A DNA stretch of 64,000 nt from Candidatus Poribacteria bacterium. Lineage in GTDB: Bacteria > Poribacteria > WGA-4E > WGA-3G. Under the pieces are notes generated by a model. It ran no database searches. It was given only the letters and a program-made list of their open reading frames with translations, and was not told where the DNA came from. Each line of letters starts with the position of its first letter. The stretch's first letter is position 1. The stretch lies in assembly GCA_965205015.1 (NCBI GenBank), contig OZ242029.1, positions 3,968,001 through 4,032,000 of the forward strand, read 5' to 3'. A program made the translations under genes and the position numbers. Below, in pieces: positions 1-64,000 of the stretch.

Positions 1-572
1 CATTGGTAGCGAGCCATTCCTACTATTACTGGTTTCTGACGACGGCACTCACCTTACTCCTCGCGCCTGTCCTCGTTGCGCAATTTGGAACAAAGGAGCG
101 GTTGAAGGACTATGGATTCCAACTCGGGAATCAGAAACTTGGATGGAGCATAACAGGCGCGGCATGGTTTCTGATGATACCGGTGGTTATTCTCGCCGTC
201 ATCGTATATCCGCCTTTCGTGGCAAAGTATCCACTCAGTAAGGTAGTTGCGAGTAGTTGGCAGGCGTTCCTCCCGTATCAACTCGCCTACGGTGTTTACA
301 TGTTTTCGTGGGAATTCTTCTTCCGCGGGTTTATGCTCTTCGGATTAGAACGGAAATTCGGGAACTACACCCTCTTAATTCAGACGATTCCTTTTGCGGT
401 GATGCATTACTCGAAACCCTTACCGGAGGCAATCGGTTCCGTGATTGCGGGTGTATTACTGGGTGTGCTGGCGTTGGAAACCCGTTCGTTCATCTATGGC
501 GCGGCAATCCACTGGCTTGTGGCTATGACGATGGATGTAGTAGCTGTATCGTTTCCACGTTTCTGGGGATAA
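1..572 (+). CDS. CPBP (CAAX/Abi) family intramembrane glutamic endopeptidase, 5'-partial
   Basis: Hydrophobic ORF with WEFFFRG, FAVMHY and AAIHW motifs matching the CPBP motif series; runs off the window start. Confidence 0.8.
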   Translation, partial: LVASHSYYYWFLTTALTLLLAPVLVAQFGTKERLKDYGFQLGNQKLGWSITGAAWFLMIPVVILAVIVYPPFVAKYPLSKVVASSWQAFLPYQLAYGVYMFSWEFFFRGFMLFGLERKFGNYTLLIQTIPFAVMHYSKPLPEAIGSVIAGVLLGVLALETRSFIYGAAIHWLVAMTMDVVAVSFPRFWG

Positions 573-580
573 ACATTTTG

Positions 581-643
581 TTGCGGTTGCTCAGCAAGTG
601 TGCTATAATTGCAGTTGACATCCACACCCTTTTTATATAAGAT
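581..643 (+). promoter_or_regulatory. Two candidate sigma70 promoters upstream of acs
   Basis: TTGCGG(581)-17-TATAAT(604) with extended TG; TTGACA(615)-17-TAAGAT(638). Confidence 0.55.
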
Positions 644-712
644 ATATCCTATACAACTTGTAGATGCGTTTTGACAACTGCAGATTGATTTGGAGAGGAG
701 ATCATAACATAA

Positions 713-2656
713 ATGGCTAATAACGTTTTTCCACCAGCAGAAACTGCTTATCCCGTAGAGAATGCGCACGTCGACAGTTTAGAGACCTATCAAGCGCAAT
801 ACGCCGAATCTATTCAAGATCCGGAGGCATTTTGGGCAACAATCGCGGAACGATTGACGTGGTATCAGAAATGGGATACGATTCGCGATTACGATTTCGT
901 CAACGCGGACATTAAATGGTTCGATGGCGGCACGCTGAATGCTTGTTATAACTGTCTCGATCGACATATAGAAGCCGGACACGGTGATGCAACCGCTATT
1001 ATCTGGGAAGGGAACGATCCCTCCGAAGATAAGACCTTTAGTTACAGTGAACTCCTCGCCGAGGTCAAAAAATTCGCCAATGTCCTGAAGGCAGAAGGTA
1101 TTGAAAAAGGCGATCGCGTCTGTATCTACTTACAGATGGTGCCAGAGTTGGCAATCGCAATGTTAGCGTGTGCGCGGATTGGGGCTGTTCACTCTATCGT
1201 CTTCGGCGCATTTTCAGCGGAATCCCTCCGAGACAGAATCAATGATTCGGCGTGTAAACTGCTGATTACGCAAGATACCGCAATGCGCGGTCCCCGTAGC
1301 GATATACCGATGAAGGCAAATGCCGATGCGGCAGTTGCGGAATGTCCATCCATTGAAAAAGTTGTCGTCGTGGCGCGCACTGGGGATGCTGTCGATTTTG
1401 ATGATTCGCGAGATATTTGGTGGCACGCAGCGATGGCGAATGCCGATACAGAATGTGAACCCGTCGTTATGGACGCTGAAGACCCACTTTTTATCCTGTA
1501 CACCTCCGGCTCGACTGGGCAACCGAAAGGCGTTTTGCATACGACAGGGGGTTACCTCGTCTACACGTCTTACACACATCAACAGGTTTTTGATTACCAC
1601 GAGGGTGATGTCTACTGGTGCACAGCCGATATCGGCTGGATTACTGGGCATTCTTACATTATCTACGGTCCACTCGCAAATCGTGCGGTTAGCGTGATGT
1701 TTGAAGGTGTGCCAAACTACCCAGACTTTGGACGTTTTTGGCAGGTCGTTGAGAAGCATAACATTAATATCTTCTACACTGCTCCGACAGCGCTACGCGC
1801 ACTGATGAAAGAAGGGAATACATGGGTCGAAAAGTACGATAGATCCACGCTTAGACTCCTCGGCACAGTGGGTGAACCGATCAAAGAACCGGAGTGGTTG
1901 TGGTACTACAATATCGTCGGTGAAGAGCGGTGCCCAATTGTGGATACGTGGTGGCAGACCGAAACGGGTGGGATTTTGATGACACCCCTGCCTGCAGCAA
2001 CACCCCTGAAACCTGGTTCGGCAACATTTCCGTTTTTCGGAATTGAGCCGGTGATACTTGATGAAGAGGGTAACGAAGTAGAAGGTAATCCGGCAACCGG
2101 CTATCTCTGTATTAAAACGGCGTGGCCCGGTATCATGCGAACCGTCTACGGCGACCATGAACGGTTTTTGGACACCTATTTCCGCAGGTTCCCCGGTTAT
2201 TATATGACAGGCGATGGGGTGCTACGCGATGAAGATGGGTATTATTGGATTACAGGACGCGTGGACGATGTGTTGAACGTTTCTGGACACCGATTAGGCA
2301 CAGCAGAGGTCGAAGGCGCAATCGGGCAACACGAGACAGTGGCAGAAGCAGCAGTCGTCGGGTATCCACACGACATCAAGGGACAAGGCATCTATGCGTA
2401 TGTTACACTCATGACAGGCGAATCAGCCTCTGATGCGGTGGAAACGGGCATCAAACAGGCGGTTCGACAGCAAATCGGGCCGATCGCCACGCCTGACAAG
2501 ATTCAGTTTACCCCGGCACTGCCAAAGACGAGATCCGGCAAGATTATGCGACGGATTCTCCGCAAAATCGCGGAAGGCGACATCTCCGACCTCGGTGATA
2601 CCTCCACCCTTGCCGATCCGACAGTGGTTGATGATTTGGTTGAAGGGAGACGATAA
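713..2656 (+). CDS. acs: Acetate--CoA ligase (acetyl-CoA synthetase)
   Basis: [41 protein letters not shown] and [11 protein letters not shown] motifs; GGAGAGGAG RBS. Confidence 0.97.
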
Positions 2657-3151
2657 TTGGCTTCAGCAGAAAAGATAGTAGATGAATTAAAAAAACAGGG
2701 GATCACCCACGCTGTTGGCGTTCCAGATAACGGCAGTGCCCGGATTTATGAACGCTTACGGGCAGCGCCTGGTATTGAAGTCATTACGGTCACCCGCGAA
2801 GGGGAAGCCTTTGCCATTGCATCGGGATTGTATGTGGGTGGCAAGAAGCCTGTGATCATCATCCAAAATACGGGATTCTTGGAATCAGGCGATGCGATCC
2901 GAGGCACCGTTGTCAACATGCAGGTGCCAGTCGTGGTATTTATCGGATATCGGGGTTATCACAATCGAGATACAGATGGACAATGGGTCGATTCTGTAGC
3001 GACTTTCCTTGAACCGACCTTGAAAGCATGGAATCTCCCGTATGAAATGCTTGAAACAGACTCGGATGTTGCCTGCATCGCGAGAGCATTTGAACAGGCA
3101 AGAGAGACTTCACTACCAACAGCAGTGCTCTTAATCGGACATGCTACATAG
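2657..3151 (+). CDS. Sulfopyruvate/phosphonopyruvate decarboxylase alpha-subunit-like protein (TPP enzyme PYR domain)
   Basis: GVPD, TREGEAFAIASG, IIQNTG, IGYRG motifs as in ComD; TTG start abuts the acs stop. Confidence 0.75.
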   Translation: MASAEKIVDELKKQGITHAVGVPDNGSARIYERLRAAPGIEVITVTREGEAFAIASGLYVGGKKPVIIIQNTGFLESGDAIRGTVVNMQVPVVVFIGYRGYHNRDTDGQWVDSVATFLEPTLKAWNLPYEMLETDSDVACIARAFEQARETSLPTAVLLIGHAT

Positions 3152-3370
3152 CATCTTTTGCCCATATTTCGACGCTGTGGAAGATATAAGGGGATTCTTT
3201 CGCGGCGACCTATAGCGTCGCTTTCCCTAAGATGGAGAGAGGCGCGCGATTTCTTACGCGAAATAATGACGTACCTGCCTTGGCACGCGCTCTTTTTCGG
3301 TAAAATTCTGCTAAAATCCCTGTTTTTTCGAGTTTTTTGGTGAAATTGCGCTTTTTTTTAAACATTTTAC

Positions 3371-3400
3371 TTGACAAAACGTTTTAACATAATGTATCAT
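3371..3400 (+). promoter_or_regulatory. Candidate sigma70 promoter of the sigma factor gene
   Basis: TTGACA-18-TATCAT in an AT-rich region; AGGAGAGGAG RBS downstream. Confidence 0.5.
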
Positions 3401-3444
3401 TAATTTTTGTTTTATCAAAATTCTGTAATAAGGAGAGGAGAAAG

Positions 3445-4716
3445 ATGGAAGCCGAGTATTTCGGTGAAACAGCGAGTATTGAAAGTGTTGATCCATACAT
3501 GGAGGCAACATATCCACCAGATGAGACAGAACCCTCGGAAAGTTATAAAGGTAGCGATCAGAGTGCTTTAACGAGTTGGCTTCGAAGCGTAGCGGGTCAC
3601 CGTCTGTTAACCCGCGAGGAAGAAGTTCAATTGGCGAAACGGATTGAAGCCGCAGAGGCTAAAGCATTAGACGAGCTTTTAGATGCCTTAGTGGACGTAG
3701 ACCTATTATCCCGCGAGAAGAGGGAGCAATTGGCAGAACAAATTGGAGCCGCAGAGGTTGAAGCCCTGGAGGAACTCTTAGATGCCTTAGTAGATGTGAA
3801 GCTATTATCTCGCGAGAGGAAAGAGCAACTGGCAGAACAAATTGGAGCTGGCAGGAGCGAAGCAAGAAAAGCACTGGTAAGCGAATTACAAGACGCACTG
3901 GTGACAGGTGACGCATTATCTGGTGAAGGGAAAGGCGAATTGACGAAACGGATTGGAGCTGCCGAGCGCGAAGCACGTAGTGCCCGAGATGAACTCGTCC
4001 AAGCGAATCTACGACTCGTTATTTCTATCGCAGTTAAATACCAGGGGCACAACGTTCCACTCGAGGACTTGATTCAAGAAGGAAACATTGGACTGATTAA
4101 AGCAGCAAGCAAGTTTGACTATCAGAAGGGTTTTAAATTCAGTACGTACGCGATTTGGTGGATTAAACAGGCGATTATGCGTACACTTGACAATTTTTCC
4201 CGTTCCATTCGATTACCTTCCTACGTAGTTGCGAAAATGAATAAATTCGATGCCATCTACGCAACGTTGTGTCAAGAACTACAACGCGAGCCGCGTCGCG
4301 ATGAAATAGCAGACGCTTTAGACTTGACGGTGAAACAGGTCGAAGAAATTTTAACGTTTAACGCTGATACTATCTCGATGGATTTACCGCTTAGCGACGA
4401 ACGTTCTGCTGCGACATTAGGCGACTTAATCGAAGACCCGATAACGAGTGGAGAAGACGGGCCGATCGCAGAAATGATTAATAAGGATCTGACGGCTCAA
4501 TTTCTCAAAAGATTGCCAGAGCGCGAACAAAGAGTCTTGAAAATGCGCTTCGGACTTGAGGATGGAGAACGGAAAACACTCCGAGAAATCGGCGTTGCTT
4601 TAGAGGTTACCCGGGAACGCGTCCGTCAACTGGAAATAGATGCAATCAAACGGTTGTATGATCTTTATGATGAGATGGGCGAATTTCGGTCAAATTCTCA
4701 ATCTTGGGCCGCATAA
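3445..4716 (+). CDS. RNA polymerase sigma70-family factor (RpoD/RpoS-like, no region 1.1)
   Basis: ANLRLVISIA, DLIQEGNIGL, KFSTYAIWWIKQAI, TRERVRQLE (regions 2 and 4). Confidence 0.93.
   Translation: MEAEYFGETASIESVDPYMEATYPPDETEPSESYKGSDQSALTSWLRSVAGHRLLTREEEVQLAKRIEAAEAKALDELLDALVDVDLLSREKREQLAEQIGAAEVEALEELLDALVDVKLLSRERKEQLAEQIGAGRSEARKALVSELQDALVTGDALSGEGKGELTKRIGAAEREARSARDELVQANLRLVISIAVKYQGHNVPLEDLIQEGNIGLIKAASKFDYQKGFKFSTYAIWWIKQAIMRTLDNFSRSIRLPSYVVAKMNKFDAIYATLCQELQREPRRDEIADALDLTVKQVEEILTFNADTISMDLPLSDERSAATLGDLIEDPITSGEDGPIAEMINKDLTAQFLKRLPEREQRVLKMRFGLEDGERKTLREIGVALEVTRERVRQLEIDAIKRLYDLYDEMGEFRSNSQSWAA
3601..3970 (+). repeat. Intragenic ~99-bp tandem repeat (3-4 units) in the sigma factor
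   Basis: Units begin at 3631, 3730, 3829 and 3940 (LAKRIEAA / LAEQIGAA / LAEQIGAG / LTKRIGAA). Confidence 0.9.
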
Positions 4717-4737
4717 CACCACTCATGGAAGGCAATT

Positions 4738-5352
4738 ATGAAGAATTTCTTGAAGAAGATCACAGGAACTGAAACCCCTTTGCTCACAGTCACTGAAGCG
4801 GCGCAAGAAAAGATTCAGGCGGTGATAGAAACCGAAGAGGTTGAGGTTGAAGGACTTCGTATTAGTATTCAAGGTAGAACTGCCACCGCTTTCCAATACA
4901 GCTTGGGTTTAGCGACTGAAGCACAAGAGGATGACCTTATTGTCGAATGTGAGCATTTCAATGTACTCGTCGACGCGGAGAGTGCCCCTGACCTTAAAGG
5001 TACTGTGATTGACTACGTCGATGACCTGAATTCGAGTGGATTCAACATTGAAAACCCAAACACACCGACATGGGACAATCCGAAAGCGCAAGAGGTTCAG
5101 AAGCTTATTGACGAACGGATTAATCCGGCTGTAGCGGCACACGGTGGACAGATAGAACTCTTGAACGTCGAAGACGATGCTATCTACATTCATATGGGCG
5201 GCGGTTGCCAAGGCTGCGGTATGGCAAATGTTACCCTCAAACACGGTATTGAGGCGATGATTCAAGAGGTGTTTCCTGAGATTAAGCACGTGATTGACAC
5301 GACCGATCACGCTGCTGGAGATAACCCGTACTATTCTCCAAGCAAGGGATAA
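4738..5352 (+). CDS. nfuA: Fe-S biogenesis protein NfuA (degenerate A-type carrier plus Nfu domain)
   Basis: ATC-like N-terminus lacking the conserved Cys; INPAVAAHGG and GGGCQGCG; DTTDHAAG. Confidence 0.88.
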   Translation: MKNFLKKITGTETPLLTVTEAAQEKIQAVIETEEVEVEGLRISIQGRTATAFQYSLGLATEAQEDDLIVECEHFNVLVDAESAPDLKGTVIDYVDDLNSSGFNIENPNTPTWDNPKAQEVQKLIDERINPAVAAHGGQIELLNVEDDAIYIHMGGGCQGCGMANVTLKHGIEAMIQEVFPEIKHVIDTTDHAAGDNPYYSPSKG

Positions 5353-5360
5353 TACACATG

Positions 5361-5386
5361 ACGGGCGGATGTTATCATCCGCCCGT
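5361..5386. terminator. Hairpin between convergent genes
   Basis: ACGGGCGGATG-TTAT-CATCCGCCCGT perfect 11-bp stem followed by a T-rich tract. Confidence 0.8.
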
Positions 5387-5394
5387 TTCTATTT

Positions 5395-6363
5395 TCAACC
5401 GGACACAACGTGTGCGCCCGAGTTGTTCGCCTGCGTAACAAAACAAGAGCCACCCTCTGGAAGTGTTTTTAGGAATGCTTCGGTGTCCCGCTTTAACCCA
5501 TCAATATCCTCACCTACCACGCAAATTGCCGACCCCCAACTGCTAACACCCGCGCCGAAAGCGCCGCTTTCGCGTAAGAAATCAAGCGTCAATTGGAGTT
5601 CAGTACCTTGTGCGTCAATTTCCACTTTTTTCCACCCAAACGTTTGAATTTGATCTAAGGCTTTACCGAAGGTGGACATATCTCCTTCAATCAAGGCAGG
5701 GAGTACTTGCATCAATAGGATGTGTGAAAGTTTCTGGGCGACCCATTCCGGTTGTGGACAGAGCGTCTGGAACAACTCGATCTCTTTGTCACCATAAATC
5801 CGCGAACAATTCGGCATGACAATGAGTAACGGCACTTCTGGAAACGAATAACGGAGTAAAACCGGCGGTGGCGAAATATCTCCAAGAGCAGAAGAGGGTA
5901 GGAACGATGCTTTCTGTTCTGGAAACCGATGGCCGCCATCAACGATGAAACCCCCTGTCTGGAATGCCGCAATACCAATACCCGAAGTGCCGCCGCGTCC
6001 GACAATTCTTGCCAATTCTTGCACATTTAATCCAAGTTCGTATAACAGATTGACTGCCTGTGCAACACCAAGAGAAAGTTGTGTGCCAGACCCGAATCCG
6101 CAATGCATCGGGATTTCAGATTGAAATGTTAATTGAATGCCGGGGAAGGGATAGACGTCTTGAAGCCGTTTCAGTACTGCAGCGGTCCGATCACGATAGA
6201 CAGAAGATGGTAAATGAACGCCGGTTGCCCGCTGAGCAACAATTTGAAAATTGGGCTTAGCAATTGCGAGACCGAATCCGCCATCAACCCGTCCCAACAC
6301 ACCATTCAAATCAAGCAGAGAAAAGTGTAAACGGGATGGAGTGGTAATTTTGACCGCGCTCAC
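5395..6363 (-). CDS. Beta-ribofuranosylaminobenzene 5'-phosphate synthase-like (GHMP kinase superfamily)
   Basis: TPSRLHFSLLDLNG..GRVDGG, HCGFGSGTQ, GRGGTSGIG, GGFIVDGGH, GVSSWG motifs. Confidence 0.8.
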   Translation of the reverse strand: MSAVKITTPSRLHFSLLDLNGVLGRVDGGFGLAIAKPNFQIVAQRATGVHLPSSVYRDRTAAVLKRLQDVYPFPGIQLTFQSEIPMHCGFGSGTQLSLGVAQAVNLLYELGLNVQELARIVGRGGTSGIGIAAFQTGGFIVDGGHRFPEQKASFLPSSALGDISPPPVLLRYSFPEVPLLIVMPNCSRIYGDKEIELFQTLCPQPEWVAQKLSHILLMQVLPALIEGDMSTFGKALDQIQTFGWKKVEIDAQGTELQLTLDFLRESGAFGAGVSSWGSAICVVGEDIDGLKRDTEAFLKTLPEGGSCFVTQANNSGAHVVSG

Positions 6364-7064
6364 TCAATCGCCTCACCATTATGCCCATTCTGTCTGACAT
6401 CTCGCTCGATTAAACCGTCACGAATGTGGAGGACGCGCTTGGCATGTTCAGCGACTTCGGGTTCGTGTGTCACCATGATGATGGTATTTCCGTCGTCGTT
6501 CAGACGGTTGAAAATCGCCATGATTTCATCTCCAGAGCGGGTATCCAAGTTCCCCGTCGGCTCATCAGCGAAGATCATTGAGGGTCTATTGACTAAAGCC
6601 CGTGCGATCGCCACACGCTGGATTTGTCCACCAGACAACTCAGTCGACTTGTGATCGACACGGTCTGCTAAACCGACTGCCTCTAAAGATTCAAATGCGC
6701 GCCGTTTGCGCTCTTTTCTGCCCAAACCGGAGTAAATCAACGGTAATTCAACGTTGTTGAGCGCACTGGTTCGTGGAAGCAGGTTAAACGACTGAAACAC
6801 AAAACCGATCTTTTTATTCCGAATGTCAGCCAGCCGATTATCAGACAGCTTCCCAACCTCTTCACCCTCAAGGAAATACTGTCCGGATGTCGGCGTTGCA
6901 AGACACCCCAGAATATCCATCATGGTTGATTTTCCTGAACCGGAGGGTCCCATAATTGCAATAAATTCGCCTTGTGTTATGGTGAAACTGACGCCTCGTA
7001 AGGCATGCACCTGCACATCACCCATTTGATAGATCTTTGTCAAATCTTTTACATCAATTAACAC
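6360..7064 (-). CDS. ABC transporter ATP-binding protein (MacB/LolD-like)
   Basis: GPSGSGKST, LSGGQIQRVAIARAL, ADEPTGNLD. Confidence 0.92.
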   Translation of the reverse strand: MLIDVKDLTKIYQMGDVQVHALRGVSFTITQGEFIAIMGPSGSGKSTMMDILGCLATPTSGQYFLEGEEVGKLSDNRLADIRNKKIGFVFQSFNLLPRTSALNNVELPLIYSGLGRKERKRRAFESLEAVGLADRVDHKSTELSGGQIQRVAIARALVNRPSMIFADEPTGNLDTRSGDEIMAIFNRLNDDGNTIIMVTHEPEVAEHAKRVLHIRDGLIERDVRQNGHNGEAIE

Positions 7065-7140
7065 GGTGTTTCCTCCTTAACCTTAATCTTATGACGATAA
7101 AGCAATAAACAAGAATGCAATTTAGCACGTTTAGGTTGAC

Positions 7141-9114
7141 TTATCTCTCTTCTTCTTCCTGTGGCTCTTCTTGTGCCTTTGTCAGTTCTTGCATAGAAGG
7201 CACAAAAACCCGGTCGCCTTCCTTCAAACCACCCGTGATTTGAAAGTGGGTGTTATTGCGTTGTCCGATTGTAATGTGAGTTTTGACGCCTTTTTGCTCT
7301 TTTTTATCTTTATTGGATTCACCTGTATCTAACATAACAAAATACTGTCGCTCGCTACTCACTTCGGCTTCTATATCGGAGAGCACATTTTGTTCGGAAA
7401 TAACGATCGAGATCTCAGTCGGACCGTTCTTTAAGCCTTTTTGTGCACCTTCGAGTAAGATTTCAAGATTACCCCGCGTTTCCTCTGGCGCAATCTGGCC
7501 GACCCGTCCATCGAACTCGTTCCCAATTAAATTCCGGATTTTCAGCTCCTGTCCCTCCCGAAATTGCCCAATATCCGAGGGATTGACCTTCGCCTTAACA
7601 GTAAAGACCTTTGGACTCAGCACAGTGGGTATTGGCAGTTGAAGGATATCGGATTCTTCAAACACAATGATGTCAACATCCGCGGACATACCGGGTAGCA
7701 GTTCCGGTGGTGAACCGATAACCTCTACATCTACCTCAAAAGTGATAACAGAACTCTGATTCTGGGGACCACGGGGGGTTGCACTCGGTGAAATCTCGCT
7801 GACCTCTCCTGGAAAGACCCGTCCTGGATAACTATCAACGCTGATTTCTGCGCGTTGCCCCTCTTTTATTTTTCCGATTTCTACCTGATTTATCTGTGTC
7901 CTGACAATCATTTGATTGAGGTCGGCAATGCGCATAATCGCGTCGCCACGTGAGAAAGCGGAACGCCCCGAGGTGATAATTTCACCTTCTTCGACAGTGA
8001 GGCGCGTAATCGTGCCAGCCATAGGTGCTATGACTGTCGTCCATTCGTAGCGCTCTTGTTGAGACTCGAGTTGGCTTTGGGCTTGGAGCAAACTCGCCTC
8101 CGCACCAACTTTTGCGTGTCTGGTGAGTTCCTTCTCTTCTTCAGTCGTTTCCTCTAATTGACGGAGCCGTGTGCGAGCGTTCTCCAATTCCGCTTCCAAT
8201 TGCTTTTTCCGTGCTTCTTCCGATTCTTTAAGGGTCAGAACATTCTTTTTATTGAGTTCAAGGGTTGATTCACGACTCGAAATCGCTTCTTTCCTGACGT
8301 TGATATTTTCTTCTTGGGACTTAATGGTTTCCTCTTGGGATTCCACCTCTTTTTGTGCGTTTTCATACTGCGAATTCGCCGCAGCGAGTTGGTTTTGGGA
8401 TTCCTCCAGCGTCCGCTTTGAAACTAACTTCTTGTCAAACAGTTCTTTATTTCGCTTGTACTCGGACTCAGCCGTTTCGAGGGCTACCTTCGCGGATCCA
8501 ACACTCGTTGTCGCCCGATCAAGCATTAAGTTTGCCTGTGATAAAGCGATCTCAGCCTGCTTTAAGCCGATCTGATCGCGGTTGAGGTCAATCTGTGTCG
8601 TTGCGACCTGTGTTTCCGCTTCGGTCAGACGTTGCTGTGTCGTTGCGACAAATGAATCTAAAGTCGCCTGTGCGACCGCGACAGAGTTGCCTGCTTGGGC
8701 GAGACTACTCTCTTGTTGTTTTTCAGTAATTTGAATTTGGAGTTCTGCCTGTTGAAGTTGGGCTTTTCGGGCGTCGCGATTCGCCGCAGCTTGTTTCCGT
8801 TGCTCCAGAATTTGCTCATCATCAATTCGAAGTAAAGGAGCCCCCAGTTCAACCTCGTCCCCCTCATCAACGAAAATCTCGATGATTTCACCTTCAACGT
8901 TCGAGCGGACATCCACCTCAAGGAAGGAACGCAGATTACCGGACTCACGTACCCGAACGAGGAATTCGCCGCGCCGCACTATTTCCTGTTTCACCTCAGT
9001 TTCTTTCTTGTTTTGACCAAAACTGAGGTTGATTCGTGTAGCGCCAATTGCCCCGACGGCGATAACAACCAAGGCGACTACTCCGATGATAATCCACTTT
9101 TTCCGATTTTTCAT
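7141..9114 (-). CDS. Periplasmic adaptor (MFP, MacA/HlyD-like) with very long coiled coil
   Basis: N-terminal TM, split lipoyl halves (VRSNVEGEIIEIFVDEGDEV ... IAPMAGTI), ~260-aa heptad region, beta-barrel with LLPGMSADV. Confidence 0.88.
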   Translation of the reverse strand: MKNRKKWIIIGVVALVVIAVGAIGATRINLSFGQNKKETEVKQEIVRRGEFLVRVRESGNLRSFLEVDVRSNVEGEIIEIFVDEGDEVELGAPLLRIDDEQILEQRKQAAANRDARKAQLQQAELQIQITEKQQESSLAQAGNSVAVAQATLDSFVATTQQRLTEAETQVATTQIDLNRDQIGLKQAEIALSQANLMLDRATTSVGSAKVALETAESEYKRNKELFDKKLVSKRTLEESQNQLAAANSQYENAQKEVESQEETIKSQEENINVRKEAISSRESTLELNKKNVLTLKESEEARKKQLEAELENARTRLRQLEETTEEEKELTRHAKVGAEASLLQAQSQLESQQERYEWTTVIAPMAGTITRLTVEEGEIITSGRSAFSRGDAIMRIADLNQMIVRTQINQVEIGKIKEGQRAEISVDSYPGRVFPGEVSEISPSATPRGPQNQSSVITFEVDVEVIGSPPELLPGMSADVDIIVFEESDILQLPIPTVLSPKVFTVKAKVNPSDIGQFREGQELKIRNLIGNEFDGRVGQIAPEETRGNLEILLEGAQKGLKNGPTEISIVISEQNVLSDIEAEVSSERQYFVMLDTGESNKDKKEQKGVKTHITIGQRNNTHFQITGGLKEGDRVFVPSMQELTKAQEEPQEEEER

Positions 9115-9116
9115 GG

Positions 9117-10499
9117 CTACTGTAAGACTCCCATTGCATCTTGTAAACGGGTTTGCGAGATTTTGTAGGCGTAGAAGGTATTCACCTCATCCGTCAACGC
9201 TTGTGCGTAACTGGTTTGTGCATCAAGAAGTTCAAGCAGGATCGCTTTGTCAACATCAAAGCGTCCTTGAATAACGTCCAAACTGAGCCGAGCATTGATA
9301 ACCTGTGTTTTGGCGATATCAACGGCGGCTTCACTGCGCTTAAGATTTAGATACGATTGCCGGACATCTAAGGCGACGGAACGCTCCAAGTCACTCGCAT
9401 TTTCACGCGCCTGTTCTAATTGCATCGTTAGTTCCTTGACGCGATTCCCCAAAATACCGCCATCAAAAAGCGTGAAATTGAGTGACACCCCCAGACTCCA
9501 ACTTCGGAAATCAGAGAAATTCTCACGCTCACGGAGGTAATCATCAAGATTGACGTTATAGTCAGCATCGGCGTTCAGACGGGGCCACCGCTGTAATTTC
9601 GCGAGCGTTAACGACCATTCCTGTGATTTCAATTGTGCTTCCGTTTCTTTAAATTCTGGACGACTGTCAAGGGCTATCTGGATAGCTTCCTCAACGGGTA
9701 TTTCTATCGTTTCAATGGTGCCACGCTGCTGGTATGACTGATAAGACTCATCCGCCGCAACGGTAATTAAAACACCTGGATCTAAACCGAGGAGCCGGGG
9801 TAACCTGGCTTTGGCAACTTGAAGTAAATTTTGGTTATTTAGCAGTGTTAATCTGTTATTTCCTTCTCGCACCTCAGCAGTCGCTATATCTGCTGGAATG
9901 AGTGAGCCTGCCTCTACGAAATCTTTCGTTCGTTGTGTATTCTCTTGTGCCCTTGCCAAATTCTGCTCACTGACTTCGACCAGTGCTTGATACTGTAGGA
10001 CATCATAATAGGCTTCTGTGATTTGCAAAATGAGGCTCTGTTTGATCCCTTCATTGCGGCTCACAGTAGCGTTCAGTGATTCTTTTGCCTGTGCGAACCC
10101 ACCTTCGCGTTGACCATTGTCCCAAATTGTGTATTGTGCACCCAATCCTAAATTGTAGTTTTCAGGCTCGAAGCCGAAGTCGATTCGGTCAGAAAAATCG
10201 TAAGCGCCGGTCGAAAAAATCCGTGGAAAATAGTCAGCACGTGCAGTTTTTATCCGAAGTTCCTGTATAGCAAGATTCAAGCGCGCGTTTCGCATACTTG
10301 TTGATTTTTCCAAGCCTACTTGGATGCATTGTTCAAGTGTCAAAGGTTGGGTTAGGTCGACTTCGGTGGCAGGTTCCTGCGCACTCACACAAAAAACAGC
10401 TGCAAACTGAACAGCGAGAATGAATTTTAATAGCAAGTTTCGGAAACCTGTGGGTCTTGACAAAACAATGAATTTAATTTTCTCCTGAATCATTAACAT
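9117..10499 (-). CDS. TolC family outer membrane protein
   Basis: LTLEQCIQVG, ADYFP, LFDGG, LELLDAQ pattern of two OEP repeats; start position uncertain. Confidence 0.88.
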   Translation of the reverse strand: MLMIQEKIKFIVLSRPTGFRNLLLKFILAVQFAAVFCVSAQEPATEVDLTQPLTLEQCIQVGLEKSTSMRNARLNLAIQELRIKTARADYFPRIFSTGAYDFSDRIDFGFEPENYNLGLGAQYTIWDNGQREGGFAQAKESLNATVSRNEGIKQSLILQITEAYYDVLQYQALVEVSEQNLARAQENTQRTKDFVEAGSLIPADIATAEVREGNNRLTLLNNQNLLQVAKARLPRLLGLDPGVLITVAADESYQSYQQRGTIETIEIPVEEAIQIALDSRPEFKETEAQLKSQEWSLTLAKLQRWPRLNADADYNVNLDDYLRERENFSDFRSWSLGVSLNFTLFDGGILGNRVKELTMQLEQARENASDLERSVALDVRQSYLNLKRSEAAVDIAKTQVINARLSLDVIQGRFDVDKAILLELLDAQTSYAQALTDEVNTFYAYKISQTRLQDAMGVLQ

Positions 10500-10748
10500 C
10501 TCCTTGTCCGTTCCAACATTTGTAGATGCACTTCTTGGCGGACGCCTATGGTCTGAAATTTTAACCGTTGCGTTTTAACTTTCAAGACACACCAAAAAGA
10601 TCTATTTATAACATTTTGACGCAGTTTCTTGACAAAAGTTTAGACATTTTAATACCCAAAGAGGTTCTTTTTTCTTGCAATTATCCAGAATTTCTGTTAA
10701 ACTGTTACCAAATTAGAGACGCTAAAATACACATTTTGGACGAGAGAT

Positions 10749-12386
10749 ATGTCAAAACAGAAGTTCCTGTTTATTCCCATCTTTATTTGTGTCGCATCGG
10801 TTATTTTCGTATCAACACCCGAACTCTCGGCTGATTCTGGCACACATTGGTTAATTGTGGACGCAACACCGGAAGCACGGGCCCATGAAGTGCTCAACTC
10901 ACTGATTGAACTCCTAACGACCCGTGGAAAGGTACCGAGTGAGCAGATCCACCGTATTGAAGGTGACAGTGCCACCCCTGAAGAGATCCATGCCATGCTT
11001 CAGGAAATTGGGAGGCAAACAACCGTTGAGAATACTCTATTTTTTCTATATCACGGGAGGGTTACCAAGCCGAGAGGCATGAACGCTATGCATCTGCTAA
11101 CACAAGGAGATGAACAGGGGATTCAAGATGCCACCCTCAACGATTGGTTCAGAGAGGGAGAAAGAAAGGACACCATTGTTATTGTCGATGGTTACACGGA
11201 GGATACGAACCTAAACGCCTACTACGCCAACCGCGAGACACTTGGCACTGCTGCGCTCAACTCAATTCAATCGGCGGGGAAAGCAAACACAACAACCCTC
11301 CTTCAGCAACTCCATGACACGCTCACCGTAGATACAACCGATACGGACGACAATCGACAACTCAGCATTATAGAAAGTTACGAATTGTTGCGGGACCATC
11401 CCGATTTTATGGACGGAATTCTTGCACCAACGGGTGATGTTGAAGTGGCACTTCTCAAACTCAGCCCTGCGCTTAAGATCACAACATTTCCCGAAGGCGC
11501 GGATATCTCCATCAACGACGTAGAGGTCGGAATCACACCAAAACTCATCACAGAAAATCTGCAACAAGGCACCTCCACTGTAACCGTGAAGAAAGCCGGA
11601 TACGTCATTCCATCGCCTAAAACCGTTGAACTGCAATTAGAACTTGGAGAATCCGCCCATGTTGCTTGGGCACTTGAGCCTATTACTATTCACGGGACCG
11701 TTATGGGCGTTTCGGATGAATCCCCTGCTGGCGCTATAGTTTGGATTGATGGAACGGCGCATCAACGGATCGTGGAAGCGGATGGAATCTACCGTTTCGA
11801 TGAATGGAAGGATTCAGATTTATTGAGTCTCGGTGAAACTTATACCCTCTATGTGAAACAGGGGGACCTGAATTACGGTTCTGCCACTTTCACATTTGAC
11901 GGCTATACCGATATAACACAACCCCTGCAGCTTGTGAAGCGAACCTGGTTTGAAGTGGCACAAATCGAATTCGACAGGCATAACCATCAAGGGGCTGTCA
12001 CTGCGTTTCAGAACGGGATTGAACGCACAAGCGATTTCCCACAAATGTCCCCCGATTTAACAGTCTTACTCCTCAGCTCCTTCGCTGACGCTGTAGAGAA
12101 ACAAGACGTTCAGGATGTCACCTATCTCGTCGTTACAGCAAAACTTGCCGACCAGCACGGTCAGCCCGAGCTTGCCAAAAAGTATTGGGAAGAGGTGAAA
12201 ACAAAAGCAGAAAAGGGGAGTCCTGCCGCTAAACTCGCAAGCCAGCGGCTGTGGCAGCTGAACCGTGGACGTTATCTCATGAATATCGGCTTAATTGTGT
12301 TGCTGGTCGTTCTATTGGCATCAGGGGTATGGACGTTCTTTAGATTCCGAAAATCCAAGCGCGCTGTTTCGAAATCTCATGAGTAG
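10749..12386 (+). CDS. Secreted/membrane-anchored protein: degenerate caspase-like domain, PEGA domain, beta-sandwich, TPR-like helix, C-terminal TM
   Basis: Signal peptide; ITTFPEGADISIND..VGITP (PEGA); C-terminal hydrophobic helix with basic tail. Confidence 0.6.
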   Translation: MSKQKFLFIPIFICVASVIFVSTPELSADSGTHWLIVDATPEARAHEVLNSLIELLTTRGKVPSEQIHRIEGDSATPEEIHAMLQEIGRQTTVENTLFFLYHGRVTKPRGMNAMHLLTQGDEQGIQDATLNDWFREGERKDTIVIVDGYTEDTNLNAYYANRETLGTAALNSIQSAGKANTTTLLQQLHDTLTVDTTDTDDNRQLSIIESYELLRDHPDFMDGILAPTGDVEVALLKLSPALKITTFPEGADISINDVEVGITPKLITENLQQGTSTVTVKKAGYVIPSPKTVELQLELGESAHVAWALEPITIHGTVMGVSDESPAGAIVWIDGTAHQRIVEADGIYRFDEWKDSDLLSLGETYTLYVKQGDLNYGSATFTFDGYTDITQPLQLVKRTWFEVAQIEFDRHNHQGAVTAFQNGIERTSDFPQMSPDLTVLLLSSFADAVEKQDVQDVTYLVVTAKLADQHGQPELAKKYWEEVKTKAEKGSPAAKLASQRLWQLNRGRYLMNIGLIVLLVVLLASGVWTFFRFRKSKRAVSKSHE

Positions 12387-12414
12387 TAGTCTATCCAGTC
12401 TAAACGAAGGGGCG

Positions 12415-12555
12415 GTTCGTAGTGGCGCAATAGCGCAAGTCGCGTGTGGACTTGCGGTTAACCATCAACTCGCCTCCGATACAATATTCAAAGGAAACCC
12501 GAGTTGAGGGTTAAAATGCGGTATGGGAGAGGCGATGAATCGCCTCACTACGAAC
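12415..12555. repeat. Composite REP/REPIN-like element: inverted GTAG palindromes enclosing further hairpins
   Basis: GTTCGTAGTGGCGC at 12415 and inverted GAGGCGATGAATCGCCTCACTACGAAC at 12529-12555; internal CGCAAGTC/GACTTGCG and TCAACTCG/CGAGTTGA stems. Confidence 0.7.
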
Positions 12556-12589
12556 GGGGTTTACCTTTCATTTGAGAGTTGACAAAGCA

Positions 12590-13378
12590 TTAGGTGTGTG
12601 CTTGCAAACGCGCAAGTTGCTCCCGGAGGCGTTCAATTTCTTCCTCGGCTTTCTGTCGCGCAAGGGCTTCTTGTTCGGCGCGTGCCTCTGCGTTTTCGGC
12701 GCGTGCCTCTGCGTTTTCGGCGCGTGCGATCTCCTCCTGTCGCGCAAGGGTTTCTTGTTCGGCGCGTGTGGCGTGCTGCTCCTCCAGGGTTTGGAGCCAC
12801 CCCTCGCCGACCGGGTCGTAAACCCTTAAACGCCCATCTTGTATATGGAAATCTAAGTCGAGGACATCTGAATGAATCTCGCCATCAACCCCCGGTGGAA
12901 TCGGCACATAAACACCATCTACCAACTGAAATCCCATCAGGGGCGACGGTAGATAGAGGGCCTCGGCATCGTAGAGGAGGTAGTTGGGTATGTTAAGCCC
13001 GGCGTAGGTCTCCATCTTGTCTGTGAGATCGTTTTGATAGGTGGTTTTGCTTGAAAACTCCATGACGAAATCGGGTGCCTTCCCTTCCTCCCATACCTTG
13101 TAAGTGTGGCGCAACTTTTGCCCTATGCCAAAAGTGACAAGGACATCTGGGGCAACGACTGCACGTGGGTTTCCCTCCACGTAGTAGGTCAGAATATCGC
13201 CAGAGACATAGACATCGGACGTTTGCGCGAAATGTGCCTTCAGGGTCTGCAAAAGCCAGATAAGGATTTCAAGATGGAGGTCGCTAGCTGCCATAGGTTC
13301 ACCGTCGGTATCAGGATAAATGTCTGTTGCGTCTGGGGGCGCGTGAGGAATGTTAAGCCGATTTGTGTAAGTATTCAT
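12590..13378 (-). CDS. Uma2 (DUF820) family putative endonuclease with repetitive coiled-coil tail
   Basis: YPDTDGEPMA, APDV, YKVWEEGKAPDFVMEFSS; ATG at 13378 with AAAGGAGA RBS; ARAENAE repeats. Confidence 0.88.
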   Translation of the reverse strand: MNTYTNRLNIPHAPPDATDIYPDTDGEPMAASDLHLEILIWLLQTLKAHFAQTSDVYVSGDILTYYVEGNPRAVVAPDVLVTFGIGQKLRHTYKVWEEGKAPDFVMEFSSKTTYQNDLTDKMETYAGLNIPNYLLYDAEALYLPSPLMGFQLVDGVYVPIPPGVDGEIHSDVLDLDFHIQDGRLRVYDPVGEGWLQTLEEQHATRAEQETLARQEEIARAENAEARAENAEARAEQEALARQKAEEEIERLREQLARLQAHT

Positions 13379-13475
13379 CGGTGTTTCTCCTTTGCCGTGG
13401 GACATGTGAAAAAATATCGTAACGTCTAATGCTTGTGAGAACATGTGTAGAAGAATCGTCCCTTCACTATGGGCA

Positions 13476-14588
13476 TTATATCGTTGTTTGTAGGAGATTG
13501 TCAACCTTTTTGGCGGGGCTGTTTTCAGCGAAAAGCGCTTCCAATACGACCGTCGCATACCCACCCGCAGGCAGCGTAAAACTGAGACGGACTCCCCCAC
13601 CATTGACAGCAGACACCGCATGCAATTGCATCGGCATCCGTAGCGGTCTACGCGTCCCCGGTAAACGGATACCGACTACCTTACGAAAGGCTTCAAATCG
13701 AACCGCTTCATCCGCAAGGAGCGATGTCTCCAGCGCGAGCACGTCGCCAGTTGGCAGCCGCATCTTATATCCGAAAATCGGACCGGAAGGACTAATTTCA
13801 AAGGCATCTGCGCGGGGTTGCTCAGCGGTAGCATCCACAACGAGAAAAGGTGCGCCGTTCTCATGTTTTATAGCAATATCTCCACCAAGAAGTTCCCTCA
13901 GACACGGGGTTCGCATTTCTAAGACGCGGTTGAACAGGAATGCCTGATACGCCGACAAAAACAACTTACGCAGCCGATGTGGAATACACATGACGGCTTT
14001 TTCCGGGGACTTCTTCGCTAATTCCCGTTGCAGACGGCGTGCGGTATCATCGACCTGTCGCGCGTCATCCGTGAGCATGTAACGCACCACTGCATCCCAA
14101 TCCGCCTTTACGAGTGCCTTGCCAATCAGGTGTGAATCGTTTTTATTGCCAAACCGTTGTGCCCCAAAGCGATTCGGCACGCCTTCGGTTGCCAACCGCT
14201 TCATCGTGGATTCGATGAGAGGTAGTGCATCGTGCGGAATATCGCGGAGGGTTATCTGAAACCGGTTGCCCCGAAGGTGTCCTACCCGTAATTTATGTGG
14301 ATGCCGTTTCGCCCAAAGAACCTCAATATCGGGTTGTTCAATCTGCAAGACCTGCTCTGGTGAGATCCCTTCGACAGATAGGACTTGTGTCGTGACGGCG
14401 TTCTTATCCTTCAAACCGGCGTAACCGAGCTTCCCGGTCTGTACCTGTAAATCCCGTGCAATTCGGTGAATCGCCTCCAAGGTGCTGAGATTCCGTTTCC
14501 GAATAGCGAAAAAGGTATGCGTTCCTGTCCGGGTAGGTTCGTAGAGCGGTAGTTCCTCGACAATAAAATCTTCAGGTGCTTTAATCAT
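13476..14588 (-). CDS. truD: tRNA pseudouridine(13) synthase TruD
   Basis: PEDFIVEE, YAGLKDKNAVTTQ, LRGNRF, PNRFGAQRFG, FTLPAGGYAT. Confidence 0.93.
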   Translation of the reverse strand: MIKAPEDFIVEELPLYEPTRTGTHTFFAIRKRNLSTLEAIHRIARDLQVQTGKLGYAGLKDKNAVTTQVLSVEGISPEQVLQIEQPDIEVLWAKRHPHKLRVGHLRGNRFQITLRDIPHDALPLIESTMKRLATEGVPNRFGAQRFGNKNDSHLIGKALVKADWDAVVRYMLTDDARQVDDTARRLQRELAKKSPEKAVMCIPHRLRKLFLSAYQAFLFNRVLEMRTPCLRELLGGDIAIKHENGAPFLVVDATAEQPRADAFEISPSGPIFGYKMRLPTGDVLALETSLLADEAVRFEAFRKVVGIRLPGTRRPLRMPMQLHAVSAVNGGGVRLSFTLPAGGYATVVLEALFAENSPAKKVDNLLQTTI

Positions 14589-14608
14589 TTTTTAATTTTA
14601 CCTTGCGG
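14589..14608. repeat. Dispersed repeat TTTTTAATTTTACCTTGCGG (copy 1)
   Basis: Identical 20-mer at 51809-51828; 15-nt inverted copy at 43378-43392. Confidence 0.8.
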
Positions 14609-14774
14609 ATAAGTTTCGTCATCTGTTATTGGAGAGTTTTTGATTTTGAGTCGCACTCCATTTCATTTCGTGCTTGGTTTTTGATGTTATGAACTTTGAT
14701 GGTTCCTTAGTCTCTATCCCATTATAATCATCATTGGTCTATTTGTCAAACGTGTGGAAAACGGAAATATTTCC

Positions 14775-14803
14775 TTGCCACAGGTGCTTAATTGTGGTAT
14801 ACT
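14775..14803 (+). promoter_or_regulatory. sigma70 promoter of the ferredoxin-fusion/bioA unit
   Basis: TTGCCA-17-TATACT with extended TG; AAGGAGG RBS downstream. Confidence 0.6.
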
Positions 14804-14830
14804 TAACAGTGAAGCACCAAAAAGGAGGGA

Positions 14831-16093
14831 ATGATGGCTTACATAATTTGCGAACCGTGTGTCGATGTAATGGACACAGCGTGCGTTGATGTCTGTCCGG
14901 TCGATTGTATACACACCACCGAAGGCGAAAATCAACTTTACATTAACCCGGATGAATGTATCGACTGCGCGGCATGCGAACCTGCGTGTCCGGTTGACGC
15001 GATCTCTATGCAAAGTGATGTGCCCAGCGAATGGGAACCGTATATTGAGATAAACCGTAAATTTTTTGAGACCTTCGTTAAACCTGAAACGGCGGACGAA
15101 GGAGCTGACGAAACCGGAAAAACCAAGCAAGGAAAGCAACAGGGTATACCTGAAGAGTTCGTGCAAATACCAGAGGTCCCAGATTCAAGACTTCGCGCAC
15201 CCTACAATATCTTAACGCTGCTTCTACAACCGCTGCTCGGTGCCTTTTCAGCGAGATTTAAAGCACGGCTTGAGGAGATGGCTGGGAATACACTTGTCTT
15301 TAGTTCTGCGGTATCAACAGGTATCAATAGTCTTATCAATTTGACGCTCTATCCGCTGATCCTCTTTTTCGTCGGCGTCAAAGGGCAAAGTGCCAACCTT
15401 TTTACGAGTGAAGGCAACCTGATGATTTTCTTGGGGATTATCATCGCTATTTCTGAAGGTATTTATCGGTTTAAGGACGAGTTCAATTCCACAGTTGAAC
15501 ACCCGCGTTACGGTGCGGCTTTCTATGGATGGTTCCCGTCGCTTATTGCAACCCCACTCCTGAGTGGCTTACGTTCAGCACTCACCGTTCAGCGAGAAGA
15601 GGAACGCACAACAATGCCCGGATCGGTCCTCACAGATGGTGAGATCTATTCTGACGACCTACGGGAACGTTACAGACGCTACGGTATGGTAAATCGCGTT
15701 ACAGAACTGACGAACCACTACGAGGTCGAAATCGAATTTCCGAGGTGGGTTCCAAATTCGGTCGCCAAAGAAGAGCATGAACTCCCTGATAGAATGCCGG
15801 ATTACGCCTATGAAATCCAACTCAGTTCGCCGTATGTCCCCGGTGAACCCCCCGCGCCTGAAAGCGTCTTAACTGTTCAGACACAATTAGATGATCCAAG
15901 GTTTGCTTCTGTTGTCGGTCGCACCAGTTCATTCCCGAACGGTTTCACAAATATCATGCCCATCTCCGGACAGCCGGAAGATTTTCAGGCGACGTATCGG
16001 AATAAGGTGTTGACGATTATCGTCTCCAAAAGCGGCACCTGTGAATCGCTCGGACTTGAACCCATAGCGCATTATGCCAAACTGAAGGGATAG
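14831..16093 (+). CDS. Dicluster ferredoxin fused to a membrane domain and a C-terminal Hsp20-like domain
   Basis: CEPCVDVMDTACVDVCPVDC ... CIDCAACEPACP; two hydrophobic helices; alpha-crystallin-like C-terminus. Confidence 0.7.
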   Translation: MMAYIICEPCVDVMDTACVDVCPVDCIHTTEGENQLYINPDECIDCAACEPACPVDAISMQSDVPSEWEPYIEINRKFFETFVKPETADEGADETGKTKQGKQQGIPEEFVQIPEVPDSRLRAPYNILTLLLQPLLGAFSARFKARLEEMAGNTLVFSSAVSTGINSLINLTLYPLILFFVGVKGQSANLFTSEGNLMIFLGIIIAISEGIYRFKDEFNSTVEHPRYGAAFYGWFPSLIATPLLSGLRSALTVQREEERTTMPGSVLTDGEIYSDDLRERYRRYGMVNRVTELTNHYEVEIEFPRWVPNSVAKEEHELPDRMPDYAYEIQLSSPYVPGEPPAPESVLTVQTQLDDPRFASVVGRTSSFPNGFTNIMPISGQPEDFQATYRNKVLTIIVSKSGTCESLGLEPIAHYAKLKG

Positions 16094-16114
16094 CGAAACT
16101 TGCAGTTATGAGCC

Positions 16115-17473
16115 ATGGTTGATAAAGAAACGCTTGTCGAGTGGGATAAGCGTTACCTCTGGCATCCGTTCACACAAATGCAGGACTGGCTGGCGGAGGC
16201 GCCGGTCATCATTGAAAGAGGTGAAGGATGTTACCTCATCGATATTGCCGGAAATCGGTATATTGATGGGATCGCTTCCATGTGGACAAACGTTCATGGG
16301 CATAATCATCCAGCGCTGAACGCTGCGCTCAAGACGCAGATAGAAAAGATCGCCCACACGACCCTGCTTGGATACAGTAATATCCCGGCGATCCAGCTTG
16401 CCAAAAAACTGGTAGAACTTACACCGGTTGGATTGAACAAGGTGTTTTACTCCGACAACGGTTCAACGGCTGTTGAAGTTGCCCTGAAAATAGCGTATCA
16501 GTACTGGCAACACAAGGAAGAACCGCAACGGAAGTTGTTTATCCATTTTGATAATGCATACCACGGGGACACGATCGGTGCGATGAGTGTCGGGGGTATT
16601 GATAGTTTCCACGTTACCTTTGATTCCCTCCTTTTCAAAGGGATCCGCGTGTCCGTTCCTGAAGCCTATCCCCCTCCTCACGCTGATGCGTCTGGGGTTA
16701 AAACACGTTGGCTCCATGCCGTGGAACGCGCGCTGTGTGAACATGAAGGGCAAATCGCAGGTATTATCTTAGAACCGCTCATTCAGGGCGCGGGCGGCAT
16801 GCTTATCGCTCCGAAAGGGTTTCTAAAGGAACTTGCCGCATTAGCAAAACGATGGGAAACACTTCTTATTGTTGATGAAGTGATGACTGGGTTTGGACGG
16901 ACGGGCAAAATGTGGGCGTGCGAACACGAGGACGTTACACCCGACCTCTTCTGTATAGCCAAAGGACTCGCAGGCGGTTATCTCCCACTCGCGGCGACGT
17001 TAACCACCGACGAAATCTATAACGCCTTCCTGGGTGAATACCGGGACCTCAAGACCTTCTTCCACGGACACACCTTCACTGGAAACCCATTAGCATGCGC
17101 AGTCGCATTGGAAAATATCGCTATTTTCGAGCGTGAAAATCTCCTTTCCCACCTCCAATCTACTATTGCACACTTCAGCAATCGGCTTCAGGAATTCTAT
17201 AGACTGCCACATGTCGGTGATGTCCGAGTCTGTGGCTTTGCCGCCGGTGTAGAATTAATGAAAAACTCGGATACCTATATGCCTTATCCTTTTGAAGAGA
17301 AGATAGGGATCCGAGTGTGTAAAGAGGCACTCACCCGTGGGGCGATCCTTCGACCGCTTGTTAACACTATCGTTCTGATGCCCCCGCTACAGATCTCGAT
17401 TTCAGAGTTAGACGCGCTACTGGACATCGTTTATGCCTCAATCGAGATCGTTACAAACGGATACACCGATTGA
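16115..17473 (+). CDS. bioA: Adenosylmethionine--8-amino-7-oxononanoate transaminase
   Basis: LWHPFTQM, SDNGSTAVEVALK, YHGDT, DEVMTGFGRTG, AKGLAGGYLP, FFHGHTFTGNP. Confidence 0.93.
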   Translation: MVDKETLVEWDKRYLWHPFTQMQDWLAEAPVIIERGEGCYLIDIAGNRYIDGIASMWTNVHGHNHPALNAALKTQIEKIAHTTLLGYSNIPAIQLAKKLVELTPVGLNKVFYSDNGSTAVEVALKIAYQYWQHKEEPQRKLFIHFDNAYHGDTIGAMSVGGIDSFHVTFDSLLFKGIRVSVPEAYPPPHADASGVKTRWLHAVERALCEHEGQIAGIILEPLIQGAGGMLIAPKGFLKELAALAKRWETLLIVDEVMTGFGRTGKMWACEHEDVTPDLFCIAKGLAGGYLPLAATLTTDEIYNAFLGEYRDLKTFFHGHTFTGNPLACAVALENIAIFERENLLSHLQSTIAHFSNRLQEFYRLPHVGDVRVCGFAAGVELMKNSDTYMPYPFEEKIGIRVCKEALTRGAILRPLVNTIVLMPPLQISISELDALLDIVYASIEIVTNGYTD

Positions 17474-17499
17474 AAGAAACTGTCATCTATGAAAACGGA

Positions 17500-17568
17500 C
17501 GGGGTTAGAAACCTCGCCAGCGGTGGGAATGGGTGTAGGGTAGAAGACCGTCGAGGTTAGAAACCTCG
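17500..17568. repeat. Two copies of the GAGGTTAGAAACCTCG palindrome family
   Basis: 17500-17523 and 17552-17568; related inverted copy at 29291-29317. Confidence 0.75.
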
Positions 17569-17586
17569 TCTACTGAGGATAGGTGT

Positions 17587-17618
17587 AAAAAAAATAGGGC
17601 GGGTTTAAAACCCGCCCT
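17587..17618 (-). terminator. Rho-independent terminator
   Basis: AGGGCGGGTTT/AAACCCGCCCT stem preceded by an A-run (U-tract on the minus strand). Confidence 0.8.
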
Positions 17619-17632
17619 GAATCTAAAATCGG

Positions 17633-19777
17633 TTAGAAACTTGTCCTACCGACGGCCATGTTCCGTGCCCTATCTGTTACTTGAATGATAATCGTGTGCG
17701 CTCCTTCGGGGAGTTCACCTGTTTCGAGGAGGAGCTGCTCCTTTTTGGAATCAAAAATCCCATCGTCAGGGAAGATAACCTTCCAGTGTTCATCACTGTC
17801 AATCTTATAGACAGCCTTGTGGATAGGTGTGGCCATATCTGCCACGTCACAGGCAATTTTGTAGGTGCTATCACCGTTAGCAGTGACTTGGATTTCCCCG
17901 ATAGCCGGCTGTGTATTGTCCACCTCAACCGGCATACTCACCTTCTCAGCGGATTTCGCCCATCCGACTGGATTGCTGAGTTTATCGGTTGCAACGACTT
18001 TCAAGGTGTATCGTCCATCTGGGACGGTAGTGACATCCCATTCATAGGTCGCTTTGGACAATTCCTTTTTCAGGAGTCGCCAGTTGCTCTCGTCAACGGC
18101 TTTGTAGTAGAGGGTATACTGTAATGTATCGGCATTTGCGTCCTGAACCTTCCAATTCACCTTCCATTTTTTAGAAGGCGCATCGCCAGTAGTACCTGAT
18201 CCGCCGCTATCTCCGCCGCGCGCACTTGGGGGTGGTAAATTACCGCCAGAGGTGCGACGTCCTCTTTCTTGGTTTCCACTACCACTTCCATCGTCTATTT
18301 CGATACTGGTAAACCGGGGTTCAATATTAGTTTGGACGGAAGCAAGGGTAACCTTCTTCAAAACGGGCGTTTGCGCTGTGTCGCTGGTCGTGAACTTGGC
18401 ACGCCACTGAATGTACTGTCCATCGGTATTTGGAACCTGTGAGCCTTCCGCTGTTGTGAGTTCATCAGACCAATCGCTCCAAGTATCATCGGGCTTTTTC
18501 GTATTACCGGTACGGGTTGAGAAGGCAATTGCGGTTCCTTCTGCCATCTCACCTTCCCAAGAGAGTTTTCCCCATCGAGACAAACTTTTCGCGTCGTGAA
18601 CCTGAGATTCAAGGGTCCCCTCCTTAACGTAGGCGGTGGTGAGATTAAACAGTTTGCCGGGGTTCCCCGTCGCGAGGAGCGTTTTGATGCCCTCATCCCC
18701 CTTCTTCTGATGTATCGCGACGACTTGGTTTGCCGAGCATTTGCCGACTTCAACAGCGTCTCCGCTCATTGGGTTGACACGGTAGAGTTTTCCGTCATCC
18801 CCAGTGCCAGCCAGGATTTGTGCGTCACTTTCAAGGACGATCGCCAGAATAAGCGGCTCCGGCGATGCCCAAATGGGGACTGCTGTCCCGTCTGGACGAA
18901 TTTTGTAGATGTTAGACTTATTTTCCTGTGGTGCACCACCACCCGGTGGCGGTGGACCGGAGGGGGTTGGAGGTCCACTTGAACCACCACGTCGCCCTCT
19001 TGAGGGTTCAGCCGGTTGGGACGTAACCACCGCCGCATAAAGGTTGCCTTGGGTATCCATCTCAAGGGCACGAACTTCTTTTTCTTTCGCTTGGTAGATA
19101 ACTTTCGCAGTGCCATCGTCCATGATATGGTAAATAATACCGTTGTCGCTGCTGCCGGCATAGAACCCTTTTTCGTGTATCAGGAACGTCATGATATTTT
19201 TTTCTTCGGCATCAAACAGCACACTGGACTCACCCTCTGGCGTGATTTTGTAAATTTTACCATCAGTACCTGTCGCTGCATAGAGATTACCAGCATCATC
19301 AAATTTCAACGCCCACACATATTTGTCTCCTTTGTTGAGGAGGGTCGTCGGAGGCGTTGTGGCATCAGTGATTTTGTAAATCAATCCATCAGGTCCAGTG
19401 CCAGCGTAGAGGGCATTGTCGGGTCCGATAGCGAGACTGTAGATGGTGACTTCAGGTGAATTGTAATAGAGTTCGGCGGTGTCGCCATCTGCAGCAATTT
19501 TATAGATTTTCCCTTCGTTCCCGGTACCCGCATAGAGATTGCCTGATGAATCTTCTACAAGTGCCCAGACTTGGGTCTCCTTGAGTTTCGTAAAGGAATC
19601 AATTTTGGGAGATAACATCACATCTCCGGTACTCGTCAGCGAAAGGCCCTTCGGCTTCCCTGCCTCAAAATCCGCATGGTTTTCTTGTTTCCATAACGAT
19701 GTATTGACGGCGGATGCGAGGCTTGTATAAATAAAGACGGTGAAAATAAGACTCCCAAAGGAGATGACACGTCGCAT
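17633..19777 (-). CDS. Secreted beta-propeller protein with C-terminal FN3/Ig-like domains
   Basis: Signal peptide; repeated GNLYAGTG..GKIYKI blades; VPDGRYTLKVVATD..VDNT. Confidence 0.75.
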   Translation of the reverse strand: MRRVISFGSLIFTVFIYTSLASAVNTSLWKQENHADFEAGKPKGLSLTSTGDVMLSPKIDSFTKLKETQVWALVEDSSGNLYAGTGNEGKIYKIAADGDTAELYYNSPEVTIYSLAIGPDNALYAGTGPDGLIYKITDATTPPTTLLNKGDKYVWALKFDDAGNLYAATGTDGKIYKITPEGESSVLFDAEEKNIMTFLIHEKGFYAGSSDNGIIYHIMDDGTAKVIYQAKEKEVRALEMDTQGNLYAAVVTSQPAEPSRGRRGGSSGPPTPSGPPPPGGGAPQENKSNIYKIRPDGTAVPIWASPEPLILAIVLESDAQILAGTGDDGKLYRVNPMSGDAVEVGKCSANQVVAIHQKKGDEGIKTLLATGNPGKLFNLTTAYVKEGTLESQVHDAKSLSRWGKLSWEGEMAEGTAIAFSTRTGNTKKPDDTWSDWSDELTTAEGSQVPNTDGQYIQWRAKFTTSDTAQTPVLKKVTLASVQTNIEPRFTSIEIDDGSGSGNQERGRRTSGGNLPPPSARGGDSGGSGTTGDAPSKKWKVNWKVQDANADTLQYTLYYKAVDESNWRLLKKELSKATYEWDVTTVPDGRYTLKVVATDKLSNPVGWAKSAEKVSMPVEVDNTQPAIGEIQVTANGDSTYKIACDVADMATPIHKAVYKIDSDEHWKVIFPDDGIFDSKKEQLLLETGELPEGAHTIIIQVTDRARNMAVGRTSF

Positions 19778-19835
19778 TGAAAATATCCTCCTGTAAAACT
19801 ATAAAATCCGAAAACTGTTAACCAAAAACTGAAAA

Positions 19836-21719
19836 CTATTCTTCCGCGTTTCTATCCACAACAAACCGAATGATGCCGCTGCCAGAAATAACATGGTCTG
19901 TCGGTGTCTTGTCTATGTGCAACGTTGTCCCTATAGTATACCCACTATTCCCGACCTGCTGTGCAGTATTCATGACAGACATGACGGAAGGGGGCAGATG
20001 CGCAAACTCTTCCCCTCGAACGGTGAGTCCCGGTTCGGGTACAAAGAGTTCCATAATAATCTCCGAGTTATTTTCGCCGCGTTGTAACAACTCGACTAAC
20101 TGATTGATGTTTCTGTGGCGAAAGTTCAAGGGTGCCCGGTTACGCTGCCAAATTTCGTGAAAGTTTGCATTGGTCGCTAAAAGTGTAACGAGCCCCTCGG
20201 GCGCATCTTTCGGAATCGTAATCGTTCCTGTTTGCACGATAGGGGCATCCAGGTAAGGCTGCAGTGTTATTTCGACCGTAACAGTGTCCCCGGGACGATA
20301 GCGGAGTTTATCCACTTGGAGGCTCTGGATCCTGGCTGTTCGTCGTTTGTCCTCTATACTCATATCAAGCGTAACATTTTCGACGTGAACCTTTGTGTAC
20401 GAGTTGAAGGCTAACTGTGCCATTGGCATCAGGAGCGTCTGCATGACCCCAAGCCCCGGTGATCCACTCGAAGAATAGATATTCCTGTAAACTAACTCAC
20501 GCGTTTTGAGGTTAGGATGCTCCTTCAAGGTGATAGTCGTTTCTACGTTCATCGTGTGGTCATTGGAGTAAAACTCAAGGGCATCCAGAAGGAACCATGC
20601 CCCCAGTCCAGCAAAACTGGGTGAAAATCCCTTATGACGCATCACTTCGTAATACTTTTGGTGCTGTTTGCCATCGCTTGTTTTGACATTGACGTTGATA
20701 GGAATATAACTCGGATGCCTCCCGATAATGCCAGCGATTGAAGTCTCCCTATCCTGCACTAAGGTCCCGATAGGCTGCGTCGGGGCGGCTACCTTGAAGG
20801 AACGGGAACGACTCGGCATAATAAAATGCACATATCCCCCGGAAAGTGGGATGTTAACATTGCCTTCTACCGAATCCCCATGCCCATAAGCGAGCAACTC
20901 ATTTCCATCTACATAACTGATAGTCCCATAGCCAAAGAAGGAAACATCCCCTCGAAGCAACTCGGTTCCGATTATCTGACCTGCCTCAATTGGTGATTCC
21001 TTAATGGGGCTCCCGCCCCCTGCTGCCTGTACAGGTATATAGTTGAACTTGTCAAAAATTGGCTTGACAAACCGCATGAGTTCTCGATTTAGGGGCGGAA
21101 GAGAGAGGGGCATTGACAACTGGGCAGATCGCGCTCGGACAGGCGTATCGGCGAGACCTTCACGCCATATTTCATCGAACGCGCGCGGAACTTGGGCAAC
21201 CTTCCCATCACGAAGCAAGGAGGGACCCATATCCAATCCATATTCCTGCATCGCAGCCGCAGCATCGAGGTTAAAGAGTTGCGTGCCTTCATAACTCAAA
21301 TTGGGCTCCATTCCACGCTGGGCGACTTTAACCATCAGCTCAATTGGTGTCACCCCAAAGAGATTGGCATGCTCTCGCTGATTGAAATGCCCGAGTGAGA
21401 GTGCTCCTATAAGCCGTCCGTCAATGTATATTGGACTCCCACTCATGCCGCCTGCGACCCCGGTGCGTTTAAAATTGTCGCTCAGACCTTTACACCATAT
21501 CACATGCCAATCCGGGAAATAATTGGCTTCAATACTCACAACTTCACATTCAAATTTTTCCACTGTTGTTCCGAAAAATACAGTGTAGCCTTGCCCTCTC
21601 ATACCCTGTTTCACTTCGGACAACGGCATAAATTTTTCAGCATCCCACTCAATCTGCGCATAACTCTGATATGTCGCCAAGCAGCATATCACAAGCGCGC
21701 AAAGCAAAGTCTTTTTCAA
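19836..21719 (-). CDS. SpoIVB/peptidase S55 domain protein
   Basis: Signal peptide; GQGYTVFFGTTVEKF and GVAGGMSGSPIYIDGRLIGAL. Confidence 0.85.
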   Translation of the reverse strand: MKKTLLCALVICCLATYQSYAQIEWDAEKFMPLSEVKQGMRGQGYTVFFGTTVEKFECEVVSIEANYFPDWHVIWCKGLSDNFKRTGVAGGMSGSPIYIDGRLIGALSLGHFNQREHANLFGVTPIELMVKVAQRGMEPNLSYEGTQLFNLDAAAAMQEYGLDMGPSLLRDGKVAQVPRAFDEIWREGLADTPVRARSAQLSMPLSLPPLNRELMRFVKPIFDKFNYIPVQAAGGGSPIKESPIEAGQIIGTELLRGDVSFFGYGTISYVDGNELLAYGHGDSVEGNVNIPLSGGYVHFIMPSRSRSFKVAAPTQPIGTLVQDRETSIAGIIGRHPSYIPINVNVKTSDGKQHQKYYEVMRHKGFSPSFAGLGAWFLLDALEFYSNDHTMNVETTITLKEHPNLKTRELVYRNIYSSSGSPGLGVMQTLLMPMAQLAFNSYTKVHVENVTLDMSIEDKRRTARIQSLQVDKLRYRPGDTVTVEITLQPYLDAPIVQTGTITIPKDAPEGLVTLLATNANFHEIWQRNRAPLNFRHRNINQLVELLQRGENNSEIIMELFVPEPGLTVRGEEFAHLPPSVMSVMNTAQQVGNSGYTIGTTLHIDKTPTDHVISGSGIIRFVVDRNAEE

Positions 21720-21932
21720 AACGTCTACTCCTCTCTAAACCATTGAAATCTGTTTATGCTTAAGTCTATTCAAAACATGATAATGCATTATATCAAACAA
21801 CTGACGCGATGTCAACCTGAATTAAGAAAAAGTGTTAAAATCCGAAGGGGAGCAAACAACCTGATTTTCACTTGATTTTTTTTCCCATCGGTGTTATTCT
21901 AAATAAAACACTTTAGGAGTCGCACGCACAGC

Positions 21933-23477
21933 ATGCCGAATACCGCTTGCATTCTTTCAATCGACCAAGGGACAACAGGCACGACAGCCCTTCTCGTTGA
22001 TGTGCAGGGTAACATCATCGCACAAGGGTACCAAGAATTCACACAACACTATCCCCATCCGGGTTGGGTAGAACACGATCCAGAGGAAATCTGGAACGCC
22101 ACTTTACAAGCAATAGACGCACTTTTCAAAAAAGAAAACGCCCTGAATATTGTTGCTATCGGAATAGCCAACCAGCGTGAAACCACACTTGTTTGGGACA
22201 GGAAAACCGGAAAACCGATTTATCCTGCGATCGTCTGGCAGTGCCGCCGTACCGCAGATGAATGTGTGCTCCTTGAAAAACAGGGGGTTGCTGGAGAGAT
22301 AAAGGCGAAAACGGGGCTCGTAATTGATGCCTACTTTTCTGGCACAAAGGTTGCATGGATCTTAGATCACGTTAATGGTGCTCGCGAACGTGCCGAACGC
22401 GGCGAACTCGCCTTCGGAACTGTAGATACGTGGCTCCTTTGGAAATTAACGGATGGGGCAGTCCATAAAACCGATTACACAAATGCCTCGCGGACCCTGC
22501 TCTTTAATATCAATACACTCTCATGGGATGAAACCCTTCTGGAAATTTTGAACGTCCCTAAAGCGATTCTACCGGAAGTCTGTCCTTCCGCAAGCAACTT
22601 CGGCACAGCGAGTTTTTACCGGAATTTTTGGTTTGAAACCTTCGGGAAAAATATATCTCTGGATGGGATCCCAATCACTGGAATGGCGGGTGATCAGCAA
22701 GCCGCACTCTTCGGTCAATTGTGTATCAAACCCGGCATGGCGAAAAATACCTACGGGACGGGTTGTTTTCTCATGCTCAATACAGGTGCCGAAAAAGTAT
22801 CAACAAAAACTGGATTGCTGACAACACTCGCCTGTAGTTTAGACGAAACCCCCGTTTACGCAGTGGAGGGAAGTGTATTCGTTGCTGGTGCTGCCGTCCA
22901 ATGGCTTCGGGACGGTATCTCGATTATTGAGAGTGCGTCGGAAACGGAGGCAATTGCTTCCCAGATACCAGATTCGGGGGGAATCTTTGTTGTTCCAGCA
23001 TTTACCGGACTTGGCGCACCCTATTGGGATCCCGATGCCCGGGGGGCTATCCTCGGCTTAACGCGCGGGAGTACCCGTGACCAAATCGTCCGTGCCACAT
23101 TGGAATCAATTGCGTATCAATCCGCGGATGTCGTTGTCGCAATGTCGACCGACGCAGGGATGACATTGGATCAATTACGGGTTGACGGGGGTGCAGCCGC
23201 CAACAACTTCCTCATGCAGTTCCAAGCGGATATTCTGGGGATAAATGTAGAACGTCCAGCACAAATAGAATCAACGGGTTTAGGGGCTACCTACCTTGCG
23301 GGTATCACAGCCGGTGTATGGAACGACATCACAGAACTTGAGGCAAATAGAACCGAGCAAGCAAAACTTGAAGACTCCGCTTTTAGGGCTCGCGTCTTTT
23401 CACCACAAATAGACGCAACGCAACGCAACGAAAAACTCGCGCAGTGGAAGAAGGCAGTGCAACGAGTTGTGAGTTAA
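21933..23477 (+). CDS. glpK: Glycerol kinase
   Basis: IDQGTTG, NQRETT, DAYFSGTK, GDQQAALFGQ, KNTYGTGCF, GLGAPYWD. Confidence 0.96.
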   Translation: MPNTACILSIDQGTTGTTALLVDVQGNIIAQGYQEFTQHYPHPGWVEHDPEEIWNATLQAIDALFKKENALNIVAIGIANQRETTLVWDRKTGKPIYPAIVWQCRRTADECVLLEKQGVAGEIKAKTGLVIDAYFSGTKVAWILDHVNGARERAERGELAFGTVDTWLLWKLTDGAVHKTDYTNASRTLLFNINTLSWDETLLEILNVPKAILPEVCPSASNFGTASFYRNFWFETFGKNISLDGIPITGMAGDQQAALFGQLCIKPGMAKNTYGTGCFLMLNTGAEKVSTKTGLLTTLACSLDETPVYAVEGSVFVAGAAVQWLRDGISIIESASETEAIASQIPDSGGIFVVPAFTGLGAPYWDPDARGAILGLTRGSTRDQIVRATLESIAYQSADVVVAMSTDAGMTLDQLRVDGGAAANNFLMQFQADILGINVERPAQIESTGLGATYLAGITAGVWNDITELEANRTEQAKLEDSAFRARVFSPQIDATQRNEKLAQWKKAVQRVVS

Positions 23478-23478
23478 A

Positions 23479-25176
23479 ATGCGACTTCAATGGAAGTATT
23501 CCCTTGTTATTAATCTCTCTGTCATCGCAATCCTCGTGGCGTTTTACTTTTTCGACAGCATCCGTGTCCGAAATGAGATGAATGCCCTTCACGCCTTGGG
23601 GGCAGAACGGGGGGCCGAACTGCGGAAAATCGCCGAGAACACGATTCTTAATGCCGTTGAGAGAGAAATCGAAACCCTAAGGGTATTTGATGCACAGCGA
23701 TTGGATAGAGTGCTGAATGAACTGAAGCAGGAACATCCGGATATGCAAAATGTGCTGAATATCCACGTCTCCTTAAATGATACCCGGATTCGTTCGAGTC
23801 TGCTCGCCGGTGAAACGGTTGTTGACATAAATCTTGATTCAGCGGATCTTGAGCAAATTGAGACAAAAGGCGCAACGATACACGCTGTTGAAGGACGGAA
23901 TGCGACGGCTATTGTTATTAAATACACCGCCGTTTTGACCGGACCAAAGTCGATTGCGTTGGAGCCGCGCGATTTCGCATACGAACCCATGCTCGATGAT
24001 GGGACGCTGCCGTATGAAGTCTGGTCGAAAGCCTTTGGTAAAGAGGTCTACGTACCAGACGATCCAGTGATAACTGAGGAGGAAGGTAGGCGCTGGCGAA
24101 TGACGGATCAGGAAAAGGGCGATCTTTATAATTTATGGAAGCAAGGGGAGACCCTGTGGATTCAAAAAGCACTCACCGGTTACATACAGGTACTTTTCGA
24201 TGTGCCTTATATCGGTAGGTCTATTCGATACTCATTGTTAATGCATGCCATATTGATTGTGATTGTGGGGGCGTTACTCGTAATCCTGATTGATCTCACG
24301 ACGAATCACCTAATTATGAAGCCTTTAGAGCGGATGACGCGTATTATTCAAAGCGCGGAGGATGGGGATTTATCACTTCAAGAGTCGTATTCATCGGATG
24401 AAATCGGGAGAGCCACCTACAATCTCGCAAGGATGCTGTGGCAACTCCGGGACTCTCATTCAAAACGGATTGCTGCTTTAGGACAATTTGCCGCGGGGGT
24501 GGCACACGAGATTCGGAATCCACTTAATTCGATTGGGATGACGGCGCAGCACCTAAAATCTGTTTTTTCGCAACAGAAAGTGAGCCAAGACGATATCGAA
24601 GAGGCGAAAGAACTCTTAGAGATCGTCGACCAAAAAATAACGGAACTGAAGCAGACCTCCGAGCAGTTCCTCACGTTGAATCGACCGAGAAGGTTGAATG
24701 TAGAACCGGTAGACCTCAACACGCTTGTGGAGCAAGTTTTATCTGAATTCGCGCTCATTGCTGAGGAAGCCAAAGTACAAGTCATCAGAAATTATGAGGA
24801 AAATCTACCGGAGGTCCAGTTGGATGCTGCCTTAATGCGCCAGACCCTCTTCAACTTCGTGCAAAACAGTATTCAAGCAATGCCGAAAGGGGGGAGTATC
24901 TACATCACAACCCTTGTGGAACAGATAGATCCGGAGACGAGAGAAGCGATGATTGAAATCCGAGATACCGGCATAGGCATCCCAGAAGAGATTCAGGAAC
25001 AAATTTACGATGCATACTTCACAACCAAAGACGCTACGGGCGGCATAGGACTCGGGCTTGCCGTTTCGCATCAGATTATCACAGCGCATAAAGGCAGAAT
25101 TGAAGTCCGAAGCAAAATGGGAATGGGAACCGCTTTTAAAATCAGTTTCCCGCTGAATTCGGAGAAACCGCTATGA
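23479..25176 (+). CDS. Sensor histidine kinase (2 TM, HAMP, HisKA, HATPase)
   Basis: VAHEIRNPL H-box; N, G1 (DTGIGI), F and G2 (GIGLGL) boxes. Confidence 0.93.
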   Translation: MRLQWKYSLVINLSVIAILVAFYFFDSIRVRNEMNALHALGAERGAELRKIAENTILNAVEREIETLRVFDAQRLDRVLNELKQEHPDMQNVLNIHVSLNDTRIRSSLLAGETVVDINLDSADLEQIETKGATIHAVEGRNATAIVIKYTAVLTGPKSIALEPRDFAYEPMLDDGTLPYEVWSKAFGKEVYVPDDPVITEEEGRRWRMTDQEKGDLYNLWKQGETLWIQKALTGYIQVLFDVPYIGRSIRYSLLMHAILIVIVGALLVILIDLTTNHLIMKPLERMTRIIQSAEDGDLSLQESYSSDEIGRATYNLARMLWQLRDSHSKRIAALGQFAAGVAHEIRNPLNSIGMTAQHLKSVFSQQKVSQDDIEEAKELLEIVDQKITELKQTSEQFLTLNRPRRLNVEPVDLNTLVEQVLSEFALIAEEAKVQVIRNYEENLPEVQLDAALMRQTLFNFVQNSIQAMPKGGSIYITTLVEQIDPETREAMIEIRDTGIGIPEEIQEQIYDAYFTTKDATGGIGLGLAVSHQIITAHKGRIEVRSKMGMGTAFKISFPLNSEKPL

Positions 25177-25207
25177 ATTCCCGGCTCAAATCAGGAGAAC
25201 CCAAACA

Positions 25208-26596
25208 ATGGCATCAATACTGATTGTGGACGACGACCGCGCACAATTGACAATTTTACAGCGTATTTTGAAACGCGAAGGGTACACAGTTGAAATCGTT
25301 GAAGACAGCAAAGCCGCGCTTGATAGCTTAGAAAAACAGATGTTTGACCTCGTTATCAGTGATATGTGGATGTCCTCCCGATTTGAGGGTAGAGACCTGC
25401 TTCGGGAAATAAAGCGGACCGACCCAGACCTGCCGGTGCTTATCATGACAGCGTTTGCGGAACTCAACGACGCGGTTAATCTTGTCGCGCACGAAGGCGC
25501 ATTCTATTATCTCGAGAAACCGATTCAAATTGAAGTTCTGAAACGGGAAGTGAAGCACGCGCTACAAACCCGTGGTGCACTCCGAAGCATCGAAGAAGAA
25601 ACCGATGAGGCAACACCAGAAATTCAGATTACTGAAATCGTGGGGGATAGTGAGAAAATGCAGGATCTGTTCAAAAATATGGCTCGGATTTTGCGTCGCG
25701 GCGTTACACAAGTTCTCGTCACAGGCGAAACGGGTTCTGGAAAAAGCCTTATTGCGCGTGCCCTGCACAAACACGGTCCCAGAAAAAACAAACCCTTCAT
25801 CTCGATTAACTGTGGGGCGATCCCTGAGACCCTCATTGAGAGCGAATTGTTTGGACATGAAAAGGGGGCGTTTACAGACGCATCACACCAAAAGAAAGGG
25901 CTTTTTGAAGTCGCAAACGAAGGGGTCCTCTTTCTCGATGAAATCGGGGATCTTCCGATCCAAACACAGAGTAAGCTATTGCACGTTTTAGAGGAACGTG
26001 AGATACGACGCATCGGTGGAACCCAGAACATTAAAGTAGATGTCTGTGTGATTGCTGCAACGAACAAAAATCTCGTTCAAGCCGTTCGAAACAGCACGTT
26101 TCGCGAAGACCTCTATTTTCGTTTGAATGTTATCCCACTCCACGTGCCACCGCTTCGAGAGCATCCAGAGGACATTCCGTTGCTCGTGGATTTCCTCATC
26201 CAGAAGTTCAGCAGTGAGTATGCAGAGGCACTCCCCAAAGAGGTTACACCACAGGCAATGTCTGTGCTCAGGCGATATCACTGGCCCGGCAACATCCGGC
26301 AATTAGAAAATTACCTCCGTCGTATTTTTGTACTCTCAGAAAATGAGGTGATCGATAAAGATGAATTGCCGCCGGAGATTTTAGACGCCTCGCTTCCAGC
26401 CACCGACGTTGAATTTGATATTCCTGAGGAGGGGGTTTCCCTTGACGAAATTATCAAGGAATACGTCTGCAGTGCCTTGACCAAAAGTAATGGGACACAG
26501 ATTCAAGCGGCAAAACTGTTGGGGATTTCGCGACGCAAACTTCAGCATCGGATGCAGAAATATGGTCTTCAAAGCCAAGACTTTAAAGCCGACTAA
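25208..26596 (+). CDS. sigma54-dependent response regulator (NtrC family)
   Basis: Receiver domain; GETGSGKS, GHEKGAFTDA, LFLDEIG, WPGNIRQL; C-terminal Fis HTH. Confidence 0.93.
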   Translation: MASILIVDDDRAQLTILQRILKREGYTVEIVEDSKAALDSLEKQMFDLVISDMWMSSRFEGRDLLREIKRTDPDLPVLIMTAFAELNDAVNLVAHEGAFYYLEKPIQIEVLKREVKHALQTRGALRSIEEETDEATPEIQITEIVGDSEKMQDLFKNMARILRRGVTQVLVTGETGSGKSLIARALHKHGPRKNKPFISINCGAIPETLIESELFGHEKGAFTDASHQKKGLFEVANEGVLFLDEIGDLPIQTQSKLLHVLEEREIRRIGGTQNIKVDVCVIAATNKNLVQAVRNSTFREDLYFRLNVIPLHVPPLREHPEDIPLLVDFLIQKFSSEYAEALPKEVTPQAMSVLRRYHWPGNIRQLENYLRRIFVLSENEVIDKDELPPEILDASLPATDVEFDIPEEGVSLDEIIKEYVCSALTKSNGTQIQAAKLLGISRRKLQHRMQKYGLQSQDFKAD

Positions 26597-27036
26597 TACC
26601 GCTGCATTTGTGTATCTATCTCCCGTGCCCACCGATCAATACCACCGATTAAACTCTTCACCGATTTGAAACCGAGTTGTTGCAAAAGAAACGCTGCGTC
26701 AAGGCTTCGCATGCCCCAATGACAATAAACGACGACCTCTACACCTGGGGTAATTTCGTTACAACGCCTTGGCAATTCACCGAAGGGAATCCATACAGCA
26801 CCTTCAAGATGAACCATCTGATACTCCCATTCTTCCCGAACATCCAATAAAACGAAGGGAGTGCCTCTATTCATCATGTCCTTAAGCTGATTCGGTGCAA
26901 TAGCGTACGCGTCCGTCTCTAATGGAAGGATCGCCTCTGCTACACTGGGGGCAACCTTCGGTAACTTCCGATCTCGAAAATCCCCGAGATACCGTCGCCA
27001 GATCCTTTTTATCGCTTTTTGGATATGATTAAACAT
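26593..27036 (-). CDS. Rhodanese-like domain protein
   Basis: LLDVREEWE, YCHWGMRS, LIGGIDRW. Confidence 0.88.
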   Translation of the reverse strand: MFNHIQKAIKRIWRRYLGDFRDRKLPKVAPSVAEAILPLETDAYAIAPNQLKDMMNRGTPFVLLDVREEWEYQMVHLEGAVWIPFGELPRRCNEITPGVEVVVYCHWGMRSLDAAFLLQQLGFKSVKSLIGGIDRWAREIDTQMQRY

Positions 27037-27060
27037 TTTTAATAGTTATCGGTTTTGATT

Positions 27061-27104
27061 CGCAACTCGACGCCGATACAAAACTGAAAAGCACGAGTTG
27101 CGGG
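27061..27104. repeat. CAACTCG-(CCGATACAA)-CGAGTTG stem-loop repeat
   Basis: 38/42 identical to the reverse complement of 42758-42799; related copy at 12465-12510. Confidence 0.8.
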
Positions 27105-27142
27105 TCAAGGTTCTATAGGCAGAAGTTACAGGCGTCTGTGCT

Positions 27143-29173
27143 TCAGAAGCTCACCGTAACCCCTAACGTGGGGACAATCGGAAAGAGGGGCTCTTCTTCT
27201 ATCGCACATCCAATAACAGCATCTGTCTCTTCATCGCGTAGTTGACTAAAAGCATACTGGTCCAGATTGGTGTGGTTATACAGATTCAATATTTGGAAAT
27301 ACCAAGACAACTCCCATCGTCGATACGGGCTCCGCTTTGTAATGCGAAAATCGAGACTGTGATAGGCGGGCATCCGCGCCGAGTGTATATCACCGAACTG
27401 CCGATCACAGACAATACTGCCATCGGGTAACCTAACTTCCTTGTTAATGAGAGGCGTTCTCGGCTCACCTGTATGGAAGCGCCAGCTCAGATAGAGATAC
27501 CACGTCGGTGCGAACTGGTAACTGCTGCTAACAGCGAAAGAATGCCGCCGATCGTGTTGGCGGAAGCGTTTTGTTCCATTTGCGATCTCTTCTGCGATCC
27601 CAAATGCATAACCGAGTGTCCACGTCAAACGCGTAGATACGACATGGGTCATGAACACATCAACGCCTCTGGCATCGCCAGACTCAGGCGAGTTAAAAAC
27701 CTGATTCTGCCTTCCAAACTCACGAAGTCGGCCAACGAGATTATCAAAAGTATTGTAATAACCTTCAATACGGACCAAGAAGTTATCGACAGGGGTATAC
27801 TCAACCCCGAGGATGTAATGCACGGCTCGCTCTGCGCGTCCGACGGTTTCAATGCCATCTTCGACCGGAATTCCCATCAGGTGAACGGGTTGGTGATAAA
27901 TACCCCAAGCCCCTCGCAAGACAAGACTTTTCGTCGGTTTCACGGCAAGTGCGACGCGTGGACCGACTTCATATCGCTGAATACCTTCTTCCCGATACTG
28001 TTGGTGGAGGTAATGTCCTCCGACATTGAGCGCAAGTTTGGAATGGAGCTGCCACTCATCTTGGAGAAACAGATTGAATTCACTCCCCTTATCGTCAATA
28101 TCCGCGAGAATAGGCTTGTAGACGTTTATACCCGGCTGCCGTTCCTGAACATCATATTGATACTGGGCAGTCAACCAACGCCATGTGACGCCACTGCGGA
28201 AAGTGTGTTTGTCAAAAAGATTTGCCGTAAGTTCTGCTTTTGTACCGAAGAACCCGAAATTGCGATTATCAAAATCTTCTTTCCCTGTCGCTCTATCCTG
28301 ACTGGATGTGCCAGCGAAAACAAAAAGGTCGGTCCAATGCGAATCCGCAAAAATATGCCGCCACTTCGCCCAAGTTGTCGAATTGTCGTATCGGGAATCC
28401 AAGTTATTGTCTACATCGTCTACACGAATCCGATTCGTATCCCATCCGTATAAACCATTTAGCGTGATTGTATCTTTCGGCGTAACTTGATAGGTTAATT
28501 TGCTATAGATGTCAGCGTATTGCGGTTTATAGTTCTCATCAATATCCATGAGCATGAGAATCAGATCGACATACCCACGTCGGGCTGATAGCAGCCAACT
28601 CCCTTTTTTCGATAGAGGTCCCTCCAGAGTGGCTGTTGCGTTGATTAAGTCTACCCCAAAATTGGCGGAGAATGCCTCAGTGTTTGGCGTCCTCGTCGTG
28701 ATGTCAAAGACACCGGACATCTTTTCTCCGTATTCCGCAGGAAATCCGCCTATCAATAGATTGGTGTTCTGAATGAGACCTAAACCTATCAGTGAGACCG
28801 CGCCCCCGAAGTCTTGGAGGTGATAAGGATTATAGAGTTCCATCCCATCCAATCTCACTGAAATATCGTCCTTTTCGCCACCCCGCACACTGAAACGCGT
28901 GCTATAATCACTCGAAGCCACACCCGGAAAGATATGACCGGCGCGCATGACATCGTTGTCGATGAGCGGAAAACGTTCAATTTCCTGTTTAGAGAGGGAG
29001 ATTTTCGCCGACGCCCCATCGTAAATTGTAAAGCGCCCGGGCGTTACAACAATTTTCTCCAATTGCACAGGCGCGGCATCCTCTTCAGCGAGGGCAGTCA
29101 ACGGACCCATCACCCCGAAAAACAGGGCGTAAAAAGCCAAATACGCTGGTCTCAGAAAATTGGCACTGAACAT
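27143..29173 (-). CDS. TonB-dependent receptor
   Basis: LEKIVVT TonB-box-like, FSVRGG..D, GGFPAEYG..SGV plug, YHSLD, NLYN, C-terminal Phe; start chosen at MFSANF. Confidence 0.88.
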   Translation of the reverse strand: MFSANFLRPAYLAFYALFFGVMGPLTALAEEDAAPVQLEKIVVTPGRFTIYDGASAKISLSKQEIERFPLIDNDVMRAGHIFPGVASSDYSTRFSVRGGEKDDISVRLDGMELYNPYHLQDFGGAVSLIGLGLIQNTNLLIGGFPAEYGEKMSGVFDITTRTPNTEAFSANFGVDLINATATLEGPLSKKGSWLLSARRGYVDLILMLMDIDENYKPQYADIYSKLTYQVTPKDTITLNGLYGWDTNRIRVDDVDNNLDSRYDNSTTWAKWRHIFADSHWTDLFVFAGTSSQDRATGKEDFDNRNFGFFGTKAELTANLFDKHTFRSGVTWRWLTAQYQYDVQERQPGINVYKPILADIDDKGSEFNLFLQDEWQLHSKLALNVGGHYLHQQYREEGIQRYEVGPRVALAVKPTKSLVLRGAWGIYHQPVHLMGIPVEDGIETVGRAERAVHYILGVEYTPVDNFLVRIEGYYNTFDNLVGRLREFGRQNQVFNSPESGDARGVDVFMTHVVSTRLTWTLGYAFGIAEEIANGTKRFRQHDRRHSFAVSSSYQFAPTWYLYLSWRFHTGEPRTPLINKEVRLPDGSIVCDRQFGDIHSARMPAYHSLDFRITKRSPYRRWELSWYFQILNLYNHTNLDQYAFSQLRDEETDAVIGCAIEEEPLFPIVPTLGVTVSF

Positions 29174-29290
29174 TCGGTCGCACCTCAAGGCTTTAAGTTT
29201 ATATGCGCCTATATGGCAATTATAGCATACTCTGATAAATGTTGGCAATGCTTTTGGTGGTTCTTATTTTCTGCTTGGTTTATGCCAATC

Positions 29291-29317
29291 CCGCTGGCGA
29301 GGTTTCCTAACCTCGCC
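29291..29317. repeat. GGCGAGGTTAGGAAACCTCGCCAGCGG palindrome (inverted copy)
   Basis: Matches the 17500-17523 family. Confidence 0.75.
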
Positions 29318-29496
29318 GATGTAAACGCGGCAGTATATCGTAGATTTGATTGGGCGTGTTATCACTGTCAGCCTGAATACCGTGGAGATTGTGAACAATT
29401 TGCCGCCATTGTAACCACAAATTGGTTTGATCAAGACAATCAAGGAAAATAGGAAGGCTCCAGATATCGGATCGGCTTCGGAGGATATGTATCTAA

Positions 29497-29542
29497 AAAT
29501 CCGCGCAATCCGCGTAATCCGATAAATTCGCGATTCAGACAA
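29497..29542. repeat. Short AATCCGCG-type tandem repeat ending in GATTCAGACAA
   Basis: AATCCGCGC AATCCGCGT AATCCGATA AATTCGCGATTCAGACAA. Confidence 0.6.
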
Positions 29543-29616
29543 CGTGAAAATTTGACGCGTAAAAGGCTTGTATGCTAAACTATGCATCAGAATCTAATGC
29601 TATGAGGGAACAGAAT

Positions 29617-30399
29617 ATGTGCCTAACAAAATGGCAGAGCGTCGTTTTATTATGTGGGCTTACCTTCTTCTTAACAATCAGACTTAGTTTCGCCGCGGGT
29701 GGATTTGAATATCTTCCCGATGAGGCGACCCTTGGCTTGTGGCATTTTGACGGTGGCGATCTAACAGATACTTCCGATAATGCTGTTAAGGGTGAAGTCG
29801 AAGGGAAAGCCGGGTGGGATGAGAGGCAAGAATGGAACAAAGAGGCTAAACTTGGGAAATCATTTGTTTTTGATGGCAATACGGTGATCTCCCTCGGCGA
29901 AGCGAAGGTGCTTATCCCGAAAGTGGAGATCACAATTGAAGCTTGGGTTTATCCCGAAGATTTGACGGGATGGCGACTTATCTGTACGAATTGGGATGGA
30001 CCGCCCGGTGCCTATCATCTGGGAGTCCAGAACGGCATTGCTAAGTTCCACATTAATACTGAAAAAGGCGTTGCGTTCGCTGGTGCGACAAAACCGTTGG
30101 AATTAGAGGAATGGCAACACGTCGCTGGTACTTATGATTCTAACCAAATTAAACTCTATATTGATGGAAAAGAGGTTGGCGCAACGAACCATGGGGGTAA
30201 ACTACAGAGTGCTGGATTCGATGTCATTATTGGCAGCAAGAACACCCGTCAGTTTAATTGGACGGGTTTAATGGACGAAGTCCGAATCAGCGATGTCGCC
30301 AGAGAGGTTGATGTGCTAAGCCCAAATTTGGATGCACCACAGGCAGTCGAATTCTCTGAACTGACGCTGCCACTTATATGGGGATCCCTAAAAAAATAG
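29617..30399 (+). CDS. Secreted LamG-like jellyroll protein with C-terminal WG motif
   Basis: Signal peptide; GLWHFD, ITIEAWV, WQHVAGTYD, LYIDG, GLMDEVRIS; tail AVEFSELTLPLIWGSLKK. Confidence 0.88.
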   Translation: MCLTKWQSVVLLCGLTFFLTIRLSFAAGGFEYLPDEATLGLWHFDGGDLTDTSDNAVKGEVEGKAGWDERQEWNKEAKLGKSFVFDGNTVISLGEAKVLIPKVEITIEAWVYPEDLTGWRLICTNWDGPPGAYHLGVQNGIAKFHINTEKGVAFAGATKPLELEEWQHVAGTYDSNQIKLYIDGKEVGATNHGGKLQSAGFDVIIGSKNTRQFNWTGLMDEVRISDVAREVDVLSPNLDAPQAVEFSELTLPLIWGSLKK

Positions 30400-30460
30400 G
30401 GAATAAAAACGTTCGCTTTCGGAGAAGTTGGTGGGTCTCCAAAACCCACTGTGGAAAAAT

Positions 30461-32209
30461 ATGACAAAGGAAGTTAGATCCGCGCTAACACGCAGCACTG
30501 CTTTTTTACTTGAACAACACTATAAAGACCCAAACTTTGAGGGACAACTCTCCTCAAGCACGTTTCCGACCTGCGCGTATGCGTGGATCGAACTCGTCCG
30601 AGGCGAAACTCCGGATCCGGCGCTGCTCGAATGGTTTATCGCAAATCAGAACGAAGATGGCGGTTGGGGATTGGATACCGCAAATGTCTCAAATGCAGAA
30701 GCGACCCGATTTGTTCAGTTAATACTGGCGCAAACCCATCAACGTTCACCCGATACCGCCCTCCAAAAACTATTGGCTTCCGCTCCGAAATTTGAACCGC
30801 ACCTTGCCTTAGTCAAATTGGCTTATGCGGCTTTTAATCAGTTCGATTGGAACGAGTTGACGCTGTCGAAAAACGCCCTACCCCTCATGAAACTCGCAAG
30901 ACAACTGACGAAGATTCCGCTACTTGGCAGTCGATTGAAGCCGCCGAGACATCGTCTGCCGCCTGTCGCGCTTTTCAACACGCCACTGTTCGATGCCCTC
31001 TTCATTGCTGAACAACATACACTCGTGCCTGTCTTCATCATGATCGAACTGAACACGGCAAGACGCCCTGAGATGATAACCTCTCTCGCGGCATGGTTGA
31101 AAACGCACGTCCTCAGCGATGGGAGCTGGTTCCGGGTGAACTACATCACGGCGCTCTCTGTTTTAGCGCTTATTGAACTCCAAGAAAAGTGGGAAGCGGA
31201 TGAAGAAGTCGGTGAGTTTATCGAACGGGGCATCGCTTGGCTACGGACGACGCGAAATCGTGATGGCGGGTGTCGAGAGGCGTTAAACCTGAATGTGTGG
31301 GACACGGCGTTGAGCATCATTGCGCTAACAGAGGTGTACGCTACACACAATGAATCGGAGTTGCAAACCTCGCTTACAGATGAATTCACAAATAAAGTGA
31401 AACGCGCCGCACAGTGGCTCGTCGACCATCAAAATGAAGATGGTGGTTGGGCGTTTTCAGGGTTAGGTGACAGTACGCTTCCAAGCGATGCCGACGATAC
31501 TGCCCTCGGCACCCTTGCCCTGATTCGCTCCCTCCTTGTCGGTTCACCCATCGATCGCGAGGCGTTGAATAACGCAGTTCACCGCGGTATCGCATGGATA
31601 AAGACACAACAGGTACGTGATGGCAGTTGGAGCACATATCAACCCGGTCAAGGAGATGTTGGCTGCGTGAGTATCACAGCCCATGCAATTGAAGCACTCC
31701 TTGCCTTTGATCAGAGCGATATCCCTGATATACCGTATGTTCGCGAGGCGATGATTGCTGGAATCTACTGGCTCCGCAAACAAATGAATCGCGATGGATA
31801 TTGGCGAGATCTCTGGTTAGCAAAAGATACGTATGGCACCGCCTGCGCTATCGCAGCATTTGTCAAGGTCGGACTTAAAAATGTTCCCGAAGTTCAGCGG
31901 GGTGTCGCATGGCTCGAAGGCACGCAAAATGCCGATGGTGGATGGGGAGAAGATATGTTTGGCAACCCCACTGAAAGCACAGTGGAACAGACGGCATGGA
32001 GCACCTACGCACTCCTGCTTGCGAATCCCGAAAATACCGCTGCTGAACGGGGGATAGCGTTTCTGCTCAAACACCAGCGGGAAGACGGTTCATGGCTCGA
32101 AAAATGCGTCGGCATCTATTGGGAGATCATCGGTGGCTACGCCGATCCGATTTACGCCTCCGTTTTCCCGATACTTGCCCTCAACCAGATGGCAATCAGC
32201 AGTCAGTAG
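30461..32209 (+). CDS. Squalene-hopene cyclase-like class II terpene cyclase / prenyltransferase-repeat protein
   Basis: Multiple QW repeats (QNEDGGW, QNADGGWGE, QREDGSW), VWDTAL and DADDTA (DxDD) motif. Confidence 0.8.
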   Translation: MTKEVRSALTRSTAFLLEQHYKDPNFEGQLSSSTFPTCAYAWIELVRGETPDPALLEWFIANQNEDGGWGLDTANVSNAEATRFVQLILAQTHQRSPDTALQKLLASAPKFEPHLALVKLAYAAFNQFDWNELTLSKNALPLMKLARQLTKIPLLGSRLKPPRHRLPPVALFNTPLFDALFIAEQHTLVPVFIMIELNTARRPEMITSLAAWLKTHVLSDGSWFRVNYITALSVLALIELQEKWEADEEVGEFIERGIAWLRTTRNRDGGCREALNLNVWDTALSIIALTEVYATHNESELQTSLTDEFTNKVKRAAQWLVDHQNEDGGWAFSGLGDSTLPSDADDTALGTLALIRSLLVGSPIDREALNNAVHRGIAWIKTQQVRDGSWSTYQPGQGDVGCVSITAHAIEALLAFDQSDIPDIPYVREAMIAGIYWLRKQMNRDGYWRDLWLAKDTYGTACAIAAFVKVGLKNVPEVQRGVAWLEGTQNADGGWGEDMFGNPTESTVEQTAWSTYALLLANPENTAAERGIAFLLKHQREDGSWLEKCVGIYWEIIGGYADPIYASVFPILALNQMAISSQ

Positions 32210-32230
32210 TCAGCCATCAGTCTTTGGATA

Positions 32231-32306
32231 GAAGATGGAAAGTGTTGGGATGGAAGACTGGGAGGTTCGGGTCCCCATCCTTCCCTTCTTCCAGCCTTCC
32301 AGTCTT
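32231..32306. repeat. GGAAGACT/TTCCAGCC octamer inverted-repeat element
   Basis: TCTTCCAGCCTTCCAGTCTT at 32287-32306 equals the reverse complement of 44074-44093. Confidence 0.7.
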
Positions 32307-32347
32307 TTCTTGCCCTCTTCTACTCCAGCAACCGCTTAAGCTCAGAC

Positions 32348-33052
32348 ATGGCGAAATCTCGAAAAATATCGATTATTATCCCGATCCTGAACGAAGCAAA
32401 GATTCTGGACCAAACATTGTCTCGGCTTCAGCCTGAATTGGGACACCATGAACTTATCATCGTAGATGGTGGGAGCAGTGATAGCTCCATCCGTATCGCG
32501 GAGAAATATGGCGAGGTACGAACATCGGCGCGTGGGCGGGCAAAACAACTAAACGCCGGTGCAACGGCGGCGACAGGCGACATCCTGCTTTTCCTACATG
32601 CAGATATCTGGCTTGAACCCGGAGCATTGGCGGCAGTAGAATCAGCACTGTCGTCAGGTTACATCGGTGGCGGATTCCGTCAGAAGATAGACTGTGAGTT
32701 ATGTGATTATGGCAGGCGTATTCTTTATCGTGTGATTGAAATCGCAGGGGACATCCGCGGCACATATCTGAAGGTATTTTATGGGGATAGTGGCATTTTT
32801 TTAGCACGTGCCGACTTCGAGAAAATCGGTGGTTTTCCAGAGGTCCCGATTCTGGAAGAGATGGAATTTTCAAAAGGGTTACGGAAACTTGGCAAAACAA
32901 CCCTCGTTACCCCTTGTATCCATATCTCCGCGCGACGCTGGGAAACAAGAGGTATCGTCCGAACGACGTTAATCAATTGGCTTATTACCTTACTATATTT
33001 CCTCGGAATCTCTCCAAAGAAACTCGCGAGGTTCTATAGTCACATCCGGTAA
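32348..33052 (+). CDS. Glycosyltransferase family 2 (TIGR04283-like)
   Basis: SIIIPILNEA, VDGGSSD, GRAKQLNAGA, FLHAD, YGDSG, SARRW. Confidence 0.88.
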   Translation: MAKSRKISIIIPILNEAKILDQTLSRLQPELGHHELIIVDGGSSDSSIRIAEKYGEVRTSARGRAKQLNAGATAATGDILLFLHADIWLEPGALAAVESALSSGYIGGGFRQKIDCELCDYGRRILYRVIEIAGDIRGTYLKVFYGDSGIFLARADFEKIGGFPEVPILEEMEFSKGLRKLGKTTLVTPCIHISARRWETRGIVRTTLINWLITLLYFLGISPKKLARFYSHIR

Positions 33053-33083
33053 CAGTAACCGGACGTTAGGGAGTGCTGGCATT

Positions 33084-34049
33084 CTATTTGCGCTTTAGTT
33101 CGCCCCACACCGTTGTCAACGTGAGGGGTGTAGGTTCAACGGGCAATCTTGGATTATTAATCCAATCGGCGAAATAGTTCTCTCCGCTATGGGTGAGTTG
33201 TTGAGGTTTCCTGCGTTTCAAATCAACCTTAAAGAGTTGTTTGTGATGCCCAATACTCCTTTCATAGAGAATCTCACTACCATTTGGAGACCAAGTTGGG
33301 TGGCTAATAACAGGCTCTTTAACAACGTGCTTCACCCACATTCCATCTCTGTCCAAGATGTAGAGTGTTGTTTTATCGGTCACTATCAGGGCACCGACGT
33401 GATTCTTAGGGCGCTTGACACCCGCAAAAGCGATTTTATTGTCGGTGGGTGACCATGCCGGATGCCACATAAAGAATCCCCTTCTTGGAAGAAGGGTCGT
33501 TATGACATCGGTATTCAGATTAATAGTGCGAATGCTACCGCTGCTTAACCACCCGTAGGCTATTTCTGTCCCATCGGGGGACCAGGTAGGATGCCCGTAA
33601 TGTCCGTCTATCTGTGTCAAATGTTTCTCGGAACCTCCAGTTATTGCTGCGATTTTTATGGATTTCTCTTCAGGGACGGCGTAAGCAATTCGTTTTCCAT
33701 CCGGTGACCACGTAGGTTGTTCTCTACGGGCATTTTCGCGGAAAACACGTTGGACGTTTTTGCCATCTGGATTCATTAGGTAGAGATCGTAGAAACCATC
33801 GCGGTTAGAAACAAACAGTATTTGTTCTCCATCCGGTGACCAGGTGGGATTGAAATCCTTATCGGCGTGTTGCGTTAAATTGATTTGTCCACTGCCATCG
33901 GGATTCATGACGTAGATTTCGGGGTTGCCGTCGCGGGTTGATGTAAAGACAATTTCGCCCGTCCCGGCAGCTTTTGCCGAAATTGGGTAAAGATTCTGAC
34001 ATAATAGCATGAAGACGATAGCGAAAAAGAGTTTTAAGAAGTATCCCAT
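33084..34049 (-). CDS. TolB-like PD40 beta-propeller protein with C-terminal WG motif
   Basis: Signal peptide; five P.WSP repeats; tail LPVEPTPLTLTTVWGELKRK; GGAGG RBS. Confidence 0.88.
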   Translation of the reverse strand: MGYFLKLFFAIVFMLLCQNLYPISAKAAGTGEIVFTSTRDGNPEIYVMNPDGSGQINLTQHADKDFNPTWSPDGEQILFVSNRDGFYDLYLMNPDGKNVQRVFRENARREQPTWSPDGKRIAYAVPEEKSIKIAAITGGSEKHLTQIDGHYGHPTWSPDGTEIAYGWLSSGSIRTINLNTDVITTLLPRRGFFMWHPAWSPTDNKIAFAGVKRPKNHVGALIVTDKTTLYILDRDGMWVKHVVKEPVISHPTWSPNGSEILYERSIGHHKQLFKVDLKRRKPQQLTHSGENYFADWINNPRLPVEPTPLTLTTVWGELKRK

Positions 34050-34108
34050 CAGCAGTTCCTCCAAGGCATTAAAAAAAATGAAGCACGGTTATCCGATATC
34101 CTTAATTT

Positions 34109-37069
34109 CTATTCTTCTGAAGTTTCCGTTTCCATTTGGGTGCTCCCATTGTTCTGCCAATTGTCCGCTTTCTCCTTGAGTTTCTCGAGGTCCTCAGGGT
34201 TTTTGATGTCTACAATGTGTGGCGTAATGATGATAACAATCTCAGCGTCTTCAACAGCGTTCTCAGTGTTTTTGAAGAGTCTGCCGATGAGTGGGATGTC
34301 TCCCAAAATCGGAAGTTTGTTCTCCACCTGCTTCTGTTTCTTACGGATGATGCCACCGACGACAATCTGCTGCCCGTCCTCGACATCAATGTAGACACTG
34401 ATAGCGTTGTCATCGGTGATGGGTGCGTTGAAATCAGTAAACTCAATAAAGTTGCTGGCACTGATATTCTCAATATCCAATCCGATAGTCCGCTTGCCAT
34501 CCTCGCCTACTTGTGACTTAGCGATATAAGGCGTGAGCGAGATATTGATACCTACAGGCGGATCAATGAAATCATAGTTGAAAAGCGGTTGTGAGACGGT
34601 CTCCCCAAGGATACTCGTCGTATCAACGCTTTGGAGATACGGTATACGGCGACCGCTACTCCATGTGGCGTTCCAACTATCACGCGTCAAAAGTGATGGC
34701 GTTGAAAGGGTTTGCACCTTGTTCTCACGCATCAGCGTGTGGAGGAGTGCCATATACTCCTTGGTTGCCAAACCGAGGTTAAACCCTGAGATTTCCTGTT
34801 CAAGACCGAATTGTGTGTCGAGTTCCCCAATCAGTGGATTTCCGGGTCTCGGAGAGACACCAAAGATTTTGTTCTCTTTCGCAGTAAGTTCAATGCCGAG
34901 TTTCGTCGTTTCATCGAGTGTCACTTCGAGAATCTGGATATCGATCCAGACCTGACCTCGGACGAAGTCTAACTTCTGAATGAGTGCTTTGACCTGCGCG
35001 AAGTATCGTTGCTGCGTCGTGATAATCAGGGAATTCGTATCGGCATCCGCAAAGACGGTGACTTTTCCACGTAAGGAATTGATGTCTTGCTGTTCCTGTC
35101 TACCCCCGGAAGCAAAGAAACGGCTGAAACTAAAACCCCCGCTACCTTCCTCTCCCTCCCAGACCTGTTGAAGGACTTCTTGGAGATGATCTGCGCTCCC
35201 ATATTCAAGGCGAATGGCTTCCGTAATCTCCTTTTGCCCTGCCGGTGTCGGAACGTCCATGGAATTAATAAACTCCGTGATGAGATCAAAGTTGCGTTGT
35301 GTAGCGGTTGAGACGATGACAGCGTTGAGTGTCGGATATGGCTCGGCAGTGACGTTGCCAGCGAGTGAACCTTGGGTCTGATTGCGGTTCCGTTCCGCGA
35401 GGAAAAAGAAAAAGTTTCCCGTATTTTGTGAGCTACCTTGATAGACGTTATTGATGACAGCGGCGACGTTCTCTGCGTCGGCATATTCGAGTTTATACAT
35501 GCGAGTGCCCCACTCTTGGTCGGGCATATTGACATCGAGTCTTTTGATGAGCGCATCAATGGTTTCAAAGTTCTGTGCACTCGTCGATATAAGGATGGCA
35601 TTGAGCCGTAAATCGGCGACGAGGTGTACCTCGCCTTGGACGCCGAAACCAGTAGTGCTTTCAGTCGGTTCCCGGTCCCTGCGTCGCCACCACGGGAGGC
35701 CTCTGTCTGCGCCGGCACTTCCCCCTTCAAAGAGGTCTTGCAGACTCGGGACAAGGGTTTCCGCATCCGCGAACTTCAGAAAATAGAGTCTAATTTCTTC
35801 TTGCGTTTGTTCTTGGTCAAGTTCATTGATGACCTTCTCGATAATAGAGAAGTTGCGAGGGTCCGATGAAACGACAACGACATTGATTCGGTCGTTATGG
35901 GAAACATTGACAGTGCCGACAATGCCTTGTGCTGTATCGATACCCTGCTCGCGTTGATAGGTTCTCAATTTCGCACGATCCCAAGCGTTCATTCTGCGGC
36001 GATTATCCGGAACATCACCGGTAAGTACTTCTTGTAGGGTTTGGGCGACATCTGCAGCGGTTGCGTATTTCAGTCGGAAAGTGCGTATCTCGGTTGTGAC
36101 GTTCGGAGCAATGTCGAGTTCTTTGATAATTTCTTGGAGGAAAACAAGGTTCGCCTCGGACGCTTTGAGCACGAGTGAATTTGAGTTGACATCGGCGATA
36201 ATCTTGATTCTGCCTTGAAGCACTTCATAGCCGGTGCCATCGGCTTTCATTTCCGCTGCTGCGGCTTTTGCTTGTTCCGCATCGCCCCCGAGTCGACCGC
36301 GTTGTCCTTTGCCCTCTTCGTTTTCGCCCTCCTCTTGAAAAACGTTTGTGAGCGTTTGTGCCAACGGTTCCGCTTCAGCGTAAGTGAGCGGCACAATGAG
36401 AATCTTTAAAGGGAAGCGTTCGCCTTCATCTGCAATCTGGAGAATGGAAACAATACGGTGTATATTAGAAGCGACATCAGTAATGACGAGTGCGTTCGTA
36501 GCGGAATCTGCGAAAATATTTGCTTGTTTATTGAGAAGCGGCTTGAGTCGATCTACCTGCTCGGATGCGACAACGGTATCTAATTGGATGATGTAGGTTT
36601 GGATCTCGTCGGTCATGTCAACCCGTTCGGGGTTTGGTGGGATGCTTTTAACAATGCCTTTCGTTGCTATCGCGCGTGCGAAGGTTGTGACCAAGAGGGT
36701 GCTATCGGTTTGAATAAGCGTAAGATCATATTGCGTGAGGACGGTTTTGATTTTTTCAATGACTTCTTCAATCGTTACATTGTTGAGGTTAATCAGTGAG
36801 AATTTTTTATCCTTAATGTCTTCTTCACTCGCGATGATAGTGAGGTCGGCCTCTCGCGACAGCCATTCAAAGAGGCCTTTGAGTTCTTGGCTTGTAAAGT
36901 TAAAGTCGAACCGGATTGCGCGCCCTTGTTCGTCAGTTTCGGCGACACGCATTGTTGGTTGCTGTTCTTGCGCGTAAAGTTCAGCACACCCAACAATCAG
37001 CAATCCCAAACAAAATAGTGAAATAAGCGAAAACCGACCAGGATTATTGTGATTTATGTGATTTACCAT
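34109..37069 (-). CDS. gspD: Type II secretion secretin with extra N-domain repeats
   Basis: N0 plus six LxYAxA-type N domains; QVWIDIQILEV, LSTPSLLT, KLPILGDIPLIGRLFK, IIITPHIV. Confidence 0.92.
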   Translation of the reverse strand: MVNHINHNNPGRFSLISLFCLGLLIVGCAELYAQEQQPTMRVAETDEQGRAIRFDFNFTSQELKGLFEWLSREADLTIIASEEDIKDKKFSLINLNNVTIEEVIEKIKTVLTQYDLTLIQTDSTLLVTTFARAIATKGIVKSIPPNPERVDMTDEIQTYIIQLDTVVASEQVDRLKPLLNKQANIFADSATNALVITDVASNIHRIVSILQIADEGERFPLKILIVPLTYAEAEPLAQTLTNVFQEEGENEEGKGQRGRLGGDAEQAKAAAAEMKADGTGYEVLQGRIKIIADVNSNSLVLKASEANLVFLQEIIKELDIAPNVTTEIRTFRLKYATAADVAQTLQEVLTGDVPDNRRRMNAWDRAKLRTYQREQGIDTAQGIVGTVNVSHNDRINVVVVSSDPRNFSIIEKVINELDQEQTQEEIRLYFLKFADAETLVPSLQDLFEGGSAGADRGLPWWRRRDREPTESTTGFGVQGEVHLVADLRLNAILISTSAQNFETIDALIKRLDVNMPDQEWGTRMYKLEYADAENVAAVINNVYQGSSQNTGNFFFFLAERNRNQTQGSLAGNVTAEPYPTLNAVIVSTATQRNFDLITEFINSMDVPTPAGQKEITEAIRLEYGSADHLQEVLQQVWEGEEGSGGFSFSRFFASGGRQEQQDINSLRGKVTVFADADTNSLIITTQQRYFAQVKALIQKLDFVRGQVWIDIQILEVTLDETTKLGIELTAKENKIFGVSPRPGNPLIGELDTQFGLEQEISGFNLGLATKEYMALLHTLMRENKVQTLSTPSLLTRDSWNATWSSGRRIPYLQSVDTTSILGETVSQPLFNYDFIDPPVGINISLTPYIAKSQVGEDGKRTIGLDIENISASNFIEFTDFNAPITDDNAISVYIDVEDGQQIVVGGIIRKKQKQVENKLPILGDIPLIGRLFKNTENAVEDAEIVIIITPHIVDIKNPEDLEKLKEKADNWQNNGSTQMETETSEE

Positions 37070-37119
37070 GATGAAGAAACCTCTTATGACTGACAACTGA
37101 TGATTATACTGATGACTCA

Positions 37120-38424
37120 TTAAAATATTCGAGCGATGAGAAGCATGTCCACATTCAAATTTGTCCCATCTTCAGAATTGCGACCCCGTGCACCTGGACG
37201 CGCGCTTGTTTGCTTGTCGGCGGAGATCCGCAAATCTCGCACCGTGAGCCATTTGGCGCCAGTTTCGATGAGATGGTTCAAGTTAACAAGTTTCTCAAGA
37301 TTCGTTTTGAATTTCATTTCAACTGTGTAGTGTTCTATTTGATATGTCAGTGGTGCCAGCGCGAGGTGCCCTAAAAGTGTTGCGCGCTGTTCCTGAATCT
37401 CCTCAATGTATTTAGCAAGCGCATGTTGGCGTTCCCCTATATCTACGGGATCTTCTGATTGCGCGAGAATATCCAAAAAGACACTATTCCGCTGCAATTG
37501 GATGTCAACGGTAGCCGGCTTTGCACCGATACCGAAAATACCTGGCGTAGCGGCGGTTTTGACGCTGTGGAGTTGTGTCTCAAAGAAATCCTGCCTCGAA
37601 TCCGTCGCCCCTCGAAGCTGCTGTATTATCATGTTTTTGATAAATGCTGCAAGTTCGACTCGGACAGGGACGGGGATTGCCTCTGGCAGTGAAGAAAATC
37701 TCCACTGCGCCGCGGCATCCATTGAATGAGGCGGCTTTGCCTTATCCGTGCGTTCTGTTTCCTGTGTTGTTGATTCTGTTTCAGACATTTTACCGTCTAT
37801 TTCGCTGGGGGCAGGCACAGGCTCCGCCCCGACTTTATCTGTTTCGGATTCCGTTCCCGATAACCACGCATCCATTAGTATGTTGAAGGTATCCTCTTCT
37901 GCTTGCTGCTCCGCTACCTCAGCCAGCTCCATTTCTTCCGTCTCTATATGTTTAAGATAGAGATAGAGAACAAGGTTGCCTCGGTTCTGTACTGTCAGTT
38001 TCTGTGTTTGTTTAGCGGTTCCGGGTTTCGTGAGGAGCTGATAATTCTGTTGAATACCGGCGCGTCTCACGAGTCCATCAATTCGAGATCTAATAACGGT
38101 TTCGGGCAGCTCAGTATCAAAAATTGTAGGGGCGGGTTTTGTGCCTGCCCGTGCACGTTGCGAGTTCGTAGAGACTTGCGGATTCTCAGTGAGTGCCAAG
38201 CCAGTCTCTTTGTACATCTCGGCTTCAATGGGCTTAAGTATTTCTGCGGCATGTACCAAATTTTGGGTCTGCAACAACTGTTCTCGTTTCGCTTTTGTGT
38301 CTTGATTCACAAACAAACGATAAAAGACGGGACCTACCTGCATGGCGAGCAAAATTAAAAGCAGTCCACCCAAGATACCAAGTAAGATTCGGCTTCGCGG
38401 TGTTAATTGGAGATCCAGTTCCAT
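37120..38424 (-). CDS. T2SS GspM/PilO-like inner membrane platform protein, enlarged
   Basis: LTPRSRILL plus TM N-terminus; C-terminal LVNLNHLIE..WLTVRDLRI; position between gspL and gspD. Confidence 0.6.
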   Translation of the reverse strand: MELDLQLTPRSRILLGILGGLLLILLAMQVGPVFYRLFVNQDTKAKREQLLQTQNLVHAAEILKPIEAEMYKETGLALTENPQVSTNSQRARAGTKPAPTIFDTELPETVIRSRIDGLVRRAGIQQNYQLLTKPGTAKQTQKLTVQNRGNLVLYLYLKHIETEEMELAEVAEQQAEEDTFNILMDAWLSGTESETDKVGAEPVPAPSEIDGKMSETESTTQETERTDKAKPPHSMDAAAQWRFSSLPEAIPVPVRVELAAFIKNMIIQQLRGATDSRQDFFETQLHSVKTAATPGIFGIGAKPATVDIQLQRNSVFLDILAQSEDPVDIGERQHALAKYIEEIQEQRATLLGHLALAPLTYQIEHYTVEMKFKTNLEKLVNLNHLIETGAKWLTVRDLRISADKQTSARPGARGRNSEDGTNLNVDMLLIARIF

Positions 38425-38431
38425 TTTTTAA

Positions 38432-40165
38432 TTATTCCTTATAAGGTTCCATATTTTCTGCTTCATCAATTGGCGGTGCGGGCAATGGAAAGCGTTTTTT
38501 GGCGAATGCCTTCACAGCGGATGCCGTTAGATTACACCTGACCTGTACTTGGAAAATCTGTTTTCTATCTTGAGAAATCGTTGTCACCTCACCCGGACGG
38601 ACATTGGTAAACACGCCAGAACGATCAAGGGCGCGTAAGAGCGTATTGATGGCGTTATGAGAGGCACTTTCCAAATTGAACGTAATACGCGCTGTTGTTG
38701 GTTCATGAAGGTTCGTAATATTAAAATTAGTCCATGCCACCTGTGTCCTATCGCCAAACATGTCACTAAGGGCATGCAAAATATCAAGCGGCGAGGTATG
38801 ATGCGCTAACATATCGGTGAGTGCTAACTCTTTCCCAAGTTGTACTTTCGCTGCAGACATGGGGTGTGCGTAATACGCGAGTTGCGCTTCTACGGCTTCG
38901 TTTCTATAGTGTTGCGAGCGTTGAAGCATGTAGCCCCCAAAAAGAATCCCACCGATCATCAAAACGCCTAACCCAGCGGCAGCAAAAAGTTGACGCTGCC
39001 GTGTGGTTTGCGTAAGGGTCTCAACCGCTTCCTTTGGCAACAGAGATATCGAGGTTGTTGACTTCAACGCATTGAGACCTACACCTAAAGGGACAGCAAA
39101 GGTATCGCCCCACGCATCAAGTGTCGCTTCTACTTCAGGAGACGAAGGGCGGATGTCAATACCAGCGTGTTGCTGAACGGCATGAATCGGATGCCACAGT
39201 TGTGTTGAAATGTCGAGTTCTGTTTCACAAGTGGATGCGAGGTCGGGGACACGCGCACCGCCACCACATAACCAGAGTTCAGTTTCTGTCTCTGACAGGA
39301 CGATATCCTGATAACCGTCGGTATTTACTTCCGCGGTGGCAGCAGTGATAGAACGTCGGAGTTCACCGATAAATTGAGTCGTCCAAGTATATGTAGGCAT
39401 TTCGCCTGCTGCGATATGCCGCTTTTCCTCCGCTGCCGTTTCAATATCTATATTCAAGGTACGACACAGATGTTCAGAGAGATGGTTACCGCCGAGACGG
39501 AAACTCCGTGAAAACCTGAGTTTCCCATCCTGCATGAAACAGAAGTCTGTGTGTTCGGCACCGATGTCAACAATAAACGTAGGTTTTGTGCATCCGCTGC
39601 CTGCTGCGGCCTCCGCTATGGCTATCATTGAGGGTGTAACTGCCGAGACGGAAACGCCGATCTGCTCGAGGAGATCCAAGTAGTTTGAAACTGACGTTCG
39701 CCGTGTGGATATCAATTCTACAGAAGAGGTCTCAGATGTCTGTTGTACATCGTGATACGTAAAGATAGCTTCCTCAACTCGAAAAGGGAGTTCGGCTTCC
39801 GCAGCGATTGCGACGATACTTGCGAGTTGTTCATCCGTTGCAGCCGGTAAATTGGATAAGCGTTTGGTATTCACTAAGGATCGGGGAAGGGCGAGAGCGA
39901 CTTCGGTCTTATTTCGGTTGAACATTGTCCTGAAAGCCTCTATAGGAGACCTGCGCCAGCGGATACCACCCTCCACCGGTAGATGCCCTGAAGCGTCCCA
40001 GAGATGTTTCAGCGATTCAGATACCTGCAGCCGGTCATCCTTGTCTGGATACGTCACGACGCTGGCATCGGTAAGATGCACCGTTGTAGAAAAAGACTGT
40101 TCAAGTTGAACGATTTTCGCTGTGTTTGTGCCGAGGTCTATCGCTACGACTCGATGTGTTGCCAT
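38432..40165 (-). CDS. T2SS GspL-like protein (PilM actin-like ATPase domain fused to TM and PilN-like domain)
   Basis: VAIDLGTNTAK, ELPF, IVDIGAEHT, LGGNHL, LCGGGARVP, then TM and periplasmic domain. Confidence 0.8.
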   Translation of the reverse strand: MATHRVVAIDLGTNTAKIVQLEQSFSTTVHLTDASVVTYPDKDDRLQVSESLKHLWDASGHLPVEGGIRWRRSPIEAFRTMFNRNKTEVALALPRSLVNTKRLSNLPAATDEQLASIVAIAAEAELPFRVEEAIFTYHDVQQTSETSSVELISTRRTSVSNYLDLLEQIGVSVSAVTPSMIAIAEAAAGSGCTKPTFIVDIGAEHTDFCFMQDGKLRFSRSFRLGGNHLSEHLCRTLNIDIETAAEEKRHIAAGEMPTYTWTTQFIGELRRSITAATAEVNTDGYQDIVLSETETELWLCGGGARVPDLASTCETELDISTQLWHPIHAVQQHAGIDIRPSSPEVEATLDAWGDTFAVPLGVGLNALKSTTSISLLPKEAVETLTQTTRQRQLFAAAGLGVLMIGGILFGGYMLQRSQHYRNEAVEAQLAYYAHPMSAAKVQLGKELALTDMLAHHTSPLDILHALSDMFGDRTQVAWTNFNITNLHEPTTARITFNLESASHNAINTLLRALDRSGVFTNVRPGEVTTISQDRKQIFQVQVRCNLTASAVKAFAKKRFPLPAPPIDEAENMEPYKE

Positions 40166-40170
40166 TCTTT

Positions 40171-40295
40171 TATCAGCAGTCAGCAATCAGCGGTCGGCAA
40201 TCAGTAGGAAACATCTAAGCAAAACACTCTATTTTGTCAGAAACCTCTTTACTAAAGGTTTCCGATGGTCTCCGATGGTTCCGATAGCCATTCTT
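40171..40295. repeat. Intergenic repeat element (CAGCAGT heptamers plus TCCGATGG repeats)
   Basis: 40242-40280 is 30/39 identical to the reverse complement of 42811-42849. Confidence 0.65.
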
Positions 40296-40311
40296 GCTGA
40301 AAGCCACTCCT

Positions 40312-41871
40312 TCAGTCCTGTTGCCAATATTGTACAATTATTTGGTTGCCTGTCCGATCAATGATGCCGATACAGGTCGAAACAACCTTTCCAGCAACAT
40401 CAACACCCTTTGCTTCAATACGATACCCGTGCGAACGGTAGGTAATCCCATCAACAACTTCGCGAAACGTTCCAAAATCAATCCCCTCTACTTGGGACAC
40501 TTGTGAGATATTCGTGAATGGATTTCCTTTGATCTCATCTTCAGTAAGACCCTGTACCTGCGGGGCATCGGATACATCCTCTTCACGGCGTTCGACGATC
40601 GCTTGTGCCTTTTGTGGGTCCATCCCCGGTAGCAGGGCTAATATCTCAGGCGGTGCTGTGTTTATATTAATGAGTCCTTGGCGCGTCTCTCCATCTTTTA
40701 GGGTTATTTTATCAACAATGCTGATGAATTCCTGCTGCGTCAACATCTTTACCTCTTTGATTGCATCGATGTTCTGGAAAAGGCCTTGTCCCTCACGATG
40801 GCTGATAATGCGTTCGGCAATACCTTGGTCAATCCCGTCTAAGGACTCCAAAGTTTCGACATCGGCGGTATTGATATTAACTTTCCCACCCTCATCGCTG
40901 GCTGCCGGCTGTTGATTGCCGGTTTCCGTCAGTAAAGGGGTTTCTGATGAAGTTTCACCCTGTTCCTGATTGCTGGTCGCTGACTGCTGATTGCTATCTT
41001 CAGTCGTCAATTGGTCTCGGATATTGTTGAAAAGGTCATCGGAAACCGCTTGGACATCCAATAGTGCGGCAAATTTGTCAAAATCACGTTGCTGGATGAG
41101 CGATTCCGCCTCAGCTTGCGTGAACACAGGTTGATTTTGCTGTGCAGTAACTTTCGTCAACGCCTCTGCATCCGCTGTATTGACGTTGACGAGCGGTTCT
41201 CCACCCGGATCGGTGCTGGCGTCAACGGAATAAATGGTAGTTAAACCAACAAGTCCGGGAATAGCCGTCAGTTCCTGTTGCTGAAGATTATTCGTTTGCG
41301 AGAATGTTCCTGTGTTCGTGATACTTGATGATGACTGATCGCCGTAAAGAAGTTCGGAGGTCATGCCTTCAACCCGAGCGAGATCTCTAACGGTGCGATA
41401 CGGGCGTCCTTCCACAATTTCGTTAGCAAGAACTTCGGTGCTTGCATCATCTGGGGGAGCGCCTGCCTGTGCGAGCAAGTTGCTGACAAGTCCTACGTCG
41501 GCGGTGTTAATATTAACTTTAGATGCCTCATCTACAACTGTCACTTGATAGTTTAAGAAATTGCCAACCTGAATGCCATCCGCAACCTGCCCTTGGATCG
41601 GTTCAGCCCAAGTTTCGCCGAGTGAGTCAAAAGGGGTTTGGTCACCACGCATAACGGCGAGGGTCCACTCGAAGCCTGCTCTTGCAGCGTAGTGAAACTT
41701 CGATCTGTCCAAGAAATTCCGTTGGGTTCGCTGCTCTATGTGGATTGAATAGAGCAACTGCGCCGCAAGAATGGACAGAATCGTTAGTATCCAGAGCGTT
41801 GAGACGAGAGATAGACCGCTCTGTTCCTTGTAGAATGCGCAGGCGTTCGGTTTTGTGAACCGCATCATCAA
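40312..41871 (-). CDS. gspK: Minor pseudopilin GspK with multiple helix-hairpin-helix (ComEA-like) repeats
   Basis: QSG|LSLVSTLWIL (no E5), DSLGETWA, DEASKVNINTA; four NxNTA repeats. Confidence 0.85.
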   Translation of the reverse strand: MMMRFTKPNACAFYKEQSGLSLVSTLWILTILSILAAQLLYSIHIEQRTQRNFLDRSKFHYAARAGFEWTLAVMRGDQTPFDSLGETWAEPIQGQVADGIQVGNFLNYQVTVVDEASKVNINTADVGLVSNLLAQAGAPPDDASTEVLANEIVEGRPYRTVRDLARVEGMTSELLYGDQSSSSITNTGTFSQTNNLQQQELTAIPGLVGLTTIYSVDASTDPGGEPLVNVNTADAEALTKVTAQQNQPVFTQAEAESLIQQRDFDKFAALLDVQAVSDDLFNNIRDQLTTEDSNQQSATSNQEQGETSSETPLLTETGNQQPAASDEGGKVNINTADVETLESLDGIDQGIAERIISHREGQGLFQNIDAIKEVKMLTQQEFISIVDKITLKDGETRQGLININTAPPEILALLPGMDPQKAQAIVERREEDVSDAPQVQGLTEDEIKGNPFTNISQVSQVEGIDFGTFREVVDGITYRSHGYRIEAKGVDVAGKVVSTCIGIIDRTGNQIIVQYWQQD

Positions 41872-41880
41872 TAAAATCTC

Positions 41881-42891
41881 CTAAGGTCCACCTGCAGTGA
41901 CACTCGCAGGAAGATACACCATCGTCGCTTGCGTCATACCCCTTGATTGGACTGTCGGTGGACTCTGCGTTGTGGCTTGCGCTACATCAATATTCACAGG
42001 TACCCGCGTTTCGCCTTGAACGGTTATGCGAATTTGTACAGCACTTGGAACACTTTCAGCATCGTTCCATGAGGTGCGCCATGCTTCCGCTTCTCCATCG
42101 AAATACTGGAGATCAAAGCTGGCAAGCCCGGCAACAAGTGTTGCGATATTGACATAAATTGGCTCACCATTTTCATCTGTCTCTGGAACCTCACCCGTCT
42201 GTAAGAGCGCACGGATAACAACTTCAGGGTCGAGTGCTGTCGTTGTAACCCGAAAGAGAGCGAACTCACCGCTCTGGGCATCTTCAACAGGGTCTGAACC
42301 CTGTAGGGGTGATATCTCTGTAGCGGATTCGCCGGGTAATGGTTCGGATCCAACAAAATAAGCCACACGCTGCACATCACTTAAAAGTGGCACAGGCGTT
42401 TGCGAGGCGTTCTGAGATTGGAAACTTGCAAGTTGCGCCAAGAACGGATCTGGATCCGTCTTAACGAGCGTGACAAAGCTGAGCATGTCCCTATCGCCTA
42501 ATTGGCTGGGACCATCTTGCGTATAGAAAGCGAGTACTGGATCCTCCAGTGAAATTTGCATGTTGCTGAGGTCCGTCACAATCCGATCCATCGCGACCCG
42601 ACATCTCTGGGCAGCCAATATTTTCCCCTCTGTCCGATGGTAAGCGTCAACGGCTGTTTTGAAAGCAAAATACGCCGAACCGCCGATGATAACGAGGATA
42701 CTGACTGCCATGAGCATCTCAACGAGTGTCAGTCCACTTTCGGTGTATTGACTCAAACCCGCCACTCGTGCTTTGCAGTCTTGTATCGGAGTCGAGTTGG
42801 GGGTTCGGGAAACCGTCGGAAACCGTTGGAACCCCTCAGCAAAGAGATTCTCTGGCTGACTGCTATTAACGCAGGTTTCTTGGGTTTTCAT
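41881..42891 (-). CDS. gspJ: Minor pseudopilin GspJ-like with long leader
   Basis: ESG|LTLVEMLMAV; FDLQYFDG..W..PSAVQIRI; start uncertain (42891 ATG or 42930 GTG). Confidence 0.8.
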   Translation of the reverse strand: MKTQETCVNSSQPENLFAEGFQRFPTVSRTPNSTPIQDCKARVAGLSQYTESGLTLVEMLMAVSILVIIGGSAYFAFKTAVDAYHRTEGKILAAQRCRVAMDRIVTDLSNMQISLEDPVLAFYTQDGPSQLGDRDMLSFVTLVKTDPDPFLAQLASFQSQNASQTPVPLLSDVQRVAYFVGSEPLPGESATEISPLQGSDPVEDAQSGEFALFRVTTTALDPEVVIRALLQTGEVPETDENGEPIYVNIATLVAGLASFDLQYFDGEAEAWRTSWNDAESVPSAVQIRITVQGETRVPVNIDVAQATTQSPPTVQSRGMTQATMVYLPASVTAGGP

Positions 42892-42919
42892 GATTTCTGA
42901 TGCCTTCGTAGAAATATTA

Positions 42920-43369
42920 TCAACCGCCACCCTGCTGCGCTTGTTGTGGCATTTGCCGATCAGCGATATAGGTGCTCATAGACAGTGAACGTTCTCTGTT
43001 TCTATGTATCCATGTGACGGTTACTTGAACCCGACGAATGTTTTCAACCTCTTCAGAATCTACGTCCTCAACGACGGAACGCCAACGATAGCGTGTATTT
43101 TCACCGAACTCGTCAGATTCTTCACCAACATCTGGATACCCCTCCATCTCAATCTCCGCCATCCGATATTTGAGCAGATAGAGTGCGGTCGTACTGTTGT
43201 CTGAAAGTCCTTGGTTCCGCGCAGCGATAGCAAACGCTTGTAACAAGGCTGGCAGGACAGCCGCCAAAATCGCCAACGTCACAAGAACCTCAACGAGGGT
43301 AAAACCGTCTTTTTCTTCTGGTGCTGGGCGCGTTTTTTTTGTGATTCGCAAGGCGTTAAATCCCGTCAT
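42920..43369 (-). CDS. gspI: Minor pseudopilin GspI-like
   Basis: DG|FTLVEVLVTLAIL; YRWRSVV..RRVQVTVTW. Confidence 0.82.
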   Translation of the reverse strand: MTGFNALRITKKTRPAPEEKDGFTLVEVLVTLAILAAVLPALLQAFAIAARNQGLSDNSTTALYLLKYRMAEIEMEGYPDVGEESDEFGENTRYRWRSVVEDVDSEEVENIRRVQVTVTWIHRNRERSLSMSTYIADRQMPQQAQQGGG

Positions 43370-43386
43370 AACTCTGAAAGGTAAAA

Positions 43387-44169
43387 TTAAAAGGAGTCGG
43401 CGGTTTCAAAGCCCAACATCTCGATCTCCTGAGATGTGAGTTGTCGCACACGGACCCGTCCGCTCGCCGCCTCAACAGTGACAGACATTATCTGGTTCCG
43501 CGTGTTCCTGAGATATACGAAAGCATCCTCGGAGGTAGAAGTCGGCGAGAAATAGATGTACGCCACGCCAGAATCAACCTGAACAGTCCTACCGTTGTGG
43601 TTGGTTACCATCGTGGCTAATGTTACATGCTGTTCCATGGAATAGGGTACTCCCAAGATACCGCTGGATCGTGCCAAAGGTACCTGTGAAGCGGAGGTTC
43701 CCGCCGTCGGAAGGGTTTGTAACCCCGAATTCCTGTTTATATTATTCTGTGCAGCCGCTACAGCCGTAGAATTTTGAGCCGTCAGTGTTGACGTAAGCGG
43801 ATTACTTGGGTCAAACGTTTCGCTGGAGGCAAGCCAGTATCGATTGTTGTCAAAATCAAAAACAACGAGATGTGTCGTTTGATCCGTGACTGCCATATCT
43901 CGGGCAAACGTGAGAAGACTGCGGAGTGTATAAGCAGAAGCTTTTAAACGGCGCGTTGTCACGAACCCTTTCAGTGCCGGCATAGAGATTGCTGACAGTA
44001 TACCGATGAGGGTCAAGACGATGAGCAACTCCGTAACTGTGAATGCCGAAGTCCCCGTAGCGACTGGTGGTGGAAGACTGGAAGGCTGGAAGATTGAGCG
44101 GGAGACATTTCTTTCCGCCTTCCCGCCTTCCCGCCTTCCCGCCTTCCCTCTTTCGGTCGGGCGTAACAT
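43387..44169 (-). CDS. gspH: Minor pseudopilin GspH/FimT-like with long leader
   Basis: SA|FTVTELLIVLTLIGIL; ARDMAV; IYFSP; SGRVRV; ATG 4 nt after the gspG stop. Confidence 0.8.
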   Translation of the reverse strand: MLRPTERGKAGRREGGKAERNVSRSIFQPSSLPPPVATGTSAFTVTELLIVLTLIGILSAISMPALKGFVTTRRLKASAYTLRSLLTFARDMAVTDQTTHLVVFDFDNNRYWLASSETFDPSNPLTSTLTAQNSTAVAAAQNNINRNSGLQTLPTAGTSASQVPLARSSGILGVPYSMEQHVTLATMVTNHNGRTVQVDSGVAYIYFSPTSTSEDAFVYLRNTRNQIMSVTVEAASGRVRVRQLTSQEIEMLGFETADSF

Positions 44170-44173
44170 CGTT

Positions 44174-44629
44174 TTAGTAGGCTCCGGTGGTTTCATCAAC
44201 CCAATTGGTAATGTCTGTGTCCAGGTCAGTGCCGCCTACCTTCCCATCCTTACCCATCGAATAGAGGTCGTAGTCGTATCCGTAGTGGGTACTGGGCTGG
44301 CGATAGACGTATGGGTTATTCCATGGATCCACGAAATTGGGACTGTCAATATAGGGACCATCCCAATTGGCGGGGGCAGGGCTCGGTACCCGCCATAAGG
44401 CGCTTAACCCTTGTTCGGTTGTAGGGTATTCACCCGTTGCGATCGCATACTGTTCCAACGCCGTTTTTATGCCGTTAATTTCTGTTTGTGCCTTCGCGAC
44501 TTTTGCTTGCTGCGGGGCGTTGATAACGCGCGGCGCGATGAAGGCAGCCAAAATCCCTAAAATGACGATCACAATCGTCAATTCAATGAGTGTTAAACCC
44601 GACTGATCAGATTTCAGTTGCGCGTACAT
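44174..44629 (-). CDS. gspG: Major pseudopilin GspG
   Basis: SG|LTLIEL, YPTTEQGLSAL, NWDGPY, DPWNNPYVY, YDLYSMGKDG..GG..DITNW. Confidence 0.96.
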   Translation of the reverse strand: MYAQLKSDQSGLTLIELTIVIVILGILAAFIAPRVINAPQQAKVAKAQTEINGIKTALEQYAIATGEYPTTEQGLSALWRVPSPAPANWDGPYIDSPNFVDPWNNPYVYRQPSTHYGYDYDLYSMGKDGKVGGTDLDTDITNWVDETTGAY

Positions 44630-44650
44630 TTTATTTTTCTCCATTTTAGA

Positions 44651-44839
44651 GTTGTCTGTTGTCAGTTTTCAGTGAAGAGGGTTTCTCGTAACAATCTCCC
44701 AAAGTGTTCTAAAGTTATAGAGTCTGTACAGTTGTAAGAGTCATTCGGACGTTCCAAACATCTCTTTCAACTTCCGAACTTCCCAACTTTAGCACACTCT
44801 CAAACTTTTTGCCCTCTTGTAACTGATAACTAAGAACTG
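44651..44839. mobile_element. MITE-like element (~190 bp) with imperfect heptamer-rich terminal inverted repeats
   Basis: Left GTTGTCAGTTTTCAGTGAAGAGGG; right CCCTCTTGTAACTGATAACTAAGAACTG; non-coding. Confidence 0.55.
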
Positions 44840-46066
44840 TTAACCGCTTAATAATTGGTTTGCCTCAAAGATCGGGAGGATCATCGCAACAGCGATAAAC
44901 CCGATAACAAGTCCCATGAGTAAAATGACAAGCGGACCGATGGAACTTGTTAGACGTTCAAGGCTCTTTTTTATTTCTAAATCGTAATATTCAGAGAGTT
45001 TGCTCAGCATGTGGACAGGTTCACCAGATTCCTCGCCAACCGCTACCATGTGGGTGACGAATTCAGGAAAATCCTTGCTTCTACTCAGCTCACGTGCGAG
45101 CGAGGACCCCTGCTCAACTTCCGTTTCTGCTGCGGCGACGACATTACTGTATACCTTATTCCCGATAGTGTCCTTGACGACTTGGAGAGCCGGCAGCATA
45201 CGCACACCATTTTCTAAAAGTGTTGCCATCGTTCGAGTGAAGCGAACAATGGCAAAGGTGCTAAATATGGGGCCGATAAGAGGTAATTTGAGTTTTAGGC
45301 GGTCAAACCAAACTTGACCGGTTTCATGACGGAGATATTGGTTCAAACCTGCTACGCCGACAATGACCGCGAGAAGCCCGAGCCACCAATAGGTTTGAAA
45401 GGCATCGGTCGTCCCAATGAGAATTCGCGTCGGCAGCGGCAATTCGACACCGAGATCGTTGAACATCGCGGTAAATTTCGGTATGACAAGAATCATGAGT
45501 ACTGCAACAGCGGAGACACTCAGTGTTAACAGGATAACTGGATAGAAGAGTGCTGAGATGACATCGTTTTTGAGGAGTCTCTGCCGTTCTGCGAATTCCG
45601 CGAGCCGTTCTAAGACTATGCCAAGGACACCACCACTCTCGCCGGCTCTTACCATGTTGACATAAAGATCAGAAAACACCTTCGGGTGCTGCGTGAGAGC
45701 GTCGTGGAAAGTCGCGCCGTGTTCCACATCGTACTTGACTTGGGAAACAATACGATGAAGTGCAGGATTTTGGATTTGACCGAGTGTAACCTCCAGTGCG
45801 CGTGGCAGCGGGACATGCGCGTTCACCAACGTTGCTAATTGGTACGTAAAGAACTCAACATCCGCTGCCTTGACTCCACGCCCACCGATCTTAAACCAAC
45901 GACGGACATCCGCCGGTGCTGCCTCCTCCGTTTCTTCAACAATGTCTGTGGGCCAATAGCCCATCTGCCGTAAACGAGAAATAAGCTCGGCTTTGGAGTC
46001 AGCTTCTATTGTATTCGTAACGGTACCACCGCCATGGGTGAGTGCTTCATATCGGAATACTGGCAC
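44840..46066 (-). CDS. gspF: T2SS inner membrane protein GspF
   Basis: QLATLVNA, YVNMVRAGESGG, ALFYP, AVGEESG, AMILPIF; GTG start with GGAGAGG RBS. Confidence 0.95.
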   Translation of the reverse strand: MPVFRYEALTHGGGTVTNTIEADSKAELISRLRQMGYWPTDIVEETEEAAPADVRRWFKIGGRGVKAADVEFFTYQLATLVNAHVPLPRALEVTLGQIQNPALHRIVSQVKYDVEHGATFHDALTQHPKVFSDLYVNMVRAGESGGVLGIVLERLAEFAERQRLLKNDVISALFYPVILLTLSVSAVAVLMILVIPKFTAMFNDLGVELPLPTRILIGTTDAFQTYWWLGLLAVIVGVAGLNQYLRHETGQVWFDRLKLKLPLIGPIFSTFAIVRFTRTMATLLENGVRMLPALQVVKDTIGNKVYSNVVAAAETEVEQGSSLARELSRSKDFPEFVTHMVAVGEESGEPVHMLSKLSEYYDLEIKKSLERLTSSIGPLVILLMGLVIGFIAVAMILPIFEANQLLSG

Positions 46067-46106
46067 AATCAACCTCTCCGTCAGAATTCAGGGATACGGG
46101 GATATA

Positions 46107-46898
46107 TTAATACCCTTTCAGACTACCCCACATCGTCGCGAGTTTCGCCTTGGGGGCCACCGATAACCCTCCACTGTTCGGAATACTGTCGCCGGTAATC
46201 ACAACGTTGTCGAATCGCGCTGTTTGATTCGAGAGTCCCAAACCCGCCGCTCCTGTCAGGAAATCTTGGAACCCATTTAATTGCCATGCTTGAAACCGTT
46301 CAGGTTGTCCTTCTTCTTCCGCATGTTGTTTCCTGATAGCGTTAATACGTTCAAAAGTCCGACGGTTTGGAAGTTGGATAGGCCCAATAACCTGATTACC
46401 GTTAATCCAAAAATTTAGGATATTTTCTTTAACATCTAACTTTAACTTCGACCACTTGTTTAATTTTAAAGATCGATGAAATTTAAAATGTGAAAATACG
46501 AATGTTTGTGGGTCCTGAAAATTGCCAGCAGCAAACCCAGTCCTGGAGACGTTATCGCCAAGTAGCGTATCGCCGATGAAACACCATGCAACCCAACTCC
46601 CTTTGACCCGAGCGGCAATAGCGATATAGCCGGGACCTGGCTTTTCAAGCGGTTTGACATCAAATTCGATGGTGTAATCGCGCCACGTCTCATCACCGAC
46701 CGTGAGTAAACGAATCCAGCCGTCAGGGCTAACCGCATGAAGTTCACGACCAACGATTTTCCAAGAACCGGGCAGGGCATCACGAACGAGAATCTCTTTC
46801 CATGCGCCGAAGTTATTATCAAAATCTTCCAAAAATGTTCCTGCTCTTGCCGAAAAGGCGGCGAGGAAAATAAGACTTACAATCACTACCAACTTCAT
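46107..46898 (-). CDS. Secreted DUF1080-like beta-sandwich protein with C-terminal WG motif
   Basis: Signal peptide (ARA|G); WRDYTIEFDVK, GAAGL..ARFDNVVITG; tail LSVAPKAKLATMWGSLKGY. Confidence 0.7.
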   Translation of the reverse strand: MKLVVIVSLIFLAAFSARAGTFLEDFDNNFGAWKEILVRDALPGSWKIVGRELHAVSPDGWIRLLTVGDETWRDYTIEFDVKPLEKPGPGYIAIAARVKGSWVAWCFIGDTLLGDNVSRTGFAAGNFQDPQTFVFSHFKFHRSLKLNKWSKLKLDVKENILNFWINGNQVIGPIQLPNRRTFERINAIRKQHAEEEGQPERFQAWQLNGFQDFLTGAAGLGLSNQTARFDNVVITGDSIPNSGGLSVAPKAKLATMWGSLKGY

Positions 46899-46946
46899 AT
46901 TGACCCCTTTTACGACGTGTAGGAGCGAGCACCAGTTCGCGATCCC

Positions 46947-48722
46947 TTACACAACTTCCACGAAATCAAATTCGTCTTCCTGCGTTAGTCGAATCACCTC
47001 GTCAACCGTTGTCAATCCAGCAGCGACCTTGCGCCAACCGTCTTCACGTAAGCCTTTCATACCCATTTGAACAGCGAGTCTACGAATCTCACTCGTCGAT
47101 GCCTGCTTGAGTGCCATTGCGCGAATTTCATCCGTCATAAGTAAAACTTCAAAGATGCCGATTCTACCTTTGTAACCCCTCCCCCGGCACTCCTTACATC
47201 CAACTGCCCGCGGAATTTTCAAATCGTAAGAAATAGCCGTACTGTTGCCAGGGCTGTTACCGTTACCCATCAGGCCCGCCAATTCGTGCATGTCGGGAGA
47301 ATACATCTCACAACACGCCTTGCACACACGGCGAGCAAGTCTTTGGGCGATGACCCCCTCTACCGTGGAGGCAACGAGATAGGGTTCAACGTTCATATCG
47401 ATAAGTCGCGTGATTGCACCAGGGGCATCGTTGGTGTGAAGCGTGCTAAAGACGAGGTGTCCTGTGAGGGAGGTATGAATCGCCATCTCGGCAGTTTCAT
47501 AATCCCGAATCTCACCGACCAATACCTTGTCGGGATCCTGCCGTAGGATATGTCGGAGCCCCTGCGCGAAGGTAAAACCTATATCGGGATTGACCTGGAT
47601 CTGGTTAATCCCCTCTAATTCGTACTCTACGGGGTCTTCAAGCGTTATGATTTTGACATCGGGTGAGTTAATCTCTTTCAAACACGCATATAGCGATGTC
47701 GTTTTTCCGCTACCGGTGGGTCCCGTTGCAAGGATGATACCGTACGGTTTACGGATCATACGTTGAAAGAGCTGGAGGTTTTCCTCGGTTAACCCGAGTT
47801 CTTCAAGCCCGAATTCTATAGATTGACGATCGAGGATACGGAGGACAACGCTTTCACCGTGCAGTGTGGCGACTGTTGGCACCGTAGAGACGCGAAGGTC
47901 TATTTGCCGGTTACCGACGCTCCCAATCTGCCGACTGATTTTTCCATCTTGTGGACGTCTCCGTTCTGCGACATCCATCCCCGCCATGATTTTGATACGC
48001 GAAGTGATGGCAGATTGGAGATAGGCGGGGGGTTGCGGCTGATCCTCCAGCACGCCATCGACACGGAAACGGATTTTCAGTTGCGTCGGGTAGGGCTCAA
48101 TGTGGATATCGCTGGCTCCCATTCGGACGGCATCGATAATCATCTGGTCAACGGCGTGTATAACTGTCGGATCTTGGCTGAGGTCTTTCTCATCAATGCC
48201 GAAATCGTCAATCGTCTCGCGTTCAAGCGTGGCAGTTGCACCCACGGGTCCCTTGATACCCGCACTGAGGAGGCTTTCAGCGGTGCGTCCATAGAGACGA
48301 ACGATTGCCTCGTCAATATCCGTTTCATCCGCAAGGATAGGTGTAATTTGGCAATTTGTGATGAGTTCAATCTCGTCAATGAGAACGACATCCAAAACAT
48401 CCACCATCACAACCGTGAGTTGATCTCCGATCAACTCTATAGGGACGATTTTATTTCGGTACGCGAACCCGGGTGACACCTTTTCAAGCACGGCAGATTC
48501 AGGAGAAATCCCTTCTAATTGAATGAAAGATGTGCCGCATTCGACACTTTTTGTGGCGAGTGCAAGGATATTGGAGGGTACGCCATGCTTAGAAAGCACA
48601 GCGGCTTCGGATACGCCGGTCTGTTTTATTTCTGCAACGATCTCTGTGTAGTCTTGTTCAGAAATGAGAGATGCCTGTCGCATCACCTCAACAAGCGAAT
48701 CCGTATTCAGCGTCTGTTGCAT
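46947..48722 (-). CDS. gspE: T2SS ATPase GspE/PilB
   Basis: ASDIHIEP, GPTGSGKTT, TLEDPVE, LRQDPD, TGHLVFSTLHTN, CxxC Zn motifs. Confidence 0.95.
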   Translation of the reverse strand: MQQTLNTDSLVEVMRQASLISEQDYTEIVAEIKQTGVSEAAVLSKHGVPSNILALATKSVECGTSFIQLEGISPESAVLEKVSPGFAYRNKIVPIELIGDQLTVVMVDVLDVVLIDEIELITNCQITPILADETDIDEAIVRLYGRTAESLLSAGIKGPVGATATLERETIDDFGIDEKDLSQDPTVIHAVDQMIIDAVRMGASDIHIEPYPTQLKIRFRVDGVLEDQPQPPAYLQSAITSRIKIMAGMDVAERRRPQDGKISRQIGSVGNRQIDLRVSTVPTVATLHGESVVLRILDRQSIEFGLEELGLTEENLQLFQRMIRKPYGIILATGPTGSGKTTSLYACLKEINSPDVKIITLEDPVEYELEGINQIQVNPDIGFTFAQGLRHILRQDPDKVLVGEIRDYETAEMAIHTSLTGHLVFSTLHTNDAPGAITRLIDMNVEPYLVASTVEGVIAQRLARRVCKACCEMYSPDMHELAGLMGNGNSPGNSTAISYDLKIPRAVGCKECRGRGYKGRIGIFEVLLMTDEIRAMALKQASTSEIRRLAVQMGMKGLREDGWRKVAAGLTTVDEVIRLTQEDEFDFVEVV

Positions 48723-48864
48723 AGTGTAAAAGCTCTACTTTTCGTTGGGATCCGGGACCTCACGCGAGAAGTAGCCTCTATGTTGTTTTTTCTATGAATC
48801 TATCGTATAGTCTCTGTTGTTGCTAATTAAGACGCAGGAGATAGAGATAAGTTTAACAAGCAAC

Positions 48865-50049
48865 CTATTCCTCAATCCGTCGGATCGCTTTTTTCGCTGC
48901 GTCGCGAACGGCTTTAGCACTATCATTGAGGGCGTGTGTCAAAGCAGTCCGCACGTCAGGAGATGTTGCACGCATTTCGCCTAATTCATCAGCGGCATTG
49001 CGTCGGACATCCTCGTCAGTATCGCGTAGGGCTTCAAGGAGCGGTTTCACGACCACCTCTCCAGAATTACCGTCGTCTACGAGTGCCTCACCGATTGCCC
49101 CAAGCACATCAACGATGTGTCCACGCGTTACGGCTGACGGACTCTTCGTAAGCGCATCCGTCAACATCGGTGTGATCGTCGCAGCGGTGCTTTCGCCTAA
49201 TTCAATTAAGGCATCTTCGGCATTCGCTCGCACGGATTTAGAACCGTCAGACAGCGCGCCTATCAACGCAGTAAACGTTTGGGTAGAGGCGGCTCGTATA
49301 TCAGACAACTCCTCAATCGCATTCGTTCGGACTTTTGTCGACTTATCATTGAGACTGGCAATTAAAGCATCTCGGATCGTATCGGTGGGCTGCCCATTTT
49401 TGGCGAGGATTTCGCCGATCCGTCCTAAAACATCGAGGACATCGCTGCGTGCGCTCGATGAACCTCTCGTCCGTACCGCTGTGAGTGCTGGTACGACGAC
49501 AGCAACCGATTCCGCGGATGTCGGACGCACATCGTCCAATTCCTGAACTGCCTCACGAAAAACATCATCCGAAGCGTCTTGAAGTGCCATCGCTAAACCG
49601 ATCGCAGCGGTATCATAATTATTGCCTGCTTTTCTCTCTCGTTCACCGATTTCACCTAATGCTTCAACAGCCTCTTCGCGGACGCGCCTATCCGGATCTT
49701 GAAGCATCGCGACGAGGGCAGGTGTGCCGGGACTCCCAATCTCTTCAAGGAAGTCCACATACTCACGTCTTACATCATCAGATTCATCCGCCAAAGTTGG
49801 GGCGATCTGTGCAAGCAATTCAGATTGCCATTTCGCTTCTATCATTCTATGCTTCGCTTTGATCGCATCGAGTTCAGCGGCGAGTTCCGATAGCGGACTC
49901 TCCTGTGATTCTGCTGTCGCCTCGTGGAGCTGGACTATTTGACGAATCCCTAAACCGATGAAGATACCAATAACAGCTATCATCACCCAAGACCATTGTC
50001 TCACAGGTGCTGTAGTGTTCACATTCGGTGTAAATCTTTTCTGAATCAT
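48865..50049 (-). CDS. Single-TM HEAT-repeat protein
   Basis: N-terminal TM, short coiled coil, ~8 LxDxxxxVRxxAxxAL repeats. Confidence 0.85.
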   Translation of the reverse strand: MIQKRFTPNVNTTAPVRQWSWVMIAVIGIFIGLGIRQIVQLHEATAESQESPLSELAAELDAIKAKHRMIEAKWQSELLAQIAPTLADESDDVRREYVDFLEEIGSPGTPALVAMLQDPDRRVREEAVEALGEIGERERKAGNNYDTAAIGLAMALQDASDDVFREAVQELDDVRPTSAESVAVVVPALTAVRTRGSSSARSDVLDVLGRIGEILAKNGQPTDTIRDALIASLNDKSTKVRTNAIEELSDIRAASTQTFTALIGALSDGSKSVRANAEDALIELGESTAATITPMLTDALTKSPSAVTRGHIVDVLGAIGEALVDDGNSGEVVVKPLLEALRDTDEDVRRNAADELGEMRATSPDVRTALTHALNDSAKAVRDAAKKAIRRIEE

Positions 50050-50073
50050 TGTTGACTCCTTAATTCGTTGTGT

Positions 50074-51798
50074 CTACTGAGACGACTCCCATTGAACATC
50101 CATGTTCCAAAGTAAAAACGGCACCAGTTTTGCGATCATCTCAATGGCGGTTTCTTCCTCCGACAACGTTACTTCCAGCAAAGCCGTATCATCCTTGATT
50201 GAAAGCCAAGTGAGCAACAGTGGTATCTCTTTAGCATCGACGAGCAGTTTGTCAGAAGGTGGTGCGCCTTTTTCCATCTCCAGAACCCGCGCTAAATTGA
50301 GTTGTGCAAACATTGTAGGTGTTTTTGGCACCAGTTTTAAGTAGGAAGGTTTCTTTTTCTGTTTAATTCCATCAATAAGTTTATAGATTTGTTTCTCTGA
50401 GAATCCCACAAGAAACAGTCCATCTATATCACTGTAATAGATATTCGAGGCGAACCCTGATACTGTAGTGCCTTTGTACTCTGTTTGGGAAACAGAAGTA
50501 CTTTGTAGATTAGAAAGGGAATTGCCGATCAGATTCCATTTCATCCTGTTGCTGGGACTAAAAATAATGCCACCATTCGTTTCCACATCACTCGCATCAA
50601 TCGCAAGGGCACCATCTACGTCAACCCGAATCCCGCTTAACGCTTCCGGATCGAAGTGTGTGAGGTCAGGGACCGACAAAGCGACTTCACCCGTCAATCC
50701 AGCCATAATGTCCTCGTCCAAATCAAGATTTAGGAGTCCTTCCAAAAAAGAGATTGCCGTCGGGTCTTTATCCATCCCGGTGCGAGCCAACTCCCATGAA
50801 CCTTCCAAGACATCGGGCGTTACAGCAACAAACAGGTCATCTTCACCGGATACTGCATTTAAGGTTTCAAGCCCTTGTCCCTCCTTTAGAAACGGACCTA
50901 TCTCGTTTTCTGGTGGATTCGGCGTCAATTGCGCCGCAATTTGAAGGAAGGGATCTGTTTCCAGAAAATTGAGCCGTCCAAACGCAGATTGAAAAATCGC
51001 GAGGTTCCTGCGTTCCCGCCTCCCTAAACCTACCCCTAAATCCACCTCAGGCAACATAGGCAGAACCTTCGCAAATACGATCACTTCTCCTGACCCAATT
51101 TTCTCTAACGCTCCGGCAAATTCCGTGTTCTGCTGAATAGAAGGCATGTCCGTTCGGTAGGTATCTATCAATTTTTCAAAACTTCCGTCCCCTGCCCCGA
51201 TCACAAGAAAATCGTCTACAAACCCATATTTCACGATAGCGTTGAACCTCTCCAACGCGTTGTAACGGACTCGCTGGTAGACACCTGCTTCTATACGCAA
51301 GGTATTTGCACTATCCATCCCTATAAGTCCCTCTACAATCTTAGTCACCTGCTGGAGTTTATCGAGATTTCCGCCCGAATGTATTACGACACCGACCTGA
51401 TGATCGCGAGGTTCATCTGGCCACATTGCTAATGCCGTTTGGTAACCCACCGTCTCAATTATGTCCAAGGGGTTAGTCCCAAGTACGCCTTGTAACATAG
51501 CGAGTCCCTGCTGCATCTCCTGCCAATCCGATAGTTCCGGTAAGAGTGCAAGGGCTTTCTCCCAATTTTCTGAAATCTCAATCTCACCGTAGACTTCATC
51601 CAAATCCTGGAGTTTCACATAGAGGATACTCTCTTTGGGCATAAAATCTTCTACCTTCGCGGCATGGGCAAAAGGTAGCATCAACACGACCGGAACGACA
51701 CAGCATGTTTTGAGAACCGCTCGCAAACTATCCTCAAAAAGCGTCGCTACGCCTTGAGGAAAAAATTGATGCCATTTCCATAAAAATTTTGCAGTCAT
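50074..51798 (-). CDS. Exported hypothetical protein (possibly DUF3352-like)
   Basis: Signal-like N-terminus; two YxGxxV..DxFLVxG segments; long ORF co-oriented with the T2SS cluster. Confidence 0.55.
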   Translation of the reverse strand: MTAKFLWKWHQFFPQGVATLFEDSLRAVLKTCCVVPVVLMLPFAHAAKVEDFMPKESILYVKLQDLDEVYGEIEISENWEKALALLPELSDWQEMQQGLAMLQGVLGTNPLDIIETVGYQTALAMWPDEPRDHQVGVVIHSGGNLDKLQQVTKIVEGLIGMDSANTLRIEAGVYQRVRYNALERFNAIVKYGFVDDFLVIGAGDGSFEKLIDTYRTDMPSIQQNTEFAGALEKIGSGEVIVFAKVLPMLPEVDLGVGLGRRERRNLAIFQSAFGRLNFLETDPFLQIAAQLTPNPPENEIGPFLKEGQGLETLNAVSGEDDLFVAVTPDVLEGSWELARTGMDKDPTAISFLEGLLNLDLDEDIMAGLTGEVALSVPDLTHFDPEALSGIRVDVDGALAIDASDVETNGGIIFSPSNRMKWNLIGNSLSNLQSTSVSQTEYKGTTVSGFASNIYYSDIDGLFLVGFSEKQIYKLIDGIKQKKKPSYLKLVPKTPTMFAQLNLARVLEMEKGAPPSDKLLVDAKEIPLLLTWLSIKDDTALLEVTLSEEETAIEMIAKLVPFLLWNMDVQWESSQ

Positions 51799-51808
51799 TG
51801 CAAACCTC

Positions 51809-51828
51809 TTTTTAATTTTACCTTGCGG
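51809..51828. repeat. Dispersed repeat TTTTTAATTTTACCTTGCGG (copy 2)
   Basis: Identical to 14589-14608; both followed downstream by CTCCATTTCATT. Confidence 0.8.
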
Positions 51829-51999
51829 TTAAACAACCTGATATTCGACTTTTGACGCTTCTTCCTTATATCTGAAGAAACACCCAAGCAATACGCAGAA
51901 ATACCCTATCAAAAACACCCCTCCATTTCATTACGGACTACGCGCTTTGGTGGATGTTTTTAAGAAAGTTTTGTCGAAGGAACACGACATCTCCTATTT

Positions 52000-53697
52000 T
52001 TAGGGAACCCGGATGTCATCAACGAGTGCTTGAACTTCACTCGGTGGTGGTGGTGTCAGAGCAGCTACGGAAATAGAGACAATGAAGTTTAGCACCATGC
52101 CGAGGGTCCCGATCCCTTCGGGTGAAATGCCCCATAACCAATGCTCTGGTGTGTTTAATTCTGGACTAATAAACTTAAAATAAATGATATACGCCGCTGT
52201 AAAGGTGATACCGACGATCATGCCACTGACTGCCCCGGCTTTGTTCATGCGTTTCGAGAAGATACCCATCACAATCGCGGGGAAAAATGAACTCGCCGCG
52301 AGACCAAAGGCGAACGCGACGACCTGCGCTACGAATCCGGGTGGGTTTATGCCGAAATATCCAGCGATACAGACTGCGACGCCTGCGGCAATACGTGCAG
52401 CCGTCAATTCCTGTTTTTCCTGTAGCGTCGGCATCATCGTCCCTTTCAGAAGATCATGCGCAACAGCGGTGGAAATGACCAGTAGCAAACCCGCGGCGGT
52501 CGAGAGCGCTGCCGCTAAACCGCCAGCAGCCACTAAACCGACAATCCAGTTCGGGAGTTTCGCGATCTCAGGATTTGCCAGCACCATGATGTCTCGATCA
52601 ATTGTCAACTCATTCTGAACATCCGAGTTTGGACCGCGGTACTGGATCGTACCGTCGCCGTTCAGATCGTCGAACTGAATGAGACCTGTTGCCTCCCAAT
52701 TTTTAAACCAATCCGGGGCATCCTCATATTTCACATCCGTCAACTGACCGTTTTGTTCATAACTGACAGTGTTGAGCAGGTTTGTGCGTGCAAATATAGC
52801 CACTGCGGGTGCTGTTGTATAGAGAAGCGCGATGAACAGCAGTGCCCATCCCGCAGAAATCCGGGCTTCAGATGCCTTTCGCACGGTATAGAATCGGATA
52901 ATCACGTGCGGCAGCCCCGCGGTTCCCAACATCAACGCCGCCGTAATAAAAAAGACATCAATCGTGGCTTTATTGCCATCTGTATAGCGGTTAAACCCCA
53001 ATTGCTCGTTCAGACCGTTGAGTCTGTCAAGGAGATAAAGCCCTGAACCATCCGTCACTTTCCCCATCAGCCCCATCTGCGGGATAGCGTTGCCTGTAAT
53101 GAGGATAGAGATAAAAATAGCAGGCACGAGATAGGCGAAAATCAGCACGCAGTACTGTGCTACCTGCGTATAGGTAATACCTTTCATCCCGCCAAGGACG
53201 GCATAGAAGAACACGATCCCCATGCCGATAAGTACCCCTGTTTCAACATTGACACTCAGGAACCGAGAGAAGACAATGCCGACACCGCGCATCTGTCCTG
53301 CGACGTAAGTAAAGGAGACAAAAATCGCACACACCACTGCAACAATCCGAGCCAATTGCGAGTAATATCGGTCGCCCACGAAATCGGGCACGGTATACTT
53401 CCCGAATTTACGGAGATAGGGTGCCAATAGCAAGGCGAGTAGGACGTAGCCGCCTGTCCATCCTAGTAGATAGACGGATCCATCGCGTCCCATGAACGAG
53501 ATCATTCCTGCCATTGCGATAAAGGACGCTGCGCTCATCCAATCCGCCGCCGTTGCCATACCGTTCACAACGGGATGCACGTTGCTCCCAGCGACATAGA
53601 AATCGCCAGTCGAGCGTGCCTTAGACCAGAGTGCCACGCCAATATACAACGCGAAGGAGAGTGCCACCATTACGAAAGTCCATGCTTCTACGTTCAT
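52000..53697 (-). CDS. actP: Cation/acetate symporter (sodium:solute symporter family)
   Basis: NGMATAADWMSAASF, TYTQVAQY, GTAGLPHVIIRFYTV, AAALSTAAGLLL. Confidence 0.88.
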   Translation of the reverse strand: MNVEAWTFVMVALSFALYIGVALWSKARSTGDFYVAGSNVHPVVNGMATAADWMSAASFIAMAGMISFMGRDGSVYLLGWTGGYVLLALLLAPYLRKFGKYTVPDFVGDRYYSQLARIVAVVCAIFVSFTYVAGQMRGVGIVFSRFLSVNVETGVLIGMGIVFFYAVLGGMKGITYTQVAQYCVLIFAYLVPAIFISILITGNAIPQMGLMGKVTDGSGLYLLDRLNGLNEQLGFNRYTDGNKATIDVFFITAALMLGTAGLPHVIIRFYTVRKASEARISAGWALLFIALLYTTAPAVAIFARTNLLNTVSYEQNGQLTDVKYEDAPDWFKNWEATGLIQFDDLNGDGTIQYRGPNSDVQNELTIDRDIMVLANPEIAKLPNWIVGLVAAGGLAAALSTAAGLLLVISTAVAHDLLKGTMMPTLQEKQELTAARIAAGVAVCIAGYFGINPPGFVAQVVAFAFGLAASSFFPAIVMGIFSKRMNKAGAVSGMIVGITFTAAYIIYFKFISPELNTPEHWLWGISPEGIGTLGMVLNFIVSISVAALTPPPPSEVQALVDDIRVP

Positions 53698-53699
53698 AT

Positions 53700-53975
53700 T
53701 TAGTCTGTGTCCTCCTCGGCTTCGCGCTGGCTATATTTCCGCTCTAAACGGTTCATCAACCACGCGTAAACAAAGATAAGTTCAACGAAAATCCAGATGG
53801 ATGCCTGTTGTGCAAAATAGAAACCGAGCGGACAGCCTCCAATACGGATTTTGTCCAGCTGCTCTACGAACACAACTGAGCAGAGATATGAGGTAATAAA
53901 CCAAATGCCTAATAAAATAGCGAGATATTGGAGGTTCTTTCGCCAATATGCCTTATTTTTCGATGATGACTCCAT
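53700..53975 (-). CDS. DUF4212 small subunit of solute:sodium symporter
   Basis: AYWRKNL, PLGFYFAQQAS, YAWLMNRLE; directly upstream of actP. Confidence 0.88.
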   Translation of the reverse strand: MESSSKNKAYWRKNLQYLAILLGIWFITSYLCSVVFVEQLDKIRIGGCPLGFYFAQQASIWIFVELIFVYAWLMNRLERKYSQREAEEDTD

Positions 53976-54165
53976 AAATTGTCCTCCTCATGCGACGGCG
54001 AGATCACAGATTACTGCCAAAAGGTGTTTCGTCTCTGCAGCATATCAAATTGTTAGGGTTCAGGTCAAATTAATTTGGATGTGAACAGTTTGCTGCGTTG
54101 TGTTCACACTGATTTCGGCGCCTGCAACCAAAGGAGAAAAACAAACATAAATCCGAGATCCATCT

Positions 54166-54192
54166 GTTTGTAGTGATGCGATTTATCGCATC
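54166..54192. repeat. GTAG-type REP palindrome
   Basis: GTTTGTAGTGATGCGATTTATCGCATC, 23/27 identical to the reverse complement of 12529-12555. Confidence 0.75.
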
Positions 54193-54212
54193 CATGCGTA
54201 ACGCCTGACCTA

Positions 54213-54800
54213 TCAGTAATTCTGCGGAAACATTAACCGTTCAACCTGTTCAATCAGAATGTGAAGGACTTTAATATGGATTTCCTGAATGCGATCCGCG
54301 GTGTCGCCTGGCGCAATGAGATAACTATCGCAATGTTGTTTGAGGTATCCACCCTCTCTCCCTAACAACCCAAACACTTGCATCCCACGAGATTTCGCTG
54401 CCACCGCCGCACGCACAACGTTTTCAGAATTTCCGCTGGTTGACAGCACCACAAGCAGGTCCCCGGGATGTCCAAGTGCCAGCAATGGACGTGCGAAGAC
54501 TTCTACGAATCCGAAATCGTTCGCCGTGCAAGTGATATGTCCCGCGTCACCGAGTGCAATCGCTGGAAGTGGTTTCCGATCGCTCCGAAACTTACCCGTG
54601 CATTCCTCAGCAAAATGGATCGCATCGCACAAACTCCCACCATTTCCACAGGTAAAGACACGACCTTCCCGTTCAAATACATCTCGGATTAATGCTGCGG
54701 TTTCCGCGAGGGTCGCAATATTTTCAGGATTTCGGATAAATCGATCAAGCACATCTCGTGCTTCCAACAACGCATCGCGGATACTATGCAAAATGTCCAC
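54213..54800 (-). CDS. gmhA: D-sedoheptulose 7-phosphate isomerase
   Basis: CGNGGSLCDAIHFAEE, ANDFG, STSGNS, DRIQEIH. Confidence 0.93.
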   Translation of the reverse strand: MDILHSIRDALLEARDVLDRFIRNPENIATLAETAALIRDVFEREGRVFTCGNGGSLCDAIHFAEECTGKFRSDRKPLPAIALGDAGHITCTANDFGFVEVFARPLLALGHPGDLLVVLSTSGNSENVVRAAVAAKSRGMQVFGLLGREGGYLKQHCDSYLIAPGDTADRIQEIHIKVLHILIEQVERLMFPQNY

Positions 54801-54864
54801 TGTATTCCCTCTGTTTTCTTATGGATGATTTCTATAATATGCTGTTTCCGGTTGCACCAAGTAG

Positions 54865-54896
54865 AAAAAAGGCAGGGTAACCCGCGGCCCCTGCCT
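54865..54896 (-). terminator. Rho-independent terminator
   Basis: AGGCAGGG/CCCTGCCT stem preceded by A6. Confidence 0.65.
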
Positions 54897-54948
54897 ATAT
54901 TTCAATATTGTGTCTCGAAAATCATTACTTATAACGGCATAAACGCCA

Positions 54949-55140
54949 TCAGGCTTGGTTGTCACGTTTGGCTGACGGTGGCGATATATATTTCCAACCT
55001 TCCGCTTTGTTCTTTATATTTTCTGCCTTCAAATAATCGACAAGTTCCTCCATGGTTTTGAACCGGGCGTTGAATTCTGCTTTCATCCGATAGCATTCTT
55101 CAAGAACGGGATCCATGGGTGGGTGTTGTTCCTCTTTCAT
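54949..55140 (-). CDS. Small protein (DPVLEE motif), putative partner of a PIN toxin
   Basis: GAGGAG RBS; DPVLEECYRMK..F..MEELVDYL. Confidence 0.6.
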   Translation of the reverse strand: MKEEQHPPMDPVLEECYRMKAEFNARFKTMEELVDYLKAENIKNKAEGWKYISPPSAKRDNQA

Positions 55141-55260
55141 TTGTATCTCCTCGATTAACTCTGCGGGAGTGCAAAGGATTATAGGTTGGTATCCAGCGGC
55201 TTGACAAACTTGATCAATATGCTGTCGCTTCGTCTCGCTTACAATATGTTTATAGTTCCA
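55141..55260 (-). pseudogene. 3' remnant of a PIN/VapC-like gene
   Basis: Translates WNYKHIVSETKRQHIDQVCQAAGYQPIILCTPAELIEE; in-frame TAA two codons upstream and no start codon. Confidence 0.7.
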
Positions 55261-55334
55261 ATTTTATCATAAGGTGTTACTTAATTTCAAATCGTTTTTC
55301 CATTAGATATGCGGCATTGTTCTGTCAACTATTC

Positions 55335-57134
55335 CTAAATCCGGAAAATTTCTCCCAACTTCCCACCGAGCACACGACCTGCCCCAAGTAAACATGCAAT
55401 CAGGATAAGCATACCTACTACACCCAATGCGCTCGCTGTATAGGGACCGTGGTCTGGACGCTGGGAGAGTGACCAAATCGCTTTCGTAATGGGATAGTAC
55501 TTATCCTGCATTGCCAAGATTAAACTATCACTAACCTCTAACATCGAAAATGAGAACACGAGAATCGCACCCGCAAGGATATTCGCGATGACCAAGGGCA
55601 AAGTAATTTTATACAAGGTCCGAACAGGCGTTGCTCCCACGTTTTGGGATGCTTCTTCGTAACTCACACTCGTCTGCTGAAGTCCGGCGTAGATGGAACG
55701 CAGCATATATGGCAAGCGCCGCACCGCATAACTGATGATCAGAAGGAACGTCGGGTTCTGTCTCGGATCTATAACAGATACCAACCCATCCGGGAAATAC
55801 CGCAGGAGAAGCGTCGTATCGGCGAAACTGCCCATGTATCCGAATGCTATTGCAACCCCCGGCAACGCTAAGGGTAACATGGCGACTGCATCTAACAGAT
55901 TCTGGAACGGGAGACGTCTGCGGGTCAAGAGATAGGATACCACGATGCCTACAAGGAGTGCCAGCAAAGTGCTAAAAACGCTGTATTTTAGGCTGTTGAG
56001 AATACTCGGCAACGTATCGGAATGCGTGAAGGTCTCAACATAATGGGCAAAAGTCCATGATTGCGGTAACACACTTAATCGCCACTGGCTTGCATCCGGG
56101 GTCAAGGAGACAAGAATGACACTGATGTGTGGCAGCAACGCCGTAAACGTCAATCCACCGATGAAGAGATAGATGACACCCCGCATGCCCCAGTTTACAT
56201 CCGTTTCCCGGGACGTCACGTGTCCCCTACCGAGCATTTCGTAGTGTTTACTCCCTGTCCATCGTTTAGAAACATAAAAGGCGAGTGCTGTTAGCACAAT
56301 AATTAGCACAACAAGGGCGTACCCCATCGGATTCGTGTTCGCCTCCGTCACTTGGTTGAAGATGCGCACCGAAACGACGTTACGATACTCAAAAATTAGG
56401 GGTGTCCCGAGGTCGGTAAACGCCCAGATAAAGACAAGGATTGCACCAGCGAAGTAACCCGGCATCATCAACGGTAATGTTATCTGACGGAAGACCTGAA
56501 AGCGCGACGCTCCCATATTCTCGGCGGCTTCCTCTAAACTCGGATCGACATTCGCGAGTGCGGCGACGATGTTCAGATACATGATCGGATACAGGTGCAA
56601 TGTTGATAACATCACCACACCCCAGAACCCGCCGCCGAACCAGTCAATAGGCTCCGTCAGATCCATCAAGTTGAGTTTCCCGAGAAGCATGTTGACGCTC
56701 CCGTATAACCCGAAAAACTGTTTCATGCCGATCGCACCGACGAAGGGTGGCATAATCATCGGAATCAGAATGACAGCACGGAGCATATCGCGCCCCGGAT
56801 ACCGGTATCGCGTCAAAAAATACGCCAGTGGAAGGCTGATGATGCTCGTCACCAGCGTCACCATTACACCGATTTTGAAACTATTGATAACGAGTTCCCG
56901 GATATTCGGGTCGGTGCCTATCAATTTGAAATATGTGAGATTGAATTTGTTTTCGATCCAGAAGGCTTCTTTGAAAACATAGAGGAGTGGATAGATGAGG
57001 AAGACAACAAAGAAGAGGACCGTCAGCCCGAAAATCAGCGTGATGGATGGCGTGAAATCGTAGCGTCGTCTAATTCTGTCCATTAAAGACGGACTTCTTT
57101 GTGTGTTCTGTTCTGCCTCTGGACGGTCCAGCAT
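55335..57134 (-). CDS. Iron(III)/FbpB-type ABC transporter permease (two TM modules)
   Basis: PPFVGAIG, SLEEAAENMGA, DLGTPL, YEEASQNVGA. Confidence 0.88.
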   Translation of the reverse strand: MLDRPEAEQNTQRSPSLMDRIRRRYDFTPSITLIFGLTVLFFVVFLIYPLLYVFKEAFWIENKFNLTYFKLIGTDPNIRELVINSFKIGVMVTLVTSIISLPLAYFLTRYRYPGRDMLRAVILIPMIMPPFVGAIGMKQFFGLYGSVNMLLGKLNLMDLTEPIDWFGGGFWGVVMLSTLHLYPIMYLNIVAALANVDPSLEEAAENMGASRFQVFRQITLPLMMPGYFAGAILVFIWAFTDLGTPLIFEYRNVVSVRIFNQVTEANTNPMGYALVVLIIVLTALAFYVSKRWTGSKHYEMLGRGHVTSRETDVNWGMRGVIYLFIGGLTFTALLPHISVILVSLTPDASQWRLSVLPQSWTFAHYVETFTHSDTLPSILNSLKYSVFSTLLALLVGIVVSYLLTRRRLPFQNLLDAVAMLPLALPGVAIAFGYMGSFADTTLLLRYFPDGLVSVIDPRQNPTFLLIISYAVRRLPYMLRSIYAGLQQTSVSYEEASQNVGATPVRTLYKITLPLVIANILAGAILVFSFSMLEVSDSLILAMQDKYYPITKAIWSLSQRPDHGPYTASALGVVGMLILIACLLGAGRVLGGKLGEIFRI

Positions 57135-57382
57135 CCTTTTCTCCAGCTTATAGGTGTATTTTTTGGATCGCGATCGGAAAAACGGGCAAGCTACACTTTA
57201 ATTATACCCGATACGCTGCCGAATCGCACCTATTTTTTTCGCCCACTGTGCCTTTAGGGCGGTTCAGAAAAGGGGGACAGTTTGACATCGGGGCAACAAA
57301 CGCCTTCGCACGGAAAAAATTGGCAACACGTATCCCCTTAAAATGTTACACGTGTGGAACATTTTTGGAAGGGTAAAGTCTG

Positions 57383-58375
57383 TTAGGGGGTTACAGTTAC
57401 AGACCTCACACAACGAAAACCGATGACGAGGAACGCACTCTTTGGCTTGGAGTCCCTGCGAGCGGCGACACGTGGGAGTCGATCCATATCGAACCAGTTA
57501 CCACCGCGCCGGACGCGGGAAACACCAACATTAACATCTGTGAAGTTATCCAATAGCCACTGAATCGTGTTCGCACCCGCCAATGGATTGCGCGCAACAC
57601 CCTCCTGTGGAAATGTAGAATAGAATCCACGATGGTATGCATCTAAACACCATTCGCTCACGTTACCCGCCATATCATACAATCCATACCCGTTCTCAGG
57701 ATACCTACCTACGGCGGTGGTATCTTTAATGTTGTTGCCGTAGTTCGCATCCCGCGGCGTTAGCGTGTTCCCATGCGGATACTTCTGATCGACTAAGCCC
57801 CCGCGCGCGGCGCGTTCCCATTCCGCCTCTGTCGGCAGACGCTTTCCTGCCCACTTCGAGTATGCCATCGCCGCATACCAACTCACACTATCAACCGGAT
57901 GTTTGCCTTTACCTTTTGGGTAGTTATTCCCGTCCCAGTCCCAGAGATAACGCCCATTGTGAAATCTTCCGTTAATCCGCCACTTCTGCCAACGCGGGTT
58001 TTCAAGCACAAATTCTTTGAATTGCGCGTTTGTCACTTCTGTTTCGTCCATATAGAACGCATCTACATAGACGGTGCGCACCGGCTGCTCATCGCCATCT
58101 GCCTCTGCATCGTCGCTGCCTATCCGAAACTCACCCTCGGGAATAAGCACCATGCCTTTAGGGAGCGGAGTTTCTTTCTCAAGAGGTGGTGTCTTTCCGT
58201 CTGGGGGCGGTGTTTTTTCCTCTGGGGGCGATGTTGTTGTTTCCGCTGGAAGTGTTATGTCATCTCGTTCGCAACCGCTGATAGCAAGAGCGAGCCCCCC
58301 GACGAGCAGAATGACGCAATACCTTTCCAAAATACGCTTTAAGGACATTTTCAAGTCCCTATGGTGTTTTGTCAT
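57383..58375 (-). CDS. Formylglycine-generating enzyme (FGE/SUMF1)-fold lipoprotein
   Basis: LAISG|C lipobox; Pro-rich linker; EVTNAQF, RLPTEAEWERAARGG, GLYDMAGNVSEW, GFRCV; AAGGAGGT RBS. Confidence 0.88.
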   Translation of the reverse strand: MTKHHRDLKMSLKRILERYCVILLVGGLALAISGCERDDITLPAETTTSPPEEKTPPPDGKTPPLEKETPLPKGMVLIPEGEFRIGSDDAEADGDEQPVRTVYVDAFYMDETEVTNAQFKEFVLENPRWQKWRINGRFHNGRYLWDWDGNNYPKGKGKHPVDSVSWYAAMAYSKWAGKRLPTEAEWERAARGGLVDQKYPHGNTLTPRDANYGNNIKDTTAVGRYPENGYGLYDMAGNVSEWCLDAYHRGFYSTFPQEGVARNPLAGANTIQWLLDNFTDVNVGVSRVRRGGNWFDMDRLPRVAARRDSKPKSAFLVIGFRCVRSVTVTP

Positions 58376-58519
58376 GAGGGAATACCTCCTTTGGCAGTAT
58401 GATAACACAAATCACAATATTACCGCATTATTTTTTGATCGGAGAATTCTTGTTGACCCCTGAGCACTATTTGTGCTATACTTTAGCAATATCCACAACA
58501 CAGAATCGTAGACTTACCT

Positions 58520-59647
58520 ATGGCAACAGTCCGACTTGAAAACATTACAAAACGGTTTGGTGATCTTATCGCACTTGACGACATCAACCTCGATATCCAA
58601 GACGAAGAATTCTTTGTGCTGCTCGGTCAGACCGGTGCGGGCAAAACGACGACACTTCGGTGTATCGCTGGATTGGACACACCCGAAGAAGGCACAATCT
58701 ATCTCGACGACGTGAGCGTCAACGACAAAACCCCCGCGGAACGCGATGTCGCATTTGTCTTCCAGTCGCATATCCTCTATCCACACCTCAGCGTTTACGA
58801 GAACATGGCGTTCCCGCTGCATCCGAGAAAACTCTCTGCAGAAGAGATTGACCGGCGGGTCAGGGATATTGCGCAAATGCTGCATATCGAGCATCTACTC
58901 CTGCGGACCCCAAATCAGTTGAGCGGTGGGGAGACGCAGCGCGTCGGACTCGGACGCGCAATGGTCCGTCGTCCTCAAGTCTTCCTTATGGACGAACCGA
59001 TCTCCAATCTCGATGCGAAACTCCGCACCGAGATGCGAGCGGAAATCCGTTGGCGGCAACGTGAACTCGGTACAACGACCTTCTATGTGACGCATGACCA
59101 AATCGAAGCGATGTCAATGGCAGACAGGATCGCTGTTCTCGAAGCCGGCAGAATCCAGCAATTGGGAACACCGGCTGACATCTATAATCATCCGACTAAC
59201 CTATTTGTCGCTGGCTTCATCGGGAATCCGAGCATGAATTGCATCCCTTGCGACATCTCCAACACGAATGGCGAACTCCTTATGACGTTAGCGAGCCATC
59301 TCGATGGTGGTAATGTAGTCGCCATTCAGGACCCCAAGATCGCTAAAGTTGTAAACGACAACGCGCCAGACCGAGACCTTATCTTCGGCACGCATGCTGA
59401 AGATGTCATCGTGAGTCATCAGCCAATTCCCAATGCTTTTCAGGCGGAAGTCTATAGCAGTGAACCCCTCGGTGCAGAAACAATCGTCGAATTGACGCTC
59501 GGAACGGATACATCCGGCGCGCACACGATTCTGAAAGCATCCACAGCACCGAACTTTGAAGCGGAAATCGGACAGCACCTCTACGTCGCATTTGTTCCAG
59601 AACGGATGCATTTTTTCGATAAAAATAGTGGCGACGCGCTTCTGTAG
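58520..59647 (+). CDS. Sugar ABC transporter ATP-binding protein (MalK-like)
   Basis: GQTGAGKTT, LSGGE, MDEPISNLDAKLR, VTHDQ, C-terminal TOBE. Confidence 0.92.
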   Translation: MATVRLENITKRFGDLIALDDINLDIQDEEFFVLLGQTGAGKTTTLRCIAGLDTPEEGTIYLDDVSVNDKTPAERDVAFVFQSHILYPHLSVYENMAFPLHPRKLSAEEIDRRVRDIAQMLHIEHLLLRTPNQLSGGETQRVGLGRAMVRRPQVFLMDEPISNLDAKLRTEMRAEIRWRQRELGTTTFYVTHDQIEAMSMADRIAVLEAGRIQQLGTPADIYNHPTNLFVAGFIGNPSMNCIPCDISNTNGELLMTLASHLDGGNVVAIQDPKIAKVVNDNAPDRDLIFGTHAEDVIVSHQPIPNAFQAEVYSSEPLGAETIVELTLGTDTSGAHTILKASTAPNFEAEIGQHLYVAFVPERMHFFDKNSGDALL

Positions 59648-59665
59648 GAGAGATTTGTAATCCCG

Positions 59666-59803
59666 ATGAACTGGCGACTTAAACTCTTTAATCTTATCCC
59701 AAAGTTTCTAAAGCGTGTCGGCTGCCACCTCTTACGCCGACTCGGATACGACCCCGATGCGTGGTTAGAAAACTTCCTCAGAGAACACAAAGGAGACTCA
59801 TAA
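59666..59803 (+). CDS. Putative 45-aa small protein
   Basis: ATG..TAA fills the gap between two genes; its stop abuts the next GTG start. Confidence 0.35.
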   Translation: MNWRLKLFNLIPKFLKRVGCHLLRRLGYDPDAWLENFLREHKGDS

Positions 59804-61438
59804 GTGAAAGGCGGAGATATCATCATTGAGTGTTTGAAAGCACAAGGTGTTTCAGCGGTTTTCGGAATGCCCGGCACCCAAAACATCCAAATCTACGATG
59901 CACTATTGCGACGCGGCGAAGGCACAATCGATCACTACCTCGTCCGACATGAATATGCGGCGACACAGATGGCAGACGGGTTTGCGCGCGCAACAGGTGA
60001 ACCCGGTGTCGCTATCACTGTACCGGGACCGGGTGCCAGTAATGCATCCACAGGGATTTTAGAGGCGTTTACTGACTGTGCGCCTGTCCTGCTGATTACG
60101 GGGCAGAGCGATTCCAGCCTCTACAGCAAACATCCGAGCAAGATGTTCCACGGTTTGGATCAGATGCGGTTTTTCGAGTCGATTACCAAATACTGTGCTA
60201 TCGCACACACCGTCGCTGAGATTCCTGTCGTCATTGAAAACGCCTTTAAAGCGATGCGCAGTGGGAGACCGGGACCCACCATGCTGGAATTCCCGATGGA
60301 TGTCGTCACTGGCGAAGGAGATGTCCGAATTCCGCCGCGGGTCGAGCGTGCTGAATTATCGCCTCCTGACGACGCCTCTCTGAGTACCGCAGTCGAAACC
60401 ATCCGCAACGCTAAGATGCCCCTGATTTTCGCCGGTTCCGCTGTCTTTCATTCAAACGCCCGAAACGAGTTACGGCTCCTCGCCGAAAAACTGAACGCAC
60501 CCGTCATTGTCACCCGTAATGCAAAAGGCGTTTTGTCGGAGGACCATCCGTTGGCACTCCAAATTTGTTACGGTTACCTCGGACGTGAGGCACTCCAACG
60601 TACGGATTGTTTAATCGGGATCGGACCTCGTTTTACCTCCATCGATACCCGAAATTGGAGTCTGGAACTCCCGCAACCCTTCATCCAAATAGACGAAGAC
60701 GCCGATGAGATTGGGCTTGAATACCCGTGCGATATAGGTGTGGTGGGTGATCTGAAACTGACGTTGCAGGCACTCATTGAGGACGTTGTTCCCGGTGAAA
60801 ACGCGTGGGATGAGATACTCGCACAACTCCGACCGGCATTCGACGCACAGCCGCCGTTGCCGGTCATTCATGAACTACAGGACGTGCTACCACGAGATAC
60901 CATCTACGCCATTGATGTCCATGCGCTCGGTTACGCCTCTTTCGCCGAGTTTCCAATCTACGATCCGAGGACCTTCCTCTACCCGAATATCGGTGTCGCA
61001 TTAGGACATGCGTATCCTGCGGCTATCGGCGCGAAGGTCGCGCATCCCGATCGACCTGTCATCTGTTTCAGTGGTGACGGCGGGTTCCTGATGGGAGCCG
61101 TGGAAATGGCGACCGCCATGAAATACGGTATCAACGTCGTTGCGATTGTGGTGAACGATGGGGCTTTGTCAGCGATCAAGGGGTCTCAACAGAAAGGGTG
61201 TGAAGGACGCACGATCGACACGGATCTGCTGAATCCGAATTTTGTCGAATTCGCACAATCCTTCGGGGCGTATGCCAAGCGGGTCGAGAATTTGGGAGAT
61301 TTCAAAGACACTTTACGGGACGCGCTCGCTGCCGAAAAACCGGCACTCATTGAAGTGATGCTACAGGAACGGCAGGACGACATTGTCAACGTCATCGGAT
61401 GGTTGATGTCCGAACCGCTCCGAACATCTGCTTTTTAA
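59804..61438 (+). CDS. Thiamine pyrophosphate-binding protein (acetolactate synthase-like family)
   Basis: VFGMPG, RHE, GPGASN, GRPGP, GDGGF..N TPP motif. Confidence 0.9.
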   Translation: MKGGDIIIECLKAQGVSAVFGMPGTQNIQIYDALLRRGEGTIDHYLVRHEYAATQMADGFARATGEPGVAITVPGPGASNASTGILEAFTDCAPVLLITGQSDSSLYSKHPSKMFHGLDQMRFFESITKYCAIAHTVAEIPVVIENAFKAMRSGRPGPTMLEFPMDVVTGEGDVRIPPRVERAELSPPDDASLSTAVETIRNAKMPLIFAGSAVFHSNARNELRLLAEKLNAPVIVTRNAKGVLSEDHPLALQICYGYLGREALQRTDCLIGIGPRFTSIDTRNWSLELPQPFIQIDEDADEIGLEYPCDIGVVGDLKLTLQALIEDVVPGENAWDEILAQLRPAFDAQPPLPVIHELQDVLPRDTIYAIDVHALGYASFAEFPIYDPRTFLYPNIGVALGHAYPAAIGAKVAHPDRPVICFSGDGGFLMGAVEMATAMKYGINVVAIVVNDGALSAIKGSQQKGCEGRTIDTDLLNPNFVEFAQSFGAYAKRVENLGDFKDTLRDALAAEKPALIEVMLQERQDDIVNVIGWLMSEPLRTSAF

Positions 61439-61468
61439 CGCGATGCTTGGCAATACACCGGTGTGTTT

Positions 61469-62293
61469 TTAATACTCGCCGCGTGCGTTCCAACCGGGAT
61501 ACTGTTCTTCCAACGCCTGAAGCGTCTGCGGTGTGTAGTATGGATGTCCTGCGGGTGGGAACCGAAAGACTTCACGCTCTGCGGCTGTCAGCGTGCCGAT
61601 GAATTTCGAGAATATCGGATTCCGACCTTTGTCTGTGTAGTGTCGAAAGCCTTCCCAATAGTGGTCTGCCCGTCCTAAACCGAATCCCCACGTGAAGCGT
61701 TGTCCATCTTCCCGTAGATAATCGCTTGCTGAATGCAGTGTATAGTTGTTAAAGATACAGACGGTTCCGCCTTTACAAACAAGGGGTTCGTATTGAGAGG
61801 TATCCCGTCCGTGTTCCTTCGCAAGGAGTCTCAGCGGTGCTTGGTCTGCGTCAACATCCTCAAGGTGTACCCAAAAACCGATTTGCCCGAATTCACGAGC
61901 ACTCTCGGACTGGGGTAGCAGTGAGTTATTGCCGTTATCGATGTGTAAATTACTTGGATCGCTATCGACACCGGGACCTTTAAATCCGGGATAGCGTGCA
62001 ATCATACAGCCAGCACGGTAGTGAATCTGCTCCGTTTTCAGGAATTTACGTGCGAATTCCCATGCGTCGTGGTCCACGATCGCACGTAATAACGCCATTT
62101 CAGCGGGCGGGAATTCGGTCAAAGTTGCTCGACCGGGGGGTGGGTCCCCCTTAACTTCTTCCCATGTCGGGAGTACCCGGCGTTGGGCAGCTTGCATCTC
62201 GGCAAGTTGTTCACCTGAATAGTAATCGGGGACAATTAAGTAACCTTTCGCTAAGAGTTCGTCCAGTTGGGCATCGGTAAATTTCTTAGGCAT
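61469..62293 (-). CDS. Phytanoyl-CoA dioxygenase (PhyH)-like 2OG/Fe(II) oxygenase
   Basis: GYLIVPD, LHID (HxD), VHLED, distal H in LHSAS; GGAGG RBS. Confidence 0.8.
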   Translation of the reverse strand: MPKKFTDAQLDELLAKGYLIVPDYYSGEQLAEMQAAQRRVLPTWEEVKGDPPPGRATLTEFPPAEMALLRAIVDHDAWEFARKFLKTEQIHYRAGCMIARYPGFKGPGVDSDPSNLHIDNGNNSLLPQSESAREFGQIGFWVHLEDVDADQAPLRLLAKEHGRDTSQYEPLVCKGGTVCIFNNYTLHSASDYLREDGQRFTWGFGLGRADHYWEGFRHYTDKGRNPIFSKFIGTLTAAEREVFRFPPAGHPYYTPQTLQALEEQYPGWNARGEY

Positions 62294-62405
62294 ATCAACC
62301 TCCATTGGAGAAGTAGCGTAAGTTTGGACAGGAGCGGATTAAAAATTTTTGCTGACGAACCTTACAACCAAAATGAGTGGCAAAGCCCGTCAGCAAAATT
62401 GAGAG

Positions 62406-62478
62406 CTCCCCCAGACGGACTCGAACCGCCGACACGATGGTTAACAGCCATCTGCTCTACCGACTGAGCTATGGGGGA
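62406..62478 (-). tRNA. tRNA-Asn(GTT), CCA not encoded
   Basis: TCCCCCA acceptor stem pairs with TGGGGGA; D arm AGCTCAGTCGGTAGAGC; anticodon loop CTGTTAA; GGTTCGAGTCC T arm. Confidence 0.97.
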
Positions 62479-62636
62479 TTATTAATGTAATTATACACTA
62501 TTTCACCCGGGATTGCAAATTAAATTCAAATTTTTACCGGTTTTCTTGGAAAGAGTATTTTTGCTACAAATGAAATAGACTGATTTAATTATACGTCGTC
62601 TCATCCGAGATTGCAAATTGAATATTACGACGGCAT

Positions 62637-63026
62637 TTAACATCCACACACGATTTCCGTTCCTGAAACCCCTTGCGTGCCTTCCGTTTCATAGCCATCA
62701 CGTTTCCACCAATCTAAACCGCCCATCAATTCCTTAACCTGAAACCCCAATTTCGCCATATTTAGCGCACCTTTGGTAGAGGCATTGCAACCGATACCAT
62801 CGCAGTAGGTCACATACACCTTAGATGTATCGAGTTCATGTGTCGTCGCCTCAGACATGGTGCGATGCGGGATATTTATCGCTGTCGGAATGTGTTCACG
62901 CGCATACGCCTCTGGCGACCGCGCATCTATGACGACGATGGGGTCACCGTTATTGAGTGCTTCATAGAGATCCCAAGAATCCGTTTCGTAATTCAGTTTT
63001 GCTTGATAAAATTCAATGTGTCCCAT
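62637..63026 (-). CDS. Rhodanese-like domain protein
   Basis: IDARSPEAYAREHIPTA, YCDGIGCNAS, GGLDWW. Confidence 0.9.
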   Translation of the reverse strand: MGHIEFYQAKLNYETDSWDLYEALNNGDPIVVIDARSPEAYAREHIPTAINIPHRTMSEATTHELDTSKVYVTYCDGIGCNASTKGALNMAKLGFQVKELMGGLDWWKRDGYETEGTQGVSGTEIVCGC

Positions 63027-63032
63027 AACTGT

Positions 63033-63371
63033 TTAAACATGTCTCCTTTTTAGCAATCTTCGCAAATCCAACCGCCCTTGCAAAAAACCCCACAGAATAC
63101 CGACAACGAACCATACCCAGAAACCTATTAATCCAATTTGCAAAGCAGAACCGTAAACCTCCGCTGCCCTACCGCTGTAGCGTCCTTCTCTGGGCGGTCC
63201 CGAGTCGTAGAAATGATCGAGCATGTCACGCGGAATTCGCACATCCATGATGATATGAAAAAGATATGCTACAACGAAAGACCATACATAACCTACAACG
63301 TAACCCAGCAGAACTCTCAACAACAAAATTCCGACAAACCGAAGGCTGGCTTTGAACTTCTGTATAAACAT
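63033..63371 (-). CDS. Hypothetical two-TM membrane protein
   Basis: Two hydrophobic segments; AAGGA RBS. Confidence 0.55.
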   Translation of the reverse strand: MFIQKFKASLRFVGILLLRVLLGYVVGYVWSFVVAYLFHIIMDVRIPRDMLDHFYDSGPPREGRYSGRAAEVYGSALQIGLIGFWVWFVVGILWGFLQGRLDLRRLLKRRHV

Positions 63372-63458
63372 AGTTTCTGCTTCCTTGGGAGTTGAAAAAG
63401 AATCATGTCTGGCATTAGGTATAGATTTTAATTTCTTCAGGTACGCGGCAAACCTTAA

Positions 63459-64000
63459 TTATTCCACAGAAAACACCGCAATTTCACCGGTGTTGATCCA
63501 CCTCGCAGCCACGCTTTTGCCCGGAATCACGACAGCTTTGTAGGCAAACGGCTCCGTCCCGAAATTTGCAAATATTTCGACTGCATCCCCAAACTCAGTG
63601 CGTTGGACCCGCCTGTTATCGCTCAGCCACTCAAAATCGGTCATCGTCTGACCGCCGATGTGTCGATGCAGCGGTGAAAAGAATGCATAGTGCCGTTGTA
63701 TCCACGCTTTATGCTTTGAAAACTCTGCCATATTCAGATGATATAACGGTGGAACATTGTAGAGCAACTCCAACAGTGCTAACGTCTCGATTGCATTCTC
63801 AAATTTGAGACTTCCAGAGAGCCAATGGTGGGTCGTCACCACCGAATCGTGGAACACAATCTGGTAAAGCGGGAGTCGGAAGTGCGGGGCAAAATAGCGA
63901 TACAGATAGTTCGGTTTGAGCGACACCTGTTTTATGTGAATCGCTGGAGCCTCGGGGGGCCAGTATCCGCCGATGTAGTAAGGCGAGGTCTTTTCCTTCA
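63459..64000 (-). CDS. Glycoside hydrolase-like protein (GH101/GH129-related), C-terminal part
   Basis: Frame is open to the window end; RLPLYQIVFHDSVVTTHHW..SLKF, VQRTEF..ANF. Confidence 0.55.
   Translation of the reverse strand, partial: KEKTSPYYIGGYWPPEAPAIHIKQVSLKPNYLYRYFAPHFRLPLYQIVFHDSVVTTHHWLSGSLKFENAIETLALLELLYNVPPLYHLNMAEFSKHKAWIQRHYAFFSPLHRHIGGQTMTDFEWLSDNRRVQRTEFGDAVEIFANFGTEPFAYKAVVIPGKSVAARWINTGEIAVFSVE

Follow-up and report, generated by a model that had tools for sequence, protein, structure and literature searches.

A conserved C-terminal tail on numerous small exported proteins of Poribacteria, a candidate tag for envelope sorting

Sortases, exosortases, rhombosortase and the T9SS are sorting machines whose discovery came from short C-terminal tags. 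LPXTG/sortase, PEP-CTERM/exosortase, the T2SS-linked GlyGly-CTERM/rhombosortase and MYXO-CTERM are tripartite signals read by membrane sorting enzymes; in GlyGly-CTERM a Gly-Gly motif precedes a transmembrane helix and a basic tail, and PEP-CTERM and LPXTG have a signature motif, a transmembrane helix and an Arg/Lys cluster. The T9SS is the known reader of C-terminal signals on Sec-exported proteins, and both the OMP beta-signal and the C-termini read by PDZ domains (OMP YxF by DegS) depend on an aromatic last residue with a free carboxylate. Here we describe a C-terminal tail from Poribacteria, a dominant, uncultured phylum of sponge symbionts, and compare it with these systems.

The window analysed (a single stretch of 64,000 nucleotides) encodes three proteins with a common C-terminal tail, and all three genes and their tails lie where the initial annotation had placed them. 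The first is an exported LamG protein on the forward strand (29617..30399; Laminin_G_3, PF13385, E 1.3e-27), which ends in AVEFSELTLPLIWGSLKK; its 18-residue tail (30343..30396, forward strand) finishes with WGSLK and one further residue. The second, on the reverse strand (33084..34049), is a PD40/TolB-like beta-propeller protein (PF07676, E 2.5e-33) ending in PVEPTPLTLTTVWGELKRK, with a tail of 19 residues (33087..33143, reverse strand) that closes with WGELK and two residues. The third, a DUF1080-like (ConA-like) protein encoded on the reverse strand between gspE and gspF (46107..46898), ends in SVAPKAKLATMWGSLKGY, and its tail (46110..46163, reverse strand) has 18 residues, including WGSLK and two more. 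A typical Sec-type N-terminus is present on all three, in agreement with the signal peptides first proposed. The DUF1080-like assignment comes from weak matches to PF06439 and PF21708 (18 bits for PF06439, under the Pfam cut-off); its homologues match PF06439 and have the NCBI name DUF1080, and 118 of the 120 best of them retain the tail. The carriers had been described as three unrelated folds, but LamG (PF13385) and DUF1080/3-keto-disaccharide hydrolase (PF06439) are both ConA-like jelly rolls, leaving only two fold classes.

The three tails have the pattern ...V.P..(K)L.T.WG.LK in common, followed by 1–2 residues. A six-frame translation of the window gives 538 stop-to-stop segments of at least 50 aa with five matches to WG.[LIVM][KR], three of which are the carrier tails, 1–2 residues ahead of the stop. 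Over a larger set of 175 tails the consensus is L-A-V-E-P-x-G-K-L-(A/T)-T-T-W-G-x-(L/I)-K, about 17 residues, usually with 1–3 more after it. Numbering the tryptophan as 0, W is present in 100% of these tails, K(+4) in 99%, V(-10), K(-5) and L(-4) in 87% each, T(-2) and G(+1) in 85% each, and P(-8) in 61%. The tail has a net charge of +2.7 (n=175) and is non-hydrophobic, with a longest hydrophobic run of at most 5 residues and a best 15-residue hydropathy window of at most 1.45; it is indeed too polar for a transmembrane anchor, as had been suggested. The stretch upstream is not notably rich in Pro and Gly (G 10%, D 9%, I 8%; n=175 tails), and the Pro/Gly linker of the initial annotation is not borne out.

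In all DNA examined, 158 of 161 distinct motif matches end 0–12 residues before a stop codon, and no match lies further than 60 residues from it. The extension past the lysine is 1–3 residues long in 135 of 175 tails, with a range of 0–10, and three proteins of one genome (G006) have 32–37 residues after the motif. Because this variable extension comes after the motif, the free C-terminus is not the feature that is read. An AlphaFold2 model of the DUF1080-like carrier is confident over residues 19–237 and gives pLDDT below 50 and no secondary structure for residues 243–263. The earlier suggestion that the tail could prove to be a domain-closing strand is thus not supported by the model, in which the tail is predicted to lie outside the confidently folded domain.

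The tail is found throughout Poribacteria and is restricted to the phylum. A 22-position tail profile, used for both genome and protein searches, has a match in every one of 175 Poribacteria genomes (E≤1e-3), and in a search of 300 genomes at E≤1e-4 it matches all 175 Poribacteria and none of 125 other genomes, which are mostly small (1.2–4.4 Mb among the 20 listed). Against 1.84 billion proteins the profile recovers 491 cluster representatives at E≤1e-3, and the motif lies within 12 residues of the C-terminus in 138 of the best 149 matches inspected. In the closest complete genome to the window (G001) there are 54 tail ORFs in the 1.2 Mb sampled, or one per 22 kb and about 245 genome-wide, and these are 54 of 903 gene calls, approximately 6% of genes, the calls being crude here as throughout. 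The suggestion that such tails are abundant in Poribacteria is therefore correct, with about 250 carriers per genome.

All 50 sampled tail ORFs of at least 150 aa have a signal-peptide-like N-terminus by a permissive home-made heuristic that is also positive for 325 of 764 other ORFs (43%), and none of the 50 has a lipobox. Together with the positions of the motif matches, this agrees with confinement of the tail to the C-termini of signal-peptide proteins. The carriers are mostly binding modules of 200–450 aa (LamG, DUF1080, Kelch, PD40 and CBM-type); among 48 scanned against Pfam there are 18 Laminin_G_3, 7 DUF1080-type, 5 Kelch, 4 PD40 and 1 CBM_4_9, and 13 have no Pfam match. In carriers with a called domain, about 20–60 residues separate the end of the best-matched Pfam stretch from the C-terminus. 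The interpretation of the tail as a portable C-terminal tag is supported.

Like the tripartite sorting signals, the tail is a short C-terminal signature on many unrelated exported proteins of one lineage, with paralogous expansion, but it has no hydrophobic helix, no separate basic cluster and no match to an NCBIfam sorting-domain model. We rejected GlyGly-CTERM as an identity for the tail on the absence of a sorting-domain match and of a hydrophobic stretch, and PEP-CTERM and LPXTG on the absence of either motif from the logo, of a model match and of a hydrophobic stretch; no dedicated sorting-enzyme gene was found nearby. The OMP beta-signal and the OMP YxF peptide read by DegS are similarly short C-terminal peptides of exported proteins with beta-prone residues and periplasmic reading, whereas only 44 of 177 tails have an aromatic last residue and the motif is followed by 0–10 variable residues, or by the 32–37 of the G006 proteins. 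An OMP beta-signal was also rejected, since few ends are aromatic and the carrier domains are soluble and of lectin-like or propeller type. A functional analogy can be drawn with dockerin-cohesin, in which many small binding or enzymatic modules have one common C-terminal docking element, but dockerin is a folded Ca-binding domain of ~70 aa and thus unlike the tail. A search of the last 45 residues of 21 tails (E≤10) gave no tail-specific NCBIfam match, the sole hit being to an unrelated lipoprotein model (E 0.17), and the full-length window proteins match no tail model in NCBIfam or Pfam either. The distinction from LPXTG, PEP-CTERM, GlyGly-CTERM and T9SS CTDs drawn at the outset therefore holds. 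We found no published description of the tail, including in the available part of Kamke 2014 (PMC3909097), and it is apparently undescribed.

We lean, by a small margin, towards the interpretation that this tail of about 17 residues, lying outside the folded domain on some 250 small Sec-exported proteins, serves in envelope sorting or docking as a recognition tag for a putative partner. A carrier would cross the inner membrane by Sec and lose its signal peptide; its binding domain would then fold, with the tail left exposed on a short linker. The invariant Trp-Gly and Lys of the tail would be recognised by a common, phylum-specific envelope partner, which would sort the carrier to the outer membrane, or keep it at that membrane or on the cell surface. 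The tail may fold into a short hairpin around the P-x-G-K turn, although it is unstructured in the AlphaFold2 model, which gives this no support; the hairpin and a protein partner that recognises the tail are inferred, and the role in sorting or docking is proposed by analogy with other C-terminal tags. More tentatively, the tail might be the address label of an undescribed Poribacteria route for outer-membrane sorting or surface display, serving about 6% of genes and about 250 lectin-like modules per cell, and such a route might use either a reduced T9SS-like set (SprA-like, PorV-like and giant PorU-like proteins, with no GldL or GldM found) or a receptor of no known family.

The tag marks about 250 exported proteins of sugar-binding type per genome and has no curated model, and a small tail profile would flag this cargo class at once. 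The lectin-like repertoire probably mediates contact with the host matrix or with food glycans. Once found, the partner would show how the symbionts display this repertoire, and could bring to light a T9SS-type signal of minimal size or else a sorting route that is new.

Because Poribacteria also encode T9SS-type tails together with SprA-, PorV- and PorU-like proteins, a T9SS-like route is a live rival, in which the tail would be an extremely reduced T9SS-type signal, with the tailed proteins crossing the outer membrane through the SprA-like pore, and with PorV-like carriers and giant PorU-like peptidases acting on them. We consider this unlikely. In five Poribacteria genomes the T9SS type A CTD model TIGR04183 has 34–121 matches per genome at E≤0.01, those listed all being above the curated cut-off, and these CTDs sit on ORFs mostly of 350–5000 aa. 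All five genomes also have a 2000–2300-aa ORF matching SprA (TIGR04189) in several collinear pieces, PorV-like barrels (one orthologue is present in 167 of 175 genomes), and several PorU-like ORFs of about 1750–2200 aa (247–342 bits; three in G001), with all SprA, PorV and PorU matches under the curated cut-offs. Models for GldL and GldM have no match in any of the five, and control genomes likewise gave none. The tail resembles a T9SS CTD in being at the extreme C-terminus of Sec-exported proteins, on many unrelated cargo proteins per genome, joined by a linker and with a basic residue near the end, and its own genomes encode genuine type A CTDs and the SprA/PorV/PorU-like proteins.

Such signals can shrink: Prevotella intermedia is reported to use short CTDs of 40–55 aa, with three strands and a basic residue that is invariant in motif E (PMC11969387), and export is reported to depend on the final 22 residues of the HBP35 CTD (PMC3120885). 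However, a T9SS CTD is a folded element of 3–7 strands with motifs B and D (GxY), whereas the tail has 17–20 residues, under half of the shortest described CTD, and neither motif. TIGR04183 matches none of 21 tail segments of 45 aa (E≤10) and none of three full carrier proteins (E≤1), and we rejected identity with the type A CTD (TIGR04183/PF18962) on this lack of a model match and on the size of the core, 17 residues as against ~70–100 aa. The carriers, at 200–450 aa, are also smaller than most CTD-bearing ORFs of these Poribacteria, and the tail has no linkage to T9SS-like genes: a tail gene adjoins the SprA-like gene in one of five genomes and lies upstream of a PorV-like gene in 3 of 30, so that adjacency is not conserved.

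The initial annotation proposed that the tail directs export or surface attachment as a tag served by the atypical T2SS of this window, read by secretin N-domains, the pseudopilus tip or accessory proteins, with the operon-embedded carriers as dedicated cargo. The T2SS-like operon, recognised by Pfam matches and relevant here as context, occupies 34109..48722 on the reverse strand and comprises gspE (46947–48722), gspF (44840–46072), gspG (44174–44644), an H-like gene (43387–44199), gspI (42920–43369), gspJ (41881–42930), gspK with two HHH_3 domains (40312–41871), a PilM/PilN-like fusion (38432–40186), a gene for a 434-aa protein (37120–38424) and the secretin gene gspD (34109–37120). The gspF product is 96% identical to its counterpart on a Candidatus Poribacteria chromosome; the gsp gene order is kept in 79 Poribacteria loci, the named records among these related loci all being Poribacteria. 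The DUF1080-like gene is separated by 48 nt from gspE and 34 nt from gspF, and the PD40 gene begins 44–59 nt after gspD depending on start codon choice, both on the same strand as the gsp genes as described; these two are probably co-transcribed with them. Embedding in the operon thus applies to the DUF1080-like gene and, just after the operon, to the PD40 gene, but not to the LamG gene, which is in an operon of its own.

Some observations favour a T2SS link. The two co-directional genes are separated from gsp genes by gaps of only about 34–59 nt, and the gsp cluster of G001 has four tail genes within it or immediately behind it. A co-directional tail gene is present within 5 kb after gspD in 18 of 60 sampled genomes, where 300 kb contain 39 tail ORFs compared with about 13.5 expected; these 39 collapse to about two orthologous arrays. 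GlyGly-CTERM provides a precedent for a T2SS-linked C-terminal tag, whereas canonical T2SS substrates are not known to have a linear signal. Tag (175/175) and T2SS (a gspD C-terminal orthologue in 172/175) are both near-universal in Poribacteria, and their phylogenetic co-occurrence is for that reason uninformative; one genome (G066, possibly incomplete) has tails and no GspD or GspF match.

The position of the carriers relative to background argues against this link. Windows of 64 kb with at least three tail genes make up 50% of G001, three per 64 kb being the genome median, and 17.3-kb windows with at least three make up 11%. The gsp loci, 1.58 Mb in total, contain 23 tail ORFs, compared with one per 22 kb genome-wide, and hence show no enrichment near gsp loci above background; the remaining carriers, about 240 per genome, lie away from gsp genes. 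The carriers are no closer to gsp loci than genome-wide abundance predicts, an outcome that was to count against the T2SS link when it was proposed; the link is not supported and we regard it as improbable, though some functional connection to the T2SS may exist. Since tail genes are approximately 6% of genes and are scattered everywhere, the placement of two carriers at the gsp operon looks incidental, and adjacency to T2SS genes is no evidence of T2SS cargo for a gene class of this size.

The flanking genes themselves vary. Of 79 related loci, 19 have the DUF1080-like insert between gspE and gspF; it is limited to one clade of 56 rows in which 5–11 gains or losses are needed, and its presence differs even between near-identical gspF sequences. 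It is the sole tail-bearing family among 44 extra ORFs within gsp clusters, and in an RNA-library contig from a relative gspE is joined straight to gspF. The slot after gspD is empty in most sampled genomes, and where occupied the gene differs between the window, G001 and other clades, with GT2 directly following gspD in at least nine genomes. The window PD40 gene was found after gspD in none of 61 other genomes (60 sampled regions and G001), and the best PD40 matches in the sampled regions are paralogues with 38–41% identity on the other strand.

It is similarly doubtful that the tail acts with no protein receptor, as a small peptide, basic and with a Trp, that attaches to the envelope itself (LPS, peptidoglycan or the membrane interface), or that is trimmed after the invariant Lys and cross-linked, so holding lectin-like modules at the envelope. 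The net positive charge, the invariant Trp and Lys and the variable extension beyond Lys are consistent with this, as is the spacing of L(-4), W(0) and L/I(+3) in the logo, which would also fit one face of a short amphipathic helix; there are precedents in the amphipathic C-terminal anchors of PBP5 type and in Braun's lipoprotein with its C-terminal Lys. However, over about 250 paralogues per genome in 175 genomes the residues V, P, K, L, T, W, G and K are conserved by position much more tightly than generic lipid or polymer binding predicts, and a hydrophobic moment would not by itself account for a fixed Gly(+1) or Thr(-2). A purely structural role, as a strand completing the carrier fold or in carrier-carrier oligomerisation, would suit the beta-prone V, L, T, T and W but is very improbable for a tail that is common to at least four Pfam domain families, lies beyond the end of the Pfam envelopes, and is predicted by AlphaFold2 to be detached from a domain that is already complete and confident.

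The window LamG gene heads a LamG–SHC-like–GT2 operon on the opposite strand, outside the gsp operon and converging on it, and six of the 60 regions sampled downstream of gspD from other Poribacteria have the same LamG–SHC–GT2 order.

Three genes in the window encode exported proteins that end in a shared C-terminal peptide of about 17 residues with a W-G-x-L/I-K core (the tail), and both genes and tails lie exactly where the initial annotation placed them. The first (29617–30399, + strand) encodes a LamG protein (Laminin_G_3, Pfam E 1.3e-27) ending AVEFSELTLPLIWGSLKK, the second (33084–34049, − strand) a PD40/TolB-like propeller (PD40, Pfam E 2.5e-33) ending PVEPTPLTLTTVWGELKRK, and the third (46107–46898, − strand) a DUF1080-like protein ending SVAPKAKLATMWGSLKGY, whose Pfam 3-keto-disaccharide-hydrolase/DUF1080 matches are sub-threshold and whose homologues match PF06439 and are named DUF1080 by NCBI. 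The N-termini of all three have one or two basic residues, a hydrophobic stretch and an A-x-A-like site. In a six-frame translation of the window (538 segments) the pattern WG.[LIVM][KR] occurs five times, and three of these occurrences end one or two residues before the stops of the three carriers, a coincidence that is far from chance. No Pfam or NCBIfam model covers the tail in the three window proteins.

Aligned as a logo, 175 tails give the consensus L(-12) A V E P x G K L A/T T T W(0) G x L/I K(+4), with conservation of 100% at the tryptophan, 99% at K(+4), 87% each at V(-10), K(-5) and L(-4), and 85% each at T(-2) and G(+1); the net charge is +2.7. Between one and three residues follow K(+4) in 135 of the 175 tails (range 0–10). 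Across all DNA examined there are 161 distinct profile matches: 158 terminate 0–12 residues before the stop, three 13–60 residues before it, and none farther. A signal-peptide-like N-terminus, called by a permissive home-made rule, is present in 50/50 tail ORFs of at least 150 aa, compared with 325/764 other ORFs, and a lipobox in 0/50 of the same tail ORFs. The expectation that the tail would be confined to the C-termini of signal-peptide-like proteins is therefore borne out, with the N-termini judged heuristically. Some encapsulin and microcompartment targeting peptides have a '...GSLK'-like ending; we set this possibility aside because the tail carriers all have signal-peptide-like N-termini. 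Pfam assigns 48 carriers to Laminin_G_3 (18), DUF1080-type (7), Kelch (5), PD40 (4) and CBM_4_9 (1), with 13 giving no match, and in carriers with an assigned domain the best-matched stretch ends about 20–60 residues before the C-terminus.

The tail fails the defining tests of each tag family considered. It differs from LPXTG, PEP-CTERM and GlyGly-CTERM signals in having neither helix nor basic cluster, from the type IX secretion (T9SS) CTD in matching no CTD model and falling short of CTD length, and from the outer membrane protein beta-signal in that most tails lack a terminal aromatic residue. Its longest hydrophobic run is at most 5 residues and its best 15-residue hydropathy window at most 1.45, so that it cannot span a membrane, in agreement with the earlier view that it is unfit as a transmembrane anchor. 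Searched with the C-terminal 45 residues of 21 carriers, NCBIfam gives no sorting-domain match (E≤10), and the single match of any kind, at E 0.17, is to an unrelated lipoprotein model. Literature searches on the motif itself and on Poribacteria in connection with sorting, type II or type IX secretion yielded no description of the tail.

The tail is both abundant and restricted to the phylum in the genomes searched. A 22-position profile built from eight tails gives at least 69–150 matches in each of five Poribacteria genomes (best 150 of up to 379 candidates scored; across genome searches the best 29–150 candidates per genome were scored). It matches 175/175 Poribacteria genomes at E≤1e-3, and in a search of 300 genomes at E≤1e-4 it is found again in 175/175 Poribacteria and in 0/125 further genomes (1.2–4.4 Mb among the 20 listed). 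Genomes low in the tail were considered as natural knock-outs and rejected: G022, G046, G040, G034 and G006 keep 14–64 matches (E≤1) with canonical tails, and the tail is absent from none. A 37-position profile compared with 1.84 billion cluster representatives recovers 491 proteins at E≤1e-3; in the best 149 of these, the motif lies no more than 12 residues from the C-terminus in 138, and the other 11 comprise six with longer extensions and five unrelated repeat proteins matching the linker part of the profile.

Genome-wide counts were taken not from the window's own genome but from its closest complete relative (G001), a Candidatus Poribacteria chromosome whose gspF product shares 96% identity with the window's, sampled as three 400-kb blocks (1.2 Mb). 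These contain 54 tail ORFs, one per 22 kb, or 6% of 903 crude, heuristic gene calls; extrapolation gives about 245 per 5.5 Mb, which fits the 246–292 profile candidates of a first look. Genes of the IS605 OrfB/TnpB type, with a Cas12f1-like TNB domain, directly adjoin tail genes in G001 at L112:3934-5172 and L138:7440-8597 (L-numbers denote DNA regions of the compared Poribacteria genomes), and might mobilize genes of this class.

We favor, with moderate confidence, the interpretation that the tail is a modular recognition peptide read by an envelope partner for sorting or docking. The binding domain would fold once Sec export is done, with the tail still accessible at the end of its linker; the sequence suggests that the tail may form a small hairpin at the P-x-G-K turn. 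A shared, Poribacteria-specific envelope partner could then read the tail through the invariant Trp-Gly and the Lys, and would sort the lectin-like module to the outer membrane or the cell surface, or dock it there, much as C-terminal sorting tags in general work. That a variable extension follows the motif speaks against the reading of a free C-terminus, as in PDZ-type recognition or the beta-signal. Three LamG-like proteins of one genome (L248, L261; G006:C30:3674-7566) have a conserved extension of 32–37 residues after the motif, which therefore need not be terminal.

An alternative explanation is that the tail is an ultra-short T9SS-type signal. The single-cell study of Kamke et al. 2014 (PMC3909097) reported T9SS-type tails on poribacterial proteins, with T9SS structural genes not found; complete genomes change that picture. 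In five Poribacteria genomes the CTD model TIGR04183 gives 34–121 matches per genome (E≤0.01), every listed match being over the curated cut-off, in ORFs mostly of 350–5000 aa. The same five genomes each have an SprA-like ORF of 2000–2300 aa matched in collinear pieces, several PorV-like barrels, one with an orthologue in 167/175 genomes, and several giant PorU-like ORFs of about 1750–2200 aa (3 in G001, one of them with a PorV-like gene following immediately); the SprA-, PorV- and PorU-like matches are all below curated cut-offs. These genes and CTD sites include G001:C1:2754900-2758814, 2802632-2807635 and 483062-484162 (L277 and L308 in part), with others in G002–G005. NCBIfam models for GldL and GldM match 0/5 genomes and are equally silent in control genomes. 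Short T9SS signals exist, such as the 40–55-aa three-strand CTDs of Prevotella intermedia (PMC11969387), and export of HBP35 depends on the final 22 residues of its CTD (PMC3120885); a T9SS-like route for a 17-residue tail is thus conceivable. We nevertheless regard it as unlikely, given that the tail has neither a CTD model match nor CTD length and that contextual support was not found. A tail gene is the divergent neighbor of the SprA-like gene in 1/5 genomes (G001 only), a tail gene lies just upstream of a PorV-like gene in 3/30 loci, all close relatives of one genome, and a tail ahead of a T9SS CTD occurs in 0/28 CTD ORFs examined and, by eye, in 0/19 CTD proteins of the G001 sample.

In 30/30 loci (L278–L307) two genes follow the PorV-like gene: the first encodes a conserved exported protein of about 270 aa, the second a protein of about 220–240 aa. 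A24-type, prepilin-peptidase-like membrane proteins adjoin Kelch and PD40 tail-gene arrays in G001, where a tail gene lies no more than about 2.5 kb from 4/5 copies in the 1.2 Mb. With one query, this family gives seven matches in G001 (copies or fragments), one in G003 and none in G002, G004 and G005; being missing from three of five genomes, it cannot be general machinery. The flanking cassette is lineage-specific (L116:12123-13256, L117:17151-18284, L147:13659-14825 and L147:18056-19186 in G001) and consists of the A24-type gene (about 378 aa, with an Arc_PepC C-domain), a small ORF, a GHMP-kinase-like gene and sigma-70 r2/r4 fragments.

The initial annotation had proposed that the tail is a signal served by the type II secretion system (T2SS) encoded in the window. 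By Pfam, this T2SS-like operon (34109–48722, − strand) runs gspE, the DUF1080-like gene, gspF, gspG, an H-like gene, gspI, gspJ, gspK, a PilM/PilN-like fusion, a gene for an unassigned 434-aa protein, and gspD, a secretin with six Secretin_N stretches, with the PD40 gene next; HEAT-repeat and DUF3352 proteins are encoded upstream. Gaps of about 34–59 nt flank both embedded tail genes, which makes co-transcription with the gsp genes plausible. These two carriers are probably co-expressed with the gsp genes, and some residual link to the T2SS may exist. The LamG gene is on the opposite strand, heading a LamG/squalene-hopene-cyclase-like (prenyltransferase-toroid)/GT2 operon (29617–33052, +) that is convergent on gspD and conserved in L188, L194, L195, L197, L211 and L228; a TonB-dependent receptor gene lies beyond it. 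The GspK-like minor pseudopilin (40312–41871, −) has two HHH_3 (ComEA-like helix-hairpin-helix) domains, the PilM/PilN-like fusion is present and GspC is not recognizable; the cluster is perhaps something other than a classical exoprotein T2SS.

The specific T2SS reading is not supported by the distribution of tail genes. The median 64-kb window of G001 has three, and at least three occur in 50% of 64-kb and 11% of 17.3-kb windows; the count in our window is ordinary. Across 79 gsp loci (1.58 Mb), among which the named records are all Poribacteria, there are 23 tail ORFs, one per 69 kb, which is below the genome average and opposite to the enrichment near gsp genes that had been anticipated. 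The DUF1080-like insert between gspE and gspF is the sole tail-bearing family among 44 extra ORFs within gsp clusters and is present in 19/79 loci (18 intact, one fragment; two copies in two loci). In a quick gspF tree, all 20 insert carriers (window included) fall in one 56-row clade (SH-aLRT 98) and the insert is in 0/24 rows outside it; its distribution requires 5 changes on well-supported branches alone, or 11 on the tree as drawn, and its presence differs even between near-identical gspF sequences. A contig from a sponge metatranscriptome run (X1; 7% of sampled words present, contigs only, giving no reading of transcription or operon structure) joins gspE directly to gspF, skipping exactly the 865-nt insert (window junction 46080/46946). 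It represents a relative lacking the DUF1080-like gene and fits a genomic presence/absence polymorphism.

The site after gspD is similarly variable. From 60 of 172 gspD-bearing genomes, a non-random sample chosen for long contigs and spread of identity, we took the 5 kb that follow gspD and found at least one co-directional tail gene in 18/60 and none in 42/60. Of the 18, ten have a common three-gene array, and the remaining eight have one gene in common, with a tail similar to that of the array's third gene. The 39 tail ORFs in 300 kb, more than the roughly 13.5 expected, reduce to about two orthologous arrays. At least nine genomes have a GT2 gene directly after gspD, G001 has three different tail genes there, and no orthologue of the window's PD40 gene occupies this site in the 60 sampled regions or in G001. 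Given the two arrays, the GT2-first genomes and the lack of PD40 orthologues, the site appears to be a permissive position at the operon's end, where genes of a very abundant class have been taken up repeatedly. Co-occurrence is uninformative, since both tail and T2SS are near-universal in the phylum: gspD is found in 172/175 genomes, two of the three genomes without a match carry pieces of gsp genes where contigs end, and one genome (G066, completeness not established) has tails and no GspD or GspF match. By density, insert, gspD site and co-occurrence, the tail is not detectably tied to the T2SS, and we consider a T2SS cargo signal improbable.

Two further features of gsp clusters were observed. 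In one Poribacteria clade, two or three full-length secretin copies in tandem end the operon (G002:C1:3373104-3380337; many genomes with gspD 75–85% identical), and ORFs of about 147 aa between gspF and gspG (L020:11282-11725, L027:11283-11726, L044:11283-11738, L059:11289-11726) repeat the GspF C-terminus, which suggests a partial gspF duplication.

That the tail binds, or is cross-linked, directly to LPS, peptidoglycan or membrane, we judge about as improbable as a T2SS cargo signal. A structural strand closing the domain, which the initial annotation had named as a competing account, is very improbable, as in the AlphaFold2 model of the DUF1080-like protein (75-row alignment, mean pLDDT 82.7) a jelly roll is confidently predicted at residues 19–237 and residues 243–263 lie outside it with pLDDT below 50 and no predicted secondary structure. 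The tail is kept in 118/120 of the best homologues of this protein.
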